This document shows, piece after piece, positions 1-64,000 of a stretch of 64,000 bases of DNA. The stretch comes from a virus. The translations under genes and the position numbers were made by a program. Numbering within the stretch: position 1 is the first letter of the stretch; the number at the start of each line of letters is the position of its first letter. The stretch is taken from IMG/VR virus record IMGVR_UViG_3300010370_005113, positions 6,919 to 70,918 of that record; one strand, given 5' to 3'. Under the pieces are notes generated by a model. It ran no database searches. It was not told the DNA's origin and saw only the letters and a list, made by a program, of their open reading frames with translations.

Positions 1-1
1 A

Positions 2-541
2 ACAAAAAATATTAAAGTAGAGTTTCTTCCTACTTTTGATATTGAATATCTCTTCCTTAACATTCGCGGTAAGTCAGTTGGAGAAGAGATCGAAGTTAAT
101 ATCATCTGCCCAGACGATGGAGAAACTACAGTTCCCATAAAGATTTTTGTAGATGATATTAAAATTGAAAAAAATCCAGAACATAATAATCGAATTAAAC
201 TTGATGATTCGATTATGATGGAAATGAAGTATCCTTCATTAGATCAATTTATTAAGAGTAATTTTGATCTCTCTTCTGATACTACAATGGATCAATCCTT
301 TGAATTAATCTCTTCGTGTATTGATAAAATTTATACCGAAGAAGAAGTTTGGTCTGCAAATGATGTAACTAAAAAAGAATTAATGGAATTTTTGGATCAG
401 ATGAACTCAAATCAATTTAAAGAAATTGAAACGTTCTTTGAAACAATGCCTAAACTTTCTCATACAATTAAAGTAAAAAATCCAAAGACAGAAGTTGAGA
501 GTGAAGTTACGTTGGAGGGTCTCTCAAGTTTTTTCGTATAG
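2..541 (+). CDS. gp26: T4 gp26-like baseplate hub subunit (5' truncated by window)
   Basis: Frame is open from position 2 (TKNIKVEFLPTFDIEYLFLNIRGKSVGE...CPDDGET...MKYPSL...FFETMPKL), which resembles gp26-family proteins. The ORF-track start at 215 is internal. Confidence 0.85.
   Translation, partial: TKNIKVEFLPTFDIEYLFLNIRGKSVGEEIEVNIICPDDGETTVPIKIFVDDIKIEKNPEHNNRIKLDDSIMMEMKYPSLDQFIKSNFDLSSDTTMDQSFELISSCIDKIYTEEEVWSANDVTKKELMEFLDQMNSNQFKEIETFFETMPKLSHTIKVKNPKTEVESEVTLEGLSSFFV
529..535 (+). other. Candidate -1 ribosomal frameshift heptamer T-TTT-TTC
   Basis: In-frame X-XXY-YYZ heptamer two codons before the gp26 stop; the -1 frame reads TTT CGT ATA GGT ATG directly into gp51. Confidence 0.5.
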
Positions 542-543
542 GT

Positions 544-723
544 ATGAGTCATATGAACTTGGAGAGTTACTTCAAGTTAAATTTTTCGTTGATGCAATAC
601 CATAAATATTCATTAACGGAGATTGAAAATATGATGCCGTGGGAAAGAGATATCTATGTAATTCTATTGAAACAACATCTGGAAGAAGAAGAACAACGAG
701 CACAACAAAGATCTAATGGTTAG
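544..723 (+). CDS. gp51: T4 gp51-like baseplate hub assembly catalyst (59 aa, not in ORF track)
   Basis: Manual translation MSHMNLESYFKLNFSLMQYHKYSLTEIENMMPWERDIYVILLKQHLEEEEQRAQQRSNG; LMQYHKYSLTEIENMMPWER is typical of cyanophage gp51. Confidence 0.85.
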   Translation: MSHMNLESYFKLNFSLMQYHKYSLTEIENMMPWERDIYVILLKQHLEEEEQRAQQRSNG

Positions 724-3022
724 TAATCCAAGTAACCGAATTAAAACCGAAGCGATAGATGAGGTAATTTTAGGATTACTTGGATTAAAACCTGGCGCAG
801 AAATATACTATCAAACTTATTTTGATATCTTAAAAAAGAAACTAGCGATTGCAAGACTTGGTGGGAGAGAACTACCTCAAGAGGAAGATAATTTATTAAG
901 AGAAGAATTAAAAAGAATTCGTAGAATTAAGGATAAAGCAGTACCCTTTAGGATTAAAAAATCCAAAGTAAAAACTTCGGGATCCACTGGTACTGGGCCA
1001 AGTGTCGGTTATGCTAGAAATGGAAGATCTTCCAAAAGCAGTGCGATTGTAAAAGCACAAAGAGGAAAATTAGTTCCACAAACAATCACAATCAATTCAA
1101 AAGAAGTAAGTCAAATATCTCAAGGAGTAAATTTTGATGGTATCAAAAAAACTTTAAATTCTATTTTAGGAGTTTTAGCGTCAAAATTTAAGTTCGACCA
1201 AAAGCAATCTGATACTGAGAGAAAAGAAAAAGAGACTGAAAAAAGAGGAAAAGGGGAGAGCACTTTAGAAGGATTTAAAAAAGGTGTGGGTGCAATTGTA
1301 GCAACCACTAAGAAAATGCTTTCGCCATTTCAGGCGATTATTGATCGTATTTGGAGATTTGTATTCTTTACTCTCCTTGGTAGAGCATTCACTAAATTTA
1401 TGGAATGGATGAGTGATAAAGAAAACCAGAAAAAATTTAATTCCTTCATAGAGTTCTTATCCGACCACTGGCCCGCACTTGCTGGACTTTACATTTTATT
1501 TGGAACTGGATTTGGTAAATTAGTTCGTGGATTGTTGAAAGGCGTAACCCGAATGATTATTGCAATTGGAATGAATATTCCAAAGTTAATTCGATTTATA
1601 AAAAATAAACCAAGATTAGCAGGACTTTTTGCATCAGTAGCTGCACTAGGAACTGGATATTTAAGTAGAGAAGTTCAAAATCTTTTTGGCGACAAAGAAA
1701 CTCCAGAATCTGGACTGATTCCAAGAACAAATCCAGAATTAAATGATGCTAAAAAATCAGTAGATCAATCTAAGGCTGCTCCTGCACCAAAAATACCAGC
1801 AGGAAATCTTGGTGGTTTAATTCCATCTTTTAAAATGGGTGGATTTAATCCTTATGGTGGAATGAACTTTCAACAAGGAGTTCCAATTACTGGAGCAGGT
1901 CAAGATGATACTTTAATTGCAGCAAAAACTGGTGAAGCAATTTTAACTGAAAAGGATCAGCAAGATATCGGACAAAGATATATTGATAGAAATACCGGAG
2001 AACCATTAAGTATTCCTCAATATCTTTCGGGTAGAAATCCAAGAATGGTGTCTATGAATAACATTAGACCAAGATTTGGTGGAGGATTTAGTCTTGGTGG
2101 AATGATTCCTGGATTTAATGCGGGTGGAATGGTTGGAATGCAAGGTGGCGGATGGATGGGTGATTCTAGTATGGTTAATCCATTTAGAAGTCCAAGACAA
2201 TGGTATAACTTAGGTAGAAATGTTCGTATTCCAAATGAAAATACTGCTGGATGGAGACAACTGATTAGAGATGATCTTCAGCAAGTTGGTAAGTTTAAGA
2301 CGCCAACAGGGTATAAGGGATTTAATCCTTTTTGGTCGTTTACAAAGGGACTTGGTACAGGACCAACTCCTATACAAAGGCAACTTGTAGAGAGAGGTAT
2401 TCCACGAGCTGGACTTTTGCAGGCATTAACTGAAATACAAGGTTCTACTCCTCAAAGTGGTCCTGTTTATGAAAGAATGAAAAAGGCAAGAGGAGTAGCA
2501 ATGTCGAAATATGCCGCTAGAACAGGACAATTTGGTAGATATCAAAATGGTGGATTAATTTCTCAAGGACCGTTTACTCCATTATCTTCATCTGGACATA
2601 TTCTTTCACTTAAAGGTTTAAAAAGTGGGGGATTAATCAATGAAAATACTGGAATGAATATCCCTGGAGCAACTGCGGACAGGCAATTGATTAATGTTGC
2701 CGTTCAACCAGGGGAATCGAAATACATTTTTACCAGACAAGCAACTCAAAAAGGTGCTGTTGGTCTTGCTGATTTAATTCAAGCTAAATTAGATCCAAAT
2801 TCTGCAGCAGCAAAACGTGGATATAGATCAATAACTCCATATAGAAATGCAAACTTTGGTGGAATGATGACTCTTCCACCAATTACTCAAATGTCTGGTG
2901 GGTCAACAGCAAGAGCGTCTGGATATGCTGGTGGATCAAGAGCACCTTCATTCTCCGCTATTCCTATGATGAATGATCGAGATCAGAATGCGTCTTGGTA
3001 TGGAATTAATAATTTAGGATAA
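716..3022 (+). CDS. Tail tape-measure/baseplate hub-like protein
   Basis: 768 aa with charged helical N-half, hydrophobic segments and repeated xGGxI/V linkers; directly follows gp26/gp51. Confidence 0.5.
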   Translation: MVSNPSNRIKTEAIDEVILGLLGLKPGAEIYYQTYFDILKKKLAIARLGGRELPQEEDNLLREELKRIRRIKDKAVPFRIKKSKVKTSGSTGTGPSVGYARNGRSSKSSAIVKAQRGKLVPQTITINSKEVSQISQGVNFDGIKKTLNSILGVLASKFKFDQKQSDTERKEKETEKRGKGESTLEGFKKGVGAIVATTKKMLSPFQAIIDRIWRFVFFTLLGRAFTKFMEWMSDKENQKKFNSFIEFLSDHWPALAGLYILFGTGFGKLVRGLLKGVTRMIIAIGMNIPKLIRFIKNKPRLAGLFASVAALGTGYLSREVQNLFGDKETPESGLIPRTNPELNDAKKSVDQSKAAPAPKIPAGNLGGLIPSFKMGGFNPYGGMNFQQGVPITGAGQDDTLIAAKTGEAILTEKDQQDIGQRYIDRNTGEPLSIPQYLSGRNPRMVSMNNIRPRFGGGFSLGGMIPGFNAGGMVGMQGGGWMGDSSMVNPFRSPRQWYNLGRNVRIPNENTAGWRQLIRDDLQQVGKFKTPTGYKGFNPFWSFTKGLGTGPTPIQRQLVERGIPRAGLLQALTEIQGSTPQSGPVYERMKKARGVAMSKYAARTGQFGRYQNGGLISQGPFTPLSSSGHILSLKGLKSGGLINENTGMNIPGATADRQLINVAVQPGESKYIFTRQATQKGAVGLADLIQAKLDPNSAAAKRGYRSITPYRNANFGGMMTLPPITQMSGGSTARASGYAGGSRAPSFSAIPMMNDRDQNASWYGINNLG

Positions 3023-3026
3023 GAAT

Positions 3027-5954
3027 ATGGCGAAGATTACAGATCCATCTAAACTACTTCCATCAGCAAAGTCATCAACAATTAAAGTTGGAAAAACGCC
3101 ATCTGTTAAATTGTCAAAGAAAAACTTATCTTTATCTAAACTCTTAATCGGAGATAAAACCTCCAAACAATCTTTGGAAGTTAATAATAAGTTAATTAAG
3201 GTTGAGAAATTTTTAAAATCAGATCTTGTATTGGATCAGAAAAAAGCAGAGAAAAAAAGAAAAGAAAAAGAAAAACAAGATTTTAGTGAAGCAGAAAAGA
3301 AGTTAGAAACACCAAAATTAAAAGGATTTAAGTTTCCAAGTTTTGCGGCACCTTCACTGGGATTTCTTGATCGCGTAAAAAGGTTTATATTTTTTACCGC
3401 TCTTGGGTGGGCTTTACCGAAGATACTTGAAGTTCTTCCAAAGTTAGAAGGATTTGCGAAAATTATTGGAGGAGTTTATAATTTTGCTGAGGGATTATTC
3501 GGAAAACTCTTTGATGGGTTTATGAGTTTGGTAAAGTTTGGTGGAGATCTAAAAGATAAAACATTAGGATTTATTGCAACAGCAAAGGCAGGAGTTGGTG
3601 GAAACTATCAAACAGAATTTGATAAATTAGAGAAAAAGTTTAATGACTTTGTAAATATATCAATTCTTGCTGGAGTTTTAAGTGCTGATATAGGTCTTTC
3701 TGCTTTTGATGAATATAATAAATGGAGAAAAAAGAACGCACCCGAACCAGGAAAACCCAGAGAGGGTGGAAAACCTCCAGCAGGAAGACCTAAAGTAACA
3801 CAAGGAAGAGGGGGACAGAAACCAACAGGAAAACCAAGAATAACAGGAGACGTTCAAAAACCACCTTCTTGGTGGAACAGAATTTTTAAGGGACCCTTTG
3901 CAAAACTTAAAGGACCTTTAAGTAAGTTTGCAGGCGCTGCAGTTCCTGGTCTTGGTGCTGTTGTTGGTGCTGCTGATGCAAAAGCAAGGTTTTCCGCTGG
4001 AGATAATATTGGTGGGGCATTAGCATCTGTTTCTGCTGGTCTTGACGCTATTACTGCAGCACTTGCAATAACTGGAGTTGGAGCTCCTGCTGCTGCTATT
4101 TTTGGGGTCGTTAGTATTGGTATTGATGTTATTCTTTTAATTCGTGATATTGTAAAAACATTTTTTCCTTTTATTCCAATGTTTTCCCGTGGTGGAAAAG
4201 TAGTTCGTAGATATCAAGGTGGCGGGTCTACAAGGGGTGGAAGACCTGTTGGTGGTGCTCCAAGAAGAACACTTAGAAATATAGGACCAAGAAGAAAACC
4301 ATTTAAAGTTCTACCACCAAAGTCTCAACCAGGTAAAGATATTGGTGGGGAAAAACAAATAAGGAAATTATATCCAGATCCTGATAAGATGATGACTATG
4401 GATGAGTGGAATAGAGCGGGTGGAGTAGGAACTTATCAGCAGTATTTGGATGATTTTAAAAAGAAAAAGAAAAAACCAAATCCGTATAAAGCACTAACTG
4501 GAACTGCAAAAATTTTAAAAGATATTCCATTGGTTGGTGGATTGATGGGCGCAGCAGTTGATATTGCACTAGGTCAAAAACCAGATAAAAAAGTATATCA
4601 AACGATTGCATCTGGAATTGGATTTTTTATTGATTCTTTAGCAGATCAAAAAGTTAATAAGAGTATGAGTTCTTTGATGTCTCAAATTAAAGGATTTGCT
4701 GGCGGTGGAACAGTTCCTTCAAGAGAATTAAGAGGAACTACTAGTGGTATAAGTAGTGCAGATTTAATTGCTAAAATTCTTGAACCAACCATTGGACAAA
4801 AAGTGAATGAAGCGATTAATAGTATTGAAAAAGAATTGAAACTTAAATCAGGAAAAGATTCTGGAAGAGATCCTGGAAAAAAATCTCCAACAGTAGTTCC
4901 TGATACTTATGATCCAGGAAAAACGGGATCCTTTCCATCTGGAGCCTATGTCGGAGAACCAGGAGATACAGACGGTCAGCAAACTGGATTAGATATGAAT
5001 CTTTCTGGTGGTATTGGAACGCCAATTTATGCTCCTAGAGATTTGATCTATAAGTCAAAAGGAACTGATGGAAATGCTTCTGTTGGATTGGACGGAACTT
5101 CAGATGTTCTTGGACCGTCTGGGTCTGGATTTGGATTTTATGGTGCCTATTATTTCAAGGATGGAAATAAAGAATATGAAGTTTTAATGGGACACTTTAG
5201 AGATCTACCTTATAGAGGATCTAAAGATGGTGATATCATTAAAAAAGGAACTCTGTTGGGATATCAAGGAGCATCTGGTCGTACAGTAGGTGCTGGTAAT
5301 CAACCCTACCCCCACATTTCACTTCATTTAAATGGAATTGGATTTCAAGCATCAAATCAAGAACTTGTAAATTTCGCAGATAGTTTACGTAAATCTGGTG
5401 GAACAAAAGCACAACCACAAGTAAAACCAACAACGGGTTCTAAAAAATCGGGCACTTCTTTAGCGTCTTGGTATGGTCCTGATTTTTATGGAAATCAAAC
5501 CGCCGATACTACCGGAAAATATATTTTAGAAAGAGATAGTCTTTGGGTTGCTCATAAATCATTACCTTTTGGAACTAAAGTTAAATTTACATACAATGGT
5601 AAAACTTTAACTCTTCCTGTTAGAGATAGGGGTCCTTTTCACGGTAATAGAGAATGGGATTTAACAGAGGCTGCAGCAGACAGACTTGGAATGAAAAGTG
5701 CAGGTGAGGTGGATATTCAATATGAAGTTCTTGGAAAACAGAGTGGTGGTCTCATAGCACCATCAAAACTAAACCGTCCAATACCAAATTCATTTGCTTC
5801 TTATGAAAACTACGGACAAGGAATGATGATTGCAATTCAACCAATTCAAATGATTGTAGAAAAACCAGTTCCTGTTTCTTCTGGTGGAAACTCTATGATT
5901 GCATTTCCTGTTTTTGTTGGAGTAAATAATAGTAACGATTTAGATAGAGCATAA
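3027..5954 (+). CDS. Tail-associated protein with M23-like domain and RlpA-like (DPBB) lytic transglycosylase domain
   Basis: GTPIYAP...KKGTLLGYQGASG...PH (M23-like fold); ASWYG...AHKSLPFGT...DRGPF...DLTEAAA (RlpA/DPBB). N-half resembles the upstream gene. Confidence 0.75.
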   Translation: MAKITDPSKLLPSAKSSTIKVGKTPSVKLSKKNLSLSKLLIGDKTSKQSLEVNNKLIKVEKFLKSDLVLDQKKAEKKRKEKEKQDFSEAEKKLETPKLKGFKFPSFAAPSLGFLDRVKRFIFFTALGWALPKILEVLPKLEGFAKIIGGVYNFAEGLFGKLFDGFMSLVKFGGDLKDKTLGFIATAKAGVGGNYQTEFDKLEKKFNDFVNISILAGVLSADIGLSAFDEYNKWRKKNAPEPGKPREGGKPPAGRPKVTQGRGGQKPTGKPRITGDVQKPPSWWNRIFKGPFAKLKGPLSKFAGAAVPGLGAVVGAADAKARFSAGDNIGGALASVSAGLDAITAALAITGVGAPAAAIFGVVSIGIDVILLIRDIVKTFFPFIPMFSRGGKVVRRYQGGGSTRGGRPVGGAPRRTLRNIGPRRKPFKVLPPKSQPGKDIGGEKQIRKLYPDPDKMMTMDEWNRAGGVGTYQQYLDDFKKKKKKPNPYKALTGTAKILKDIPLVGGLMGAAVDIALGQKPDKKVYQTIASGIGFFIDSLADQKVNKSMSSLMSQIKGFAGGGTVPSRELRGTTSGISSADLIAKILEPTIGQKVNEAINSIEKELKLKSGKDSGRDPGKKSPTVVPDTYDPGKTGSFPSGAYVGEPGDTDGQQTGLDMNLSGGIGTPIYAPRDLIYKSKGTDGNASVGLDGTSDVLGPSGSGFGFYGAYYFKDGNKEYEVLMGHFRDLPYRGSKDGDIIKKGTLLGYQGASGRTVGAGNQPYPHISLHLNGIGFQASNQELVNFADSLRKSGGTKAQPQVKPTTGSKKSGTSLASWYGPDFYGNQTADTTGKYILERDSLWVAHKSLPFGTKVKFTYNGKTLTLPVRDRGPFHGNREWDLTEAAADRLGMKSAGEVDIQYEVLGKQSGGLIAPSKLNRPIPNSFASYENYGQGMMIAIQPIQMIVEKPVPVSSGGNSMIAFPVFVGVNNSNDLDRA

Positions 5955-5955
5955 G

Positions 5956-7266
5956 ATGCCCGAAAACATTTCAGCACAAGGAGGTCAATCCCAAATTACT
6001 CAGTTTGAAACAATAGCAGAACGTGGTAAAGAGACTTTAGATTTATCTAAAGTTAATGAGTTAAATTATTATGAGAGTATTCTAGAGCATACAATAAGAG
6101 TCACCGCAACAATTGCTGATACTGGTTATCGTTCTCAAAAAAAGTCAGGAAATGCTGTAGCAACAAGATCTGATGATATTAATGGTAGATTTGTAAATCT
6201 TAAAATTGTTGATGGAAATGAAAATAAACTTCAATTTACTGGAGAAAATAAATTAAGAATTGCTTTCTCTAATATTATTGAAGAAAGCACAAATAAAATG
6301 TTTTTTACAATAGATCTAACCTCAAGAGAATATGATGATAATCCAAAGTTAAAGTGTGCTGTTGTAAAAAGATATGATGGAAAAGTTGATGGGAGTATTA
6401 CAAGAATTTTGAAGGAATGTATTAAAACGAAAAAATCAATTGATGTAGATCCAACATTAAATACTTTTAATTTTTCTGGGAAATCTCAAACTCCTTTTTA
6501 TCTTTGCACTTGGTTAGCAACAAGATCTGTTCCGGAAATGCAAGGGGCTAATAAAAATCTTGCAGGTTACTTTTTTTATGAAACCTCAGAGGGATATAAA
6601 TTTAAATCTATTGATAAACTTTTCGAACAAAAACCAAAAAGAGTATTAATTTTTAATAATATTATTGGGAGTATTCCTGCCGGATATGATGGAAAGATTA
6701 TAGATTATTCTTTTGATAAAACTTTTAATCTCAAACAATTAAGACAAACTGGTGCTTTAGGTCAAACACAATTGCGGACATTTAATCTTTTAAATAATAA
6801 GTATGAAGAATCTGAATTCAATTATAAAAAACAATTTCAGGGGACAAACACTGCGGGAACAAAACCAATTAATTATGGAGAGGATCAGGATGAAACGACG
6901 AGAAGATTTTTCTCTGTGAAAGATTTTGGAGTTATGCCTTCAGGATCTACAAAAGATCAAATACAAAAATCAAAAAACACTTTGAACTTTAATGTTGATG
7001 ATATATTAAGACAATCTACGATGAGGTATAACAGTTTATATACAATTAAACTCTCTATAGTAATTGCTGGTGATATAAGTTTACACGCAGGAGACTTAAT
7101 ACATTGTGATTTTCCAGAAGTTAGTGGAGAAAAACTTAAGTTAGTGGACTCCGAAAAAAGTGGTATATATATGATACATGACCTATGCCATAGAATCACA
7201 AAAAACGGATGTTATACTAGATTAAATCTTGTAAGAGATTCTATTGGCAGAAAACCCATTAAGTAG
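5956..7266 (+). CDS. Baseplate hub/tail protein (gp27-like position)
   Basis: YYESI, GYFFYETSEGYKFKSIDKL and SGIYMIHDLCH motifs; lies upstream of the gp5-like gene; GTAAATA at 5922-5928. Confidence 0.6.
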   Translation: MPENISAQGGQSQITQFETIAERGKETLDLSKVNELNYYESILEHTIRVTATIADTGYRSQKKSGNAVATRSDDINGRFVNLKIVDGNENKLQFTGENKLRIAFSNIIEESTNKMFFTIDLTSREYDDNPKLKCAVVKRYDGKVDGSITRILKECIKTKKSIDVDPTLNTFNFSGKSQTPFYLCTWLATRSVPEMQGANKNLAGYFFYETSEGYKFKSIDKLFEQKPKRVLIFNNIIGSIPAGYDGKIIDYSFDKTFNLKQLRQTGALGQTQLRTFNLLNNKYEESEFNYKKQFQGTNTAGTKPINYGEDQDETTRRFFSVKDFGVMPSGSTKDQIQKSKNTLNFNVDDILRQSTMRYNSLYTIKLSIVIAGDISLHAGDLIHCDFPEVSGEKLKLVDSEKSGIYMIHDLCHRITKNGCYTRLNLVRDSIGRKPIK

Positions 7267-7267
7267 T

Positions 7268-7483
7268 ATGGACAAAACACTTCAGCAACACATTAATAAT
7301 GATCGTGATGAGTTAGACAATCCAAATACAAGTAGTCAACGTCGTCGTCATTTGGAAGATGAACTAGATGCTTTAGAACAGTATAAAGCAAATCATCCTG
7401 ATGATGATCATGACCCAACTCCTTTAGAGTTATATTGCGACGCACATCCTGATGCACTTGAGTGTAGAGTTTATGATGACTGA
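7268..7483 (+). CDS. cp12: CP12 Calvin-cycle regulator (cyanophage type)
   Basis: C-terminal PTPLELYCDAHPDALECRVYDD matches the CP12 C-terminal Cys pair motif; ATG at 7268 follows the upstream stop. Confidence 0.9.
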   Translation: MDKTLQQHINNDRDELDNPNTSSQRRRHLEDELDALEQYKANHPDDDHDPTPLELYCDAHPDALECRVYDD

Positions 7484-9687
7484 TGAGTAATTTAAACGCT
7501 AAAGCAACAACTCCTGCTATCATTTGGTGGGGTCAGGTAGTTGATGATTCTGTTTGGAAAGAAAATCAACCAGGTAAACTTTGGAAATATTCTGATGAGA
7601 TTCCTGGTTGGGGAACAAGATATAAAGTTCGTATCTTAGGTAGAGATACTGAAAAAAAAGATGTCCCAGACGATCAATTGGAGTGGGCAGAGTGCTCGTT
7701 TCCCGTAACTTCTGGTTCTGGACATGCTGGTAGTTATCAAACTTCAAATTTAAGAAAAGGTGCATTTGTTTTTGGGTTCTATAAAGATGGAACTCATATG
7801 TCTGAGCCCATCATTATTGGTTGTTTAAGTAATAACGAACAAATACAATTATCACAATCGATACCATTAAAGGGATTTGTTCCTTTTAGTGGATACGTTA
7901 AAGAAAAAGTTTCTTACAACGATATTCCTGCCGAAGGATCTATTCCAAAAGAGAAACTTCCTTTAGAAGGTAATAATAATTCTACTCAAAATAATATTGC
8001 TACTCAACAACAGAGACAGAAGGGGCAACAATCAAAATCTCTAGCAGTTTCAAAAGATTGTGATCCTTTACAATTCAAAGCACTTCAAATTGAAATAAAA
8101 GGATTTATACAAGACATTCAGAAATTTAAATCTCAAGTAAAAAGTTGGAAGAATACGGTCCTTAAACCAATTAAAGAAAACGGTGAAGAATATTCTATTT
8201 CCGAATACATTCAATATAAAATTCAAAATGTTTCTAAAAGTATTTCTAAAAAAGTAAAAAATATTGTTACTCAAGTTGATAAGTATATCACAAGAAAAAT
8301 TAATAATGCTGCTAAAGATCTTTATTTGATGATTCCTCCAAATCAAAGACCAGGAATAAAAAGTGCAATGGATACTGTGAACGATCTTCTTGCATGTTTG
8401 TTTAGAAAAATCATTTCAAATCTTTTGAAAATGATGACTGATATTCTAAAAGCAATTGCTGATAGATTTATTAATGCTCCTTTATGTGCTATTCAAAATA
8501 TTATTTCATCCTTACTTGGGAAATTGATGGCTCTAATTACAAGTGCAGTTGAAAAAATTATTAAACCACTTGAGGCATTAATTGGTGGAATTTTTGATGC
8601 AGTTGGTGGTGTTCTTGATTTTATTACAGATCTACTCTCATTCTTATCATGCGATGATCAACCTCAATGTCCAGATTCAGATGAATGGGTTCCTTGGGAG
8701 GGATCAAAAAAACTTAACCTTGGATCAAGTGTAAACAATATTATTAGTCAGGCAAATAGCATTGCTTCCAATGCACAAAAAGTTGTTGATCCCGATAATT
8801 TTAATTTTAATTTAGATTTTAGTGATATATTTCAGGATACCTGTAATGTCGGTCCTCTATTCTGCGGTCCTCCGACAGTTGAATTTTATGGTGGAGGTGG
8901 ATCTGGAGCTGCCGGTAATGCAATTGTAAGTGCTACTGGAGATATTCTTGGTGTTGACTTAAGAAGTTTAGGTTCTGGATATCAATCAGCACCTTTTGTT
9001 AATTTTGTAGATGCTTGTGGAAAAGGTCAAGGAGCAACGGGAAGAGCAATTATTAATTCAAACGGTCAGGTCATAAAAGTAATTATGGATAATCCTGGTT
9101 TTGGATATCTGTCTGCACCAAATGGAGATCAGGGTGGAGATGGAAGAACTTGGGCAAAATCTGGAGACACAATTGTAAAAAGAAAAGATGGGACATATGA
9201 TCAACCATATGAAGCTGGAGAAACATTTCAAGTTAGTCCAGGAGATACTGTTTATTCTTGTGGTAATACAACAAACATCACAGAATCTGCAACTCTCACT
9301 GCTCCAAAGTGCTCAACTGTGACTTTACCTAGAGGAGAAGATCCGTCATTGAACAATGGTCAGTATCCTACTGTTCTAGAATTGGATAGTATTGCTATTG
9401 ATACTCCAGGAATAAACTATGGTCCTAAAGATAAAATGATTATTACTCCAAATAATGGAGCCGAATTAAGACCAAAGTATGATGCTTTAGGTTCCTTAAT
9501 TAAAGTTGATGTTGTTAAACCTGGAATTGGTTTTACAGAATATCCAAGTATTGAAATTGAAACAGAAACAGGTTATAATGCAGTTTTACTTCCTGTATTT
9601 AAGGTAAATAGAGTTGGAGATGCTCAGGATGTTCCTGTTGCACCTTCTCAAATTATTTCTGTAGTAGATTGTGTGGGTAAATTTTAA
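7483..9687 (+). CDS. gp5: gp5-like baseplate central spike protein (N-terminal OB fold; no lysozyme domain recognised)
   Basis: WWGQVVD...RYKVRILG...LEWA...GAFVFGFYKDG...PIIIG resembles the gp5/VgrG OB domain; later GxGY repeats. Confidence 0.7.
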   Translation: MSNLNAKATTPAIIWWGQVVDDSVWKENQPGKLWKYSDEIPGWGTRYKVRILGRDTEKKDVPDDQLEWAECSFPVTSGSGHAGSYQTSNLRKGAFVFGFYKDGTHMSEPIIIGCLSNNEQIQLSQSIPLKGFVPFSGYVKEKVSYNDIPAEGSIPKEKLPLEGNNNSTQNNIATQQQRQKGQQSKSLAVSKDCDPLQFKALQIEIKGFIQDIQKFKSQVKSWKNTVLKPIKENGEEYSISEYIQYKIQNVSKSISKKVKNIVTQVDKYITRKINNAAKDLYLMIPPNQRPGIKSAMDTVNDLLACLFRKIISNLLKMMTDILKAIADRFINAPLCAIQNIISSLLGKLMALITSAVEKIIKPLEALIGGIFDAVGGVLDFITDLLSFLSCDDQPQCPDSDEWVPWEGSKKLNLGSSVNNIISQANSIASNAQKVVDPDNFNFNLDFSDIFQDTCNVGPLFCGPPTVEFYGGGGSGAAGNAIVSATGDILGVDLRSLGSGYQSAPFVNFVDACGKGQGATGRAIINSNGQVIKVIMDNPGFGYLSAPNGDQGGDGRTWAKSGDTIVKRKDGTYDQPYEAGETFQVSPGDTVYSCGNTTNITESATLTAPKCSTVTLPRGEDPSLNNGQYPTVLELDSIAIDTPGINYGPKDKMIITPNNGAELRPKYDALGSLIKVDVVKPGIGFTEYPSIEIETETGYNAVLLPVFKVNRVGDAQDVPVAPSQIISVVDCVGKF

Positions 9688-10262
9688 TGGCTGAAACTAA
9701 AAATTATCATGCTATAGGTTATGGTAATAAAGATGGAGAAATAAAATTCGGACATATTCATGAAGATGGGGTCCTGGCTGGGGCAACCTTAAGAAGTGGT
9801 CATGACTCAAATCACTACATATCATTAGATTCTAGTGGTAGTAAAACTAGAAAGCACGGAACAATATGTAGTTCTCCTGGGACATTTCAAGTTCTTGCTG
9901 GAGAAAATGTTCCATCCGGACAAAATGGAGTTTTTATTGACGCTGAGAACGGTGATTTGGTTATAAGAGCAAAAAATGGTAGAATAAGAATTCTTGCCGA
10001 AAATATTGATTTGATTGCTGAAGGAGCCGATGGTAAAAATGGAGTTGTAAGAGTCGAAGGTAACGAAAAAGTTATTGTTAAGTCTCAGATTATTGAGATA
10101 AATTCGACAACATCAACTAAAATTTTTTCTGAAAAAACTGTTGAAGTGATTGGTAAAGGAATTTTAAACATATATGGGGGATTAATTGATGCTGCAGATG
10201 GAGCAACAAAAATGAAAGGATCTAAAGGTGGTTCAACAAACGAGGATAGAAACAAACTATGA
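9687..10262 (+). CDS. Baseplate spike-associated beta-helix protein (gp5 C-terminal-like)
   Basis: Repeating short beta strands (IDAENGDLVIRAKNGRIRILAENIDLIAEG); overlaps the gp5-like stop codon. Confidence 0.5.
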   Translation: MAETKNYHAIGYGNKDGEIKFGHIHEDGVLAGATLRSGHDSNHYISLDSSGSKTRKHGTICSSPGTFQVLAGENVPSGQNGVFIDAENGDLVIRAKNGRIRILAENIDLIAEGADGKNGVVRVEGNEKVIVKSQIIEINSTTSTKIFSEKTVEVIGKGILNIYGGLIDAADGATKMKGSKGGSTNEDRNKL

Positions 10263-11035
10263 AAGTACCTGATTTATATGTTGGAAAAAGATTATTTGTT
10301 GGAGAAGGAAACCCAATTGCATTAGGATTAGGACCAACAGAAGCAAGAGGGTCTGCTTATATTGAAGGTCCTGCAATTGTTGGAGAACCCGGGTCATTTC
10401 CATTTAACTATGCAACTTTAATGGTTGGTCCAAATCGCAATGGAGAAGCAACCACACCAGTAGTACCTGGGGCACTTTGTACTGGCGTAAACAATCCATA
10501 TTCTCTAGCAGTTGATGGGAATGCAGCAATATTTGATAACTTAGACGTAGCTCAAAATATTGCTGCAGGTAATAACATCGTTGCTCAAGGAGAAGTAATG
10601 TCTCGGTGCGGAGGTCACATTCTTTCCGCAAAGAAAAACTTTGATATTCCACACCCAACCAAAGAAAATTGGAGGCTTCGTCACACCTGCCCCGAAGGTC
10701 CTTCCAATGATGTTTATGTTCGTGGAAGAGTTACTAATAAAACAGAAATTCAACTTCCAGAATATTGGAAAAAACTTGTAGACCCAAGATCAATTACAGT
10801 TTCTTTAACACCTGTTGGTGCTCATCAAGATGTAATTGTAAAACGAATTGGGGAAAATAAAGTATTTCTTCAAGCAAAAGGTGGTATGCCAATTGATTGT
10901 TTTTATCATATCTTTGCAGAAAGAAAAGATGGAGAAAAGTTAATCCCAGAATATGAGGGACAAACCCCAGCAGATTATCCAGGAAACAATAATGAATATT
11001 CTGTTTCTGGATACCATTATGATATTAAGGAGTAA
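10259..11035 (+). CDS. Conserved structural protein with FDIxHP...LRHxCxEGP domain
   Basis: ATGA overlap; C-terminal domain shared with the next gene. Confidence 0.6.
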   Translation: MKVPDLYVGKRLFVGEGNPIALGLGPTEARGSAYIEGPAIVGEPGSFPFNYATLMVGPNRNGEATTPVVPGALCTGVNNPYSLAVDGNAAIFDNLDVAQNIAAGNNIVAQGEVMSRCGGHILSAKKNFDIPHPTKENWRLRHTCPEGPSNDVYVRGRVTNKTEIQLPEYWKKLVDPRSITVSLTPVGAHQDVIVKRIGENKVFLQAKGGMPIDCFYHIFAERKDGEKLIPEYEGQTPADYPGNNNEYSVSGYHYDIKE

Positions 11036-11037
11036 TC

Positions 11038-11691
11038 ATGGCAAACGAATTCATACCTAGAAGTATTGGAAATAAAAATTGTGATGCTCCTATAGTAGGA
11101 ACACCACATCCAAATTTTGATTACATTCATAGAACAACAACGGGTGATGAAGATTATCCAGAAGATGCTTGTGCAAGGTATCTTCAAGTTAATGGAAAGT
11201 TTGATGCACTTCAGGTTACTGGTAATGTAACTGCATCATCTTTTACTGGAACAATTAATGTTCAGTCTTGGAAGGGGTTTGATATTAAACATCCAAATAA
11301 ACAAAATCATCGTCTTCGTCATATTTGTTTGGAAGGCCCTGAAGCTGGTGTTTATCATAGAGGAAGACTTACTAACTCTAATATAATTGATGTTCCCGAC
11401 TATTGGTATGGACTTATTGACCCAGAAAGTATTACAGTAAGTCTGACTCAAATTGGATACTCTCAAGATTTGATTGTTGAAAAAATTGAATGGGGTAAAA
11501 AGATCATTATTAAGTCAGGGAATGGATCTAATATCGATTGTTATTACACGATTCAAGCGGCAAGAATTGATGGTGAAAAACTCATTGTAGAATATGAAGG
11601 ATCAACTCCTGCAGACTATCCAGGAGACTCCTCTCAGTTTTCTATTTCGGGTTATGACTATGGCGCTAAGGGGGTTGACAGGGCAGACTGA
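11038..11691 (+). CDS. Paralog of the preceding structural protein
   Basis: FDIKHPNK..RLRHICLEGP...SITVSLT..G..QD...EYEG.TPADYPG shared with 10259-11035. Confidence 0.6.
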   Translation: MANEFIPRSIGNKNCDAPIVGTPHPNFDYIHRTTTGDEDYPEDACARYLQVNGKFDALQVTGNVTASSFTGTINVQSWKGFDIKHPNKQNHRLRHICLEGPEAGVYHRGRLTNSNIIDVPDYWYGLIDPESITVSLTQIGYSQDLIVEKIEWGKKIIIKSGNGSNIDCYYTIQAARIDGEKLIVEYEGSTPADYPGDSSQFSISGYDYGAKGVDRAD

Positions 11692-11703
11692 GTGCCCTAT
11701 ACT
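11675..11703 (+). promoter_or_regulatory. Sigma70-type (early) promoter TTGACA-N17-TATACT
   Basis: Near-consensus hexamers with a 17-nt spacer, 25 nt upstream of ATG 11729. Confidence 0.8.
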
Positions 11704-11728
11704 ACTAAGGTAATCATGAAACGAACCA

Positions 11729-11911
11729 ATGCAAGACGAGTACCTAGCACGATGCGTGGTTGATCCCCTAAAGCGTACAGTGTATCTGTATTCCACCGAA
11801 GGGTCAGAAAAGCAAGTGTCCTGTGAAACGGTTGAAGAGTTTATGAACGTGCTAGACTTTGTTCGTGCTACGGTGGATGAAAATACCCTCTCATACGCAA
11901 ATCCACTTTAA
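11729..11911 (+). CDS. Small hypothetical protein
   Basis: 60-aa ORF directly downstream of the sigma70 promoter and an AAGG RBS-like motif. Confidence 0.7.
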   Translation: MQDEYLARCVVDPLKRTVYLYSTEGSEKQVSCETVEEFMNVLDFVRATVDENTLSYANPL

Positions 11912-11970
11912 GTTTCATTTTAGGGTCCAAAAATTCCCGGTAAAATTTTCTCACGCGATACTTTTTCAAA

Positions 11971-12150
11971 ATGCGTCCAGAAACACGACAATCAATGGAA
12001 ATGCTGTTTTCCGCAAAATGGAATGTACCAACGGCAGCTGCAAATTGTAATCTTACTTGTAAAGAAATGAAGATTACATTTAATGAATACTGCCGTTTAC
12101 ATCCAAAAACTTACGTGGTACAATCTAACAATCAACTCAGTTTCTTCTGA
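11971..12150 (+). CDS. Small hypothetical protein (59 aa, not in ORF track)
   Basis: Manual translation MRPETRQSMEMLFSAKWNVPTAAANCNLTCKEMKITFNEYCRLHPKTYVVQSNNQLSFF; fills the gap before the tRNA. Confidence 0.65.
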   Translation: MRPETRQSMEMLFSAKWNVPTAAANCNLTCKEMKITFNEYCRLHPKTYVVQSNNQLSFF

Positions 12151-12158
12151 GTTTTTAT

Positions 12159-12244
12159 GGGCGAGTGATGAAATTGGTTAGACATCTCAGACTTAAAATC
12201 TGACGGGCATTGCGCCCATGCGGGTTCAAGTCCCGCCTCGCCTA
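12159..12244 (+). tRNA. trnL: tRNA-Leu(TAA)
   Basis: Acceptor GGGCGAG/CTCGCCT, anticodon arm TCAGA-CTTAAAA-TCTGA, long variable arm, canonical GGTTCAAGTCC T-arm; no encoded CCA. Confidence 0.93.
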
Positions 12245-12259
12245 TTAACGGTAAACTAA

Positions 12260-12267
12260 TATAAATA
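12260..12267 (+). promoter_or_regulatory. T4-type late promoter TATAAATA inside a start-codon-sequestering hairpin
   Basis: TAACGGTAA (12246-12254) pairs with TTACCGTTA (12282-12290, which includes the A of ATG). Confidence 0.75.
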
Positions 12268-12289
12268 GTATTGGTTATTGATTACCGTT

Positions 12290-12748
12290 ATGTCTAAGTC
12301 CAGAAATTATACAGATGAAGAATTTGCTTTAGCTGTAGAAGAAAGTGGTAGTATTCGCCAAGTTCTACAAAAACTAAATTTAAGAGAAGCAGGTGGAAAC
12401 TATCAATGTGCTAAAGAAAGAATTAAAAAACTTAATTTAAGTACTAATCACTTTTATGGGCAAGCGTGGAACAAAGGTAAAAAATTACCTAAAAGACAAC
12501 CTATTGAAACTTATCTTGTTGAAGATAGATTAGTTCAATCAAACAACTTAAAAAAGCGTTTGATTAATGAAGGTATAAAACAACATAAGTGCGAATGTTG
12601 CGGTATTACAGAATGGAATGGTAAAATTGCTCCAATAGAACTTGATCACATTGATGGAAATCGCTACAATAATCGGTTAGAAAATCTTCGTCTTTTATGC
12701 CCCAACTGTCACGCACAAACTCCTACCTATCGAGGTAGAAATAAATAA
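12290..12748 (+). CDS. HNH homing endonuclease
   Basis: CECC...ELDHIDGNRYNNRLENLRLLCPNCH HNH motif; ATG at 12290 is in frame with the track TTG at 12278. Confidence 0.9.
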   Translation: MSKSRNYTDEEFALAVEESGSIRQVLQKLNLREAGGNYQCAKERIKKLNLSTNHFYGQAWNKGKKLPKRQPIETYLVEDRLVQSNNLKKRLINEGIKQHKCECCGITEWNGKIAPIELDHIDGNRYNNRLENLRLLCPNCHAQTPTYRGRNK

Positions 12749-12771
12749 TCAAAAGTAGGAATAAACGTCCT

Positions 12772-13041
12772 ATGAAGTACAGAATTGATGCCGCATACGT
12801 TTGGTACAATAAAGGAACTCAAATTGTTCTGATGTACTTTATAAATCAAGTTCCATTTACTTTTGATGAACTTCCAGATTATGCAACGCAAGATTTGGAA
12901 TTAATTCATTTAGCAGATAACGAAAGACGTTTTGAACCAGAGGATTTATACAGGTCATCGTTCTATTTGATTGATGAGCAATGTCATCCTCTTATGTTTG
13001 ATGTTGAACTGGAAAATCCAGAAATGTTACCTGTTGATTAA
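12772..13041 (+). CDS. Hypothetical protein
   Basis: 89-aa ORF with AGGA RBS-like motif upstream. Confidence 0.7.
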   Translation: MKYRIDAAYVWYNKGTQIVLMYFINQVPFTFDELPDYATQDLELIHLADNERRFEPEDLYRSSFYLIDEQCHPLMFDVELENPEMLPVD

Positions 13042-13044
13042 CCT

Positions 13045-13115
13045 GCCCTATAAGCATTAAATTGATGCGCGACCTTTGTAACGTCGAGAACTCGGGGAGG
13101 TACCGGGATGGGGCT
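13045..13115 (+). tRNA. trnT: Atypical tRNA-Thr(TGT)
   Basis: Cloverleaf: GCCCTAT/ATGGGGC acceptor, GCAT/ATGC D-stem, CGAC/GTCG anticodon stem around TT-TGT-AA, CTCGG/CCGGG T-stem. T-loop is GGAGGTA rather than TTCRANY. Confidence 0.65.
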
Positions 13116-13118
13116 TAA

Positions 13119-13177
13119 CTAAATAATGATACCTGGATGTCTGCAAACTTCAGGAAGAGGGTGAAAATCCCTCTTTT
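13119..13177 (+). ncRNA. Putative late small RNA cassette, copy 1 (antisense to HNH leader)
   Basis: CTAAATA, 6 nt, CCTG-N15-CAGG, then terminator-like AAGAGGG/CCCTCTT-TT; 13133-13145 is complementary to 13194-13206. Confidence 0.55.
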
Positions 13178-13181
13178 ATTA

Positions 13182-13189
13182 TATAAATA
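13182..13189 (+). promoter_or_regulatory. T4-type late promoter TATAAATA for the second HNH gene
   Basis: Exact consensus 26 nt upstream of ATG 13216. Confidence 0.75.
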
Positions 13190-13215
13190 CCTATGCAGAC
13201 ATCTAGAGTAGAACT

Positions 13216-13827
13216 ATGCCTAACTGGACGGAAGAAGGTTTCCAGCGTATTGTTGATGCTGGAAAAAAGAGTGCATTACTATCTAAAGAACGGTCTAAAC
13301 AACTTCAGGTAGAATATTATAAAAATCCAAAGTTATGTTTAAATTGTTCAGAGATAATACCATATTGTAAAAAAAGAGAAAATAAATTTTGCAGTAGTTC
13401 TTGTTCTGCTACAGTTTCTAATGCTAAAAGAATAAAGAAAAAAATTTGTTTAGTCTGTGATAATGAAATCAAAAAAGGAGCATCAAAATATTGTTCAATA
13501 AAGTGTCAAAAAACATATCATTTTAATCAGAGGTTGATTGATTGGATAAATGGTGATGCTGTAACAAACTCAAGAAACTTTTTCAGAAGATATTTAACAG
13601 AGACGCAGGGATACAAATGCTCTTGCTGTCAAATTTCTGAATGGAATGGCAAATCAATTGTTTTAGAGATAGACCATATAGATGGAAATTCTGAAAATAA
13701 TAGACCAGAAAATTTAAGATTTATCTGTCCAAACTGCCATTCACAAACTGAAACATATAAAGCAAGAAATATAGGCAAAGGAAGACATTATAGAAGAGAA
13801 CGATATGCTGCTGGACAGAGTTACTAA
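13216..13827 (+). CDS. HNH homing endonuclease with N-terminal Cys-rich zinc-finger repeats
   Basis: CxxC/CSxxC repeats, then CSCC...LEIDHIDGNSENNRPENLRFICPNCH. Confidence 0.9.
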   Translation: MPNWTEEGFQRIVDAGKKSALLSKERSKQLQVEYYKNPKLCLNCSEIIPYCKKRENKFCSSSCSATVSNAKRIKKKICLVCDNEIKKGASKYCSIKCQKTYHFNQRLIDWINGDAVTNSRNFFRRYLTETQGYKCSCCQISEWNGKSIVLEIDHIDGNSENNRPENLRFICPNCHSQTETYKARNIGKGRHYRRERYAAGQSY

Positions 13828-13862
13828 ATTATGATAGGATACTAAAAGAGATAAAACTCCAA

Positions 13863-14057
13863 ATGTCACTAATTTCGCAAAGAGATAGGCAACTCGCCAT
13901 TGAAGCATTAGAATATTACCGTGATGATGCTTTAAAAAAAGAAGAAGCATTTAAAGAACTTGGTGTAACTGATGTTCAACTCAATGATGCCTTTATGATG
14001 GAACTGAATGCTCTTATAAATTGGATTAAACTGGAATATTTCAAAAATGAAAATTAA
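13863..14057 (+). CDS. Small hypothetical protein
   Basis: 64-aa ORF in the gene-dense + strand run. Confidence 0.65.
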   Translation: MSLISQRDRQLAIEALEYYRDDALKKEEAFKELGVTDVQLNDAFMMELNALINWIKLEYFKNEN

Positions 14058-14214
14058 TCTCTGGTATTGTAAAGATATGAATCAATGGCGTTGGACTCTT
14101 ACTGATGACCATCGTCCTGTTGTTAAAATGGAATCTGGACAGCAACCAAATCTTCGTGATGCGATGAATGATGTTGCAAATACGGTAGAATACATGATGA
14201 ATGGCGAAGACTGA
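14047..14214 (+). CDS. Small hypothetical protein (55 aa, not in ORF track)
   Basis: Manual translation MKINLWYCKDMNQWRWTLTDDHRPVVKMESGQQPNLRDAMNDVANTVEYMMNGED; overlaps both neighbours. Confidence 0.65.
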   Translation: MKINLWYCKDMNQWRWTLTDDHRPVVKMESGQQPNLRDAMNDVANTVEYMMNGED

Positions 14215-14833
14215 TTTTTATATTGATAAGGTTTCTAAAAAACAAGCAGAAGATATTTTATTAGAATATCATTACCTGAAAGATTTCTCAAAAGGATTCA
14301 AATCTGGTTATAATTATGGTTTGTTTGAAAAAAATGATTTTTCTCCACTAAATCTTGGTGGAGTTTTAGGAGTTTGTATTTTTACTGGATTACCTGTACC
14401 TGAAGTTGCTAAAGGAGCATTTGGACTTGAAAGAAACGAACAACAAGGACTCTTTGAACTCTCAAGACTTTGCATCCACCCTATTACGCAGTCACGAGAA
14501 TATAACATCACTTCTTGGTTTGTGTCACAGGCGATTAGACAACTTCGGAAAGATACTGAAGTTAAAGCAATCCTTTCTTATGCTGATTCAGATCACCATT
14601 CTGGTACAATTTATCGCGCTTGCAACTTTAAATATTACGGTCTCACGGATCGAAAAAAAGATTTCTACTATTCAGACGGAACTAAACACTCTCGTGGAAA
14701 AATAAAGGGCGAAGATGGTGAATGGAAAGACCGTAGTAGAAAGCATAGATACTTGATGATATTTGATAAAGAGTTGAAAAAGAGCTTGACGTGGGAAGAA
14801 GAGAAGTGGTATAATAATCAAGGCGATACTTAA
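14201..14833 (+). CDS. mom: Mom-family (GNAT-fold) DNA adenine modification protein
   Basis: YHYL, ELSRLC, SWFVS and ILSYADSDHHSGTIYRACNF resemble Mu Mom-like proteins. Confidence 0.75.
   Translation: MAKTDFYIDKVSKKQAEDILLEYHYLKDFSKGFKSGYNYGLFEKNDFSPLNLGGVLGVCIFTGLPVPEVAKGAFGLERNEQQGLFELSRLCIHPITQSREYNITSWFVSQAIRQLRKDTEVKAILSYADSDHHSGTIYRACNFKYYGLTDRKKDFYYSDGTKHSRGKIKGEDGEWKDRSRKHRYLMIFDKELKKSLTWEEEKWYNNQGDT
14786..14815 (+). promoter_or_regulatory. Sigma70-type promoter TTGACG-N18-TATAAT with extended -10 TG
   Basis: Inside the 3' end of the mom-like gene, about 40 nt upstream of a terminator. Confidence 0.6.
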
Positions 14834-14856
14834 CCAGACCCTTCCGTGTGCTTCAG

Positions 14857-14876
14857 AACCTCCTTCGGGGGGTTTT
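14857..14876 (+). terminator. Rho-independent terminator with UUCG tetraloop
   Basis: AACCTCC-TTCG-GGGGGTT followed by a T-rich tail. Confidence 0.85.
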
Positions 14877-14922
14877 GTTGTATGATAAATAATCCATAAC
14901 GGAAACTATAAGCACTAATAAA

Positions 14923-17900
14923 ATGGGTCTCTCTCGTTTAGACAATTTTCTGAAGTCAGTTCGCGGCACAATAATTTACGTTGATCCAAATAGCATTGAT
15001 GCTACGGATAGCATTGAAAACCAAGGTAACTCCTTAACAAGACCTTTTAAAACAATTCAAAGAGCTCTTGTAGAGGCATCAAGATTTTCTTATCAGCGTG
15101 GACTAGATAACGATAGATTTAACAAAACAACAATTGTTCTTTACCCTGGAGACCACGTTGTAGATAACCGTCCTGGTTGGATTCCTGACGGATCAAATAA
15201 CTATAGATTGAGAAGTGGTGCAACTTCAAATGATTTTGGTGCATGGGACTTAACAACTAATTTTGATTTAAGTGTTGAGAATAATGCACTTTATAAGTTA
15301 AACAGTATTCATGGTGGGGTTATTGTACCTCGTGGTACTTCAATCGTTGGTATGGATCTTCGTAAAACAAAGATTCGACCAAAATATGTACCAAACCCAG
15401 AGAATGATCAAATTGAAAGATCTGCAGTTTTTCGTGTAACTGGTGGTTGTTATTTTTGGCAGTTTTCAGTTCTTGATGCTGACCCCAATGATGTTTGCTA
15501 TAAGGACTATACAACTAATCAATTTGTTCCTAACTTCTCTCACCACAAACTTACTGCATTTGAATATGCTGATGGTGTAAATGATGTAAGTATTGATGAT
15601 GACTTTCAAACATATTCAACGAATCGTACAGATTTGGATATGTATTATGAGAAAGTTGGACTTGCTTATGGTCCTGCTTCTGGTCGTGAAATTCAACCAG
15701 ATTATCCTTCATCATCACTTGATATTCAAACAAAGATTGATGAATATCGTATTGTAGGTTCCAGAGGAAAAGAAGTTGGTATTACCAGCATTCGTGCTGG
15801 AGATGGAGCTAGCTCTACAACAACTATTACCGTTACGTTAGAGGAAGCAGCAACTGAATTTGATGTAGACACTCCAATTCAAATTCAAGGTGTGGGTTCT
15901 GCTGGATATGATGGTCAATATGTTGTCTTTAATAAGGTAGATTCTACTAATATTCAATATAAAGTTCAAAATGCTCCGATTAATCCTCTTCCTACGATTA
16001 CTGGATCTACAATTAATATCGCTGTTGATACAGTAACTTCAGCATCTCCATACATCTTTAATATTTCCATGCGCTCTGTGTATGGTATGTGTGGTCTTCA
16101 TGCTGATGGCGATAAAGCATCTGGATTTAAGAGCATGGTTGTTGCTCAATTTACTGGAATTGGACTGCAAAAAGATGATAATGCGTTTGTAAAATATAAT
16201 TCAACGTCAGGAACATATGGGGATAATACCGTTTCGGGGAATGAAAATATTCATTCAGATTCCAGAGCAAGATTCAAACCATCATATGAAAACTATCATA
16301 TCAAAGCTTCAAATGAGGCATATATTCAGGTAGTATCTGTATTTGCGATTGGTTATGCAAATCATTTCCTTTCTGAATCTGGTGGTGATCAATCTATCAA
16401 TAACTCTAACTCCAACTTTGGTGCTAAATCATTAGTTGCATCTGGATTTAGAAAGAGTGCATTTACAAGAGATGATGTTGGATATATTACTCACATCATT
16501 CCACCAAAAGAAAATGAGAATACTGAAACCAGTATTGAGTTTCTAGCACTTGATGTAGCAAAGACGGTAGGAACTGCATCAACAAATAAATTATATCTTT
16601 ATAATGAAACAAATGAAGCAACTCCACCGGACTATGTAATTGATGGTTATAGAATTGGTGCAAGAGAAAATGAACAACTGAATGTTCTGATTTCTCAAAG
16701 TGGTGTATCAACCACATATTCGGCAAGAATCATTATGCCGAATACTCAGTACTCTGGAAATGAGGTAAGTGCTGAGAAAAAATTTACTGTTGGTAGAAGT
16801 AATGTAGGCGTAAATAGCATTACAAGTAATGTTCTTACATTAACCAGTAATCACAACTTTATTAATGGAGAAACCCTTCGTGTAATCAGTGAAACTGGAC
16901 AACTTCCCGATGGTCTTACAAACAATACAGTTTATTTTGCAATTACATCAGGAACAAGCATTGTAAGTGCGGACCAAATCAAACTTGCACAAACACTTAA
17001 TGATGCATTGAGTGATAATGCAATTACTTTGAATAGCAAAGGTGGTACTTTAAGTGTTGTAAGTAGAGTTAGTGATAAAAAAGCAGGAGACATTGGGCAT
17101 CCAATCCAATATGACTCTTCTGCAAGTCAGTGGTATGTAAATGTTGCTACTGCAAGCACAGAAAGGGCACTGTATAATATCATTAATTCACTAGGAACTG
17201 CTGGGCTTGGAAACGCTACTCCAAGGTCCTACATTAACCGTAAACCAGATACTAGAAGTTTAACAGATACCATTTATCGTGTTCGTTATGTAATTCCTGC
17301 GGATTCTTCAATTAATGCAAGACCTCCGATTGATGGATATGTACTTCAAGAATCCAATACTTCAATCGGTTCTACAAACACTGAAGTTGGTTTCCTTTAT
17401 AATCCAACGTCAGCAACTCTGAATAACTCAACACAACTCAGAAATCCAAGATACATTGCAGGAGTAAATTGGTCTGGTGGAACTGCAAACATTATTACTG
17501 AAATCCCACATGATTTAAATGTTGGTTCTCAGGTTGAAATTATTAACGTTAAGAGTAGCAATAATACTACAGGTGTTGCAAACTCTGCGTATAATGGAAC
17601 TTTTACTGTTGCAGGTATTAGTAGTGCGAAGCAGTTTAGTGTTGCAGTCACCAATGATCCCGGAACCTTTACAAATGATACTTCTGCAAGAACAACAGCA
17701 CTACCATACTTTAAGAAGAAGAAAACTTTAGGGACATATTATATCTACAGAAGTCAGGAAATTCAGGAGTATGTGCCTGGACAGCAAGATGGAATTTATC
17801 ACTTGTTGGTTCTCAACTCATCCAACTCACCATCTGTTACTCCATTTAATGAGTTAAGATTTTCTCAACCAGTTCAAAATCTTTATCCACAAAACAATAG

Positions 17901-20900
17901 AGACAATCCAAAATCAGACCCTCAAGCAGCAACTTCATTCGCCGTACCTGATACAATTGGAAAAGTTGTTGTTAACGAACCACAGTATTCAGTTACAAAG
18001 GAAAATCTAACCAAACAATTAGTTGATACTGGTGTTGGTGTTGGATTAACTCAGTTTGCATCAAATTCTGTTGGAACAGCACAAACATTCTACACAAGTA
18101 TCGACCACGGATTTAATAGAATTACTGGTCTTACAATTACGAGTGCTGGTACAAACTATGTTAATGGAAACTACTATAATGTAAATCTTGTTGGGTTTGC
18201 TGGTTCTACAACAGGTTCTCATGCAACTGCAAGAGTTACTGTTAGTGGTGGTGCTATTACTTCTGTTAAGATTATTGATGGTGGTAGTGCATATGGAATT
18301 GGAAATACACTTGCAGTAGTAGGTGTCGCAACAACAACTGGAAACACCGCTGCATATCTGACTGTAAGTTCGATTTACAATAACATTGGAGATACTTTAA
18401 GTGTTGAAGGTGTAAGTCCAAGCACTTATGTTGGTTATAACAACCTCTATAGAATTACTGCAGTTAATGGTCCAAAAGAAATTTTGGTTGCATCTGCTTC
18501 CACAATTTCTCCCGCTGCTGTTGCTGGTGTAGGTGTAACTATTGCATCCACAGCGAATGTAATTCTTACTGGAAGAACTCTGAATGTTTATTCTCTGTCT
18601 CATGATAACACCGCTGGAGTTGCAACAGTAACTACAGTTCAAACTCACGGGCTTCAGGTAGATAACAAGGTTCGTCTTGGTGGTGCAAACGATGACTTCT
18701 TTAATGGAGATTTTGTAATCAAGAAAGTTGGTACAACAACTTCATTCACAATTAACACAGGAACAAGGTCCTCTGCACCTTCCACTTCTGGAACCATCTT
18801 TGTTTATTCTCCTGCCTACACTTCAACGGGTGGAAATGTTTTACCTGCAACAGAAAACAACTCTGGTCGTTTGATTACTGAATACGCAGGCATTACAACA
18901 ACACTTTCTGCTGCAACAGGAGTATTAGATACAACAATTTCAATTTCAAACGTTACAAACTTTGATTTCAACGTTGGTGATTATTTGATTGTTGATAATG
19001 AGATTATGAGAATTCAGTCAGCAGTTACAGGTAACCCTGTTTCTGTATTCCGTGGATTACTTGGAACGAGAACAGTTGCTCATAATTCCGGAGTGGTTGT
19101 AAGAAGAATTAAACCACGTCCAATTGAACTCCGTAGAAATTCACTCATTCGTGCATCTGCTCATACATTTGAGTATCTTGGTTATGGTCCTGGTAATTAT
19201 TCAACTGCATTCCCAGAGAGACAGGATAGAAATCTAAGTCCTCAAGAGGAACTATTAGCACAATCAACCAAAACTGATGGTGGTATTGCAATCTTCACTG
19301 CAATGAATGCTGATGGTGACTTCTATACTGGTAATAAGAAAGTCAACTCTGCAACAGGTCAAGAAGAAGTATTTGATGCTCCAATTCCAACTGTAACTGG
19401 AGAGGACCCTGGTGTTGGTGGAATTAATATTGGATTTGATGTTCTTACCCCACTTGAAGCATCAATCAGTCGTTCATTAAGAGTTGAAGGTGGACCTGAT
19501 GGAAACATTGTAAGTGAATTTGATGGTCCTGTTATTTTTAATAGTAAGATTACCTCAACATCATCAAAGGGTATTGAAGCAAACTCTTTATTCTTACAGG
19601 GAGATACAACAGTTTCCAGAAAATATACTGTGGGAATTTCAACTCCTGTTCTTGCAGGAAACCCGGGTGATATTCAATATAATGCAGTTCCTATTAGTGG
19701 GGACTACATTGGTTGGGTTTATACCAATAATAATCAATGGGAAGAGTTTGGTTATATTGGAGATGCAACTATTCAAGGAGTTGGTATTTCCTCTGGTGGC
19801 TCTTATGTTGGTTTCTCAACACTGGTCAATTTCCAATCTGGTTTGGGTGCAACAATTACCAGTTCTCATGATAGTGCAAGTGGAATTACAACTCTGACTT
19901 TCCAAGCAAGTCCTTTAAATGTTGGTGTATCAACAGGACTTGGTTTAAATAAAACATTTGCTGGTATTGCAACTGAAATTAACTTTGTTGGATATGGTAT
20001 CACAATTTCTGCAGTTTATAATTCAGCAGGAATTGCAACGGTAACCTTTGATGGAACCGCTGGTGGTGGTTCAGGAGTTCCTGGACTTCCTGTTAACTCC
20101 GTTCAATACAATGATAATGGTTTCTTCCGTGGAAGTTCCGGATTTACTTTTAATGGTACAAATGTTGAACTTAATAGCTCTTCTTCCAGTGCATTATTAC
20201 GTATCATTCAAAACGGAACTGGAAATGCACTTCAAGTAGAAGATGCTGCAAGTGATACAACTCCATTTGTAATTGCAAATGATGGTTCTGTTGGAATTGG
20301 AAGTCAAACACCAACAGCAAAAGTTGAAATTATTGCAGCAACTCAAGAAGCACTTCATATTAAATCAACAAGTGGTTCTGGAAATATTGTAAGAGTTGAT
20401 AATACTGCATCAGATACAACCCCATTCATTGTTGATATTAATGGAAATGTTGGTATCAATACTGTAACTGCAATTGCTGCATTTGATGTAGTTGGAAATG
20501 CTGCTATTACAGGTGCAGTAAGAGTTTATAACAGCAATAGAAATTTCTACGTAGGACTTCAACCACCTACATTAACTTCTAATGTAACTCTTACACTTCC
20601 TTCTGGTATTGGTGCAACAAACAGTGTTCTCTATACGACTGGTGGTGGTAATTTAGATTGGATTACTCCTGCATCATTGATTGCTCTTGGAATTACAAGC
20701 ACTGATGCACTTGCTGAAGGTTCTAATAATAAGTATTTTACTGACGAAAGAGCACAAGATGCTGTTGGAGCAGCAATCAATGCTGGTATTCAAACTGGTC
20801 TTACCGTTACTTATGATGATGCGAACAACCGCATTAATTTTAACGCTGATAATACCGCACCTTATCCATTCACAACTCGTGGATTTAGTATTCCTATATG

Positions 20901-20901
20901 A
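14923..20901 (+). CDS. Large virion structural/fibre protein (1992 aa)
   Basis: IYVDPN...PFKTIQRAL N-terminus typical of cyanophage fibres; Gly/Ser/Thr-rich beta repeats; GATAAATA late promoter at 14884-14891. Confidence 0.8.
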   Translation: MGLSRLDNFLKSVRGTIIYVDPNSIDATDSIENQGNSLTRPFKTIQRALVEASRFSYQRGLDNDRFNKTTIVLYPGDHVVDNRPGWIPDGSNNYRLRSGATSNDFGAWDLTTNFDLSVENNALYKLNSIHGGVIVPRGTSIVGMDLRKTKIRPKYVPNPENDQIERSAVFRVTGGCYFWQFSVLDADPNDVCYKDYTTNQFVPNFSHHKLTAFEYADGVNDVSIDDDFQTYSTNRTDLDMYYEKVGLAYGPASGREIQPDYPSSSLDIQTKIDEYRIVGSRGKEVGITSIRAGDGASSTTTITVTLEEAATEFDVDTPIQIQGVGSAGYDGQYVVFNKVDSTNIQYKVQNAPINPLPTITGSTINIAVDTVTSASPYIFNISMRSVYGMCGLHADGDKASGFKSMVVAQFTGIGLQKDDNAFVKYNSTSGTYGDNTVSGNENIHSDSRARFKPSYENYHIKASNEAYIQVVSVFAIGYANHFLSESGGDQSINNSNSNFGAKSLVASGFRKSAFTRDDVGYITHIIPPKENENTETSIEFLALDVAKTVGTASTNKLYLYNETNEATPPDYVIDGYRIGARENEQLNVLISQSGVSTTYSARIIMPNTQYSGNEVSAEKKFTVGRSNVGVNSITSNVLTLTSNHNFINGETLRVISETGQLPDGLTNNTVYFAITSGTSIVSADQIKLAQTLNDALSDNAITLNSKGGTLSVVSRVSDKKAGDIGHPIQYDSSASQWYVNVATASTERALYNIINSLGTAGLGNATPRSYINRKPDTRSLTDTIYRVRYVIPADSSINARPPIDGYVLQESNTSIGSTNTEVGFLYNPTSATLNNSTQLRNPRYIAGVNWSGGTANIITEIPHDLNVGSQVEIINVKSSNNTTGVANSAYNGTFTVAGISSAKQFSVAVTNDPGTFTNDTSARTTALPYFKKKKTLGTYYIYRSQEIQEYVPGQQDGIYHLLVLNSSNSPSVTPFNELRFSQPVQNLYPQNNRDNPKSDPQAATSFAVPDTIGKVVVNEPQYSVTKENLTKQLVDTGVGVGLTQFASNSVGTAQTFYTSIDHGFNRITGLTITSAGTNYVNGNYYNVNLVGFAGSTTGSHATARVTVSGGAITSVKIIDGGSAYGIGNTLAVVGVATTTGNTAAYLTVSSIYNNIGDTLSVEGVSPSTYVGYNNLYRITAVNGPKEILVASASTISPAAVAGVGVTIASTANVILTGRTLNVYSLSHDNTAGVATVTTVQTHGLQVDNKVRLGGANDDFFNGDFVIKKVGTTTSFTINTGTRSSAPSTSGTIFVYSPAYTSTGGNVLPATENNSGRLITEYAGITTTLSAATGVLDTTISISNVTNFDFNVGDYLIVDNEIMRIQSAVTGNPVSVFRGLLGTRTVAHNSGVVVRRIKPRPIELRRNSLIRASAHTFEYLGYGPGNYSTAFPERQDRNLSPQEELLAQSTKTDGGIAIFTAMNADGDFYTGNKKVNSATGQEEVFDAPIPTVTGEDPGVGGINIGFDVLTPLEASISRSLRVEGGPDGNIVSEFDGPVIFNSKITSTSSKGIEANSLFLQGDTTVSRKYTVGISTPVLAGNPGDIQYNAVPISGDYIGWVYTNNNQWEEFGYIGDATIQGVGISSGGSYVGFSTLVNFQSGLGATITSSHDSASGITTLTFQASPLNVGVSTGLGLNKTFAGIATEINFVGYGITISAVYNSAGIATVTFDGTAGGGSGVPGLPVNSVQYNDNGFFRGSSGFTFNGTNVELNSSSSSALLRIIQNGTGNALQVEDAASDTTPFVIANDGSVGIGSQTPTAKVEIIAATQEALHIKSTSGSGNIVRVDNTASDTTPFIVDINGNVGINTVTAIAAFDVVGNAAITGAVRVYNSNRNFYVGLQPPTLTSNVTLTLPSGIGATNSVLYTTGGGNLDWITPASLIALGITSTDALAEGSNNKYFTDERAQDAVGAAINAGIQTGLTVTYDDANNRINFNADNTAPYPFTTRGFSIPI

Positions 20902-21303
20902 TTATCCTGCTTCTGGGATGACTACGATGTTATGATTACCACAAGTTGCACTAAAGGTCTGTCCAGGAGAAAGCATAAGTTCTGTTGGAAGACCTACTAT
21001 AGGATTAATGTTATCCGCAAGGGGTAAAGCGGCATTTGATGCACTAATGACGCCACTGCCGCCGCCCGACGTGCCGGCAGAAAATCTATACATCGCTGAG
21101 GCTAAGTTTCTTCCAATTGAAAACGTAGAAGTGCTATTCACTGATGCTAATGCGCGTGCATTATTACCCCAGAATAAGTCTAATCGAGTAGTGGATGGAA
21201 GGTCAGCAACTGATTGCATATAATTAATAATCACTCTCACATTCTGACCCGTATTATTAGTATAAGAAACACTACCAGTTCCACTTAAAACTTGAGAAGC
21301 CAT
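20902..21303 (-). CDS. Small putative structural protein (minus strand)
   Basis: 133-aa ORF exactly filling the gap between two + genes; minus-strand CTAAATA at 21329-21335. Confidence 0.7.
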   Translation of the reverse strand: MASQVLSGTGSVSYTNNTGQNVRVIINYMQSVADLPSTTRLDLFWGNNARALASVNSTSTFSIGRNLASAMYRFSAGTSGGGSGVISASNAALPLADNINPIVGLPTELMLSPGQTFSATCGNHNIVVIPEAG

Positions 21304-21328
21304 ATTTACTCTTGAAATACTTTTTTAT

Positions 21329-21348
21329 TATTTAGTTTCTTATAAATA
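21329..21348. promoter_or_regulatory. Back-to-back divergent late promoters
   Basis: TATTTAG (CTAAATA on minus) at 21329-21335 and TATAAATA at 21341-21348. Confidence 0.6.
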
Positions 21349-21378
21349 ACTAAAAAGAAAACAAGGGGAGAGTGAACC

Positions 21379-23838
21379 TTGGCTATCGATAAGAATTTCG
21401 TCGTAAAAAATGGTCTTGAGGTAAATACAAACCTTATTCTTGCAGACGCTAGTAGAAATAAGGTTGGTATTGCAACCACTAATCCACAACACACTCTACA
21501 CGTTAATGGTGGTATTGGTGCAACGAGTTTAGTTGTTACAGGAATTGCAACGTTTCCACAGTTAGTTCTTACAGGAACTGTAAGTGCTGGGAGTTCACTT
21601 GGTTCGGGTGGTCAATATTTAAAAGCAACTGGAAGTGGTGTTGCATGGGATGACTTCCCTGTCGGAAGAACATCAACAACTTTTGTAGCAACAACAGGAC
21701 AAACAACATTTAACTTTGCATACTCTGTTGGTCTTGTTGATGTCTTTATCAACGGAGTTAAATTAACACCATCAGAATTCACAGCAACTGATGCTGTTAC
21801 TGTCGTTCTCGCAGATGCTTGTTTTGGTGGTGAAGTCGTTGATATTCATGCATACTCAGTAAAAGGTCTTGGAGTTGGTGCAACGGGTATTACAGGACTT
21901 ACCGTTCAAGATGAAGGGGTAATTATTGGAAGTCCTCAAGCTGTTACATCACTTAACTTTGTTGGAGCTGCAATTACTGCTTCGGTAACAGGTGCTGGTC
22001 TTACGGTATCCATTATCGACCAATGGGGAGTAACAAATACAGGAATTCATACCTTAAAAAATGTTGGTATAGGAACAACTAATCCAAGATTTGCGTTAGA
22101 AGTTGGACCCGTAGGATATGCAGACACTGCACTATGGGTGAATGGAAATGCAAGAGTTACTGGAATTCTTACCGTTGGTACGGCAAGTATTATTTTAGAT
22201 GGGTCTACAAATACTTTAACTGTACCAAATCTTGTTGTTACAAATTCAACAACAGGAGTAACTGCTTCTGGTGTGGGACTTACCATAAGAGATGGTGGTG
22301 GGGACTTAGGAACAGCATCAATTATTGATTTTGGTGATAATCTCTCAGTAACTTTTGCTTCTGGTATTGCTACTGTTACAGGATCTGCGGGTGGTGGAGG
22401 AACTTCATCTCAGTGGGAAACAACAGCAGCAGGAATTCATACACTTTCAAATGTTGGAATAGGAACCACAAATCCAACTAGCACTCTTACAGTAAAAGGA
22501 AATACTTCTCTTGAGACACTGAATGTTTCTGGTGTTTCTACTTTTACAAATACTATCAATTTAAATGCTGGTAACTTAAAAGTTGCAACTGATGGAATAA
22601 TAAAAGTTGGTAATTCTGATCAATTGGAAATTTATTATAATGGAGGAACTGGACAAACTATAAAGAGCACTGGTGATTTAAGAATACTTACTTCAAGATT
22701 ATTACTTAATGATGCTGCAAACGACGAACAATTAATAGAAGCAAATCAAAATGGTTCAGTTGCACTCTATTATGATAACTCTAAGAAATTTGAAACTCTT
22801 GGTGCTGGTGTAACAGTCACTGGAACTACATTTACAAATCAGTTAAGTGTTTCTGGTGTTTCTACATTTAATAATGCAACTACAGTCAAAGGTGACTTTA
22901 CCATCAGTCAAACTCCAAGTGGAGATCCAACTTTTAAATTAGAAACTACTCCTGGAAATCAAACTAATGCTGGTGGATTTACTCTTGGACCATCTGGATT
23001 TACTTTTGGTTTAGATCCCAATAATTCGGGGCATACATTTGGATGGAATGTAGATACTGGTAATACTGGTTATGGTTATGCCCTTAAAGGATATGGTGGT
23101 TTTAAGTTAAAACTTCAAAATCAACAAACTTTTGGTGGAAATCCTACTACAGATCTTGTAACTATTGTTGATGATGGGAGCACAACTATTGCTGGAAATA
23201 TAAGAGTCGCTGGTATTTCCACTCTTGCTGCTAATGGTGGAATTACAACTACAGGAGGATCTTTATTCGCCAAACAACTAAGTGTTTCTGGTGTTTCTAC
23301 ATTTAATGATAATTTAAATTTACAAAACAATAAAGTAGTTCAATTTGGAGAGCGTCTTAGTATTTCATATAACGTGATAAGTGGTGCATTATTCCAATCA
23401 CTTGGGACTCCAGCAAAAATTAGAGTGAATGGTGGAGAAGATGCATTAGTAGCAAATGAAACCGGTTCGGTAGAACTCTACTACAGTAACTCTAAAAAGT
23501 TTGAAACTCTTGCTACTGGTGCAACTGTTTATGGTACTTTACAATCTCAGGGTCTTCAAGTTTCTGGTATTTCTACCTTCACCAATGGACCTGTATTAGT
23601 AGGTTCAGCAACTTCTACAGGTACTGCAACTCAAAGACTTCAAGTTAGTGGTGGTGCTTATGTTTCTGGTTCTGTCGGTATAGGAACCACAAATCCAACA
23701 GAACAATTAACTGTTCGCGGAGGTGATGTTTCTGTTGGTGTTAGCACGGCTCATGGCGTTATTCTTACATCACCAAATGGAACTCGTTATCGTTTGATTG
23801 TTGCTAATGATGGTACACTCAGCACCACTGCTGTCTAA
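21379..23838 (+). CDS. Tail fibre protein
   Basis: Repeated VGIGTTNP, NSKKFETL and LSVSGVSTF motifs; TTG start after GGGGAG RBS. Confidence 0.8.
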   Translation: MAIDKNFVVKNGLEVNTNLILADASRNKVGIATTNPQHTLHVNGGIGATSLVVTGIATFPQLVLTGTVSAGSSLGSGGQYLKATGSGVAWDDFPVGRTSTTFVATTGQTTFNFAYSVGLVDVFINGVKLTPSEFTATDAVTVVLADACFGGEVVDIHAYSVKGLGVGATGITGLTVQDEGVIIGSPQAVTSLNFVGAAITASVTGAGLTVSIIDQWGVTNTGIHTLKNVGIGTTNPRFALEVGPVGYADTALWVNGNARVTGILTVGTASIILDGSTNTLTVPNLVVTNSTTGVTASGVGLTIRDGGGDLGTASIIDFGDNLSVTFASGIATVTGSAGGGGTSSQWETTAAGIHTLSNVGIGTTNPTSTLTVKGNTSLETLNVSGVSTFTNTINLNAGNLKVATDGIIKVGNSDQLEIYYNGGTGQTIKSTGDLRILTSRLLLNDAANDEQLIEANQNGSVALYYDNSKKFETLGAGVTVTGTTFTNQLSVSGVSTFNNATTVKGDFTISQTPSGDPTFKLETTPGNQTNAGGFTLGPSGFTFGLDPNNSGHTFGWNVDTGNTGYGYALKGYGGFKLKLQNQQTFGGNPTTDLVTIVDDGSTTIAGNIRVAGISTLAANGGITTTGGSLFAKQLSVSGVSTFNDNLNLQNNKVVQFGERLSISYNVISGALFQSLGTPAKIRVNGGEDALVANETGSVELYYSNSKKFETLATGATVYGTLQSQGLQVSGISTFTNGPVLVGSATSTGTATQRLQVSGGAYVSGSVGIGTTNPTEQLTVRGGDVSVGVSTAHGVILTSPNGTRYRLIVANDGTLSTTAV

Positions 23839-23864
23839 TAAATAAAATATAAGGAACTCCAGAG

Positions 23865-25067
23865 ATGGCGAATAACAGAGAACTATCACAATTTGGAAAT
23901 TATATAACAGTTAATACTGATAAGATTGTTGGTATTAACACAAGTCTTGTAGTTGTTGGAGTTGTTACTGCAAACACATATTATGGAGATGGTTCTAAAC
24001 TCACTGGAATTGCAACAGTAGGTGGAGGAACAACATTAGGACTGACGACAGTTACTGAACTGAATGTAACTGGTATCACATCACTTACCACTCTTAATGT
24101 AAGTGGAGTAACTTCTCTCACAACTTTAAATGTAAGTGGAGTAACTACACTTGGAGTTGTTTCTGCAACATCACTAAACGTAAGTGGAATATCAACATTC
24201 GGTAATATTGTATTAAATCCTGTTGGTATTATCACTGCAGTATCAGGAATTGTAACTTACTATGGTGATGGTTCTAAACTCACTGGAGTAATTTCTGGTG
24301 TTGGTATTAATACTGCTGGTGGAAATGTAGGATACGGGGCAACACTTCTTGATTTCCGTGGTGCTGGTATTTCCACTGTTACTGTTACTTCTGGAATTGC
24401 AACCATTAACATTACTGGGGGTGGTGGAGGTGCATCAGTATCCATTAGTACAGTAGCACCAGTATCTCCAGTAGCAGGAGATTTATGGTATAATAATAAT
24501 CTAGGTAGAACCTTCATTTACTATGATGAGGTCGCAGCAGGCATTGGTGCAACTGCAGTCTGGGTTGATGCTGCTCCATTTAATGTTGGTGTTATCACTT
24601 CACTGACGAATGTATCTTTTAATCCAGGAAGTGCATCATCACCAAGCATTTACTTTATCGGTGACGTTCAAACTGGTTTCTTCTCACCAGCACTAGGAGA
24701 AATTACATTCGTATCAGCAGGTTCTTCAGTCCTGAATGTAAATGCTAATGGTATTGTTGTAACTGGAGTAACAACATCTACCGATTTTAACTCAAGTTCT
24801 GATGCAAGTCTCAAGAAAGATATTGTAACCATTCCAAATGGATTAGAACTTGTAGAAAAACTTCGTGGTGTTAATTTTACTTGGATTGCCGATGATAGAC
24901 CTTCTGCTGGTGTAATCGCTCAAGAAGTTGAAGAAGTTCTTCCACAAATCGTTGGGGGAGATGTTCATAAGGCAGTAAATTATAACGGTCTCATTGGTGT
25001 TCTTATTGAAGCAGTGAAGGAACTCTCTGCAGAAGTTAAAGAACTTAAGGACCAACTAAATAAGTAA
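23865..25067 (+). CDS. Tail fibre protein with C-terminal peptidase S74 intramolecular chaperone
   Basis: SSDASLKKDI...LRGVNFTW...GVIAQEVEEVLP...VNYNGLIGVLIEAVKEL. Confidence 0.88.
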   Translation: MANNRELSQFGNYITVNTDKIVGINTSLVVVGVVTANTYYGDGSKLTGIATVGGGTTLGLTTVTELNVTGITSLTTLNVSGVTSLTTLNVSGVTTLGVVSATSLNVSGISTFGNIVLNPVGIITAVSGIVTYYGDGSKLTGVISGVGINTAGGNVGYGATLLDFRGAGISTVTVTSGIATINITGGGGGASVSISTVAPVSPVAGDLWYNNNLGRTFIYYDEVAAGIGATAVWVDAAPFNVGVITSLTNVSFNPGSASSPSIYFIGDVQTGFFSPALGEITFVSAGSSVLNVNANGIVVTGVTTSTDFNSSSDASLKKDIVTIPNGLELVEKLRGVNFTWIADDRPSAGVIAQEVEEVLPQIVGGDVHKAVNYNGLIGVLIEAVKELSAEVKELKDQLNK

Positions 25068-25086
25068 AAGCCGAGTGTAAACGAAG

Positions 25087-27015
25087 ATGGCTATTAAGAT
25101 TAATAATACCACTGTTATTGATGATAACAGGAATGTACAAAACGTTGGTGTTTTAACAGTAACCACGTCAGCAGTTGTAGGGTCTGCAGTTACTGTTAAT
25201 TCTTCTGGTATTAATGTTGCGGGAGTTGTAACTGCAACAAGTTTTGTTGGAGACGGAAGTAATTTAACTGGTATTGCTGCAGGTGGTGGAGGAAGTTTTA
25301 ATACAAACATCAGTGCTTCTAGTGGAAGTCCTGTAACCACTTCAATGGCGAATGTTTATGCTGCTCCTGGTCCTACTCCTGTTTTTCTTGTTTGGGGTAC
25401 AAATAGTAATGGACAATTAGGACAAAATACTACAACATATCAATCATCACCAGTACAAATTCCAGGAACCACATGGAGTTCTATAAGTGGTAGTGGTGAT
25501 CATTCATTAGCAACCAAAACTGATAATACTTTATGGTCATGGGGTTATAACAATCGAGGTCAATTAGGACAAAATAATAGAACACGATATTCATCACCAG
25601 TACAAATACCAGGAACCACATGGAGTTCTATAAGTGGTGGACAACAATATTCATTAGCAACCAAGACTGACGGAACACTGTGGGCATGGGGTAGTAATCA
25701 AAATGGACAACTAGGACAAAATACTACAACTGATCGTTCATCACCAGTACAAATACCAGGAACCACCTGGAGTTCTATCAGTGGTGGTAATAGTTTTTCA
25801 TTAGCAACGAAAACCGATGGAACCTTATGGTCATGGGGTTTTAATAGTATCGGACAACTAGGACAAAATAATGCAGGCACCGGTGGCGGTGGTGGAGATA
25901 CCAACAGTTATTCATCACCAGTTCAAGTTCCAGGAACCACATGGAGTTCTATAAGTGGTGGTAATGGTTATTCTTTAGCAATCAAAACTGATAATACTTT
26001 ATGGATATGGGGTGATAATGGTAATGGGCAATTAGGACAAAATAATAGAATAGATCGCTCATCACCAGTACAAATACCAGGAACCACATGGAGTTCTATA
26101 AGTGGTGGCGGTAGCCTTTCATTAGCAAAAAAAACCGATGGGACCTTATGGTCATGGGGTCTTGGTACTTCGGGACAATTAGGAATAAACGTTACAACAA
26201 GTCGTTCATCACCAGTTCAAATACCAGGAACCACATGGAGTTCTATCAGTGTTGATGCTGTTTATTCATCAGCAACCAAAACTGATGGAACTTTATGGGC
26301 ATGGGGTCGTAATCAAAATGGACAACTAGGACAAAATAATGCAACATATTATTCATCACCAGTCCAAATACCGGGAGTTACATGGAGTTCTCTAGGTACT
26401 GGTGCTGATCATTCCTTAGCAGTTAAATCCAACACTGGTATTACAACATCAAATGCAAGATTTATTGTTCACTCAATTCATGTAACAAATATTGATGGAA
26501 CCACAAGTGCTGATATCAGTGGTCAAATGTATGGTGAATATTCTATTGCAAATACCATTCCAGTTCCTGCAGGTTCTTCTGTTGAACTTCTTAAGCAACC
26601 TAAGGTTCTCAATCCAGAAGGTGTAATTCAACTTCAAGCAAGTGCAACAAATAGTCTACATGCAACTATCACAGTTGAACAAAAACTTAATGATACGACT
26701 TATGTTGGTGTAGGAACTGATATTACTACAGCAGCAACTTATACTGACCTTTGGACTGCAACAGCAAACTCAATGCTTCAGGGTATTCTTCTTGCAAATG
26801 ATGATGGAACTGCAGATGTAAAAGCAAGAGTTGTGTGGACTGATGGAAGTAATAATATTCAAGGATATTATGCTTATGATATGACCATTCCTGCTGATGC
26901 GACAGTAGAAGTACTTGAACAACCGAAGTATCTTCCAAATGGATATAAGGTTCGTGTTTATGCAAACCAAGCAAACAGATTAGAAGCTATCTTATCTGCT
27001 AGAACCATCGCTTGA
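25087..27015 (+). CDS. Fibre-associated protein with inserted 7-blade RCC1/BLIP-II propeller
   Basis: Seven SSPVQ-containing repeats between a GDGSNLTG fibre motif and two tandem C-terminal beta domains. Confidence 0.85.
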   Translation: MAIKINNTTVIDDNRNVQNVGVLTVTTSAVVGSAVTVNSSGINVAGVVTATSFVGDGSNLTGIAAGGGGSFNTNISASSGSPVTTSMANVYAAPGPTPVFLVWGTNSNGQLGQNTTTYQSSPVQIPGTTWSSISGSGDHSLATKTDNTLWSWGYNNRGQLGQNNRTRYSSPVQIPGTTWSSISGGQQYSLATKTDGTLWAWGSNQNGQLGQNTTTDRSSPVQIPGTTWSSISGGNSFSLATKTDGTLWSWGFNSIGQLGQNNAGTGGGGGDTNSYSSPVQVPGTTWSSISGGNGYSLAIKTDNTLWIWGDNGNGQLGQNNRIDRSSPVQIPGTTWSSISGGGSLSLAKKTDGTLWSWGLGTSGQLGINVTTSRSSPVQIPGTTWSSISVDAVYSSATKTDGTLWAWGRNQNGQLGQNNATYYSSPVQIPGVTWSSLGTGADHSLAVKSNTGITTSNARFIVHSIHVTNIDGTTSADISGQMYGEYSIANTIPVPAGSSVELLKQPKVLNPEGVIQLQASATNSLHATITVEQKLNDTTYVGVGTDITTAATYTDLWTATANSMLQGILLANDDGTADVKARVVWTDGSNNIQGYYAYDMTIPADATVEVLEQPKYLPNGYKVRVYANQANRLEAILSARTIA

Positions 27016-27027
27016 TAGGAGGATATT

Positions 27028-28137
27028 ATGCCGACAACTAGAAGAGGTGTATGGGATTTACAACAGGTAAGAGACCAATATCTTGCTGGTGAGTGGGAAC
27101 AAATTAATCAATTATGGTCCTGGGGTCAAAATAGTTCTGGACAATCAGGACAAAATAATACAACACAATATTCATCACCAGTACAAATATCAGGAACTAC
27201 ATGGAGTTCTATAACAGGTAGTATAATACACTCATTAGCAACTAAAACTGATGGAACTCTGTGGGCATGGGGATCTGGGGCAAATGGAAGAATGGGTCAA
27301 AATGATACAGTACAATATTCATCACCAGTACAAATACCAGGAACAAATTGGAACAGAATTAATTCTATTGGAGGGAACAGTATAGCAACCAAAACCGATG
27401 GAACTTTATGGACATGGGGCGCTAATAACGGAGCACTAGGACAAAATACCACAACATCACAGTCATCACCAGTTCAAGTTCCAGGAACTACATGGAGTTC
27501 AATTGATGCTGGTAACGGTTATTCATTAGCAACCAAAACTGATGGAACTTTATGGGGGTGGGGCCTTAATCAATTTGGAGAGTTAGGACAAACTAATACA
27601 ACAAGATATTCATCACCAGTACAAATACCAGGAACTACATGGAGTTTTGTGAGTTCTGGACGAGATAATTCATCAGCAACCAAAACTGATGGAACTTTAT
27701 GGTCATGGGGACAAAACGCTTATGGACAACTAGGACAAAATAATACAACACAATATTCATCACCAGTGCAAATTCCAGGAACCACATGGAGTTCTATAAG
27801 TGCTGGGTATAGACATAATTTAGCAACTAAAACTGATGGAACCTTATGGTCATGGGGGTATAATAATTCTGGTGGATTAGGACAAAATAATCTAACATAT
27901 CGTTCATCTCCAGTACAAATACCAGGAACCACATGGAGTTCTATAAGTGCTGCAGATAGAAATTCATTAGCAACCAAGACTGATGGAACCTTATGGTCAT
28001 GGGGTCGTAATATTGTTGGAGAATTGGGACAAAATAATCTAACATATCGTTCATCTCCGGTACAAATACCAGGAACCACATGGAGTTTTATTGGTGGTTA
28101 TAATCATTCATTAGCAATCAAATCTCTCATCAACTAA
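27028..28137 (+). CDS. RCC1/BLIP-II repeat protein (7 blades) with short GVWxL N-terminal peptide
   Basis: Seven ATKTDGTLWxWGxNxxGQLGQN...SSPVQIPGTTW-type repeats; AGGAGG RBS. Confidence 0.9.
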   Translation: MPTTRRGVWDLQQVRDQYLAGEWEQINQLWSWGQNSSGQSGQNNTTQYSSPVQISGTTWSSITGSIIHSLATKTDGTLWAWGSGANGRMGQNDTVQYSSPVQIPGTNWNRINSIGGNSIATKTDGTLWTWGANNGALGQNTTTSQSSPVQVPGTTWSSIDAGNGYSLATKTDGTLWGWGLNQFGELGQTNTTRYSSPVQIPGTTWSFVSSGRDNSSATKTDGTLWSWGQNAYGQLGQNNTTQYSSPVQIPGTTWSSISAGYRHNLATKTDGTLWSWGYNNSGGLGQNNLTYRSSPVQIPGTTWSSISAADRNSLATKTDGTLWSWGRNIVGELGQNNLTYRSSPVQIPGTTWSFIGGYNHSLAIKSLIN

Positions 28138-28171
28138 AATTCATAAATAACTAAAAGTACACTTCACAGTC

Positions 28172-28879
28172 ATGAAGATATTCAAGTTTTATAAAGTAGA
28201 CGGAGAAACGGGAGTTTCAGTCGCAATCAAAAAAGCACCTGCTGGACCTTGTTTACCAAATCTTCCAGGTCTCAATCAAATCTTTGATTTTAATGGGTTT
28301 CTCTATGCAGAAGTAGACGATAGTGCTGTTGCAGAACCTGATAACTATATCTTTGAGATTACTGCAGAAGAGTTTGCTGCTGATGTAGAAGCAAAAACCA
28401 ATCAGATGCTTGCTGATTACAAAGCAGCAGCATATCCAAATGAGAAGGCTCTTCGTGAATTGGTGTTTGGTAAGTATGATGCAACTGCTTCCATTGCTGG
28501 TGTTTATAAGTACAATGAAGCAGTAAAGTTAATCGCTGATGGTACTCCTTCTGTTGATATTACTGCAGAAGCAACAGCAAGAGGTATTGATGAACTTGAA
28601 CTTGCAGAGAAGATTGTAGAAAATCACGAAGCATTCCGTTTGAAGGATGCGACAATTGCAGGAATTCGTGGTAAAATGTTAGATAGATTGAATGCATATA
28701 CTTTTGATGCTACTGATGCACTCGGAAGTTATAATGAGCTTGTAACAAGAACAGAAGTCGTTGGACACCGTGAGCCAGGTGCTAGTGGTGGTCCAGGAGG
28801 ACAAGAGGAGAACTTAGAAGTCAAAGCATCTTACTATTATCCAGATTTAGCAACACGTTGGGCATACTTAGGTACATGA
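28172..28879 (+). CDS. Putative tail-fibre assembly chaperone-like protein
   Basis: Helical AEATARGIDELELAEKIV...IAGIRG segment reminiscent of fibre assembly chaperones; CATAAATA at 28142-28149. Confidence 0.45.
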   Translation: MKIFKFYKVDGETGVSVAIKKAPAGPCLPNLPGLNQIFDFNGFLYAEVDDSAVAEPDNYIFEITAEEFAADVEAKTNQMLADYKAAAYPNEKALRELVFGKYDATASIAGVYKYNEAVKLIADGTPSVDITAEATARGIDELELAEKIVENHEAFRLKDATIAGIRGKMLDRLNAYTFDATDALGSYNELVTRTEVVGHREPGASGGPGGQEENLEVKASYYYPDLATRWAYLGT

Positions 28880-28883
28880 TTTT

Positions 28884-30020
28884 ATGATTACAAGTACTAC
28901 GAGTGGTGTTTGGGAACTTGATGATGTTTACGCAAAGAGAAATGCGGAAAGGTGGAGACCTGATGGGGTTGGTTTGTTCGCATTTGGTAATAATGCTAAC
29001 GGACAATTAGGACAAAATAGTAGAGTATCACAATCATCACCAGTTCAAATACCAGGAACCACATGGAGTTCTATAAGTAGTGGTTTTAGTCACTCATTAG
29101 CAACTAAAACCGATAACACTTTATGGGCATGTGGGTCTAATAGTAATGGGGGATTAGGACAAAATGCAGTAGCATCACGTTCATCACCAGTACAAATACC
29201 AGGAACTACATGGGATACGTTAGGTACTGGATATTTGTATTCATTCTCAACAAAGAGTGATGGAACCTTATGGTCATGGGGTTATAATAGTAGAGGTCAA
29301 TTAGGACAAAATAATACAATACAATATTCATCACCAGTACAAATACCAGGAACCACCTGGAGTAGAATTGAAGCAGGAGTTTATCTTTCTCTTTCCGCTA
29401 TTGCAAAAAAAACTGATGGAACCTTATGGTCATGGGGTTATAATAATAACAATGAGCTTGGATTAAATGATTCTACCCCACGTTCATCACCAACCCAAAT
29501 CCCAGGAACAACGTGGAACAGCATAAACACGGGATATTATCACTCGTTAGCGACCAAGACTGATGGAACCTTATGGTCATGGGGATATAATAATAAAGGT
29601 CAACTTGGACAAAATAATGGAACTGGTTATGGGTCACCCAGACAAATACCAGGAACTAATTGGAGTTCGGTATCTGCCGGTTATTATAGTTCATTAGCAA
29701 CCAAGACGGATGGTACTTTATGGTCATGGGGATATAATAATAGTGGACAACTAGGACAAAATAATATAACACTATATTCATCACCAGTTCAAATTCCAGG
29801 AACTCAATGGAGCCTTACTATTTTGGAAAGTGGATATAATAATTGTGCAGCAATAAAAAATGATAATACCTTGTGGACATGGGGATCAAATGGTAATGGA
29901 CAATTGGGATTAGGTGATGTAGTAAGTCGTTCATCACCAATACAAGTACCGGGAACTACATGGAGTTCTGTGGGTGAAACTGGTAGCTCTATATTAGCAA
30001 CAAAAAATATCTATTCATAA
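28884..30020 (+). CDS. RCC1/BLIP-II repeat protein (7 blades) with GVWxL peptide
   Basis: Seven repeats counted; N-terminus SGVWELDDV. Confidence 0.9.
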   Translation: MITSTTSGVWELDDVYAKRNAERWRPDGVGLFAFGNNANGQLGQNSRVSQSSPVQIPGTTWSSISSGFSHSLATKTDNTLWACGSNSNGGLGQNAVASRSSPVQIPGTTWDTLGTGYLYSFSTKSDGTLWSWGYNSRGQLGQNNTIQYSSPVQIPGTTWSRIEAGVYLSLSAIAKKTDGTLWSWGYNNNNELGLNDSTPRSSPTQIPGTTWNSINTGYYHSLATKTDGTLWSWGYNNKGQLGQNNGTGYGSPRQIPGTNWSSVSAGYYSSLATKTDGTLWSWGYNNSGQLGQNNITLYSSPVQIPGTQWSLTILESGYNNCAAIKNDNTLWTWGSNGNGQLGLGDVVSRSSPIQVPGTTWSSVGETGSSILATKNIYS

Positions 30021-30023
30021 ATC

Positions 30024-30602
30024 ATGAACCTCTTTGATTTAATTATTATTCAACCAAATATCATTCCACAAGAACACATAAGACAACTCTTTCAACTCAC
30101 CAGTCAACCAACATCAAATGCAACAGTTGGTTCTGGAGAAGAAAAAATAGAATTAGAAACCAGAAAAACCTTATGGTATCCAATACCATTTCCAGTTCTA
30201 CAAAATCTTAACAATGCAGTGATGTCTTGTTATCATTCATTTATTGAACCAAAATATCACTCAAAAGTTAAAAATATAGAACCAACACAATTTCTAGGCT
30301 ATCCTGTGGGAGGGCACTATATAGAACATAACGATTGTGAGAACTTTGAGAATGGACAATGGGTAAGAATTGCTCCGAGAGATATATCAATACTGTTTTA
30401 TCTCAATGACGATTATACTGGTGGAGAACTTGAATTTACTCAACTTGGTTTGACGATTAAACCAAAAACTGGTATGATGATTGCATTCCCTTCTTATAAA
30501 GAATTTGCTCATAAGGTACATCCAGTCACTTCTGGATTTCGTTATTCACTCGTCTCATGGTTAGAAACAGAACAAAAAGTTTATGAAACAATACGAAGAT
30601 AA
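30024..30602 (+). CDS. 2OG-Fe(II) oxygenase, prolyl-4-hydroxylase-like
   Basis: HND...YLNDDYTGGEL...HKVHPVTSGFRYS (HxD..H..R). Confidence 0.9.
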   Translation: MNLFDLIIIQPNIIPQEHIRQLFQLTSQPTSNATVGSGEEKIELETRKTLWYPIPFPVLQNLNNAVMSCYHSFIEPKYHSKVKNIEPTQFLGYPVGGHYIEHNDCENFENGQWVRIAPRDISILFYLNDDYTGGELEFTQLGLTIKPKTGMMIAFPSYKEFAHKVHPVTSGFRYSLVSWLETEQKVYETIRR

Positions 30603-31158
30603 AGGATTTCAGGTGGTTCCCCAGTTTGTACCACCATATTTTGCACAATACTTAAGAAACTATTTTGATTTATTAAGAGTAAATGACCAAATTCCAAACA
30701 AGGGTGATGGTCAAGTTGCAAATTCATTAGGAATTTATGGAAACCCTGCATTTGATATGCTGATGCTCATGTCTCTTCCAATGGTAGAAGAGATTGTTGG
30801 TAAAAAACTTTTACCGACTTATACTTATGCAAGAATTTATTTTAATAATGCAAATCTTCTTCCCCATGTAGACCGAGAAGAATGTGAGCACTCTGTATCT
30901 ATTTCTTTAGGTGGAGATTATGAAGCACTATGGCCTTTATGGTTTAAGAATGGCGATAAAGACCCCGAATATGCTGCAATGGGTCCTGGCGATGCAGTGA
31001 TTTATCAAGGAAATAAGGTTCATCACTGGAGAGATGCCTTTGAAGGAAAGACACAATTTCAAGTTTTCATGCATTATGTGGAAGCAGAGGGAGAATATAA
31101 AGACAAACTCTACGACACACGACCTTATATTGGATTATCTGCTGATACGAAAAAATGA
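30583..31158 (+). CDS. 2OG-Fe(II) oxygenase
   Basis: PTYTYARIY...HVDREECE...GDAVIYQG..VHHWR..QVFMHYV. Confidence 0.8.
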   Translation: MKQYEDKGFQVVPQFVPPYFAQYLRNYFDLLRVNDQIPNKGDGQVANSLGIYGNPAFDMLMLMSLPMVEEIVGKKLLPTYTYARIYFNNANLLPHVDREECEHSVSISLGGDYEALWPLWFKNGDKDPEYAAMGPGDAVIYQGNKVHHWRDAFEGKTQFQVFMHYVEAEGEYKDKLYDTRPYIGLSADTKK

Positions 31159-32456
31159 TTGCACAACTCATTATTGAATTAAGTGAAAAAGGAGAACCAA
31201 AAGCAGCAAAAGAACTAGCAATAGCATATCTCAAACACGAAAAAGATGTTGAGATACTGAACTTGCTTGGAAAACTTCATCATGACGATAAGGAATTTGA
31301 TAAAGCACTGGAATGTATGAATGCACTTCCAGAAAATCCTGCTGTAATCATGAATAAAGCAAAGTGTCTTTATTATCTGAAGAGAGCACCAGAGGCAGAG
31401 AAACTTCTTTATTCACTTCCAAAGCAATATCGTGAAGACCCTTTGGTTCAAATTGATATGACCTTGTATAAAACTGCACAAGGTAAATTTGATGAGAGTA
31501 AGAAAATCCTGAAACCACTTGCTGGTTCATATCCACAAGCAGCATTTAATTATGGGTGGTTTCTGTTGGGTGATGGTGAACTTCAAGAAGGTTACAAATA
31601 CATTCGTGAAGGTGCAAAGTTAAGAGTATGGGGTCATGAATGGTTACTCAAAGAACGTTATGATATTGATAAAGACCAACGATGGAATGGAGAAACCGTA
31701 GACATCATTGCATACTATCTTGAAGGTGGTATGGGTGATGAAATGATTTTTGTTCGTTATGCAGAACAATTCCAGAAATATTGTAAGGAAGTTAAAATCT
31801 TCTGTACTGCTTCCATCAAGAAACTTCTAGAAGATTGTGGTTATGAGAACCTTTATCTTCATGAGGATATTGTAAGAACCAAATGGAATAAGTTTGTTCC
31901 TGCAATGTCTGCTCCTTATTTTCTTGGACTAACTGAACCTTGTGAGAATGTTTCGTTTCCTTACTTAAAGAAGACATCAAATCCAGTTCAAGAAATGCAG
32001 GATATTGCTGGAGACCAGAAAAAGATAGTCATTCGTTGGAAAGGTAATCCACAGTTTGAACATGACCAGTTTCGTAGTATTCCAATTGAAAAACTTCTAG
32101 GATTAGAGAAGTTTGGTCAGTTATTCTCTATTCAAATTGAAGACAGTGACTTACCAAAGAATGCAAATGTATGGGACTTATCCCACTTAATTTCTTCGTG
32201 GAGTGATACTTATGATATCTTTGCAGAGAGTGATTTGGTGATTACTTCATGTACTGCAACGGCTCACTTAGCAGGAGCAATGGGAGCAAAGGTAATCGTA
32301 CTTCCACCATTAGTTCCTTATATTACCTGGGCATCAAATAAGTTTAGTTGGTATCCAGAGAATGTTGTCGTTGTTCAGCAGATGGAGTATAATAACTGGG
32401 ATAAGACGATTGAAAAACTTTATGGAGTAGTTGAGAATGCAATATCAAACTCATGA
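31155..32456 (+). CDS. TPR-domain GT9-like (heptosyltransferase-fold) glycosyltransferase
   Basis: N-terminal TPR-like helices; EGGMGDEMIFVRY and DLVITSCTATAHLAGAMG motifs. Confidence 0.85.
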   Translation: MIAQLIIELSEKGEPKAAKELAIAYLKHEKDVEILNLLGKLHHDDKEFDKALECMNALPENPAVIMNKAKCLYYLKRAPEAEKLLYSLPKQYREDPLVQIDMTLYKTAQGKFDESKKILKPLAGSYPQAAFNYGWFLLGDGELQEGYKYIREGAKLRVWGHEWLLKERYDIDKDQRWNGETVDIIAYYLEGGMGDEMIFVRYAEQFQKYCKEVKIFCTASIKKLLEDCGYENLYLHEDIVRTKWNKFVPAMSAPYFLGLTEPCENVSFPYLKKTSNPVQEMQDIAGDQKKIVIRWKGNPQFEHDQFRSIPIEKLLGLEKFGQLFSIQIEDSDLPKNANVWDLSHLISSWSDTYDIFAESDLVITSCTATAHLAGAMGAKVIVLPPLVPYITWASNKFSWYPENVVVVQQMEYNNWDKTIEKLYGVVENAISNS

Positions 32457-33042
32457 GTTATTTCCTACCAGTGTCGTTAGAGTAAACTGTGATGGTCTCT
32501 TTATGGACCAAGACAGACAGATGATGATGCAAAGTGTAGACCAATTAATTGAGATGGGTGCTTATACACAAAATGAACTCACTCCAAAGTATCAAACTCA
32601 TGTAATTTTATTTCAAGATGATGCACCAGAGATTTGGAAACGACTAAGAACTAGTTTCTATGGTGCATGTAAGACTTATCTAGAAGTCGTTAAAGATTTC
32701 ACGGGTAATCAAAATGCAATTGAGTTCACTGGTTCTGGTGCATGGTGTTATAAAGGATGGAAGTCACTTAATAAAGTGGAAACAAATCCTTGGCATCATC
32801 ACAACCCATCATTTCTTTCTGGAGTTTATTATCTAAGAGTTCCTGGTGATGGAAACACTGGTGGTACAGAATTTCATGACCCACGAACTGCCCCAGCCAT
32901 TGGAACAAGAAATCAATGTGTCTCACCAATTGAGAACTCATGGGTTATCTTTCCTGGTTGGTTACAACATCGTAGTAACTTTGTAGACACAGAAGAACCA
33001 CGCTATGTGATTGCGGCAAATATCTATGCAAAAGTAAGATGA
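32437..33042 (+). CDS. Putative 2OG-Fe(II) oxygenase (TIGR02466-like)
   Basis: LFPT start, HHHNPSFLSGVYYL, FHDPR, IFPGWLQH, RYVIAAN. Confidence 0.85.
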   Translation: MQYQTHELFPTSVVRVNCDGLFMDQDRQMMMQSVDQLIEMGAYTQNELTPKYQTHVILFQDDAPEIWKRLRTSFYGACKTYLEVVKDFTGNQNAIEFTGSGAWCYKGWKSLNKVETNPWHHHNPSFLSGVYYLRVPGDGNTGGTEFHDPRTAPAIGTRNQCVSPIENSWVIFPGWLQHRSNFVDTEEPRYVIAANIYAKVR

Positions 33043-33728
33043 AAAGAGCAATTTTAACTTATTATAATGATGAGATTGATAAGAACCTTTTGATGTATCA
33101 GCAACAGGTTCTGGAGAAATTCAATACAACTGCTGATTATTATCCACTGTTCTGTAAGCAAGGAACTGACCAAATCATTCATTATCAAGGTCTTGATTAT
33201 GGAGTAGGTCAGTTGTTTAGTGAACAGTATGATAGTGTTTTGATTTTAGATGTGGATTGTATTCCATTAAACTCTTATGCACTTGAATATATCTTTGAGA
33301 GAGCAGAGCAAAATGTACTCATTGGAAATGCTCAAAGGTCTGGGCACATTGAGAATGATGAGCATCTTTATATTGGTTCTTCTTGTTTATGCTTAAGTCG
33401 TCAAATCTATGAGGACTTTGGACGAATGACTTTTGCTCCTGACCACATTCAAGCAGATACCTGTGAGTATTATACTTATGAGGCTGAGAAAAGAGGTGTA
33501 GAACTTGAAATTTTTATGCCGAAGAATTATATTCGCCAACCAATTGGATGTGATTGGGACTTAGGAAAAGGAAGACCAAAGTATGGTATTGGTACAACCT
33601 TTATGAACTCTTTGAGTGTTGAGATGTTCTTTCACTTGTTCTCAAGTCGTGATAGAGTGTATAATACTTACTTCTATGATAAGTGTGAGGAGGTCCTTCA
33701 AATAAATACATCAAAAGGAACAGAGTAA
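33039..33728 (+). CDS. Putative GT-A glycosyltransferase
   Basis: VLILDVDCIP DxD motif in glycan-cluster context. Confidence 0.6.
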   Translation: MKRAILTYYNDEIDKNLLMYQQQVLEKFNTTADYYPLFCKQGTDQIIHYQGLDYGVGQLFSEQYDSVLILDVDCIPLNSYALEYIFERAEQNVLIGNAQRSGHIENDEHLYIGSSCLCLSRQIYEDFGRMTFAPDHIQADTCEYYTYEAEKRGVELEIFMPKNYIRQPIGCDWDLGKGRPKYGIGTTFMNSLSVEMFFHLFSSRDRVYNTYFYDKCEEVLQINTSKGTE

Positions 33729-33734
33729 AGTTCA

Positions 33735-34865
33735 ATGCCGATAAGACAAAATACCTGGGACTTAAAAGGACATTATGACTTAACCAATAGTGGGCAGAAT
33801 GCTTATTTGGGTGCTCCTATTTTATTTGCTTGGGGACAAAATGGTAAGGGACAACTAGGACAAAATAATACAACATATCGTTCATCACCAGTCCAAATAC
33901 CAGGAATTACCTGGGGTTCTATAAGTATTGGATATTTTAACACGTTAGCAACCAAAACCGATGGAACCTTATGGTCATGGGGATATAATAATCTTGGAGC
34001 ATTAGGACAAAATAATAGAACATATTATTCATCACCAGTACAAATACCAGGAACTACATGGAATTCTGTTAATAGTGGTTATCATTCATTAGCAACAAAA
34101 ACTGACGGAACTCTATGGGCATGGGGTAGTGGTACTTGGGGACAACTGGGACAAAATAATGGAACATCATATTCATCACCAGTACAAATTCCTGGTACTA
34201 CATGGAGTTCTGTGCGTATATCTAATGAACATTCATTAGCATCAAAAACTGACGGAACTTTATGGGCATGGGGTAATAATTTATTTGGTCAACTAGGACA
34301 AACTAATACAACAAGATATTCATCACCAGTTCAAATACCAGGAACCACATGGAGTTCCATAAGTACTGGTGCTGCTAGTACACTTAATGCTCTTGTATTA
34401 GCAACCAAAACTGATGGAACTTTATGGTCATGGGGATCTGGTACTTCGGGACAGCTAGGACAAAACAATGTGGTATCACGATCATCACCAGTCCAAATAC
34501 CAGGAACCGCATGGAGTTCTATTAGTGCTAGTAGTTCTGGACTTCATTCATTAGCAACCAAAACTGATGGAACCTTATGGTCATGGGGTCTTAATCAGTA
34601 TGGACAACTAGGACAAAATAGTAGAGTATCACAATCATCGCCAGTACAAATTCCTGGTACTACATGGAGTTCCATCGGTGCTGGTGGTTATGATGCATTA
34701 GCAACTAAAACTAATAATACTTTATGGTCATGGGGAGAAAATATCTATGGACAATTAGGACAAAATAATACAACAAATATATCATCACCAGTACAAATAC
34801 CAGGAACTCAATGGACTTCTATGAGTATTGCGTATAGAAGTTCTTTTGTACTACAACAACAATAA
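33735..34865 (+). CDS. RCC1/BLIP-II repeat protein (7 blades) embedded in the enzyme cluster
   Basis: Seven repeats; N-terminal NTWDL peptide; AATAAATA at 33701-33708. Confidence 0.9.
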   Translation: MPIRQNTWDLKGHYDLTNSGQNAYLGAPILFAWGQNGKGQLGQNNTTYRSSPVQIPGITWGSISIGYFNTLATKTDGTLWSWGYNNLGALGQNNRTYYSSPVQIPGTTWNSVNSGYHSLATKTDGTLWAWGSGTWGQLGQNNGTSYSSPVQIPGTTWSSVRISNEHSLASKTDGTLWAWGNNLFGQLGQTNTTRYSSPVQIPGTTWSSISTGAASTLNALVLATKTDGTLWSWGSGTSGQLGQNNVVSRSSPVQIPGTAWSSISASSSGLHSLATKTDGTLWSWGLNQYGQLGQNSRVSQSSPVQIPGTTWSSIGAGGYDALATKTNNTLWSWGENIYGQLGQNNTTNISSPVQIPGTQWTSMSIAYRSSFVLQQQ

Positions 34866-34889
34866 ATACACAAAACATCATTTTACATC

Positions 34890-35723
34890 ATGCAACAACT
34901 TCATTACTGCCTAGGACTGCCTAGGACTTGCTCTTCAGTGTTAATGAACATCCTGAATGAGAACCCAAGAATTTTTACAACAGGAACCTGTCCAACACCA
35001 TATCTCATTAGTGCTTGTAGAGACATCTCCACACAAGTCAGTGAGTTTATTGCAATGGACAAAGATGTGCTCAATGATGCATATCTTGGTTTCTTAAGAC
35101 AAGGACTTCGTGGATGGTTTGAGAGTATGACTGATAAACCAGTTGTATTCTCAAAGTCAAGAGTATGGGCAGAATACTTTACTCATACTTTTGCACTCAA
35201 CCCAAACTCAAAATACTTAGTCATTCTCAGAGACCTGAGAGACATCATTTGTTCTTTTGAGAGCCTACTTCACAAGTATCCTAATATCATTATTGGTGAT
35301 ACTGAGATGCCTTTCCAACACAATACGTTTGAAAAGCGTATGGAACTGTATTGCACTGATGGAATGGCGAACCTAGGAAGACCTTTGCATATGCTTCCTC
35401 ATGTTCTTGAAGTTGCTCAAAGACATCCAGGAAACTTTTTCTTCTTAAGAACAGAAGATTTTAATGATAATCCAAAAGGAACTCTCAAAAAACTTTATGA
35501 GTTTCTTGGAGAAGAATACTTTGAGCACGACTTAGAGAACATTCCTGTTCCTGATTATTATGAGCACGATACTGTTTATCGTTCTATGGTGTCTCATAAG
35601 ACAGGAACAAAACTTAAGAAACTGGAACCACGCTGGCCTCAATTCATGACGCCAGAACAATCGCAACTAGTCATTCAAAACAACCTCTCATACTATCAGG
35701 CATTCTATCCAGAAATGTTATGA
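34890..35723 (+). CDS. Sulfotransferase family protein
   Basis: GLPRTCSS (5'-PSB-like loop) and LRDLRDIICSF (3'-PB-like) motifs. Confidence 0.85.
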   Translation: MQQLHYCLGLPRTCSSVLMNILNENPRIFTTGTCPTPYLISACRDISTQVSEFIAMDKDVLNDAYLGFLRQGLRGWFESMTDKPVVFSKSRVWAEYFTHTFALNPNSKYLVILRDLRDIICSFESLLHKYPNIIIGDTEMPFQHNTFEKRMELYCTDGMANLGRPLHMLPHVLEVAQRHPGNFFFLRTEDFNDNPKGTLKKLYEFLGEEYFEHDLENIPVPDYYEHDTVYRSMVSHKTGTKLKKLEPRWPQFMTPEQSQLVIQNNLSYYQAFYPEML

Positions 35724-36442
35724 ATTATTATAATTCTTATGAGATGGGTGTTGCTGGAACTTATATTATTTCTCTTCCAGGAAATCCAGTATCAGAACAA
35801 TTAACAAATCAGTGCTTTCAATCTTGCATTCAAGTTGGACAACCAAATCCAATGATTGTTCCTGGTTTTGATGCATCAGGTTCTCAAGTCAAACTTCAGG
35901 AACATGAGTTGGGTAAACCAGTTGGAGAACTAGGATCAATCAAAGTTCCAGAAGCACTTCAAGGACAAGCATTCATCAACTTTTTAAGGTTGCATAGAGC
36001 AGATATGTTAATGACCCAGATTGCTTGTTTCTTGTCTCACTATTCTTTGTGGTGTTTATGTCTTGCACAAGACCGACCTATTGTAATTCTGGAACATGAT
36101 GCTATAATGGTAAAACCATATCAGGTTCATAAGTATTATAATAATATCGTGTACTTAGGTTCTAAGGAGCAATACAAACACGGTAAGGAGGTTTATTCTA
36201 TTCCTCCTCATGCAAGTGACCATAAAGGTCTAGACCGGTTCATCTGCCGTGCTCATGCATATGCAATAGACCCCGCGATTGCAAAGAACATGGTGTCTTA
36301 TGTAATTCAACAGGGTATGACGACTTCACTAGATGCAATACTTCGTAGTGATTTGTTTGGAATTGTACAGGATGGTGTTTATGCTTATGACGAAAATCAT
36401 GGACTTTCAACAATTGCGGAAGGCGGAAGAGCAGTAGGATGA
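35720..36442 (+). CDS. GT25-like glycosyltransferase
   Basis: YIISL, ACFLSHYSLW, ILEHDA and AHAYAI motifs. Confidence 0.8.
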   Translation: MNYYNSYEMGVAGTYIISLPGNPVSEQLTNQCFQSCIQVGQPNPMIVPGFDASGSQVKLQEHELGKPVGELGSIKVPEALQGQAFINFLRLHRADMLMTQIACFLSHYSLWCLCLAQDRPIVILEHDAIMVKPYQVHKYYNNIVYLGSKEQYKHGKEVYSIPPHASDHKGLDRFICRAHAYAIDPAIAKNMVSYVIQQGMTTSLDAILRSDLFGIVQDGVYAYDENHGLSTIAEGGRAVG

Positions 36443-36969
36443 ATACATTAAATGTAGAGAAAGTTCAAAAAGAACTTCCAGTTTTTACTACAATTCTTGA
36501 TAATTATCAGGAGTTGAATTCTTATCTTAAAGAAGTCATTCGGGAACATCGGCGTCTTCATCCAGAAACTAATGAGAGCAATGTAAAAGCTTGGCATTCA
36601 AGTTGGGTCACACATCAAGAAAATCCAAAGTTTCAACCGATTGTGGATTTGGTTCTAAGTGCTTGTGAGTTTATTTCTCAAGGATACTTTGAGCAAAAGA
36701 TGCAGTTTAAGTGTTTTAATATGTGGGCAATGGAATATGAGCGAGGAGAGTATGCTGTAAGACACTCACACTATCCAAGTGATTTTGCATGTGCATATTA
36801 TGTGGATGTTGAACCTGGATGCGCTCCAATTGTCTTTGAGGAAACATTAGAAGTTCACCCACAAAACGGAATGCTTGTAGTGTTTCCTGCAATGTTGCAT
36901 CACGAAGTTCCCCCAACAAATGCACGAAGAACTGTGATTTCCATGAACATTGATAAACATTATGTCTAA
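36439..36969 (+). CDS. Putative 2OG-Fe(II) oxygenase (TIGR02466-like)
   Basis: HSH...CAYYV...VFPAMLHHEV...RTVISMN. Confidence 0.85.
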   Translation: MNTLNVEKVQKELPVFTTILDNYQELNSYLKEVIREHRRLHPETNESNVKAWHSSWVTHQENPKFQPIVDLVLSACEFISQGYFEQKMQFKCFNMWAMEYERGEYAVRHSHYPSDFACAYYVDVEPGCAPIVFEETLEVHPQNGMLVVFPAMLHHEVPPTNARRTVISMNIDKHYV

Positions 36970-37807
36970 TCTTCATGTCGTCTTAAGAACCTGTGATAAA
37001 CAACAAGTACATCATGGTTCTTTACCAAATGGGCAGAGAATAGTTCATAAAACCGAATGCGTCATTCGTTGTTTGAATTCGGTTCTTCATAATCTCAAAA
37101 AATTAAATCAGGTCTCTCTTCATATTATTGATGATAATTCAAGAGATTATCTAAGAAACATACTTAAAGAACTTACAAGAGAATTACCTTTTGTAAGTTT
37201 TAATTTCTTATCACCATCAAATGTCTCAAGGCAGTCAGTAAAAGTTCTCTATGATTATATTGCGACTTTACCTGATGATGATTTGGTTTATGTATTAGAA
37301 GATGATTATCTCCATGAACCCGATGCATTTGAGAAACTTTTAAAGGCATGGGGTTATCTGAATGCAATCACAGCATCGTCTATAGATGTTGGAATATTTC
37401 CTCAATGTTTTGTTCAGTTATTTCCCTATCCAGAAAATCCACTTGCAGATTTTTATGACCGAGGATGTTCTGTTGTTCCGACACCAGTTGGTTTTTATCG
37501 CACAACATGGTATACTAATGAGACATACATAATTCAATCAAAGGTTTTTAAGAAGTATAAAAACATTTTTGAGATGTTGCAGACCACAGATACAAATGAT
37601 GCATTATGGGAGGGAAATACAATATCTCAAATTTGGACAAGAGATGACTTTAAGATGTTTATGCCTTTAAGTCCTTCTGTTGTTCACATGGCTACTGCAA
37701 AAGATAAACCTTTTTATTGGTCCAATCAGAAACTTATAGACCTTTGGAATTCTAATCAGACACTTTATTCATCACCCGAAAACTCCTGGATTAATTTAAC
37801 AACATGA
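36962..37807 (+). CDS. GT2-like glycosyltransferase
   Basis: IIDDNS and VLEDDYLH motifs; paralog of 45469-46290. Confidence 0.7.
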   Translation: MSNLHVVLRTCDKQQVHHGSLPNGQRIVHKTECVIRCLNSVLHNLKKLNQVSLHIIDDNSRDYLRNILKELTRELPFVSFNFLSPSNVSRQSVKVLYDYIATLPDDDLVYVLEDDYLHEPDAFEKLLKAWGYLNAITASSIDVGIFPQCFVQLFPYPENPLADFYDRGCSVVPTPVGFYRTTWYTNETYIIQSKVFKKYKNIFEMLQTTDTNDALWEGNTISQIWTRDDFKMFMPLSPSVVHMATAKDKPFYWSNQKLIDLWNSNQTLYSSPENSWINLTT

Positions 37808-38514
37808 ACAATCCTTATCACAACTTTGATGCATCCAAATATCCACTGAATGTAACTGGATTTTGGGAAAAATGGCCAGCAGATGAAAATCCATTGGACT
37901 TTTATCCTCCTGTTTTTGAGCAACTTATTCAAGAACTACGTCCAAATGTAATTCTGGAAATTGGTTCTTATAAAGGAAAGAGTGCAATTCAGTTTGCAAA
38001 TCTCTGCAACAAATATAATCTACCAACTAAAATCTTCTGTGTAGATACTTGGTTGGGTTCTGCTGAACATGCTGATAGTGATGACCTGATGAAGGTTAAT
38101 GGATGGCCAACAATGTTCTATCAGTTTCTTGCGAATGTTGTTCATACGGGTCACCAGGACCGTATTGTTCCTGTGCCGATGGATAGTATGAGTAATTATC
38201 GTGTGATGAAGGCAAATAATGTTAAAGTCCCGATGATTTATATTGATGCTGGACATTTTTATGAGAGTGTTTATGCAGATATTAAATTTTACTGGGATGT
38301 TCTTGAGGATGGTGGAGTAATGATTGGTGATGATTATGACCCCGATAAATGGCCTGATGTTGTAAAAGCAGTAAAAGATTTTTTTGGAGATAATTTTTCA
38401 GTCATTCAAGAAAGTAAAGGTTCTAACTGCAATTGGATTGCAACAAAGGGAATAAATCAACCTCAATCTCAACCACAAACCACATCATCAACTGCATTCT
38501 ATAAGTCCTGGTAA
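37804..38514 (+). CDS. Class I SAM-dependent methyltransferase
   Basis: LEIGSYKGKS, CVDTW, IYIDAGH and GGVMIGDDY motifs. Confidence 0.9.
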   Translation: MNNPYHNFDASKYPLNVTGFWEKWPADENPLDFYPPVFEQLIQELRPNVILEIGSYKGKSAIQFANLCNKYNLPTKIFCVDTWLGSAEHADSDDLMKVNGWPTMFYQFLANVVHTGHQDRIVPVPMDSMSNYRVMKANNVKVPMIYIDAGHFYESVYADIKFYWDVLEDGGVMIGDDYDPDKWPDVVKAVKDFFGDNFSVIQESKGSNCNWIATKGINQPQSQPQTTSSTAFYKSW

Positions 38515-38515
38515 G

Positions 38516-39166
38516 ATGAGAAAACTACTTCATGTTGTAAACATTAATGATTTCTTTCCAGAACTCTTTGCACTTTGCTTTCCGACAATTCAAGCATATG
38601 CAAGAAGAAATGGATATGCAATCAATATGATTACAGAACGAAAGTTTCCTGATTATCCAATCAACTATGAGAAGATGCAGGTCTATGAAGATGGAAAGGG
38701 ATATGACTTAAATCTTCTGGTGGATGCTGATATGCTTATTCATCCAGGCTTTCCTGATGTTGCACAGATCGTTCCACCTCATCGTGTTGGGTTTAACGAC
38801 AACTACAATATTAGCTCTAAGTTCCACACAGACCGCCTAGATTACTTTCTAAGAGACGGGAGGGACATTGGTATCGCAACCAACTTTGTGGTGTCTTACA
38901 GGTCCACACACGATGTCTGGGAACCACTTCCATACACTGCATCAGAGATTGAAGAACTATCCATCAAAGGACTGAACCATCGTGGTTGGGGACACTACGC
39001 CGATGAGTTCTGTCTGTCTCATAATCTAGCAAAGTATGGATTGAAGTATTCTGGAATTACCTGGGAAGATTGGATGAGACCTTTTCTTATTCATACTGGA
39101 ACTGGTGATAAACAAGAAGCACTTGCAATTGCACAGCAAACATTGGAACTTTGGAAAAAACTATGA
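38516..39166 (+). CDS. Putative GT-A glycosyltransferase
   Basis: YEKMQ...LLVDADMLI DxD motif. Confidence 0.6.
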   Translation: MRKLLHVVNINDFFPELFALCFPTIQAYARRNGYAINMITERKFPDYPINYEKMQVYEDGKGYDLNLLVDADMLIHPGFPDVAQIVPPHRVGFNDNYNISSKFHTDRLDYFLRDGRDIGIATNFVVSYRSTHDVWEPLPYTASEIEELSIKGLNHRGWGHYADEFCLSHNLAKYGLKYSGITWEDWMRPFLIHTGTGDKQEALAIAQQTLELWKKL

Positions 39167-39978
39167 AAGTTATTGATGCATTTTCTTTTTTCAATGAGTT
39201 TGAAATATTAAAGTTAAGATTGAATTATCTTAAGGATGTTGTTGATTATTTTTTAATTTGTGAAGGAAAGTATACTTATTCTGGAGAGGAAAAAATTTAT
39301 TATTTGGAGGCGATTAAACATGAATTACCAGAAGAAATCTTAAATAAGATTATTTCTATTCATTATGAACCTGATATTAGTCAGTATAATTTTCCGTATA
39401 AGGTAGAACAATTTAATCCAGACAACGATAATTGGAAATTTGAAAAAGACCAAAGAGATTATATTAGTCATTCTTTATCAACATTTGCAAAGAATGATTT
39501 GTTTATCTATAGTGATGTAGATGAAATCCCAAACAAAGAACTCATTCAACACATTAAATCTCATCAAGTACCAGAAGATTTTTGTGCTTCAGTAGACCAG
39601 GAAGTTTTCTATTATAACTTTCATACAAAAACTGATGAGAGTTGGAAAGGAACGATTATCTCCACAGTATCAAATGCTGTTCAGTATGGTTGCGATTATT
39701 TCAGAGCAAATCGGTATCAGTTTAGACCCTATCAAAAAGGAGGATGGCATTTTTCTTTCTTTGGAAATGAGAACAAAATCAAACATAAGATAAAGTCATT
39801 CTCTCATCAAGAATACAATCAAGACAGATACACTCAAAATATCAGCAATCTTATTAATTCCAAACAAGATTTGTTTCATAGAGACATTCAGTTCAACTCT
39901 TATAATTTTAATGATTTTCCAAAAGAACTTCAGGATGTGATTATCTCAATCTTTCCTAAACATTATATTGTAAAATGA
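39163..39978 (+). CDS. GT17-like (beta-1,4-GlcNAc transferase family) glycosyltransferase
   Basis: DAFSFFNE..LKLRL, SDVDEIP, GGWHFSF and KIKSFSHQE motifs. Confidence 0.85.
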   Translation: MKVIDAFSFFNEFEILKLRLNYLKDVVDYFLICEGKYTYSGEEKIYYLEAIKHELPEEILNKIISIHYEPDISQYNFPYKVEQFNPDNDNWKFEKDQRDYISHSLSTFAKNDLFIYSDVDEIPNKELIQHIKSHQVPEDFCASVDQEVFYYNFHTKTDESWKGTIISTVSNAVQYGCDYFRANRYQFRPYQKGGWHFSFFGNENKIKHKIKSFSHQEYNQDRYTQNISNLINSKQDLFHRDIQFNSYNFNDFPKELQDVIISIFPKHYIVK

Positions 39979-40592
39979 AAACACAGTTTCGTAAGAACTT
40001 AATTGTTGTTGATAACTTCTACTCCAATCCCGATGCAGTTCGTGAGTTTGCACTGAATGCAGAGTATGAGGAACGTGGAGGAAAGAACTGGCCAGGAAGA
40101 GATAGTTTATATGAGCACGGGAAAGAAGAACTTACAAAGATGTGTTCTCAAATTGTAGGAGAACAACTGACCACAAAACCATGTAACAAGTGCTCTTATT
40201 TCCGTATGACCAAAGAGGGTGAATATGGAACTCAAGACATTCACTTTGACCCAAATCCAGGACTAGTTTGGGCAGGAGTGATTTATCTTACTCCAACCAC
40301 TCATCCTACAGGTGGTACAAAGTTCTGGAAACATAAACAAACTGGATGGGAATTTGCACCAACTCAGGAGGAAGCAGCACAACATGGTGTACATTCTCAT
40401 GGAGATATGGTAAAATTCTTTAATACTGATGGGAAAGATAGAAGTAAGTGGATAGAAACTGATAATATTAGTTTTAAACACAATCGTCTCGTATTGTTCA
40501 ATCCATTTATGTTTCATTCCAATGGTGATTGGTTCGGTACAACAAATCATGATGCACGTTTAGTTCAATTGCTATTTTTCCATGGAGTATAA
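39975..40592 (+). CDS. 2OG-Fe(II) oxygenase-like protein (DUF6445-like)
   Basis: VVDNFYSNPDAVR, WPGRDS, IHFD, GGTKFW, NRLVLF..FHS. Confidence 0.7.
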   Translation: MKTQFRKNLIVVDNFYSNPDAVREFALNAEYEERGGKNWPGRDSLYEHGKEELTKMCSQIVGEQLTTKPCNKCSYFRMTKEGEYGTQDIHFDPNPGLVWAGVIYLTPTTHPTGGTKFWKHKQTGWEFAPTQEEAAQHGVHSHGDMVKFFNTDGKDRSKWIETDNISFKHNRLVLFNPFMFHSNGDWFGTTNHDARLVQLLFFHGV

Positions 40593-40995
40593 AACAAGAG
40601 AGTGTGGAGAGTGCAATCTCTGCTGTAAGTGGCTCAGTCACGAAGTTTATGGGCAATGGGTTACTCCTGATAATCCATGTCGGTTTGTAAGAGATTGCTG
40701 CACAATTTATGAAGACCGACCATTGCAATGTAGAACCTATCACTGTGCATGGTTACAAGGATTACTTCCAGAGTGGATGTATCCTCACCTAATTGGTATC
40801 ATCGTAAGCGTAAAGAACTGGCCAGGTGGTCAGTATCTTGAAGTGAGTGAAGCGGGAAAACCATTAACGATTGAAGTTCTTTCTTGGATATTAAAGATGA
40901 ATGTGCCTGTTAAATATCAACTACATAGAACGTGGAATTTAGTCGGTCCTGAAGAATTTAAACAATTTATTGCAAAACAAAATGAAACTATCTGA
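40582..40995 (+). CDS. YkgJ-like CxxCxxCC cysteine-cluster protein
   Basis: CGECNLCC...CRF...CTIYEDRP..CRTYHC. Confidence 0.8.
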   Translation: MEYKTRECGECNLCCKWLSHEVYGQWVTPDNPCRFVRDCCTIYEDRPLQCRTYHCAWLQGLLPEWMYPHLIGIIVSVKNWPGGQYLEVSEAGKPLTIEVLSWILKMNVPVKYQLHRTWNLVGPEEFKQFIAKQNETI

Positions 40996-41623
40996 AGTTT
41001 ATTATTCTCATACTGGTCGTATCAGTGATAAATGGAAACACTACTTTGATTATTATGATCGGCACCTTGGACGATTTGTAGGAAAACAATTTACTCTTCT
41101 TGAGATTGGAGTTCAGTGTGGTGGTTCACTGCAAGTCTGGAAGAAGTATTTTGGTCCTGGGGTAAAGATTGTTGGTATTGATATCGACCCTCGAACCAAA
41201 TTTGAAGAACCACAAATTCAAGTAGAAATTGGAAGTCAAAGTGACCATGAGTTTCTTAAGATGGTTGCTCAAAAGCACGGACCTTTTGATGTAATTATTG
41301 ATGATGGTTCTCATATTCAAACTGATATAATGGCGTCTTTTGTTAGTCTTTATTCGCAACTTAAAGACCGTGGTGTTTATGTGGTTGAAGATACTCATAC
41401 ATCTCTTTGGGGTAATTTTAATGGTGGTATCAAAAATCCAAACAACTTTGTAGAGATTGCAAGTCGTTTTGCGATGGATGTAAACCGTGAGTTTGCTGAA
41501 GAGCATTATCCAATCTCAATTCCAGACCTAAAAGAGATTTGTTTTTACAACTCAATGATTTTTATTGAGAAAGAAAACACACCAAAAGCAGAACCATGCA
41601 GAGTGGGAACTCAATCACACTAA
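40982..41623 (+). CDS. Class I SAM methyltransferase (sugar O-methyltransferase-like)
   Basis: LLEIGVQCGGSL, GIDID, DVIIDDGSH and GVYVVED motifs. Confidence 0.88.
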   Translation: MKLSEVYYSHTGRISDKWKHYFDYYDRHLGRFVGKQFTLLEIGVQCGGSLQVWKKYFGPGVKIVGIDIDPRTKFEEPQIQVEIGSQSDHEFLKMVAQKHGPFDVIIDDGSHIQTDIMASFVSLYSQLKDRGVYVVEDTHTSLWGNFNGGIKNPNNFVEIASRFAMDVNREFAEEHYPISIPDLKEICFYNSMIFIEKENTPKAEPCRVGTQSH

Positions 41624-42351
41624 TGAACAATTGGTTTTTAATTACATCATCCATTAATGTTCAGCATGGAGTGTTTGATGAGCAAAAAAGATTTCAACAA
41701 ACACTTGTAACAATTGCAAGTATTCGTAAGAGATGTGAGAATTCTAAAATTGTTCTCATAGAAGGTGCTCCAAATTCACTCACACCAGAACAATTAAAAG
41801 TATTTGAGAATACTTGTGATATTGTAATGGACTTATCCAACACAGAGTTTATTCAGTTTGCTCATAGAACTCAAGATATAGAAACACTAAAGCATCCTGG
41901 CGAATTATATCTGTTGGGTTCTTTTATGAGCCAACAGAATATGATTTCAGAGAACGATAGAGTTTATAAAATCAGTGGTCGCTATTATCTCAACTCAAAC
42001 TTCAATTTTCATCTGCACACTGCTGCAAAGAATAAAATCGTGATGGGGCATAAGAAGAAATCTTATGGTTATTATGATATAAAATCAGGGGAACAAATGC
42101 CTGCGATTACTGACTATAACTATAAGACAAGATTATATTCTTTCTGTGGTTCATTAGCAGATTATATGAAGAATAAGTACCAGGAGATGTTTGATTTTAT
42201 TCTACCATTTTATGATACTGGTGGATTTACTGATATTGAACACATCATGTATAAGTTTTTAGACCACGATAAAGTGATTGAGATGGAACCTCTTGGAGTG
42301 AGTGGTATTTTTGCAAATGGTAGAGATGGAGACAAAGAAGTCAATGACTAA
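41623..42351 (+). CDS. Hypothetical glycan-cluster protein (GT-like)
   Basis: ITSSIN...RFQQTL.TI.SIR and YKISGRY motifs; TAATG coupling. Confidence 0.5.
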   Translation: MNNWFLITSSINVQHGVFDEQKRFQQTLVTIASIRKRCENSKIVLIEGAPNSLTPEQLKVFENTCDIVMDLSNTEFIQFAHRTQDIETLKHPGELYLLGSFMSQQNMISENDRVYKISGRYYLNSNFNFHLHTAAKNKIVMGHKKKSYGYYDIKSGEQMPAITDYNYKTRLYSFCGSLADYMKNKYQEMFDFILPFYDTGGFTDIEHIMYKFLDHDKVIEMEPLGVSGIFANGRDGDKEVND

Positions 42352-42973
42352 GATTGCAATTTTTTATCATCTGTATCAAACAGATACTGCACAATTCATT
42401 TACCAACAACAGATGCATCGGTTGTATACATCTGGATTGGTTGATGCGGCAGAGTTTATTCATATCGGAATTAGTGGAGAACATGAGTTGTTCTCTAAGC
42501 CAAGAAATGCAATCGTTCAGTACAATGATTTTAAAGGTGATGAAGGTGGAACAATGGTTTCCATGATGGAATTCATTATGAAAAACCCCGACTATAAAGT
42601 TCTATTCTTTCATGGAAAAGGTGCAAGTAAGAATGATATGTACCATCCACAACTCCAAGCATGGCGATTGTTCATGGAGTATTATGTGATTGATAAGTGG
42701 AAGCAGTGTTTGTTTCACTTGAATGAATACAACTGCGTGAGTGTAAAGGTGAGAGAAAAACCACTTCCGCACTTTAGTGGTAATTTCTGGTGGGCAAATG
42801 CAGATTATCTACAAACACTTAATCATGATTTGTTATTCACTCGTGGATTTGAAAGTAAAGTAGACCGTGAACTTTGGATTGGAACTGGTGACTTCAGACC
42901 AAAAGATTTGCATCCTGTTGATATCAATCTAAGTATGCACTCAACAATCTACACTGAAGATAATTATCTATGA
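42344..42973 (+). CDS. Hypothetical glycan-cluster protein
   Basis: IFYH, LFFHGKG, HFSGNFWWA and RELWIG motifs; overlapping operon structure. Confidence 0.5.
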   Translation: MTKIAIFYHLYQTDTAQFIYQQQMHRLYTSGLVDAAEFIHIGISGEHELFSKPRNAIVQYNDFKGDEGGTMVSMMEFIMKNPDYKVLFFHGKGASKNDMYHPQLQAWRLFMEYYVIDKWKQCLFHLNEYNCVSVKVREKPLPHFSGNFWWANADYLQTLNHDLLFTRGFESKVDRELWIGTGDFRPKDLHPVDINLSMHSTIYTEDNYL

Positions 42974-43731
42974 TTAATGTTCTTGATTATTCTAGATTGA
43001 ATTCAGAATTCATTAACGCAAAGCCTTTTCATCATGCGGTGATGGATAATTTCTTTGATGAAGAAACTGCACTTGCAATTAGTCATGAGTTTCCTGATTA
43101 CAATTCGGATGTTTGGTATGTTTATGATAATCCATTAGAGAAGAAAAGAACCTGTAATTCTTGGGAGACATTTTCTAAAAATACTTACTCTGTGTTTTGC
43201 TATTTGAACTCACCAGAGTTCATTGCAAAACTCAAAAAGATTACTGGAATTAAAAAACTTTATCCAGACATTGGATTGCATGGTGGTGGTATGCACATTC
43301 ATGGTCAAGGGGATAAGTTAAATGTTCATCTTGATTATTCTATTCATCCAAAACTTAAACTTCAAAGAAAGTTAAATCTTATCATTTATCTTGGAGAAAA
43401 CTGGAATCCAGAATGGGGTGGGCAGTTAGAGTTTTGGTCATCAGATAAAAAACAATGTGTGACTTCTATTGATACATTGTTCAATCGTGCGGTCATCTTT
43501 GATACAACACAGAATTCTTATCATGGACTACCAAGCCCTTTAAAATGCCCAGATAATTATTATCGTAAAAGTATTGCAGTCTATTATCTTACGGAACCAG
43601 AAAAGAACTGTCCGACACATTCAAAAGCAATCTATATTCCAACAGAAGAACAAAAGAACAATCCAGAAATTCAAGACATTATTCGTAAGAGAGCGAGTAT
43701 GATTACTGTAAAAGAGGTTTATAAACTATGA
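42970..43731 (+). CDS. 2OG-Fe(II) oxygenase
   Basis: PFHHAVMDNF, LHGGG, HLD, WGGQLEFW, SYHG and RKSIA motifs. Confidence 0.9.
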   Translation: MINVLDYSRLNSEFINAKPFHHAVMDNFFDEETALAISHEFPDYNSDVWYVYDNPLEKKRTCNSWETFSKNTYSVFCYLNSPEFIAKLKKITGIKKLYPDIGLHGGGMHIHGQGDKLNVHLDYSIHPKLKLQRKLNLIIYLGENWNPEWGGQLEFWSSDKKQCVTSIDTLFNRAVIFDTTQNSYHGLPSPLKCPDNYYRKSIAVYYLTEPEKNCPTHSKAIYIPTEEQKNNPEIQDIIRKRASMITVKEVYKL

Positions 43732-44123
43732 AAGTTTTTGTAAATGGGACATTTGATGTTCTTCACCGTGGGCATTTAGAGTTACTCAACTATGCAAAGT
43801 CATTAGGTGATTATTTGTATGTTGCAATTGATAATGATTTGCGAATACAAGAAAAGAAAGGACCATCAAGACCAGTTCATTCTTTAGAGGAAAGAACGTT
43901 TCACTTAGAAAATCTCAAAGCAGTTGATGCTGTTCTTTCTTTTGGAAGTGATGAACAACTTGAGGGTCTTGTAAAAATCATAGAACCTGATATAATGGTA
44001 GTAGGTAGTGATTGGAAAGGAAAACCAGTTATTGGTTCTCAATATGCAAAAGAACTTAAGTTTTTTGATAGAATAGATGGATACTCAACAACAAAAATCA
44101 TTCAAAGTATTATTAATCGGTGA
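43728..44123 (+). CDS. hldC: Heptose-1-phosphate nucleotidyltransferase (HldE/RfaE domain II-like)
   Basis: NGTFDVLHRGH (HxGH), KGPSRP, VVGSDW and YSTT motifs. Confidence 0.82.
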   Translation: MKVFVNGTFDVLHRGHLELLNYAKSLGDYLYVAIDNDLRIQEKKGPSRPVHSLEERTFHLENLKAVDAVLSFGSDEQLEGLVKIIEPDIMVVGSDWKGKPVIGSQYAKELKFFDRIDGYSTTKIIQSIINR

Positions 44124-44832
44124 TAGTTGCACCGACCTTTATATCTACGGAGAAGTCAGGCGATTAAATCCAGAAGCACCAGTTCCCATTCTCAACTATA
44201 AGAGAACAGAAACACGTCAGGGAATGGCGTGGAATGTTTATAATAATCTTAAAGCATTTGGTCTTGAAGTTTATATGATGACCAATGAAGAAAAGATTAC
44301 AAAGACAAGATACATTGATGAAAAGACCAATCAACAAATTCTTCGTGTAGATGATGAAGTTTTTTGTAAACCAATGGAATATCTTATTCCAGATGAGACC
44401 TATGATGCAGTCGTCATTAGTGATTACAGTAAAGGGTTTGTAAAAAGTAGTTCAATGTTTGAGATTGCACATGGAACCAAGTGCCCCGTCTTCATTGATA
44501 CTAAACGAACTATTGTTCCTTCTTATGGTTGCTATGTGAAGGTTAATGATTTAGAATATAGCAAACTGACGGAGAAGCATGATAATCTCATCATCACTCG
44601 TGGAGGTGAAGGTGCAGAGTATGATGGAGTTCTGTATCCAGCAGAAAAAGTAAATGTCTATGATGTAGTCGGTGCAGGTGATACATTTCTTGCTGCACTG
44701 ACTTATGGTTACTTAAAGTATGGCTCAATTCAAGAAGCAATTCCACTTGCAAATAAAGCTGCAGCAATTGCAGTATCAAACCCAGGAACTTATGTACTGA
44801 CGGAAGATGACGTTAAAAACTTATGTGATTGA
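44077..44832 (+). CDS. hldA: Heptose-7-phosphate kinase (HldE/RfaE domain I, PfkB family)
   Basis: IGD..D.Y.YG...RLNPEAPVP, ISDYSKG and DVVGAGDTF motifs. Confidence 0.88.
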   Translation: MDTQQQKSFKVLLIGDSCTDLYIYGEVRRLNPEAPVPILNYKRTETRQGMAWNVYNNLKAFGLEVYMMTNEEKITKTRYIDEKTNQQILRVDDEVFCKPMEYLIPDETYDAVVISDYSKGFVKSSSMFEIAHGTKCPVFIDTKRTIVPSYGCYVKVNDLEYSKLTEKHDNLIITRGGEGAEYDGVLYPAEKVNVYDVVGAGDTFLAALTYGYLKYGSIQEAIPLANKAAAIAVSNPGTYVLTEDDVKNLCD

Positions 44833-45142
44833 TATTGATGGGACCATCTGTGATAAAGATGTGTGCCGTGAAGATGGTGACTATGAAACCAGTATTGCAA
44901 AACCAGAAAGAATTGCAATGATTAACTCATTGTATGATGAAGGGCATACAATTAAATACTTCACTGCCCGTGGAATGGGAAGATACAATTCCAGAATACG
45001 TGCTCATAAGACCTTTTATGACTTAACTTATAATCAACTTAGGTCCTGGGGATGTAAGTTTCATGAGTTAATTCTAGGTAAACCCAGCGGGGATATATAC
45101 ATTGATGATAAAGGTGTGAATGCTGATGACTTCTTCAATTGA
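44807..45142 (+). CDS. Small HAD-family phosphatase
   Basis: IDIDGTIC (DxDGT), FTARG, GKP..DIYIDDK. Confidence 0.85.
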   Translation: MTLKTYVIDIDGTICDKDVCREDGDYETSIAKPERIAMINSLYDEGHTIKYFTARGMGRYNSRIRAHKTFYDLTYNQLRSWGCKFHELILGKPSGDIYIDDKGVNADDFFN

Positions 45143-45479
45143 TTGGGTGCCTAAGGGTTGGGGCGGAGAAAAAATCATCTGTAATGGTGAAGAATACTGC
45201 GGTAAACTTTTATACTTTGTAAAAGGCAAGAAGTGCTCCTTTCATTATCATAAACTCAAGGACGAAACCTTTTACATTCAATCAGGTAAAATTCTTCTCA
45301 AATACAGTGATGAAGATGACCTTGCAAATGCACTTGAAGTTGTTCTAAACCCAGGTGATAAGTTTCATATCTATCGTGGATTGAGACACCAAATGATTGC
45401 ATTGCAAGACACAGAGCTCTTTGAGTTCTCTACTCAACACTTTGATGATGATAGTTATAGATTAATTCATGGCGACTGA
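45126..45479 (+). CDS. Cupin-fold sugar isomerase-like protein
   Basis: VPKGWG.E, CSFHYHKLKDETF, LRHQM, EFSTQHFDDDSYR. Confidence 0.75.
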   Translation: MTSSIDWVPKGWGGEKIICNGEEYCGKLLYFVKGKKCSFHYHKLKDETFYIQSGKILLKYSDEDDLANALEVVLNPGDKFHIYRGLRHQMIALQDTELFEFSTQHFDDDSYRLIHGD

Positions 45480-46290
45480 ACATTTACTTGTAATTCTTCA
45501 ATCACACTCAAGAAGTAATGCTCTTCCAGGAGCAAAGGAAGAGTTGAGATTTCCTGGTGTTCCAAAAATAGAAGTATCAAAACGTTGTATTCTTTCTTTG
45601 GTTAACTCATTGAATTATGCACGATATAAAAATCCAAATCTAGATATTCATCTGCAGGTCTTTGATGATAATTCCAGTGAGGATTTTTTGATTATATTAG
45701 AAAGAATTTTAAAACTGTCCCACTTTAAGGTAACCTTCACTCAACTTGGTGGTGTGGGAATTATGAAGTCCATTCTTGCATGTTATTCTTATGCTAGAGA
45801 CCATGGACAACAGCATGTCTACTGCGTTCAAGATGATTTCTTACACCATGAGACAGCAGTTCATTATATGCACGAGAACTATAAGAACTTCGCAGAGAAA
45901 GTAGGAAAAGACATAACTCTCACTGGAAATCATGATATGCGATATTTGATGTATCCAGATAATATTGCAGTGGGATGTAAAGTTGTTCCTGGAATAGACC
46001 AGTGCTGGAGAACAACTCATGCAAGCCAATTTACATCCATGATGACTGTAAAATTAATCAGAGACAACTGGGATTTGTTTGAAAAATTTGGAAATGTTGA
46101 ATATGATGATGGATGCTGTGAAGATAAGAGCATCAATCATCTGTATTTCTATCGTGGATATGTAGAATTCTGTCCAATTAGTTCTTTGGTTCTACAAATT
46201 CAATGGGATATTCATAAGGACTTTTATATCACTTGGGAAGAGTGGTGGAAGAAGTATGAACTCTCAAGATTTAAGATAGTCAGCGACTGA
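45469..46290 (+). CDS. GT2-like glycosyltransferase
   Basis: VFDDNS and VQDDFLH motifs; paralog of 36962-37807. Confidence 0.7.
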   Translation: MATEHLLVILQSHSRSNALPGAKEELRFPGVPKIEVSKRCILSLVNSLNYARYKNPNLDIHLQVFDDNSSEDFLIILERILKLSHFKVTFTQLGGVGIMKSILACYSYARDHGQQHVYCVQDDFLHHETAVHYMHENYKNFAEKVGKDITLTGNHDMRYLMYPDNIAVGCKVVPGIDQCWRTTHASQFTSMMTVKLIRDNWDLFEKFGNVEYDDGCCEDKSINHLYFYRGYVEFCPISSLVLQIQWDIHKDFYITWEEWWKKYELSRFKIVSD

Positions 46291-47043
46291 TAGAAACTCA
46301 TAATCAAACTTGTTATCAGCACAAGTATAAGTTTGATACTTACCTTGAAGGTGTTCTGGAAATGGAATGTATTCTATTTCTCCACCTTCTTTTTTTACGA
46401 CTAATTCTGCAACTTCTTGAAAACTGATAGGATTACCAGTACCTAAATCATAAATTCCCGATGGTGCTTCATTGTTCAATACAATGTTCACAATATCATC
46501 CACACATACAAAATCACGAAGAAACTTATCAGAACCTTCAAAGAGTTTGAGTTTACCAGTTTCTTTGATTTGCTTAGTGAACTTAGAGATAGGTGATGCC
46601 TGGTCTCCTTTATGGTCTTCACCTTCACCGTATACATTGAAATAGCGGAATGATTGAAGTGAAGAAAACTTATCTAGATTATCCTGAATGAAATAATCAA
46701 TCTGCAGTTTGGTAATTGCATAATAGTTCAGTGGATTAATCTGTCCGTTAGTATTTCCATAAACCGATGCAGAAGATGCAAACTTCACTGGAATTTGGTA
46801 TTGGATTGCATAATCAAACAACTGCAAAGTAAACGCCACATTATGATGATGTAGAGTAGCAATGTTGCGTTCTGTTGTTGATGAAATTGCACCCTGATGA
46901 AGAATGAGTGATACTTTATCCCAATCTTGAAAGGACGATAAGAACTTAAAGCAGTTATCTTTTTCAACTTGAATGACTGGTTCTGAAAGTTGTTTGAGAA
47001 AGTTTTTCCCAATAAAACCTGATGAACCTGTAAGAATAATCAT
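46264..47043 (-). CDS. hldD: ADP-L-glycero-D-manno-heptose 6-epimerase
   Basis: TGSSGFIG, HQGAISSTTE, ASSASVYG, YxxxK, RYFNVYG.GEDHKG, RDFVCVDD and KYQTYTCAD motifs. Confidence 0.9.
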   Translation of the reverse strand: MIILTGSSGFIGKNFLKQLSEPVIQVEKDNCFKFLSSFQDWDKVSLILHQGAISSTTERNIATLHHHNVAFTLQLFDYAIQYQIPVKFASSASVYGNTNGQINPLNYYAITKLQIDYFIQDNLDKFSSLQSFRYFNVYGEGEDHKGDQASPISKFTKQIKETGKLKLFEGSDKFLRDFVCVDDIVNIVLNNEAPSGIYDLGTGNPISFQEVAELVVKKEGGEIEYIPFPEHLQGKYQTYTCADNKFDYEFLSVADYLKS

Positions 47044-47057
47044 ATCAGTTTTTGGTT

Positions 47058-47086
47058 ATTATAACTTGGATAAATAAGAAAAGCAA
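47058..47086 (-). promoter_or_regulatory. Sigma70-type promoter for hldD (TTGCTT-N17-TATAAT on minus strand)
   Basis: Plus-strand ATTATA at 47058-47063 and AAGCAA at 47081-47086; the spacer contains the opposite late promoter GATAAATA (47069-47076). Confidence 0.5.
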
Positions 47087-47103
47087 GTAGTATTGTAGTT
47101 ATA

Positions 47104-48705
47104 ATGGCTCAAAGTCGGGCACAATTAGTATCACCCATAGGAAACGTAGATGTTAATGGTGGTATTATAGTATCTGGAGTAACAACTGCTGGGACTTTTA
47201 GTGGAAACTTTACAGGAACTGCAACGGGGCTTTCTGGAACCCCAAATCTAAATGTTGGGGTGATTACTGCAACCAGTTATGTTGGAGATGGAAGTAATCT
47301 CACTGGTATTGCTGCAACACCTTTTGTTGGACAGAACGTAACATCACAATCAGGAACTACTACAATTGATTTAAGTCAAGGTAATGTAATTTACTTCACT
47401 CATAATACTGATACCACTGTTGCTTTTGCAAATACAAGTACAGTACAGTCATTAACATTTATAAGAACCAAAGACGATACAACAACGGCAAGAAATCTTA
47501 CATGGCCCTCTAGTGTTCTTTGGAATAACGGAACAACACCACTATTGCTTAATAATCAAAGGAGCACTGATGCTCAACAGTTTAACTTATTAACAAGAGA
47601 TAGTGGAGTAACTTGGTATGGACATGAAGAAGTTAATTATAATATTGGTGATAGCTTATGGTCATGGGGTTATAATAACCTTGGGTCATTAGGACAAAAT
47701 GATACAACACGACGTTCATCACCAGTACAAATACCAGGAACTAATTGGAACTCTATTGCTGGTGGTAGTCAATGGTTTCTTGCTTCTAAGACTGATGGAA
47801 CTTTATGGTCATGGGGTTCTAATAGTAATGGACATCTAGGACAAAATAATACAACAAATATTTCATCACCAGTACAAATACCAGGAACCACATGGAGTTC
47901 TGTTGGTGGTGGTAGTTTATTTTCATTAGCAACCAAAACTGATGGAACTCTATGGGCATGGGGAAGGAATGCTCAAGGACAACTAGGACAAAGTACTAGT
48001 GGGAGTTATGCTTCTCATTCATCACCTGTGCAAATACCAGGAACTACATGGAGTTCTAATATTATCAAAAATCCAAACGCTAGTCATGTATTAGCAACCA
48101 AGACTGATGGAACACTATGGGCATGGGGTTTTGGTACTTTTGGAAGATTAGGACAAAATGCTACAACATCACAATCATCACCAGTACAAATACTCGGAAC
48201 GTCTTGGAGTTCCGTTGGTAACACCTATGATGCATCGGCAACCAAAACTGATGGAACTTTATGGATGTGGGGAAGAAATATCAGAGGACAACTAGGACAA
48301 AATAATACAACAACCTATTCATCACCAGTACAAATTCCAGGAACCACATGGAGTTCTATTGCTGGTGGTGAACAACATACATTAGCAACCAAAACTGATG
48401 GAACCTTATGGTCATGGGGTTATAATGCTAAAGGACAATTAGGACAAAATAATAGAACAGATTATTCATCACCAGTTCAAATTCCAGGAACCGCATGGAG
48501 TTCTATTGGTGGTGGAGGTGATATATCAGCCGCAACTAAAACTAATGGAACTTTATGGATGTTTGGAACAAATATTGGTGGACAACTTGGACAAAATAGC
48601 GGAGGGTCTTATCAAGGATTTTCATCACCAGTGCAAGTACCGGGAACTTCATGGAATTTTGCTGTTGGAAATACCAGCACATTAGCAACCAAATCCTCAT
48701 CATAA
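47104..48705 (+). CDS. Fibre-anchored RCC1/BLIP-II protein (7 blades)
   Basis: GDGSNLTG motif, TTIDLSQGNVIYFTHN domain, seven repeats. Confidence 0.9.
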   Translation: MAQSRAQLVSPIGNVDVNGGIIVSGVTTAGTFSGNFTGTATGLSGTPNLNVGVITATSYVGDGSNLTGIAATPFVGQNVTSQSGTTTIDLSQGNVIYFTHNTDTTVAFANTSTVQSLTFIRTKDDTTTARNLTWPSSVLWNNGTTPLLLNNQRSTDAQQFNLLTRDSGVTWYGHEEVNYNIGDSLWSWGYNNLGSLGQNDTTRRSSPVQIPGTNWNSIAGGSQWFLASKTDGTLWSWGSNSNGHLGQNNTTNISSPVQIPGTTWSSVGGGSLFSLATKTDGTLWAWGRNAQGQLGQSTSGSYASHSSPVQIPGTTWSSNIIKNPNASHVLATKTDGTLWAWGFGTFGRLGQNATTSQSSPVQILGTSWSSVGNTYDASATKTDGTLWMWGRNIRGQLGQNNTTTYSSPVQIPGTTWSSIAGGEQHTLATKTDGTLWSWGYNAKGQLGQNNRTDYSSPVQIPGTAWSSIGGGGDISAATKTNGTLWMFGTNIGGQLGQNSGGSYQGFSSPVQVPGTSWNFAVGNTSTLATKSSS

Positions 48706-48722
48706 ATACCTAAAAACATCCA

Positions 48723-50309
48723 ATGTCTCAACAAAAGGCACAAATCATTTCACCAATTGATACATTTACTACTCCAGGTCTCAACGTAACTGGTGTAGTA
48801 ACTTCAACGTCTTTTGTTGGTTCTGCAACTGGAACTGCAACAGGTCTTGCAAGTACAACTCTTAATATCAGTGCTGGTATCGTAACTGCAACAACACTTT
48901 ATGGTTCTGGTGCAAGTTTAACTGGTGTTGCTCAAACTGCTTTTGTTGGTCAAAGTACAACTTCACAATCACCTACAACAACCATTAACTTATCATTAGG
49001 TAATGTAATTTATTTCACTCATAATACTGATACTACTGTTGCTTTTGCGAGTACTGATACAGTAGAGAAAGTCAAGTTTATTAGAATTAAAGACGCAACA
49101 ACAACTGCAAGAAATATTACATGGCCTACAAATGTTTATTGGAATAATGGAACTGCTCCAACGTTAATTAATAATCCAAGAACCACAGCAGCACAAACAT
49201 TCAATCTTACAACCAGAGATGGTGGAGTGACTTGGTATGCTTATCAGGAAGTGAATAGTAATCCACAGACATTGAGTTTGTTCTCATGGGGATATAATGG
49301 TTATGGACAACTAGGACAAAGTAATCTAACACAATATTCATCACCAGTTCAGATACAAGGAACTACATGGAGTTCTATAAGTAGTGGTCGAAGTCATTCA
49401 TTAGCAATCAAAACTGATGGAACTTTATGGGGATGGAGTCTCAATACTGGGGGACAACTAGGACAAAATAATATAACACTATATTCATCACCAGTACAAA
49501 TACCAGGAACCACATGGAGTTCTATAAGTTTATCAAAAAGTAATCAATGGAGCATGGCGACCAAAACTGATGGAACTTTATGGGTATGGGGACTAAATGG
49601 TTTTGGACAACTAGGACAAAATAACGTAACATATTATTCATCACCAGTACAAATACCAGGAACCACATGGAGTTCTATCAGTAGTGGTAACGTTCATTCA
49701 TTAGCAACCAAAACTGACGGTACTTTATGGTCATGGGGTTATAATGCTCAAGGACAACTAGGACAAAACAACAGAACACATCGTTCATCACCAGTACAAA
49801 TACCAGGAACCACATGGAGTTCTATCAATAGTAATAACTTTCATTCATTAGCAACCAAGACTGATGGAACATTATGGTCATGGGGTTATAATTTTTATGG
49901 ACAACTAGGACAAAATAATAGAACATATCGTTCATCACCGGTACAAATACCAGGAACTACATGGAGTTCTATAAGTGGTGGTAACGTTTATTCATTAGCA
50001 TCTAAAACTGACGGAACTTTATGGTCATGGGGTTTTAATAGTGATGGAAGATTAGGACAAAATAATACAACACAATATTCATCACCAGCACAAATACCAG
50101 GAACCACATGGAGTTCTATCAGTGGTGGTTCTAATTTTTCATTAGCAATGAAAACTGATAATACCTTATGGGCATGGGGGCAAAATACTAATGGAAGATT
50201 AGGACAAAATAGTACAACATATTATTCATCACCAGTTCAAATTCCAGGAACTACATGGAATTCTATTAGCGGTGGTGAACAACATTCATTAGCACTCAAA
50301 CAAGAATAA
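48723..50309 (+). CDS. Fibre-anchored RCC1/BLIP-II protein (7 blades)
   Basis: Same architecture as 47104-48705; CATAAATA at 48701-48708. Confidence 0.9.
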   Translation: MSQQKAQIISPIDTFTTPGLNVTGVVTSTSFVGSATGTATGLASTTLNISAGIVTATTLYGSGASLTGVAQTAFVGQSTTSQSPTTTINLSLGNVIYFTHNTDTTVAFASTDTVEKVKFIRIKDATTTARNITWPTNVYWNNGTAPTLINNPRTTAAQTFNLTTRDGGVTWYAYQEVNSNPQTLSLFSWGYNGYGQLGQSNLTQYSSPVQIQGTTWSSISSGRSHSLAIKTDGTLWGWSLNTGGQLGQNNITLYSSPVQIPGTTWSSISLSKSNQWSMATKTDGTLWVWGLNGFGQLGQNNVTYYSSPVQIPGTTWSSISSGNVHSLATKTDGTLWSWGYNAQGQLGQNNRTHRSSPVQIPGTTWSSINSNNFHSLATKTDGTLWSWGYNFYGQLGQNNRTYRSSPVQIPGTTWSSISGGNVYSLASKTDGTLWSWGFNSDGRLGQNNTTQYSSPAQIPGTTWSSISGGSNFSLAMKTDNTLWAWGQNTNGRLGQNSTTYYSSPVQIPGTTWNSISGGEQHSLALKQE

Positions 50310-50321
50310 ATACTTCTAAAA

Positions 50322-51902
50322 ATGTCCCAAACGAAAGCACAATTAGTACAACCAGTAGGAATATTCACAGCACCAGGAGTGAATGTCTCTGGAGTATTAA
50401 CTGCTTCATCGTTCTCTGGAAATCTTACAGGTACAGTCACAGGACTTACAACAACTGCAAATATTACTGTTGGAGTACTGACTGCTACAAGTTTCTTTGG
50501 TTCTGGTGCAAATCTTACTGGTATTCCTGCTGGTGCTTATGTTGGTCAAAGTACAACATCACAATCACCAACAACCACAATTGATTTGAGTTTAGGTAAT
50601 GTAATTTACTTTACACATAATACGAATACTACTGTTGCTTTTGCAAACACAAGCACAACACAGGAAGTTCGTTTTATTCGTACAAAGGACGATACTGGAA
50701 CAATAAGAACAATTACATGGCCCTCAAGTATTATTTGGGATGGTGGAAGTGCTCCTGTTTTAAGAAATAATGCAAAGAGTACTGATGCTCAAATCTTTAA
50801 TCTAACGACTAGAGATACTGGAGTAACTTGGTATGGTTATCAAGAGTTTGTTTATAGTCCTGGTGATGTTTTGTTCTCGTGGGGAGTTGGTACTTCGGGA
50901 CAACTAGGACAAAACACTGCAGTATCCACATCATCACCAGTACAAATACCTGGTACTACATGGAGTTCTATAAGTGGTGCTATTTTTCATTCATTAGCAA
51001 CCAAAACTGATGGAACTTTATGGTCATGGGGTGATAATACTTATGGGCAAGTAGGTCAAAATAATAGAACATATTATTCATCACCAGTACAAATACCAGG
51101 AAATACATGGAGTTTAATATCTTCTGTGCAAACTCATTCATTAGCAAGAAAAACTGATGGAACTTTATGGTCATGGGGATATAATTCTTATGGAGCACTA
51201 GGACAAAATAATACAACACAATATTCATCACCAGTACAAATACCAGGAACCACCTGGAGTTCTATCAGTGGTGGTAATAGTTTTTCATTATCAACCAAAA
51301 CTGATGGAACTTTATGGTCATGGGGTACTGGTGCTAGTGGAAGATTGGGACAAAATGATACAACATACTATTCATCACCAGTACAAATACCAGGAACCAC
51401 CTGGAGTTCTATAAGTGCTAGTGGTAATAGTTTTTCATTAGCAACCAAAACTGATGGAACTCTATGGTCATGGGGTCAAAATGGTAATGGAGCATTAGGA
51501 CAAAATAATAGAACATATTATTCATCACCAGTACAAATACCAGGAACTACATGGAGTTCTATAAGTAGTGGTGGTGGTACTCATTCATTAGCAACCAAGA
51601 CTGATGGAACTTTATGGACATGGGGTAATAATAGTGCTGGACAACTAGCACAAAATAATAGAACACAATATTCATCACCAGTACAAATACCAGGAACCAC
51701 ATGGAGTTCTGTAAGTGGTGGTGGTCAACATTCATTATCAACCAAAACTGATGGAACTTTATGGTCATGGGGTACTGGTGCTAGTGGAAGATTGGGACAA
51801 AATGATACAACACAATATTCATCACCAGTACAAATACCAGGAACCACATGGAGTTCTATCAGTGGTGGTACTCAGTACTCATCAGCACTCAGATCATCCT
51901 GA
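50322..51902 (+). CDS. Fibre-anchored RCC1/BLIP-II protein (7 blades)
   Basis: Same architecture; AATAAATA at 50305-50312. Confidence 0.9.
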   Translation: MSQTKAQLVQPVGIFTAPGVNVSGVLTASSFSGNLTGTVTGLTTTANITVGVLTATSFFGSGANLTGIPAGAYVGQSTTSQSPTTTIDLSLGNVIYFTHNTNTTVAFANTSTTQEVRFIRTKDDTGTIRTITWPSSIIWDGGSAPVLRNNAKSTDAQIFNLTTRDTGVTWYGYQEFVYSPGDVLFSWGVGTSGQLGQNTAVSTSSPVQIPGTTWSSISGAIFHSLATKTDGTLWSWGDNTYGQVGQNNRTYYSSPVQIPGNTWSLISSVQTHSLARKTDGTLWSWGYNSYGALGQNNTTQYSSPVQIPGTTWSSISGGNSFSLSTKTDGTLWSWGTGASGRLGQNDTTYYSSPVQIPGTTWSSISASGNSFSLATKTDGTLWSWGQNGNGALGQNNRTYYSSPVQIPGTTWSSISSGGGTHSLATKTDGTLWTWGNNSAGQLAQNNRTQYSSPVQIPGTTWSSVSGGGQHSLSTKTDGTLWSWGTGASGRLGQNDTTQYSSPVQIPGTTWSSISGGTQYSSALRSS

Positions 51903-51929
51903 TATAAATACTCAAAAAGTATACAGATA

Positions 51930-54191
51930 ATGGCTCTCAATTTTCCAGACAGTCCATCACTTAATCAAATCTATACAGATAATACTTCTGGGTTCTCTTA
52001 TCAATGGAACGGAACTGTATGGATTAGTTATTCTGCAGCATCATCAAATAACATCAAAACTCTTGATGATATCAGTGCTTCATTCAACAGTTCAACAACC
52101 ATTTTTTCATTAACATCTGGTGGTACTGCAGTTACACCAGCATCTCCACAACAACTGATTATCAGCGTTGGTGGTGTAATGCAAAGTCCAAACACTGACT
52201 ATTCAGTGTCTGGTTCTAATATTATCTTCACAACTGCACCACAATCTGGATTAACATTCTTCGGAACTCTGATTGGACCTGCAGTTCCTGTTGGTGTTTC
52301 AACGGTTGGTGAAGTTTATCGTCGTCAATCTTATGCAGTCACTGGTGTACAAACATCATTCTCATTCCCTGCTGGTTATACTGTTGGATATCTGGAAGTT
52401 TATCGTAATGGTGTAAAACTGATTTCTGGTGATGACTTTACTGCGACTGATGGAAGTTCATTTAGTTTAACAACACCAGCACAGAATGGTGATGATGTAG
52501 AAGCAACAGGATACATCACATCAGCAATTGCAGTTACGAATGGAAATCTTACTGACCTTTTAGTTAATAATAATGCTAGAGTTCTTGGTATCACAACTCT
52601 TGGTATTAATGTTGGTGCAGGACAAACCGCATTAACTGTCCAAGGAAACGCAAGAGTTACTGGTATTCTGACTGTTGGTTCTTCTAGTTTAACTTTAAAT
52701 GGAGACACCAATCAAATTAATGGAGTTACAATCAGTGCTGGTGTTGTAACTGCTACAAGTTTTTCTGGTAGCGGTTCAGGATTAACTGGTATTGTAACCA
52801 GTGTAAATCCTGTTGGTCAATCAACAACATCTCAAGCAGGAACTACTACAATTAATCTAAGTTTAGGTAGTGTAATCTACTTTACTCATAATACTGATAC
52901 CACTGTTGCTTTTGCAAATACCGCAACAACTCAAGAAATTACATTTATTAGAACAAAAGATAATACAACAACTGCTAGAGCAATTACATGGCCATCTAAC
53001 ATTTATTGGGATAATATTGATGCACCTACACTACAAAACGAAGGAGCAACAAGAAATGCACAAACTTTTAGTTTCACAACTCGTGATGGTGGAGTAAGTT
53101 GGGTTGGTTATGAAGTTCAAAGAAATGCTGGTATCGGTACTTATATGTATGTTTGGGGGAATGGGGCATCAGCACGATTAGGACAAAATAACACCACCAC
53201 ATCTTTCAATTTACCAAAGTTATTTGAAAACTCAACTATATGGTCCAATATATCATTTCTAACGACTACAAATGCATCATTAGCAACTAAAACTGACGGA
53301 ACTTTATGGGCATGGGGAGCTAATACTTCTGGAGTATTGGGACAAAATACTACAACAAGTTTTTCATCACCAATACAAATACCGGGAACCACATGGAGTT
53401 CTATAAGTGGTGGTACAACTCATTCATTAGCAACCAAGACTGATGGAACTTTATGGTCATGGGGTACTAATAGTGGTGGACAACTAGGACAAAATACTAC
53501 AACAAGTTTTTCATCACCAATACAAATACCGGGAACCACATGGAGTTCTATAGATGGCGGCAATGCTTTTTCATTAGCAACCAAAACTGATGGAACTTTA
53601 TGGTCATGGGGTACTAATACTAATGGACAACTAGGTCAAAATGCTATAACATCACAGTCATCACCAGTACAAATACCAGGGACCACATGGAGTTCTATAT
53701 CTATTGGTTATAATCATTCATTAGCAACCAAGACTGATGGAACTTTATGGACATGGGGTTTTGGTAATAGCGGAAGATTAGGACAAAGTGCTACAACATC
53801 ACAATCATCACCAGTACAAATACCAGGAACAACGTGGAGTTCTATAAGTAATATCGGACCATTAGCAATTAAAACTGATGGAACACTATGGTCATGGGGT
53901 TATAATGCTCAAGGACAATTAGCACAAAACAATAGAACACAATATTCATCACCAGTACAAATACCAGGATCCACATGGAGTTCTGTAAGTAGTACTGTTG
54001 GTAGTGTAACTGGTACTAACGTTTCAGTATTAGCAAAAAAAACTGATGGAACCTTATGGGCATGGGGAAATAATGGTAATGGAATATTAGGACAAGGTAA
54101 TTCAACATACTATTCATCACCAGTTCAAATACCAGGAACCACATGGACTAGACCAATATCTGGTAGTGCAGCATTCAAAACTATCACATAA
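51930..54191 (+). CDS. Multi-domain fibre protein with C-terminal RCC1/BLIP-II propeller (first blade divergent)
   Basis: MALNFP...YQWNGTVW fibre N-terminus, LDDIS..FN domain, VIYFTHN domain, seven repeats; TATAAATA at 51903-51910. Confidence 0.88.
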   Translation: MALNFPDSPSLNQIYTDNTSGFSYQWNGTVWISYSAASSNNIKTLDDISASFNSSTTIFSLTSGGTAVTPASPQQLIISVGGVMQSPNTDYSVSGSNIIFTTAPQSGLTFFGTLIGPAVPVGVSTVGEVYRRQSYAVTGVQTSFSFPAGYTVGYLEVYRNGVKLISGDDFTATDGSSFSLTTPAQNGDDVEATGYITSAIAVTNGNLTDLLVNNNARVLGITTLGINVGAGQTALTVQGNARVTGILTVGSSSLTLNGDTNQINGVTISAGVVTATSFSGSGSGLTGIVTSVNPVGQSTTSQAGTTTINLSLGSVIYFTHNTDTTVAFANTATTQEITFIRTKDNTTTARAITWPSNIYWDNIDAPTLQNEGATRNAQTFSFTTRDGGVSWVGYEVQRNAGIGTYMYVWGNGASARLGQNNTTTSFNLPKLFENSTIWSNISFLTTTNASLATKTDGTLWAWGANTSGVLGQNTTTSFSSPIQIPGTTWSSISGGTTHSLATKTDGTLWSWGTNSGGQLGQNTTTSFSSPIQIPGTTWSSIDGGNAFSLATKTDGTLWSWGTNTNGQLGQNAITSQSSPVQIPGTTWSSISIGYNHSLATKTDGTLWTWGFGNSGRLGQSATTSQSSPVQIPGTTWSSISNIGPLAIKTDGTLWSWGYNAQGQLAQNNRTQYSSPVQIPGSTWSSVSSTVGSVTGTNVSVLAKKTDGTLWAWGNNGNGILGQGNSTYYSSPVQIPGTTWTRPISGSAAFKTIT

Positions 54192-55753
54192 TGTCCATCC
54201 ATAACACTCTAGCAGGATTTGCAACATTTATCTCGCCAATCAACAACTTAAGTGTTGGTGTGGTGACTGCTACTCAACTTTATGGAGATGGGTCATCAAT
54301 CACCAATGTTGGTCTTGGAACAACCTCAAGTATCAACACTTCAGGTATTGTAACGGCTTCAAGATTTTCTGGTGATGGTTCTGGTCTGACTGATGTTGGT
54401 GGTTATCTTGCTGGGTTGATTTATTCTCCAGCAGTTGGAGAAACAAACGTAGGTCTTTCAAGCAATATTTCAATTACATTCAATAAACACATCATTGCAG
54501 GTGTTGGTACAATCACTCTAAGAACTGGAAGTGCATCAGGAACGATTGTTGAAAGTTTTAATGTTGGAACCAGTAGTTCAATCAGCATCAGTGGAGCAAC
54601 ACTTACAGTTAATCCAACAAATAACTTAAGTGGATTAACAACTTACTATCTTGTAGTTCCTGCAAATACAGTTGAAGATACTTTTGGTACTGGCGGAAAT
54701 CTTGGTATTACAAGTTATTCTTTTACTACACAAAATTTTATCTATCCTTTGTTTAGTTGGGGTCGTAATAATTTTGGTGAATTAGCACAAAATAATACAA
54801 CACAATATTCATCACCAGTACAAATACCAGGAACCACCTGGAGTTCTATCAGCGCCGGTGGTGGTAATACATTAGCAACCAAAACTGATGGAACCTTATG
54901 GTCGTGGGGTCGTAATGATGCTGGTCAACTAGGTCAAAATAATAGAACACAATATTCATCACCAGTACAAATACCAGGAACCACATGGAGTTCTATAAGT
55001 GGTAGTAGTCAATCTTCATTAGGAACCAAAACTGATGGAACTTTATGGTCATGGGGTGCTAACGGTAGTGGACAACTAGGACAAAACGCTGTAGCAAACC
55101 GATCATCACCAGTACAAATACCCGGAACTACATGGAGTTCTATCAGTGGTAGTGGTGTTTTTTCATTAGCAACCAAAACTGACGGAACTTTATGGTCATG
55201 GGGATCTAATAATAACGGACAACTAGGACAAAATAATGGAACGCAATATTCATCACCAGTACAAATACCAGGAACCACATGGAGTTCTATAAGCGGTATA
55301 GCAGCAACTAAAACTGATGGAACTTTATGGGCATGGGGTTATAATCTTTATGGACAACTAGGACAAAATAATAGAACATATTATTCATCACCAGTACAAA
55401 TACCAGGAACCACATGGAGTTCTGTAAGTTATTCCGTTGCAACCAAAACTGACGGAACTTTATGGTCATGGGGGCAAAATGGTCAAGGACAATTAGGACA
55501 AAATAATAGAACATATTATTCATCACCAGTACAAATACCAGGAACTACATGGAATTCCATTAGTGCTGGTGGAAATTTTTCATTAGCAACCAAAACTGAT
55601 GGAACTTTATGGTCATGGGGTTATAATGCTCAAGGGCAACTGGGGCAAAGTGACGCAACAACACAATATTCATCACCAACCCAAATACCAGGAACTACAT
55701 GGAATTTTGTAGATGCTAATGCCTTTTATTCATTAGCAACCAAAGCCGAATAA
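54191..55753 (+). CDS. Ig-like (SbsA/Big_5-type) plus RCC1/BLIP-II protein
   Basis: YSP..GETNV....ISITFNK...G.GTITLR...YYLVVP...SFTT, then seven repeats, two with shortened loops. Confidence 0.88.
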   Translation: MSIHNTLAGFATFISPINNLSVGVVTATQLYGDGSSITNVGLGTTSSINTSGIVTASRFSGDGSGLTDVGGYLAGLIYSPAVGETNVGLSSNISITFNKHIIAGVGTITLRTGSASGTIVESFNVGTSSSISISGATLTVNPTNNLSGLTTYYLVVPANTVEDTFGTGGNLGITSYSFTTQNFIYPLFSWGRNNFGELAQNNTTQYSSPVQIPGTTWSSISAGGGNTLATKTDGTLWSWGRNDAGQLGQNNRTQYSSPVQIPGTTWSSISGSSQSSLGTKTDGTLWSWGANGSGQLGQNAVANRSSPVQIPGTTWSSISGSGVFSLATKTDGTLWSWGSNNNGQLGQNNGTQYSSPVQIPGTTWSSISGIAATKTDGTLWAWGYNLYGQLGQNNRTYYSSPVQIPGTTWSSVSYSVATKTDGTLWSWGQNGQGQLGQNNRTYYSSPVQIPGTTWNSISAGGNFSLATKTDGTLWSWGYNAQGQLGQSDATTQYSSPTQIPGTTWNFVDANAFYSLATKAE

Positions 55754-55765
55754 ATACTTAAAAAA

Positions 55766-57367
55766 ATGTCCAAAGCTTCCAATCTTGCTGGATTTATTAC
55801 AAGCATTGTTCCATCAAACAATCTCAATCTTGGAGTTGCAACAGCATTCAGTTGGGTTGGAAGTGGACTTAACTTAACTGGTGTTGGTTTTGGAACCACA
55901 GGAAGCATCAACACCACAGGAATTATCACAGCAACTAAGTTTGTTGGAAGTGGAATAGGACTTACAAACATTGGAGATGGTGGACTTGCTCCAATCACTT
56001 ATAGCCCAGGAATTGCAGTAACGAATATAGATTTACCAACGAATATTGTTCTCACCTTTAACAAACCAATTCAGGCAGGTGTTGGAACTATTACAATCAG
56101 GTCTGGAAGTGCATCAGGGACGATTATTGAAAGTTATGATGTTGGTATTAGTACTCGTTTAAGTATCAGTGGTGGAGTATTAACAATCGATCCCGTAAAT
56201 AATTTGAGTGTGGGAACAACTTATTATGTTGTATTTCCAGAAGGTGCATATAAGGACATTCTGAATAGTTCTTCAAGTGTTGGTATTAGTACTTATTATT
56301 TTGTTACAAGAGGGTACACTTATTCTTTGTTTACTTGGGGTCTTAATCAATATGGAGAATTAGGTCAAAACAATAGAGTATCACAATCATCACCAGTACA
56401 AATACCAGGAATCACGTGGAGTTCTATCAATGCTGGTGGTGCTCATTCATTAGTAACCAAAACTGATGGAACTTTATGGTCATGGGGATATAATGGTAGA
56501 GGACAACTAGGACAACTAAACAGAGCAAATTATTCATCACCAGTTCAAATACCAGGAACCACATGGAACATTGCAAGTGGAGGAAATGAACATTCATTAG
56601 CAACCAAAACTGATGGAACCTTATGGGCATGGGGAGATAATTCTCAATCAAATGATCAGGGACAGTTGGGCCAAAATAATACAACAAATTATTCATCGCC
56701 AGTACAAATACCAGGAACTACATGGAGTTCTCCTCATGCTTGTACTTTTGATAGTTTAGTAAAAAAAACTGATGGAACTCTATGGGCATTTGGTGGAAAT
56801 GCTTATGGACAATTAGGACAAAATAATAGAGTAAAATATTCATCACCAGTACAAATACCAGGAACCACATGGAGTTCTATCAGCGGTTCATATCACATAT
56901 TAGCAACTAAAACCGATGGAACTTTATGGGCATGGGGACGTAATCATAGAGGACAATTAGGACAAAATAATAGAACATACTATTCATCACCAGTACAGAT
57001 ACCAGGAACCACATGGAGTTCTATTAATTCTTGTCTTTATCATTCAATAGGGAAAAAGACTGATGGAACTTTATGGGGATGGGGTAATAATAATGATGGA
57101 AATCTTGGACAAAATGATGTAACACAATATTCATCGCCCGTGCAAATACCGGGAACCACATGGAGTTCTGTCGGTGGGGGCAAAGGAGGCAATTATTCAT
57201 TAGCAACAAAAACTGACGGAACCTTATGGTCATGGGGTATTGGTTCTAATGGAAGATTGGGACAAAATGCAACAACAAGCAGTTCATCACCAACACAAAT
57301 ACCAGGGACAACATGGAGTGCTATAAGTGGCGGTACTAATCATATACTAGCAACCAAAGCCGAATAA
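55766..57367 (+). CDS. Ig-like plus RCC1/BLIP-II protein
   Basis: Paralog of 54191-55753; seven repeats. Confidence 0.88.
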   Translation: MSKASNLAGFITSIVPSNNLNLGVATAFSWVGSGLNLTGVGFGTTGSINTTGIITATKFVGSGIGLTNIGDGGLAPITYSPGIAVTNIDLPTNIVLTFNKPIQAGVGTITIRSGSASGTIIESYDVGISTRLSISGGVLTIDPVNNLSVGTTYYVVFPEGAYKDILNSSSSVGISTYYFVTRGYTYSLFTWGLNQYGELGQNNRVSQSSPVQIPGITWSSINAGGAHSLVTKTDGTLWSWGYNGRGQLGQLNRANYSSPVQIPGTTWNIASGGNEHSLATKTDGTLWAWGDNSQSNDQGQLGQNNTTNYSSPVQIPGTTWSSPHACTFDSLVKKTDGTLWAFGGNAYGQLGQNNRVKYSSPVQIPGTTWSSISGSYHILATKTDGTLWAWGRNHRGQLGQNNRTYYSSPVQIPGTTWSSINSCLYHSIGKKTDGTLWGWGNNNDGNLGQNDVTQYSSPVQIPGTTWSSVGGGKGGNYSLATKTDGTLWSWGIGSNGRLGQNATTSSSSPTQIPGTTWSAISGGTNHILATKAE

Positions 57368-57379
57368 ATACTTAAAAAA

Positions 57380-58972
57380 ATGTCTAAGGCATCCAATCTT
57401 GCAGGATTTGTTACTAGTATTGTTCCAATCAATAACTTAAATGCAGGTATCATCACTGCAACAAGTCTTGTAGGAGACGGAACAAATCTTACAGGAATAC
57501 AAAAAGGACTTGGAGCAACTGCAAATTATACAACATCAGGTATCATCACTGCAGGAACTTTTTATGGTGATGGTGGAGGACTTACAAATATTGGTGGAGT
57601 ATTAGAACCAATTACTTATAGTCCTGGTATTGCACAAACAAATGTAGGAATATCATCGAATATTGTTCTTACATTTAATAAGCCAATCAAAGCAAATACG
57701 GGTACAATTACTTTAAGAACTGGAAGTGCATCAGGAACGATTGTTGAGAGTTATGATGTAACTTCAAGCAATAGATTAACGATTAGTGCTGGTGTTTTAA
57801 CGATAGACCCCACTAGTTCTTTTGCAGATGGAACAACTTATTATGTTGTTTTACCTGCTGATGTGTTGAAAGATACGTTTAACACATCATCAAGTGTTGG
57901 TATTAGCACTTATTATTTTACTACCAAATTAACTTTATATTCATTATTTGAGTGGGGTAGCAATTCTTATGGGCAATTGGGGCAAAATAATACAACATAC
58001 TATTCATCACCTGTCCAAATACCAGGAACCACATGGAGTTCTATAGGTGGTGGTGGTTCTCACACATTAGCGACCAAAACTGATGGGACTTTATGGTCAT
58101 GGGGGATTAATAGTTTTGGTACATTAGGTCAAAATGATAGAATAAATCGGTCATCACCAGTACAAATACCAGGAACCACATGGAATGCAATAAGTGCTAA
58201 GAGAAGTGAACATTCACTAGCAACCAAAACCGATGGAACATTATGGTCATGGGGTTATAATTCTAATGGACAACTAGGACAAAATAATGGAACACAATAT
58301 TCATCACCAGTACAAATTGCAGGAACCACTTGGAGTTCTATTGCGGCAACATTAAATCAATCATTAGCAACCAAAACCGATGGGACATTATGGTCATGGG
58401 GTCGTAATGTTGTTGGTCAACTAGGACTTAATGATATAATACCACGTTCATCACCAGTACAAATACCAGGAACCACATGGAGTTCTATTAGTAATGGTGG
58501 TGCTTTTTCACTAGCAACCAAAACCGATGGAACATTATGGTCATGGGGTTATAATAATTCTGGACGACTAGGACAAAACAATATAACACAATATTCATCA
58601 CCAGTACAAATACCAGGAACCACATGGAGTTCTATTAGTAGTGGTGGTGCTTTTTCATTAGCAACAAAAACTGATGGAACTTTATGGTCATGGGGGTTTA
58701 ATTTTCAAGGTCAGTTAGGGCAAAATAATACAACATACTATTCATCACCAATACAAATTCCAGGAACCACATGGAATTCTATAAGTAATGGTGGTGCTTT
58801 TTCACTAGCAACCAAAACAGATGGAACTTTATGGGGATGGGGAAGAGGATCATCTGGTCAATTGGGACAAAATAATACAACATACTATTCATCACCTGTC
58901 CAAATACCAGGAACCACATGGAGTTCTATTAATAGTGGTAGTTATCATTCACTAGCAATCCAACAACAATAA
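57380..58972 (+). CDS. Ig-like plus RCC1/BLIP-II protein
   Basis: Paralog of 55766-57367; seven repeats. Confidence 0.88.
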   Translation: MSKASNLAGFVTSIVPINNLNAGIITATSLVGDGTNLTGIQKGLGATANYTTSGIITAGTFYGDGGGLTNIGGVLEPITYSPGIAQTNVGISSNIVLTFNKPIKANTGTITLRTGSASGTIVESYDVTSSNRLTISAGVLTIDPTSSFADGTTYYVVLPADVLKDTFNTSSSVGISTYYFTTKLTLYSLFEWGSNSYGQLGQNNTTYYSSPVQIPGTTWSSIGGGGSHTLATKTDGTLWSWGINSFGTLGQNDRINRSSPVQIPGTTWNAISAKRSEHSLATKTDGTLWSWGYNSNGQLGQNNGTQYSSPVQIAGTTWSSIAATLNQSLATKTDGTLWSWGRNVVGQLGLNDIIPRSSPVQIPGTTWSSISNGGAFSLATKTDGTLWSWGYNNSGRLGQNNITQYSSPVQIPGTTWSSISSGGAFSLATKTDGTLWSWGFNFQGQLGQNNTTYYSSPIQIPGTTWNSISNGGAFSLATKTDGTLWGWGRGSSGQLGQNNTTYYSSPVQIPGTTWSSINSGSYHSLAIQQQ

Positions 58973-58986
58973 ATACTTAAAAAACC

Positions 58987-59322
58987 ATGTCGGTTCCAGC
59001 AGTAAATCTAACGATTGATAAAGGCACTACGTTTGAAGCAACCTTTAACGTCACAAATTCTGATGGTTCTGTGTTTTCATTAACAAACTACAGTGCAACT
59101 GCAAAGATTAGAAAGTATCCAACTGATGTGAATTCCAAGTCTTTCCAAACATCAATTACAGTTGCTACTGGTGAAATCAAAATCTCAATGGGTTCCACAG
59201 TCACTACAGATTTAACGGCAGGTCGGAATTATTATGATGTGATTATAACTCAAGCAGGAAGTGGAAAAGTACAAAAAGTTTTTGAAGGTACAGCAATCGT
59301 CAGCGATACGGTATCCGTATGA
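58987..59322 (+). CDS. Small structural/adaptor protein
   Basis: VNLTIDKGTTF...GRNYYDV...KVFEG pattern; AATAAATA at 58968-58975. Confidence 0.65.
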   Translation: MSVPAVNLTIDKGTTFEATFNVTNSDGSVFSLTNYSATAKIRKYPTDVNSKSFQTSITVATGEIKISMGSTVTTDLTAGRNYYDVIITQAGSGKVQKVFEGTAIVSDTVSV

Positions 59323-59630
59323 CTATCAACGTAAGTCAAAGCACTAGTTCTTACAGTGTAAAACTTAAAACAACACCAAAGTTTAAAGTTACAGTTTCAG
59401 CGGAGGCAAGTTCAGTGGCTGGAAATTTATCAGACCTTGATGATTTTAATGGAACTGGTGTTCAAAATGGATATGTGGTGATGTATGACGCAGCAACTCA
59501 GAAATATATTACAGTAGACCCAGACACTGTTCTTTCAAATGCAGTCACTGGTGGGTTACCAAGTAATTTTGTTGATAAATTAGATGTAGATTTAGATGAT
59601 AAGATTGATTTAGATGCTGGGAGTTTTTGA
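59319..59630 (+). CDS. Small structural protein
   Basis: ATGA overlap; LSDLDD motif and C-terminal LDAGSF as in fibre-associated proteins. Confidence 0.6.
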   Translation: MTINVSQSTSSYSVKLKTTPKFKVTVSAEASSVAGNLSDLDDFNGTGVQNGYVVMYDAATQKYITVDPDTVLSNAVTGGLPSNFVDKLDVDLDDKIDLDAGSF

Positions 59631-59662
59631 TTAATAAATAATAAAAAATAGTATAGAAAAAG

Positions 59663-62101
59663 ATGGCTGCTCCTGTTTTACAGTTTAAGAGAGGTCTTCT
59701 TGCTAATCTCCCTGGACTAAGGGCAGGTGAACCCGCCTTAACAACTGATAGTTACGACCTTTACGTTGGTATTGATAGTACCACAAACAATAATAAGTTC
59801 TTTGGTTCTCATAGATATTGGACAAAGGAAACTACCACAGTAGGTAGTTCTGTTAAAGTTGTAGAGGGAACCAATAACGGCAGTAACTTTATTGCATTAA
59901 AAGCACCGAATAGTCTTGCATCTGATGTAACCTTTACTCTTCCTTCAGCAGATGGAAGTGCAAACCAAGTCCTAAAAACTGACGGTAGCGGAAATCTTTC
60001 TTTTGCTTCAGTATCATCAAACTTTAGTATTGCAGGTGATACTGGAACTGATACGGTTGTAGTAGGAACTGATACTCTTACATTTGCTGGTACTGCAAGT
60101 GAAATTGAAACAACAGTTACTAATAATCAAGTTCAAATTGGTCTTCCTAATAACGTAGTTGTTGGTGGAGCACTGACTGTTACAACTGGTGCAGTCATTG
60201 ATGGAGTACAGATTGGTATCAATGGTGCAAATGTAATTGATACTGTATCTGGAAATCTAACCATTAATTCTGCTGGTGGGCAGACAATCATTGATGACCT
60301 TGTTACCATTCAAAATAATCTAACGGTAAATGGTAATGTAACTGTAGGTGGAACAACAGTTACTCTTCGTGGTACAGACGTTTATATTGAAAACAAAGAC
60401 ATTATTCTTGGATATACAACATCAGTCACGCCAAATGATGATACCGCAAATCATGCTGGTGTTGCAATTGCATCAACAGTAGGAAGTCCATTAGTAAGTT
60501 TTGAAGCTTCTGGAATTAATACTCTTCCAAACACTTATAAGCAATTAATGTGGTTCAAGAGTGGAACTCTTGGATTTAGCACTGATGCCTTTGCTTTTAA
60601 CTATGGTGTAGCGATTGGAACCACAACAATGGCGAATGGTGATCGCCTTGCTGTTGGTACTGGTATCAGAATGACTGATACTGCAATTACTGCGACAACC
60701 TTTAATGGTGCTTTATCGGGTAATGCATCATCTGCAGACCAAGTTAAAACAGTCACTGCAGGCAATAATAACGCAACGTATCATATTACCTTTGTTGATG
60801 CAAATAATGGTTCTGCAACCAACGAAAGTGTTTATACCGATGATGGTATTTACTACAATCCTGGTACAAATACCTTTACAACTCAACACGCATTATTTAC
60901 TGGTAACGTAGAGGTTCAGGGAACACTAACTGGTACTGCAACTACCGCAACCAGAGCAACAACTGTTGATACAACTTCAACATCAACAAACGCAACGTAT
61001 TATGTTCCTTTTGTTGATACACTTGCAGGACAAAACGGAGAAACAATCCGTGTAGGTGCTGGTTTATCACTCAATCCATCAGATGGTTCTGTTGCATCTC
61101 ACGGTATCTTAAGTGTTGGAAATCCAGCAGCTCTGACTTCTTACATCAAAGCAGGTGGTGGTTCCAATGCAATGTACATGTATTCAAATGGTGATGTTTC
61201 TTTCCAAGCAAAGGTAATCACAAACAGCATTCGTAGCTCTGGTGACCCAAGCGATGCACTTACACTTTCTAATCGTGACGTAACGTTTGGAAATAACATT
61301 ATAGTCACTGGTATTACAACAGTAGGAACTGGTGTAGGTATTACTCAGTTCTCTGGTTCAGTATCTACAGGAACTTCAACATCATCTGTTCCAACTTCAT
61401 CCGCAGTCATTAATTATGTTGGAACTCAAATCTCAAACATTGATTTAACAACAAGCACTGCTGGTGATACTGGAACTGGTTCTGTTTCCACATCACAAAC
61501 ACTTACGATTGCTGGTACTGCTGGAGAGATTGAAACTTCTGCATCAGGTCAAACAATCACTGTTGGACTTCCTGATACTGTTATCGTTGGAACTGCATTA
61601 AGCGTACCTACCGTTAAGACTGCTACAGTTCAGCATTCAAACGGAACACAAGCAGCAACGATTGATACTTCAGGCAACATCACTGCATCACAGAACCTGA
61701 CCGTTTCTGGAAACCTTTATGTAAATGGTTCCACAACTCAAGTCAATACATCTTCAATGACTGTTGAAGATAGAACGATTGAACTGGGACAGGTTGATGG
61801 TTCTGCTCCTTCTTCTGCAACCACCTGGGACCTTGGAGTTCTCTTTAACTACAACTCTTCGGGCGCGAAGAAGTCTGCTGTTATCTGGGAACATGCTGAC
61901 GGAAGATTTAAGTTTGGTTCACAAGTATCTGATGGTGGTGGTACTGATAACGATAGTCCACAAATCACAGTTTCAAACTATGCAGCAATTGAAATTGGTT
62001 CACTATGGGTCAATGACTGTGCTGGACAATCACAAGTCATTAATTGTTCTGGATCCACAAGAACATTAGAGAACATTACGATTGATGCTGGAACTTTTTG
62101 A
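59663..62101 (+). CDS. Tail fibre protein with Mtd-N-like N-terminus
   Basis: LQFKRG...GEPALTTD..LYVG N-terminus; duplicated AGDTGT...EIET...GLP blocks; ends IDAGTF. Confidence 0.8.
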   Translation: MAAPVLQFKRGLLANLPGLRAGEPALTTDSYDLYVGIDSTTNNNKFFGSHRYWTKETTTVGSSVKVVEGTNNGSNFIALKAPNSLASDVTFTLPSADGSANQVLKTDGSGNLSFASVSSNFSIAGDTGTDTVVVGTDTLTFAGTASEIETTVTNNQVQIGLPNNVVVGGALTVTTGAVIDGVQIGINGANVIDTVSGNLTINSAGGQTIIDDLVTIQNNLTVNGNVTVGGTTVTLRGTDVYIENKDIILGYTTSVTPNDDTANHAGVAIASTVGSPLVSFEASGINTLPNTYKQLMWFKSGTLGFSTDAFAFNYGVAIGTTTMANGDRLAVGTGIRMTDTAITATTFNGALSGNASSADQVKTVTAGNNNATYHITFVDANNGSATNESVYTDDGIYYNPGTNTFTTQHALFTGNVEVQGTLTGTATTATRATTVDTTSTSTNATYYVPFVDTLAGQNGETIRVGAGLSLNPSDGSVASHGILSVGNPAALTSYIKAGGGSNAMYMYSNGDVSFQAKVITNSIRSSGDPSDALTLSNRDVTFGNNIIVTGITTVGTGVGITQFSGSVSTGTSTSSVPTSSAVINYVGTQISNIDLTTSTAGDTGTGSVSTSQTLTIAGTAGEIETSASGQTITVGLPDTVIVGTALSVPTVKTATVQHSNGTQAATIDTSGNITASQNLTVSGNLYVNGSTTQVNTSSMTVEDRTIELGQVDGSAPSSATTWDLGVLFNYNSSGAKKSAVIWEHADGRFKFGSQVSDGGGTDNDSPQITVSNYAAIEIGSLWVNDCAGQSQVINCSGSTRTLENITIDAGTF

Positions 62102-62123
62102 GACTTAAATCCATAATCTAAAT

Positions 62124-62151
62124 AGGGGGAGTTTATGTCTCCCCCTTTTTT
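62124..62151 (+). terminator. Rho-independent terminator-like hairpin
   Basis: AGGGGGAG-N7-CTCCCCCT followed by a T run, immediately before ATG 62152. Confidence 0.7.
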
Positions 62152-62337
62152 ATGACTGATAATGACCTAAAAGCAGTTCTTGCAAAATATCAGCAAAAAG
62201 CATTTGAATTGTTTAATCAAAACATTGTATTAGAAACTCAAATAGAGACTTTGCAGAAACAAGTCCAGTCTTTAACACAAGAGTTAGAAAAATTAAAATC
62301 AAAAAGACCGCCTAAGACATCATCAAGTGAGTTTTGA
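62152..62337 (+). CDS. Small coiled-coil protein
   Basis: Heptad-like LETQIETLQKQVQSLTQELEKL. Confidence 0.65.
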   Translation: MTDNDLKAVLAKYQQKAFELFNQNIVLETQIETLQKQVQSLTQELEKLKSKRPPKTSSSEF

Positions 62338-62396
62338 TAAATAATAAAAACTCTTATATAAGAGTTAAGCACGGTATATACCAAATATGAGGTTGA

Positions 62397-63326
62397 ATGG
62401 CTAGTCCTATAATTAAAATCAAACGGTCTTCCGTTCAGGGAAAACAACCAGGAGTTGCAGATTTACCCCTTGGTGAATTAGCCCTGAACACCTATGATGG
62501 TCGTCTTTATGTGTCCAAATCCACAGACAGTGGAGTAACGACGAGCATCGTAAATGTATCAGGAATACAAATACAAGATGAAGGTAGTGCAGTTGGTTAT
62601 GCAAATACTATTAATTTTGTAGGTTCTGGTGTTACCGTATTAAGTATATCAAATGGTGTTGGAATTGTAAGCGTAAGTTCCGGTGGCGGTGGAGGTGGCG
62701 GAGCATCAGTATCTATTAGTACAGTAGCACCATCAACACCAACAGCAGGAGATCTTTGGTATAATAGTAATTTAGGAAGAACCTTCATTTATTATTATGA
62801 TGGTTCTTCATCTCAATGGGTTGATGCTGCACCATTTAATGTTGGTATCATCACTTCGCTGACGAATGTATCTTTTAATGCAGGTACAGCAACATCTCCT
62901 TCAATGTATTTTACAGGAGATACGCAAACTGGTTTCTTTTCGCCCGCATCAGGAAATCTAACAGTTGTATCTTCTGGGTCTTCTATTCTGAATGTTAATT
63001 CGCGTGGTGTTATCGTAACAGGAATTGTAACTTGTACGGATTTAAACTCAACATCTGACCTTAAACTTAAACAGAATGTTCAAACAGTAGAAAATGCTAT
63101 AGGCATTGTAAAAGAACTTCGCGGTGTTAAGTTTGAATGGAAAGAAAACAACAAATCATCATTTGGTGTGGTCGCTCAAGAAGTTGAAGAAGTCTTACCA
63201 GATCTTGTTACTAATACTGACCCCAAAACGGTTAATTATAATGGTATTATAGGTGTTCTAATTGAAGCTATCAAGGAACAACAGGTACAAATAGAAGAAC
63301 TTAAAGCACAAATCAACAATCAGTAG
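62397..63326 (+). CDS. Short fibre protein with peptidase S74 chaperone (paralog of 23865-25067)
   Basis: IKIKRSSV...GELALNTYDG N-terminus; TSDLKLKQNV...GVVAQEVEEVLP...VNYNGIIGVLIEAIKE. Confidence 0.88.
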   Translation: MASPIIKIKRSSVQGKQPGVADLPLGELALNTYDGRLYVSKSTDSGVTTSIVNVSGIQIQDEGSAVGYANTINFVGSGVTVLSISNGVGIVSVSSGGGGGGGASVSISTVAPSTPTAGDLWYNSNLGRTFIYYYDGSSSQWVDAAPFNVGIITSLTNVSFNAGTATSPSMYFTGDTQTGFFSPASGNLTVVSSGSSILNVNSRGVIVTGIVTCTDLNSTSDLKLKQNVQTVENAIGIVKELRGVKFEWKENNKSSFGVVAQEVEEVLPDLVTNTDPKTVNYNGIIGVLIEAIKEQQVQIEELKAQINNQ

Positions 63327-63404
63327 ACACTTTCCAAACCGTCCACCAACCGTCACACACCCATCCAAAAAGTCCTATAATGACCGCATAGACAACAAAG
63401 ACCT

Positions 63405-63509
63405 ATGCGGTTTTCTTCTACGGACAGATTACTTTTCGTCACATCGTTCATCTGGTTCACCCATTGGGGTGTTAAAGTGACTGAAGTTGCAATCAACGCA
63501 CTCCTCTGA
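63405..63509 (+). CDS. Putative 34-aa hydrophobic peptide (not in ORF track)
   Basis: MRFSSTDRLLFVTSFIWFTHWGVKVTEVAINALL; TGATG coupling to the next gene; TATAAT at 63376-63381. Confidence 0.5.
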   Translation: MRFSSTDRLLFVTSFIWFTHWGVKVTEVAINALL

Positions 63510-63937
63510 TGCTATACCTTGATATTACTGGTTATGGAGCACGTAGAAGGCGCTGTAGCAGTGTTGTAGAGTGGTTTCTAACCAAGTACTTACCCAGACA
63601 TCATATCACCGTAGAAGTCCATCACAGAGGTCTTCGTAGGGAGCAATCTTATGGTTATTGTTCTGTTGCTGGTGATATCTATCGTCCCCGTGAGTTTCTG
63701 ATTGAAATTGATCCAAAACTTGATTTGGAACTTTATACAAAAACTTTAATTCACGAGTGCGTACATATTCGGCAATGGGTTAAAGGTCTTCTTAAAGAAC
63801 GCAGAGGTAAAATGTATTACAAAGATAAAACTTTTGAAGACTTGGATTACTGGGAGTATCCACACGAAGTAGAAGCACATTATCTTGAAGAAATTCTTTA
63901 CGAAGATTACCTCACAGAGACTGGACAAACATCATAA
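63509..63937 (+). CDS. HExxH zincin-like metallopeptidase domain protein
   Basis: TLIHECVHIRQW and YPHEVEAH motifs. Confidence 0.75.
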   Translation: MLYLDITGYGARRRRCSSVVEWFLTKYLPRHHITVEVHHRGLRREQSYGYCSVAGDIYRPREFLIEIDPKLDLELYTKTLIHECVHIRQWVKGLLKERRGKMYYKDKTFEDLDYWEYPHEVEAHYLEEILYEDYLTETGQTS

Positions 63938-63996
63938 ATATTGATGCCTGACTGACTGCAATCTTCAGGTTGGAGAGTAGAAATACTCTCCTTCTT
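63933..63996 (+). ncRNA. Putative late small RNA cassette, copy 2
   Basis: CATAAATA, 6 nt, CCTG-N15-CAGG, then GGAGAGTA-GAAA-TACTCTCC-TTCTTT terminator; same spacing as 13119-13177. Confidence 0.55.
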
Positions 63997-64000
63997 TATA

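Follow-up and report, generated by a model that had tools for sequence, protein, structure and literature searches.

Masking hairpins with a late promoter inside them are described in PMC2988022 for the T-even-type homing-endonuclease genes I-TevI, I-TevII, I-TevIII, segB and Aeh1 mobE. In that account long transcripts are masked and late ones lack the 5′ arm, an arrangement shared by the cassette reported here; a terminator appears there as an additional layer for mobE, and seg43(25) shows a similar departure from SD/AUG sequestration. Dassa et al. 2009 (PMC2677866) described free-standing endonuclease genes of "fractured genes" at cyanophage-like loci in metagenomes of marine and freshwater origin. 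Of 16 endonuclease 5′ UTRs, 15 had a hairpin before the start codon; ten of these hairpins contained TATAAATA, and they had two conserved, mutually complementary motifs. The sections of that paper devoted to the hairpins read them solely as cis translational elements and say nothing of a promoter box upstream, a terminator within the element, a small RNA or diverse arms. Further relatives are the PeSL ("promoter-early stem loop") terminator/early-promoter cassettes of T4-like phages (PMC2839356, PMC4122927) and CfrI of cyanophage S-PM2, an antisense RNA that links psbA and the F-CphI homing-endonuclease gene (Millard et al. 2010, cited in PMC10690425).

The window (the whole 64,000-nucleotide stretch of viral DNA analysed here) holds two copies of a cassette that extends the T4/Aeh1 device of a late promoter inside a masking hairpin (Table 1). 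As in the T-even masks, two complementary arms with TATAAATA (here called P2) between them stand before a nuclease gene, and P2 transcripts, at their predicted start, lack the 5′ arm. Set against the masks as PMC2988022 describes them, the cassette differs in that a second late-promoter box (P1) lies directly before the 5′ arm, this arm stands in a covarying hairpin of its own (hairpin 1), and a terminator separates the arms; its 3′ arm opens the late leader at the very 5′ terminus and ends 6–13 nt short of the AUG, whereas T-even arms cover SD and AUG, and its arms are hypervariable within a conserved, portable frame common to GIY-YIG, HNH and TnpB-like genes. The hairpins of Dassa et al. are probably the same or a sister element, a comparison made by description and not by sequence. 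PeSLs, as those papers present them, are likewise short, conserved, repeated terminator-plus-promoter modules between T4-type genes and are tied to modular gene shuffling, but their promoters are early (sigma-70-type) whereas both cassette boxes are of late type (N[A/C]TAAATA and TATAAATA), and they have no complementary arm-leader pair and no tie to nuclease genes. As a non-coding RNA of a cyanophage with a tie to a homing-endonuclease gene, CfrI resembles the predicted small RNA of the cassette, but it is described as a long true antisense transcript overlapping the gene. Our literature search found no earlier description of the two-promoter/small-RNA form, and the words promoter and terminator are absent from the S-SRM01 genome paper.

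Table 1. Cassette features in the window (positions counted from its first nucleotide; all on the + strand)
Feature	Position	Strand	Basis or remark
Cassette copy 1	13118–13218	+	every listed element confirmed in sequence
P1, late-promoter-like box ACTAAATA, copy 1 (CTAAATA at 13119–13125)	13118–13125	+	sequence; promoter activity predicted
Predicted small RNA, copy 1, 51 nt, from predicted start (6th nt after P1) to U-rich tail	13131–13181	+	folding
Hairpin 1, copy 1, CCTG...CAGG (CCUGGA...UUCAGG), anti-leader arm in and beside its loop	13132–13154	+	sequence, folding
5′ (anti-leader) arm CTGGATGTCTGCA, copy 1	13133–13145	+	complementary to 13194–13206
Intrinsic-terminator-like hairpin (13155–13175) and U-rich tail (13176–13181), copy 1	13155–13181	+	folding; termination predicted
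P2, consensus late promoter TATAAATA, copy 1 (predicted start near 13195)	13182–13189	+	sequence
3′ arm TGCAGACATCTAG, first nt of the P2 leader, copy 1	13194–13206	+	sequence, family covariation
Purine-rich stretch AGAGTAGAA, presumed ribosome-binding region, first two bases inside the helix	13205–13213	+	alignment conservation; ribosome-binding role inferred
HNH homing-endonuclease gene, 203 aa, ATG at 13216	13216–13827	+	Pfam, tblastn
Cassette copy 2	63933–64000	+	cut by record end
P1 of copy 2, CATAAATA	63933–63940	+	sequence
Hairpin 1 of copy 2, a 23-nt hairpin (CCTG at 63947, 6 nt after TAAATA)	63946–63970	+	sequence, folding
Anti-leader arm CTGACTGACTGCA, copy 2	63948–63960	+	sequence
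Terminator hairpin of copy 2 (63972–63991), U-rich tail and first four bases (TATA) of P2	63972–64000	+	sequence, folding, covariance model

A preliminary description of this DNA had listed in copy 1 the CTAAATA box, the CCTG...CAGG element, a terminator hairpin and a second late promoter, all of which are in place, as is the complementarity it had noted between the arm and the HNH leader (13 pairs, one of them G-U). Its observation that the architecture recurs near 63933 also holds: the spacing of copy 2 is that of copy 1 as far as the TATA of P2, where the record ends (position 64000), so the leader of copy 2 is unreadable in the window. An arm identical to that of copy 2 precedes the leader TGCAGTCAGTTAG in other contigs (L004, L006, L011, L012). 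The TAA at 63935–63937 within P1 of copy 2 is the stop codon of an upstream ORF (63509–63937). A search for the frame CCTGN5CTGCAANCTTCAGG gives two occurrences in the window and none in 100 shuffles, and a covariance model built from 24 other cassettes has exactly two matches in the 64 kb, with 78.9 bits and, for the cut copy 2 (match clipped at its 3′ end), 34.2 bits. Rfam 15 at gathering thresholds finds only a tRNA-Leu in the whole window; in E-value mode the top matches in 13050–13300 are pemK at 19 bits (cut-off 34.8) and then tRNA at 16.3 bits, and 13000–13135 gives nothing, in agreement with the earlier view that the element belongs to no named RNA family. A tRNA-like nature of the cassette was rejected, since 16.3 bits (E 0.73) is a chance score. 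A neighbouring HNH gene in the window is preceded by a simple mask of the T4 type.

The family to which both copies belong is large, with members in uncultivated contigs of T4-like cyanophages and six in the isolate S-SRM01, whose host in culture is Synechococcus sp. KCZYC6. Throughout, the order P1, hairpin 1, terminator, P2, leader, homing-endonuclease gene is fixed and, among the matches listed, up to nine cassettes lie in a single genome of 136 kb. The size of the family is a lower bound, and counts from pattern scans refer to the matches listed after removal of chance matches (9 of 23 loci in one scan, 10 of 92 in a P1-free scan and 27 of 117 in a viral-contig scan); also left out as chance were L097, L100, L101, L113 and L152 and the "non-canonical" rows L310, L313, L320 and L407. 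Two of these loci, L100 and L152, appear to be modules that have decayed or been orphaned, with hairpin 1 present and the matching leader missing. In cellular genomes none of the at least 121 loci that match the loose cassette pattern is a cassette, and of 125 matches listed there 8 have at least 9 nt of complementarity, again with no cassette among them, whereas 90 of the 117 listed matches to the same pattern in viral contigs have complementarity of at least 9 nt. Blastn of copy 1 against 50,697 phage records returned chance matches only, and blastn with another cassette type against phage records returned only S-SRM01 and a short S-N03 match; the conserved blocks of the cassette are too short for BLAST. 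The covariance-model search covered 13 isolate genomes: at E <0.1 there was no match in DSL-LC03, SynMITS9220M01, S-CREM1, Syn9, P-SSM2, S-CRM01, S-CAM3 or RN05-S, and the best scores in DSL-LC02 (E 0.40, by eye no cassette), S-PM2 (E 0.94, none convincing) and MA01 (E 0.29) were no better.

The association with nucleases noted at first for this one gene extends across the family. The window ORF matches Pfam HNH_3 (E 4.4e-06) and HNH (E 0.0011), and in tblastn it matches annotated HNH/homing endonucleases of many phages. Pfam identifies GIY-YIG, NUMOD3, HNH, I-HmuI-like, PD-(D/E)XK or, in one ORF, IS605 OrfB/TnpB domains in 37 of 66 family ORFs (the Pfam-named ORFs being 143 to >225 aa long), and 21 of the remaining 29 match homing/HNH endonuclease PHROGs, so that 58 of 66 have nuclease-family matches.

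Throughout the family the first 10–15 nt after P2 have their complement in the loop of hairpin 1, and at least 74 different arm sequences each match their own leader. A pattern that left loop and leader free gave 106 listed distinct cassettes, of which 96 have a complementary run of at least 9 nt with their own leader (mode 14), while non-own pairs have a mode of 5–6. RNAalifold applied to 24 sequences predicted a 13-bp helix with compensatory changes at 10 of the 13 pairs, and the large family alignment has them at 12 of 13. Among 64 distinct rows, in an alignment that had been fitted to the pairing model, 98.9% of cells are paired, against 69.2% in shuffles and at most 48.9% in slid controls, and covariation is 0.803 against 0.214 (reached by none of 500 shuffles). 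Co-variation of loop and leader in homologs had been named beforehand as a check on the proposal of a conserved frame with a variable specificity segment, and the result is decisive in its favour. Judged from these sequence comparisons, the arm-leader pairing is under selection.

The helix contains frequent G-U pairs (in 29 of 64 rows at one pair and 13 of 64 at another), which on the opposite strand would be A-C mismatches; they indicate that the RNA is read on the strand of the gene. This strand bias bears on whether the arms could be a DNA-level element, an inverted repeat for protein binding, cruciform formation or recombination, with RNA pairing incidental. A promoter flanked by inverted repeats would suit such an element, and template switching at quasi-palindromes, reportedly described by Ripley in 1982, could copy changes between arms. 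The cassette is moreover the left end of an inserted unit: of 23 sequencing runs listed two are RNA, and their contigs, which carry no information on expression, match the first HNH gene and 13045–13117, break off at 13117 and leave 13121–13860 uncovered. However, only the gene strand tolerates the frequent G-U positions, hairpin 1 and the terminator have the form of RNA structures, the inserted unit does not end at the arms, and the conserved frame reaches past them; we consider a DNA-level role very improbable.

Arm specificities within genomes are largely orthogonal, in that across seven genomes own duplexes have −21.8 kcal/mol and cross pairs −8.55 kcal/mol, and pairings of 10 nt occur in only 8 of 140 cross pairs. 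That arms are always unique within a genome is ruled out by two cassettes (L444 and L448) with one shared arm in one genome. Four paralogous cassettes of a single genome have diverged in their arms and these still pair; in this comparison of four sequences only, the variable columns number 17 of 26 in the arms, 21 of 65 at third codon positions (p 0.005) and 4 of 48 in the conserved frame. We put forward tentatively, with rather less than even confidence, that the cassettes together make up a naturally occurring library of small RNA/leader lock-and-key pairs, orthogonal and programmable (at least 74 specificities), in which each nuclease gene, be it GIY-YIG, HNH or TnpB-like, would have its own late trans silencer and arms would be driven to diversify against cross-talk, a phage analogue of type I antitoxins for DNA nucleases.

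Hairpin 1 covaries as well. Its stem exists as CCTG/CAGG, CCTT/AAGG, CCTA/TAGG, TCTGT/ACAGA, GCTTG/CAAGC, GCTTA/TAAGC, CTCT/AGAG and TGCT/AGCA, and in a structure-blind MAFFT alignment 88.3% of its cells are paired against 84.5% in shuffles, with 18 double-change cells against 5.8 (neither value is reached by any of 500 shuffles). The hairpin begins at the predicted +1, and its covarying 3′ strand has no partner in the arm-leader helix. The two pairings share the bases CTG and are mutually exclusive, an arrangement that could suggest a riboswitch-like or attenuator cis element with signal-dependent termination, the alternative offered in the preliminary description. But the 3′ arm lies beyond the terminator, is transcribed after it and so cannot influence termination; the "sensor" part is hypervariable, Rfam finds no riboswitch in the window, and nothing resembles a ligand pocket. 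Such an element is hardly credible here.

P1 is also conserved. A pattern that did not require it recovered 82 listed true cassettes, 81 of which keep TAAATA, mostly 6 nt before the hairpin and with variable flanks. In 178 listed distinct cassettes the P1 box is NATAAATA in 113 and NCTAAATA in 62; NATAAATA is a cyanophage late-promoter motif (PMC2984593), and the late motif of Aeh1 is CTAAATA with its first base at −12 (PMC1524935). P1 is TATAAATA in only 32 of the 178, usually lacking the first T of the T4 consensus, and P2 is TATAAATA in 173, a count partly imposed by two of the search patterns. At equal distance from the box, the −1/+1 context is T-purine in 169 of these 178 listed cassettes for P2 and in 154 for P1. 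The promoter-to-terminator unit proposed earlier folds, as a prediction, into two hairpins (−16.6 kcal/mol, z −2.60 in copy 1; a predicted 55-nt RNA of −19.5 kcal/mol, z −3.58 in copy 2), and in 194 of 199 listed distinct members the two-hairpin fold starts within 4 nt of the predicted +1. Across the family the predicted RNA has a median length of 57 nt and the terminator hairpin a median of 10 bp and −13.8 kcal/mol, with a T-rich 3′ side. The retention of P1, its P2-like start context, the position of hairpin 1 at +1 and the covariation of its 3′ strand together suggest a discrete RNA, and P1 and the terminator probably release a late small RNA of ~50–60 nt that acts in trans.

From this anatomy we infer promoter activity, termination, a small RNA and the sign of its effect, and arrive at a best explanation to which we give an even chance of being right: a portable anti-leader module whose late trans-acting small RNA silences the nuclease mRNA, together with cis masking on read-through. 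In T4-like cyanophages the module would move along with genes for homing endonucleases and for a few other mobile nucleases. Late nuclease mRNA would start ~6 nt after P2, its first 10–15 nt being the exact complement of the segment displayed in or next to the loop of hairpin 1. With P1 6 nt upstream of hairpin 1 and the intrinsic terminator behind it, terminated P1 transcripts would be two-hairpin late RNAs of ~50–60 nt that would base-pair in trans with the P2 mRNA at its 5′ end. Such a duplex, reaching the first bases of the purine-rich stretch, would keep ribosomes from loading, might also set off decay, and would hold nuclease synthesis to a low level. Transcripts from P1 or from genes upstream that run through the terminator would contain both arms and mask themselves in cis, as for T4 I-TevI and Aeh1 mobE. 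Certain features weigh against the small RNA: P1 may have little or no activity, hairpin 1 could be part of a cis-only mask in which it shields the arm from the sequence around the landing site, and repression is plausible but not obvious, since the helix stops short of the AUG and merely touches the purine-rich stretch.

The complementarity also fits the known cis device of T4-type homing-endonuclease genes, which was absent from the preliminary description. Were the cassette only such a mask, the 5′ arm would act just in RNAs entering from upstream (early or middle read-through), the terminator would be a second barrier, P2 transcripts would be translated, P1 would be inactive or irrelevant and hairpin 1 would insulate the arm. 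P2 lies between the arms exactly as in the "hairpin-regulated homing endonucleases" of PMC2988022, and the hairpins reported by Dassa et al. 2009 (PMC2677866) contain TATAAATA and complementary motifs. In the read-through RNA (13131–13260) the 13-bp helix is the minimum-energy pairing (−39.5 kcal/mol, z −3.89), while the P2 transcript has no significant structure (z −0.33); cassettes of S-SRM01 sit amid small ORFs on the same strand, and the simple mask beside the neighbouring HNH gene points the same way. A mask alone leaves unexplained the near-invariant P1 with its fixed spacing and P2-like start context, the strong terminator between the arms, and the fast, compensated divergence of arms among paralogs, and the 3′ arm is anchored to the P2 start (beginning 4–5 nt past the box in 162 of 178 listed cassettes), not to the AUG. 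We regard a cis-only mask as a strong rival, though as less likely than not.

The sign of the effect could also be the reverse, with the small RNA raising expression by forming a 5′-end duplex that shields the nuclease mRNA from 5′-end-dependent RNase E/J. The complementarity does start at the predicted first nt of the P2 transcript, and this reading draws support from the duplex formation that reportedly protects phage mRNA from RNase E in infected cyanobacteria (a result attributed to Stazic et al. 2011). Yet the end of the duplex, 6–13 nt from the AUG and overlapping the purine-rich stretch, would normally hinder 30S binding, and the homing-endonuclease controls covered in PMC2988022 are all repressive. 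A protective role seems unlikely to us.

The preferred reading, of a repressive small RNA with cis masking on read-through, also invites comparison with toxin–antitoxin systems, to which the element was likened at first. Type I antitoxin RNAs have their own promoter and terminator, lie beside their target and have 10–20 nt of complementarity to the 5′ leader of the mRNA for a harmful protein, and in some systems (e.g., IstR-1/tisB and OrzO/zorO) the adjacent antisense RNA does not overlap the target. The cassette has a promoter box, a terminator and a covarying pairing for its predicted RNA, but this RNA would come from the strand of its target and from immediately upstream of it, the two promoters both belong to the late class, and nothing implies an addiction phenotype. 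Type I toxins are small, usually hydrophobic, membrane peptides, whereas the target here is a site-specific DNA nuclease of 150–250 aa; the likeness stands as an analogy only. As a whole the earlier interpretation is partly supported.

T4-like phages carry homing endonucleases as their main selfish elements, and how a phage tolerates several copies is only partly understood. A single compact and mobile unit of RNA control, with a free "address" segment, is common to widely differing nuclease genes of freshwater cyanomyoviruses and of at least one isolate from the coast; its role is probably to keep nuclease dose low. Even if it is a cis mask only, the T4 paradigm is extended to cyanophages with unusually clear covariation, and the covariance model can find such leaders and the true starts of often mis-annotated nuclease genes. 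If the small RNA is real, this would be, within the literature searched, the first trans-acting phage small RNA family dedicated to taming the phage's own mobile nucleases, and would offer a ready-made set of short orthogonal riboregulators.

The window comes from an IMG/VR viral contig that shows weak DNA similarity, and only to Synechococcus myoviruses (Kyanoviridae); its base 64000 is the end of the record. The parts of its complete cassette (copy 1, 13118–13218) are listed in the table below, where P1 and P2 are the first and second late-promoter boxes and hairpin 1 is the stem-loop between P1 and the terminator. Its 5' arm (13133–13145), which lies in and beside the loop of hairpin 1, is complementary to the 3' arm at the start of the P2 leader (13194–13206) at 13 positions, including one G-U. 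The recurrence reported in the preliminary description is real: copy 2 (63933–64000) has the spacing of copy 1 and a 5-nt loop core ACTGA instead of GATGT, its second promoter box being interrupted by the record end, and the frame common to both copies occurs twice in the window and in none of 100 shuffles. The TAA within the first box of copy 2 is the stop codon of ORF 63509–63937, which lies directly upstream and has an HExxH-like motif (HECVH).

Components of the complete cassette (copy 1) in the window
Feature	Position	Strand	Basis
First box P1, ACTAAATA, then a 6-nt spacer	from 13118	+	sequence
Hairpin 1, CCTGGA...TTCAGG	13132–13154	+	sequence
Terminator-like GC-rich hairpin with U-rich tail	13155–13181	+	sequence
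Second box P2, TATAAATA	13182–13189	+	sequence
Leader 3' arm, TGCAGACATCTAG, 4 nt after P2	13194–13206	+	sequence
Stretch AGAGTAGAA between 3' arm and ATG		+	sequence
HNH endonuclease ORF, 203 aa	ATG at 13216	+	Pfam

Five pattern scans of IMG/VR contigs, with a different module part unconstrained in each, gave a collection of at least 178 distinct cassettes with at least 74 different arm sequences. The exact-frame scan found 23 loci (14 full cassettes and 9 GC-rich chance matches), and the scan with the leader side only found the complete upstream part present at 20 of 20 loci. With loop and leader left free and both boxes and a CCTG/CRGG stem demanded, at least 125 loci were found; among the 106 distinct cassettes listed, the loop is complementary to its own leader without gaps over 9 nt or more in 96 (mode 14) and over 8 nt in 5 more, while non-own loop-leader combinations (n = 10,744) have a mode of 5–6 nt and reach 9 nt in 4.8%. 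The 5 with runs of 7 nt or less are not full cassettes: three are plain chance matches and two are orphan-like modules. RNAalifold predicts a 13-bp long-range helix for 24 geometrically uniform members, with compensatory changes at 10 of the 13 pairs and a single broken cell. A covariance model (R1) built on that alignment was used to align 75 matches (64 distinct rows) from the scan without hairpin constraint, and in these rows, which lean towards the structure because they are fitted to the model, 98.9% of 820 arm-leader cells are standard pairs (69.2% when shuffled), the covariation score is 0.803 (0.214 when shuffled; reached by none of 500 shuffles), and at most 48.9% are paired when partners are slid by 1–3 columns. 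The comparison of own with non-own runs and the 24-member RNAalifold result are free of this model-fit bias. As a negative control, the loosest pattern was run on 185,579 cellular genomes and gave at least 125 matches, 8 of them with complementarity of at least 9 nt and none of those listed with cassette features; the corresponding figure in viral contigs is 90 of the 117 matches listed. The co-variation of loop and leader in homologs, proposed as a check in the preliminary description, is therefore present, and the view that the cassette is an RNA-pairing control is well supported. G-U pairs are frequent at two helix positions (29/64 and 13/64 rows), so the structure is read on the nuclease-gene strand.

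Among the 178 cassettes listed, P2 is TATAAATA in 173 (two of the search patterns demanded it) and P1 is NATAAATA in 113 and NCTAAATA in 62. NATAAATA is reported as the late-promoter motif of cyanomyoviruses (PMC2984593), and that of Aeromonas phage Aeh1 is CTAAATA, starting at −12 (PMC1524935). A pattern that demanded only TTCAGG, P2 and leader gave at least 92 distinct matches. TAAATA lies 5–7 nt (exactly 6 in 74) before CCTG in 76 of the 92 listed, and the other 16 are 10 chance matches, 5 with a box before a variant stem and one with a mutated box (TATAATA); the P1 box is therefore present in 81 of the 82 true cassettes listed, in which the 6-nt spacer and the bases upstream of P1 are freely variable. 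The Aeh1 spacing rule places the predicted transcription start of each box at the 6th nt after it, and this nucleotide is a purine after T at 154 P1 and 169 P2 sites of the 178 cassettes listed.

For 194 of 199 distinct members, the RNA predicted to run from the P1 start to just before P2 (median 57 nt) folds into a pair of hairpins; hairpin 1 begins no more than 4 nt from +1 and occurs with 49 different stem variants. Its stem changes on both sides among the matches listed from the stem-free scan and whole-genome searches (CCTG/CAGG, CCTT/AAGG, CCTA/TAGG, TCTGT/ACAGA, GCTTG/CAAGC, GCTTA/TAAGC, CTCT/AGAG and TGCT/AGCA). On a structure-blind MAFFT alignment of 105 sequences, mostly CC-stems and with some rows out of register, hairpin 1 is 88.3% paired (84.5% shuffled), with a covariation of 0.154 (0.103) and 18 double-change cells (5.8), each value reached by none of 500 shuffles; this signal is modest. 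Hairpin 1 counts as a structure of its own; it and the long helix have the bases CTG in common and so form as alternatives. Across the family the median terminator hairpin has 10 bp and −13.8 kcal/mol, and its 3' side is T-rich. For the two window copies the predicted RNAs, 51 and 55 nt long, each form a pair of hairpins (z −2.60 and −3.58), the read-through RNA forms the 13-bp helix enclosing the terminator (z −3.89), and no significant structure is seen for the P2 transcript (z −0.33).

Downstream of the cassettes, 91 distinct ORFs of 60 aa or more were collected; Pfam was run on 66 and gave nuclease-type matches in 37 (GIY-YIG, NUMOD3, HNH, I-HmuI-like, PD-(D/E)XK and one IS605 OrfB/TnpB), several of them below curated cut-offs; among the remaining 29, 21 match homing or HNH endonuclease PHROGs and 4 match nothing. 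One arm type precedes different nuclease genes, and one gene type follows different arms. Contigs of the DNA sequencing run X1 and the RNA-library run X20 diverge from the window after 13117, one base before P1, and DNA depth falls from ~288 to ~14 across the 13117/13118 junction. This places the cassette at the left end of an insertion, a unit (cassette plus HNH gene) absent at 13117/13118 from many related genomes in the X1 and X20 samples. Between the small ORF 12772–13041 and the cassette lies a 73-nt stretch (13045–13117) in which a 7-bp acceptor-like stem, a UGU (Thr) anticodon-like loop and an odd T-loop can be made out by eye; neither ARAGORN nor Rfam calls a tRNA in it, and in relatives a tRNA-Thr follows the homologue of that ORF. 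It may be a degenerate tRNA adjoining the endonuclease insertion site. Several other cassettes, L005, L009 and L016, immediately follow the 3' end of a tRNA. At two loci a P1 box and a canonical hairpin 1 are present and a complementary leader downstream is missing, one locus retaining its terminator (L100) and the other having a degenerate one (L152); these are possibly orphan or decayed modules after loss of the nuclease gene.

The cultured freshwater phage S-SRM01 (MW015081.1) has six cassettes by R1, and the ORFs behind them are annotated as 'HNH restriction endonuclease', 'nuclease associated modular domain 3 protein', 'hypothetical protein' and 'translation initiation factor 2'. The last (L432; 62515–63273) starts MVNPNRFYTYAYLRED like GIY-YIG-type cassette genes, so its name is probably wrong and it is very likely a mis-annotated GIY-YIG-like gene; the NUMOD3 protein (51291–51992) is annotated to start at 51291, upstream of the cassette-implied start. 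One divergent cassette (E 0.029, inspected by eye) was found in the coastal phage S-N03 (MT162466.1), at L590 100–250 (~50094–50226), before an annotated homing endonuclease and with the clamp-loader gene on the other side. It reads CTAAATA, GCCT...AGGC as a hairpin carrying the arm TAATCTGTGGTTA, a further hairpin, a terminator, TATAAATA and the leader TAACCACAGATTA, and its arm-leader match is a perfect 13 bp. Eleven further cyanophage isolates, Syn9, S-PM2 and P-SSM2 among them, gave no cassette with R1. Ten long IMG/VR records hold 5, 2, 9, 1, 5, 0, 0, 1, 1 and 4 copies; the two with none had entered via chance pattern matches.

Known biology explains the cassette in part. In long transcripts of T4 I-TevI, I-TevII, I-TevIII and segB and of Aeh1 mobE the ribosome site is hidden by a hairpin, and a late promoter inside that hairpin yields late transcripts without the 5' arm (PMC2988022). 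Dassa et al. (2009) described hairpins in 15 of 16 endonuclease leaders at cyanophage-like metagenomic loci, with TATAAATA and two mutually complementary motifs, and read them as T4-type masks (PMC2677866). Such a simple mask, and nothing more, precedes the window's other HNH gene, whose start is probably ATG 12290: AACGGTAA (12247–12254) pairs with TTACCGTT (12282–12289) directly before the ATG, with TATAAATA (12261–12268) between them. This single sequence, without covariation, folds (12247–12292) at −14.2 kcal/mol (z −2.36; 7 of 200 shuffles fold as well), and it has no first box, terminator or R1 match. PeSL cassettes of T4-like phages, unlike those described here, are reported to combine a terminator and an early promoter without arms (PMC4122927). 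No Rfam family matches the cassette, in agreement with the preliminary description, which had not recognized it as a named family; the likeness to a type I antitoxin drawn there holds as a functional analogy and fails as membership, since the cassette's gene encodes a nuclease and not a small peptide. A full-text literature search found no description of the two-promoter, small-RNA form, and the S-SRM01 genome paper makes no mention of promoters or terminators.

A mask of the T4/Aeh1 type acting in cis only, with the arms pairing within one long transcript and late P2 transcripts lacking the 5' arm, would account for the position of P2 between the arms, a logic that the cassette shares with those masks, and we regard it as a serious alternative. 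However, it has no need for four features that the cassette adds to them: a conserved P1 box at a fixed distance, a hairpin that begins where P1 transcripts are predicted to start, a terminator separating the arms, and a 3' arm anchored at P2 instead of over the AUG (it begins 4–5 nt after P2 in 162 of the 178 cassettes listed and ends 6–13 nt upstream of the AUG). The reading we favor, with middling confidence, is a dual-use arm: set free late in infection in a predicted ~50–60-nt RNA, it would silence the P2 mRNA in trans, and within read-through RNAs it would act as a mask in cis. The small share of probability that is left falls to an sRNA that activates, a role at the DNA level or an attenuator.

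Arm-leader pairs within seven genomes are largely orthogonal: own duplexes have a median of −21.8 kcal/mol against −8.55 for cross pairs, and 8 of 140 cross pairs, including the true duplicate L444/L448, reach 10 nt. Genes like IS605 OrfB/TnpB stand at L105, L443, L447, L450 and L453 (G001), with the Pfam match on L105; a TnpB-type nuclease under a homing-endonuclease-type cassette, each with its own arm, was unexpected. G001, a complete 243-kb record with direct terminal repeats, has four paralogous TnpB-like genes whose cassettes share an identical frame, in which 4 of 48 columns vary in the frame against 17 of 26 in the arms, and each arm has compensating changes in its leader. In these genes third codon positions vary at 21 of 65 columns (p 0.005), and the rate of change in the arms is about that of the unconstrained terminator region (21/39). 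The four features superfluous to a cis mask, the orthogonal pairs and the compensated paralog arms together favor the dual-use arm, and compensated arm change at such a rate, in four sequences, suggests selection for new specificities or copying between arms.

Follow-up and report, generated by a model that had tools for sequence, protein, structure and literature searches.

Results

Propeller genes and their fold

The window analysed here is a stretch of 64,000 nucleotides (positions 6,919 to 70,918) of the IMG/VR record IMGVR_UViG_3300010370_005113, a metagenome-derived, 32%-complete fragment of 70,918 bases. The virus is freshwater and cyanophage-like, and by its gene setting a relative of the T4-like cyanomyoviruses. 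Positions 25087–58972 hold 11 intact open reading frames, all on the plus strand, each encoding a seven-bladed RCC1-like propeller (Table 1). An earlier reading of the letters alone, here called the sequence-only reading, had reported these eleven genes, and all of them were recovered at the same coordinates, intact and with seven blades each. The Pfam model WD40_RLD is passed by 11 of 11 genes with 198–273 bits (cut-off 150), and 6–7 RCC1 stretches are found per gene. Cutting the proteins into blades gives seven in each gene, 77 in total. When PF00415 was run over the whole record, 76 of 77 candidates reached E ≤ 0.001 and 75 were above the cut-off; every candidate lies inside the 11 frames. 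The earlier count of 77 blades therefore stands, but the repeat length of ~49 aa is exact in 45 of 77 blades only, the range being 41–58 aa. Gene g8 has a divergent first blade.

Table 1. Propeller genes and neighbouring features, in window coordinates
Feature	Position	Strand	Description	Evidence
Two fibre genes directly upstream of g1	21379..25067	+	TATAAATA at 21341	PHROG tail fibre and baseplate families
g1	25087..27015	+	N-terminus ~100 aa, fibre-like; propeller aa 98-447; C-terminal extension 191 aa	WD40_RLD 238.7 bits, 7 RCC1 stretches (Pfam)
g2	27028..28137	+	bare propeller, leader 29 aa	Pfam, AlphaFold2 model
g3	28884..30020	+	bare propeller, leader 31 aa	WD40_RLD 219.9 bits, 7 RCC1 stretches
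TPR protein	31155..32456	+	GT9-like by language-model lead only	TPR Pfam matches
g4	33735..34865	+	bare propeller, leader 30 aa; ATAAATA at 33702, 33 nt upstream	Pfam 272.8 bits
Sulfotransferase directly after g4	34890..35723	+		Sulfotransfer_1, Sulfotransfer_3
g5	47104..48705	+	fibre-type anchor ~185 aa, propeller	Pfam
g6	48723..50309	+	anchor ~186 aa, propeller	Pfam, AlphaFold2 of anchor
g7	50322..51902	+	g5-g7-class anchor, propeller	Pfam; anchor similar to g6, E 2.8e-69
g8	51930..54191	+	N-terminus 406 aa, propeller; TATAAATA at 51903	Pfam
g9	54191..55753	+	anchor ~187 aa with Big_5 Ig-like domain, propeller	Big_5 E 1.6e-12
g10	55766..57367	+	Big_5 anchor, propeller	Big_5 E 4.1e-9
g11	57380..58972	+	Big_5 anchor, propeller	Big_5 E 2.9e-10; WD40_RLD 244.8 bits
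Fibre-like genes downstream of g11	59663..63326	+		PHROG tail-fibre families

The AlphaFold2 model of g2 is a closed propeller (pLDDT 95.9, pTM 0.90) that DSSP resolves into 7 x 4 strands and a helix at 11–19. The closest solved fold in Foldseek is UVR8 (E 3e-33, TM 0.85, rmsd 1.4–1.6), and the TM score against the HERC2 RLD is 0.87. UVR8 is also matched by sequence (E 9.5e-51, identity 28%). Pfam, PDB sequence matches, the model and its Foldseek match to UVR8 thus agree with the RCC1-type seven-bladed fold proposed earlier. The accompanying idea that selection keeps the blade number at seven holds but is unremarkable, since this fold closes with seven blades. In related loci (n=80) seven blades occur in 68 of 139 blade-bearing ORFs, and giant complete ORFs have 14, 21 or 42 blades, all multiples of seven.

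Anchors and genomic setting

The propeller forms the C-terminal end of the protein in 10 of 11 genes and sits on one of four classes of anchor, as the earlier claim of several anchor types had it. The first class is g1, whose N-terminus resembles the adjoining fibre with the S74 chaperone (phmmer E 5e-6); for its C-terminal part the sequence search found no solved relative (best E 0.046). Genes g2–g4 form the second class, and their leaders of ~30 aa contain no recognisable fibre module. In the third class (g5–g7) residues 77–174 of the g5 anchor match the PHROG 'tail fiber protein' families 7760 and 9017 (E ~1e-8). Gene g8 is a longer form of this class, with a further fibre-like part of ~220 aa ahead of the g5–g7 module; its residues 43–129 match PHROG 18673 'tail fiber protein' (E 1.6e-17). 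The fourth class (g9–g11, ~188 aa) carries the Big_5 domain. Altogether, a fibre-type or Ig-like N-terminal module is present in 7 of 11 genes.

Residues 1–186 of g6 were modelled with AlphaFold2 (pLDDT 79.5). Residues 1–72 are unstructured in the monomer and are followed by a beta-sandwich at 76–179. In the fold search, phage spike, tailspike and baseplate chains come out on top at Z 5.9–7.5; such chains make up five of the seven matches at Z ≥ 5, all of which stay below Z 8, and Foldseek gave no match at E ≤ 0.001. Three copies of the anchor score ipSAE 0.48 against 0.00 for the best control, a value reached by 20 of 30 solved pairs and 1 of 23 single chains, although the trimer score comes from a custom alignment and three copies, unlike the calibration set-up. 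Agreement of contacts between the trimer runs is at least 77% and the partner pLDDT at least 72. The g6-class anchor is thus predicted to trimerise. All ten of the long relatives of this anchor that were tested carry RCC1.

The propeller genes sit among baseplate and fibre genes. The second fibre gene upstream of g1 has a Peptidase_S74 chaperone domain (E 9.9e-15), and downstream of g11 there are an 812-aa gene with Mtd_N (E 3.2e-6) and one of 309 aa that has a fibre C-terminus. The late-promoter-like motif ATAAATA precedes 7 of 11 propeller genes. The cultured Synechococcus phage S-SRM01 shares this gene order, and in BFVD RCC1 propellers occur within proteins named tail fibre of the Pseudomonas phages Littlefix and PollyC. 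Tail-fibre neighbours, fibre-type anchors and late-promoter-like motifs together point to virion fibres.

Homologues of the TPR protein are present in 26 of 72 related contigs, in 19 of the 26 within 200 nt of an RCC1 ORF; for the sulfotransferase the figures are 23 of 72 and 19 of 23. These conserved enzyme neighbours were absent from the sequence-only reading. In the Atlas the TPR protein falls into clusters named GT9, one of them viral with Glyco_transf_9 on 15% of its members, and the Pfam search of 31155–32456 found no GT9 domain. Genes similar to HldE-I, HldE-II and HldD are also present, all below the curated cut-offs.

Variable loops and uniform scaffold

High entropy (1.75–3.67 bits) is found at blade positions 5, 7 and 8 (loop 1), 16, 18 and 19 (loop 2) and 34–39 (loop 3), while scaffold columns are mostly below 0.5 bits and all below 1.2. 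In each blade the variation lies in two places, the connection 1→2 and the hairpin 3→4. These alternate with the 2→3 and 4→1 turns and therefore lie on the same face, as assigned from strand order in the DSSP of the model rather than from measured coordinates. With the fixed GQLGQN motif excluded, the structure-defined variable face has 2.48 bits and dN/dS 1.88, the strands 0.88 bits and 0.45, and the fixed turns of the opposite face 0.35 bits and 0.18; the ratios were counted pairwise by Nei-Gojobori on nearly saturated paralogous repeats, with pairs that are not independent. The dS is similar in all three parts (0.45–0.47), and columns chosen by entropy give a similar dN/dS outcome. The loops consist of S 16.7%, G 14.5%, Y 13.4%, N 9.4%, T 8.0% and R 6.8%. 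Three points raised earlier are supported here: an unchanging scaffold interrupted three times per blade by a variable segment, loops rich in Tyr, Ser, Gly and Asn, and, by the strand topology of the model, variable loops gathered on one face and not scattered.

The scaffold had also been called nearly invariant even in DNA. It is constant as protein, but for DNA the statement is too strong: identity between blades is 0.86, or 0.79 at silent third bases. Codon usage in 30 other ORFs of the window predicts a far lower silent value, 0.447, and the scaffold makes use of ATA and ACC, codons seldom found in the rest of the window. Between blades of one gene the scaffold identity is 0.857, between blades of the same number 0.860 and in other pairs 0.855, so all blade pairs are equidistant and no signal of blade register is seen. 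Between genes with the same anchor silent-site identity is 0.50–0.62 in the N-terminal halves versus 0.71–0.86 in the propellers, and propellers on different anchors are as alike as those on the same anchor. Blades resemble those of their own genome more than those of the window in 25 of 26 related genome groups. Taken together, the silent-site excess, the missing register, the within-genome likeness and the variable loops fit concerted evolution plus diversifying selection. Common variant sites of the blades are unlinked (r2 0.02–0.03), but the loss of linkage even at 4–10 nt also fits recurrent change at saturated sites. Exchange between blades, which the earlier reading did not contain, is the likely cause of the uniformity.

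Discussion

A uniform framework with fast-changing loops on one face suggests that the propellers are probably a set of putative host-binding heads on tail fibres. With moderate confidence, we consider the eleven genes to be paralogous host-recognition virion proteins of a T4-like, cyanophage-related myovirus, built on a propeller with one binding face. The binding surface would be one face of the disc, with ~12 fast-changing positions per blade and ~84 per propeller. Fibre-type N-terminal modules would attach most propellers to the particle, and at least the g5–g8 class probably attaches as a trimer displaying three propellers. DNA exchange among blades, within and between the eleven genes, by gene conversion or recombination, may keep the scaffold uniform, while selection would maintain the differences among loop codons.

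It is possible to read the enzyme neighbours differently. The propellers could mainly carry phage-made glycan or sulfate, so that this decoration and not the loops makes contact; the modifiers would be the TPR/GT9-like enzyme, the sulfotransferase, 2OG oxygenases and the ADP-heptose genes. Adjoining homologues in related contigs, the gene order shared with S-SRM01, the sub-cut-off Hld-like genes and the Atlas lead to GT9 agree with this. The Pfam result on the TPR protein does not, and the loop 2 sequon N-x-S/T, found in 56 of 75 blades here, occurs in only 226 of 888 in relatives; the sequon total is 100 versus 81 +/- 7.7 in shuffles. Loop dN/dS above 1 would be left unexplained, and the enzymes could instead act on the host envelope. 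We regard decoration as the main role as unlikely. Less probable still is that the propellers stay in the infected cell and bind or inhibit host proteins, as inhibitors of the BLIP-II kind, decoys against host defence or regulators of GTPases. Both the RCC1 and the BLIP-II fold serve generally as platforms for binding proteins, g2–g4 have no fibre module, and hypervariable binders would fit an arms race against the host's defence proteins as well. Against this stand the N-terminal modules on 7 of 11 genes, the position of all genes in a fibre module behind late-promoter-like motifs, the occurrence of distant phage RCC1 proteins in virions and the anchor-propeller architecture kept by all ten long anchor relatives. 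Nothing in the analysis speaks for the decoys that the sequence-only reading had offered beside adhesins.

Two further explanations concern the origin of the pattern itself. The array could be an assembly artefact in which repeats of several strains were collapsed or joined into chimeras: the record derives from a metagenome, Logan contigs fragment inside propellers with many joints and did not confirm the inner parts of the repeats, and related strains occur in other runs. All 11 frames are nevertheless intact with exactly seven blades, and relatives share the architecture. The longest exact repeat, between blades 4 and 7 of g7, has 82 b and none reaches 101 b; ordinary reads therefore span them. 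Difference-free contigs from runs X1 and X2 cross the g5/g6, g7/g8, g8/g9 and g9/g10 junctions, although these runs are possibly the source sample and the contigs are then not independent. An artefact is very improbable. We give slightly less credit even than this to a diversity-generating retroelement or other targeted mutator writing the loop variation. Loop codons do vary at bases 1 and 2 with the third base kept (GGT in 98 of 128 Gly, AGT in 87 of 148 Ser, GCT in 37 of 49 Ala), a downstream fibre gene has Mtd_N, and the record covers no more than 32% of the genome. In the 70.9-kb record, however, no reverse transcriptase was found, nor a spare template copy, since all 77 blade-like stretches lie within the 11 genes. 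Columns with consensus A have no excess of change (outside variable columns A 0.201, C 0.199, T 0.197), and fourfold third-position A's are nearly fixed (TCA 75/77, CCA 70/77). A retroelement is thus largely refuted for this record.

Several known systems resemble the host-binding propellers proposed here. UVR8, the HERC2 RLD and RCC1 have the same seven-bladed fold, and in the alignment with UVR8 variable loop 3 falls on its GWRHT segment, which we take to be on the interacting face of that protein. These eukaryotic proteins differ in being single-copy and not hypervariable, and there are no grounds for expecting photoreception or nucleotide exchange in the window's propellers. Some phages have several receptor-binding proteins, such as CBA120 with its branched tailspikes TSP1–4 or a Klebsiella phage with many depolymerases, and in T-even gp38-type adhesins conserved motifs flank hypervariable segments. 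The former resemble our proposal in offering many alternative host-recognition proteins per particle, the latter in conserved DNA blocks around variable segments; the fold search with the g6 anchor also picked up the N-terminal domain of CBA120 TSP4 (Z 5.9). Instead of propellers like those of the window, these systems bear beta-helix enzymes or small adhesin domains as heads.

The HNWD family of WD40 repeats in Podospora anserina (het-d, het-e; Paoletti, Saupe, Clave 2007, PMC1805685) differs in its fold, which is WD40 and not RCC1, in belonging to a eukaryotic intracellular NLR-like receptor and in its highly variable repeat number, compared with the fixed seven of the window; its RIP hypermutation has no counterpart here. 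That study likewise describes a multigene set of beta-propeller repeats under concerted evolution within and between loci, in which diversifying selection acts on a small number of residues of each repeat that lie on the interaction surface. Multi-copy virion RCC1 proteins are already known in coliphages. According to the sections of the two papers drawn on here, W70 gp237–239 and GAP32 gp001 of a Cronobacter phage are virion RCC1 proteins by mass spectrometry, and multi-copy RCC1-like sets occur in 121Q (13) and PBECO4 (6) (PMC11370258, PMC5259590). In those sections the coliphage proteins are labelled 'DNA condensation' and described without analysis of loops, faces or blade exchange. As in the window, one myovirus encodes several RCC1/BLIP-II-type propellers, and both sets match the same PHROG, 4219. 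Proteins of GAP32 and PBECO4 are among the BFVD fold matches with 20–21% identity in the Foldseek rows, which makes them distant relatives. The hosts of the coliphage type are enterobacteria, and the window differs by its eleven genes on four anchor types.

Propeller genes and their fold

The sequence-only reading had proposed eleven genes with RCC1-like propellers, each made of exactly seven repeats of about 49 aa. Eleven plus-strand ORFs with such domains are indeed found between 25087 and 58972 (g1–g11 in the table). All of them match the Pfam family WD40_RLD (PF25390) at 198–273 bits, above the cut-off of 150, and each has 6–7 RCC1 stretches. In a search of the whole record with the RCC1 profile (PF00415), 76 of 77 candidate blades had E ≤ 0.001 and 75 of 77 were over the cut-off, and all candidates fell inside the eleven frames. 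When the sequences are cut at the conserved turn, every gene yields seven blades, 77 in total, as had been proposed. The repeat length of 49 aa holds for 45 of the 77 blades, but the range is 41–58 aa. Blade 1 of g8 is divergent.

The propeller of g2 was the only one folded, on an alignment of 69 propellers. The model predicts the expected RCC1-type seven-bladed fold with four strands in each of the seven blades, which close up as a single propeller (pLDDT 95.9, pTM 0.90). Its closest solved fold is UVR8 (E 3e-33, TM 0.85, rmsd 1.4–1.6), which is also matched in sequence (E 9.5e-51). The RCC1-like domains of HERC2 (RLD2) and HERC1 superimpose with TM 0.87 and RCC1 itself with TM 0.85.

Outside the propellers we noticed two further features. 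g1 carries a 191-aa extension after its propeller, which has no Pfam match, a best PDB sequence match of E 0.046 and no counterpart in any of the 80 related loci. A few motif classes recur among the leaders of the bare propellers, here and in related IMG/VR loci (L002, L004, L008, L010, L011, L031). One of them, G-V/I-W-x-L/M...W, is common to g2 and g3 as well as to several relatives; residues 11–19 of the leader are predicted to be helical in the g2 model.

IMG/VR holds 304 confirmed relatives with a best identity of 54% (80 loci examined). In these 80 loci 68 of 139 blade-bearing ORFs have seven blades, and low counts come mostly from distant relatives that are poorly detected by the profile. 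In some relatives several propellers are joined in tandem in a single protein (42 blades in 2228 aa without gaps, 21 in 1116 aa, 14 in 984 aa), and in complete tandem forms the blade numbers are multiples of seven. Giant tandem-propeller proteins were seen in the loci L037 (3028–9714), L027 and L007; a further example, of 3670 aa, has 55 or more detected blades.

Features of the propeller region and its surroundings
Feature	Position	Strand	Remarks
Tail protein	5956-7266
Baseplate hub with lysozyme	7483-9687		upstream of propeller set; PHROG 1922, E 3.5e-100
Tail fibre, 1992 aa			upstream of propeller set
g1-g4	25087-27015, 27028-28137, 28884-30020, 33735-34865	+	g2-g4 are bare propellers with leaders of about 30 aa
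g1 C-terminal extension	26428-27012
Bare-propeller leaders	27028-27114, 28884-28976
TPR protein	31155-32456
Sulfotransferase	34890-35723
HldE-domain-II-like, HldE-domain-I-like and HldD-like genes, with a cupin between	43728-47043		all below curated cut-offs
g5-g8	47104-48705, 48723-50309, 50322-51902, 51930-54191	+	shared N-terminal module
g9-g11	54191-55753, 55766-57367, 57380-58972	+	Big_5
Fibre-like protein, 812 aa	59663-62101		N-terminal Mtd_N domain, E 3.2e-6
ATAAATA	23838, 28143, 33702, 34862, 47070, 48702, 50306, 51904, 55750, 57364, 58969, 59634	+	mostly 13-35 nt before start

Variable loops and their position on the propeller

Entropy per column bears out the three variable segments per blade noticed earlier and places them at positions 5, 7 and 8, at 16, 18 and 19, and at 34–39; the motifs between them are 88–100% conserved. 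As had been noticed from the sequence alone, Ser, Gly, Tyr, Asn, Thr and Arg are abundant in the loops; Lys, Glu, Pro, Cys, Met and Trp are almost absent from them. Note that loop composition, as well as the dN/dS, linkage, adenine, sequon and within/between analyses, was restricted to blades matching the profile nearly end to end, i.e. 75 of 77 in the window and 963 among all detected.

In the g2 model the strands of each repeat are the TLWxWG, SSPVQI, WSSIS and HSLATK segments. An antiparallel meander puts its strand connections on the two faces in turn. Loops 1 and 2 belong to the long connection of strands 1 and 2 and loop 3 to the 3–4 hairpin; these two connections share a side, and therefore the variable loops would lie on one face of the propeller. 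This placement, which the sequence-only reading had named as a check, is deduced from strand topology and not from measured clustering. By the same topology the conserved PGTT and TDGT turns are on the opposite face.

Columns were assigned to face X, face Y or the strands by structure and not by entropy. In the 11 columns of face X left after removal of the fixed GQLGQN motif, entropy is 2.48 bits and dN/dS 1.88 (dS 0.47), as compared to 0.35 bits and 0.18 (dS 0.45) in the turns of face Y (8 columns) and 0.88 bits and 0.45 (dS 0.46) in the strands (24 columns); the rates are rough, pairwise Nei-Gojobori figures. These figures fit diversifying selection on the surface positions of face X. Loop codons hold the third base (GGT, AGT, GCT, TAT) and vary in the first two, which is the look of rapid amino-acid replacement on a shallow genealogy. 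Correlations from loop to loop are only 0.10–0.12. An N-glycosylation sequon in loop 2 was considered as a conserved feature and dropped: it is present in 56 of 75 window blades and in 226 of 888 blades of relatives, and the sequon total is 100 as compared to 81 ± 7.7 in shuffles.

Uniformity of the scaffold

Between blades the scaffold has a nucleotide identity of 0.86 and a silent third-base identity of 0.79; the codon usage of 30 other ORFs would lead one to expect a silent identity of 0.447. Its preferred codons for Ile (ATA) and Thr (ACC) are rare elsewhere. There is no signal of blade register among the 77 blades: identity is 0.860 for blades of the same number, 0.855 for other pairs and 0.857 within genes, and the nearest neighbour is a blade of the same gene in 10 cases, a blade of the same number in 11 and another blade in 56.

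Pairs of genes that share an anchor, i.e. the N-terminal part before the propeller, have a silent identity of 0.50–0.62 in their anchor halves as compared to 0.71–0.86 in their propeller halves, and propellers on different anchors are alike to the same degree as those on a shared one. Since both halves share the duplication history of the gene, the propellers must have been homogenised or replaced after duplication. Moreover, in 25 of 26 related genome groups (those with at least 12 blades, near-identical loci merged) blades are closer to each other than to the blades of the window. Common variant sites more than 3 nt apart are unlinked (r2 0.02–0.03), with all four gametes in 93% of site pairs. 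Logan contigs of four sequencing runs (31-letter words; X1 and X2 are labelled aquatic, X3 marine and X4 freshwater metagenome) fragment inside the propellers, so that they resolve neither the inner part of the array nor loop differences between strains, and the many joints there are uninterpretable.

Anchors, neighbouring enzymes and the setting of the record

The source record is linear, 70,918 bases long and 32% complete (CheckV); the window covers its bases 6919–70918, and GC content is 0.32–0.40 all along the window. Megablast against phages gave no match. The tail protein matched 238 phage records in tblastn, 188 of them named Synechococcus phages, with a best identity of 41.9%. Taken with the upstream baseplate and fibre genes, these matches identify the record as part of the genome of a T4-like myovirus akin to the cyanomyoviruses. 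The propeller genes sit in the tail or baseplate module and are co-oriented with fibre genes, and the set is flanked by fibres with S74 chaperones: besides the baseplate hub, two fibre genes, one with a Peptidase_S74 chaperone domain, lie upstream of g1, and fibre-like genes lie downstream of g11. The Mtd_N domain seen in one fibre-like protein is known from the N-terminus of the Bordetella phage tropism determinant; the record is without a reverse transcriptase.

The motif ATAAATA occurs 20 times, always on the plus strand and in 16 cases at most 40 nt upstream of a start codon, among them those of g4, g5, g6, g7, g8, g10 and g11. It resembles the T4-type late promoter. In many cases the motif includes the stop codon of the propeller gene before it, and the gene end thus overlaps the next promoter-like site.

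The anchors of g5 and g8 match PHROG tail-fibre families (E 1e-8 to 1.6e-17), those of g9–g11 are Big_5, and g2–g4 are without a fibre-type N-terminal module. Relatives of the g6 anchor number 655 at E ≤ 0.001 in a set of 1.84 billion representatives, and all ten long ones scanned have RCC1 downstream. Folded singly, the g6 anchor is predicted to be unstructured at residues 1–72 and a beta-sandwich at 76–179. Of seven fold matches with Z ≥ 5, all below Z 8, five are phage spike, tailspike or baseplate chains (Z 5.9–7.5), including the N-terminus of CBA120 TSP4; Foldseek gave nothing at E ≤ 0.001. Three copies of residues 1–186 reached ipSAE 0.48, as compared to 0.00 for the best control, in the one anchor class tried; 20 of 30 solved pairs came up to this mark, and so did 1 of 23 single chains. 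Contact agreement between runs was at least 77% and partner pLDDT at least 72, with the interface at residues 12–71. As a model score this supports a putative trimer of the g6 anchor.

Two enzyme-like neighbours accompany RCC1 genes in relatives as well. Homologues of the TPR protein are found in 26 of 72 related contigs, 19 of them within 200 nt of an RCC1 ORF, and those of the sulfotransferase in 23 of 72, again with 19 within 200 nt. For the TPR protein Pfam finds TPR alone, a GT9 link is a lead from the Atlas only, and the best PDB sequence match is at E 0.23; it is the adjacency to RCC1 genes that is conserved. The pairing may be of the BAHT-like kind, in which a GT9 heptosyltransferase-type enzyme glycosylates a repeat-rich adhesin encoded beside it. 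Judged by sequence likeness, the genes at 43728–47043 would form an ADP-heptose-type pathway inside the propeller region.

Gene order in the window, including that of the TPR protein and the sulfotransferase, is that of the cultured Synechococcus phage S-SRM01 (Kyanoviridae): baseplate, distal fibre, RCC1, hypothetical, RCC1, TPR, 2OG oxygenase, further genes, RCC1, sulfotransferase, further genes, glycosyltransferase and epimerase. The main text of the S-SRM01 paper has no mention of RCC1, 'chromosome condensation' or propeller.

Discussion

Guanine-nucleotide exchange on a Ran-type GTPase, the role of RCC1 proper, is not to be expected of a bacterial virus, and the current public labels 'regulator of chromosome condensation' and 'DNA condensation protein' are probably misleading for these genes. 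That the propellers would serve as adhesins is a plausible proposal with more in its favour than any rival. As regards the uniformity of the scaffold, concerted evolution by exchange between blades fits the combined identity and linkage data, and the missing linkage at very short range could also reflect recurrent change. A diversity-generating retroelement was considered as the source of the loop variation and rejected on the 70.9-kb record: there is no adenine-specific excess and fourfold third-position A's are nearly fixed. The reverse transcriptase profile PF00078 has no match at E ≤ 1 in this record, itself 32% complete, and a blade-like copy that could be a template was not found outside the eleven genes.

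Taking the putative adhesins further, one can imagine a germline library of binders, an idea that we regard as rather doubtful as a whole. There would be eleven fibres, some or all of them trimeric, each with a propeller face of its own. Short DNA patches copied between any of the 77 blades would give new specificities by combinatorial shuffling, and the neighbouring TPR/GT9-like enzyme and the sulfotransferase might heptosylate and/or sulfate the finished propellers before assembly. If this is true, the phage would recognise its hosts with a system that diversifies itself and is decorated after translation, and no such system is known to have been described for any virus.

If the propellers are host-binding heads, they make a compact natural case of a large and fast-evolving recognition set on one rigid scaffold, with a bearing on how aquatic cyanophages keep up with the variable surfaces of their hosts. 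Direct tests are possible, since S-SRM01 is cultured and carries the same module. The scaffold may also be a candidate for binder engineering, since one face of its 340-aa domain, folded very confidently, has 84 tolerant positions.

A literature search covering few subscription journals found no description of a variable face or of blade exchange in phage RCC1 proteins, and in some hits RCC turned out to be a culture-collection number. According to two papers (PMC11370258, PMC5259590), RCC1-type proteins are reported in virions of W70 (three proteins) and GAP32, and 121Q and PBECO4 have many copies, labelled 'chromosome condensation'. The closest evolutionary analogue is the HNWD family of WD40 proteins in Podospora (PMC1805685). 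Unlike the repeat counts of HNWD-type genes, which vary between alleles and paralogues, repeat number here is constant, with seven blades in all eleven genes. The combinatorial shuffling imagined above would be comparable to that fungal repertoire, and the phage propellers share with the family the likeness of blades within a genome without a register signal and a dN/dS pattern of diversifying selection at the surface.
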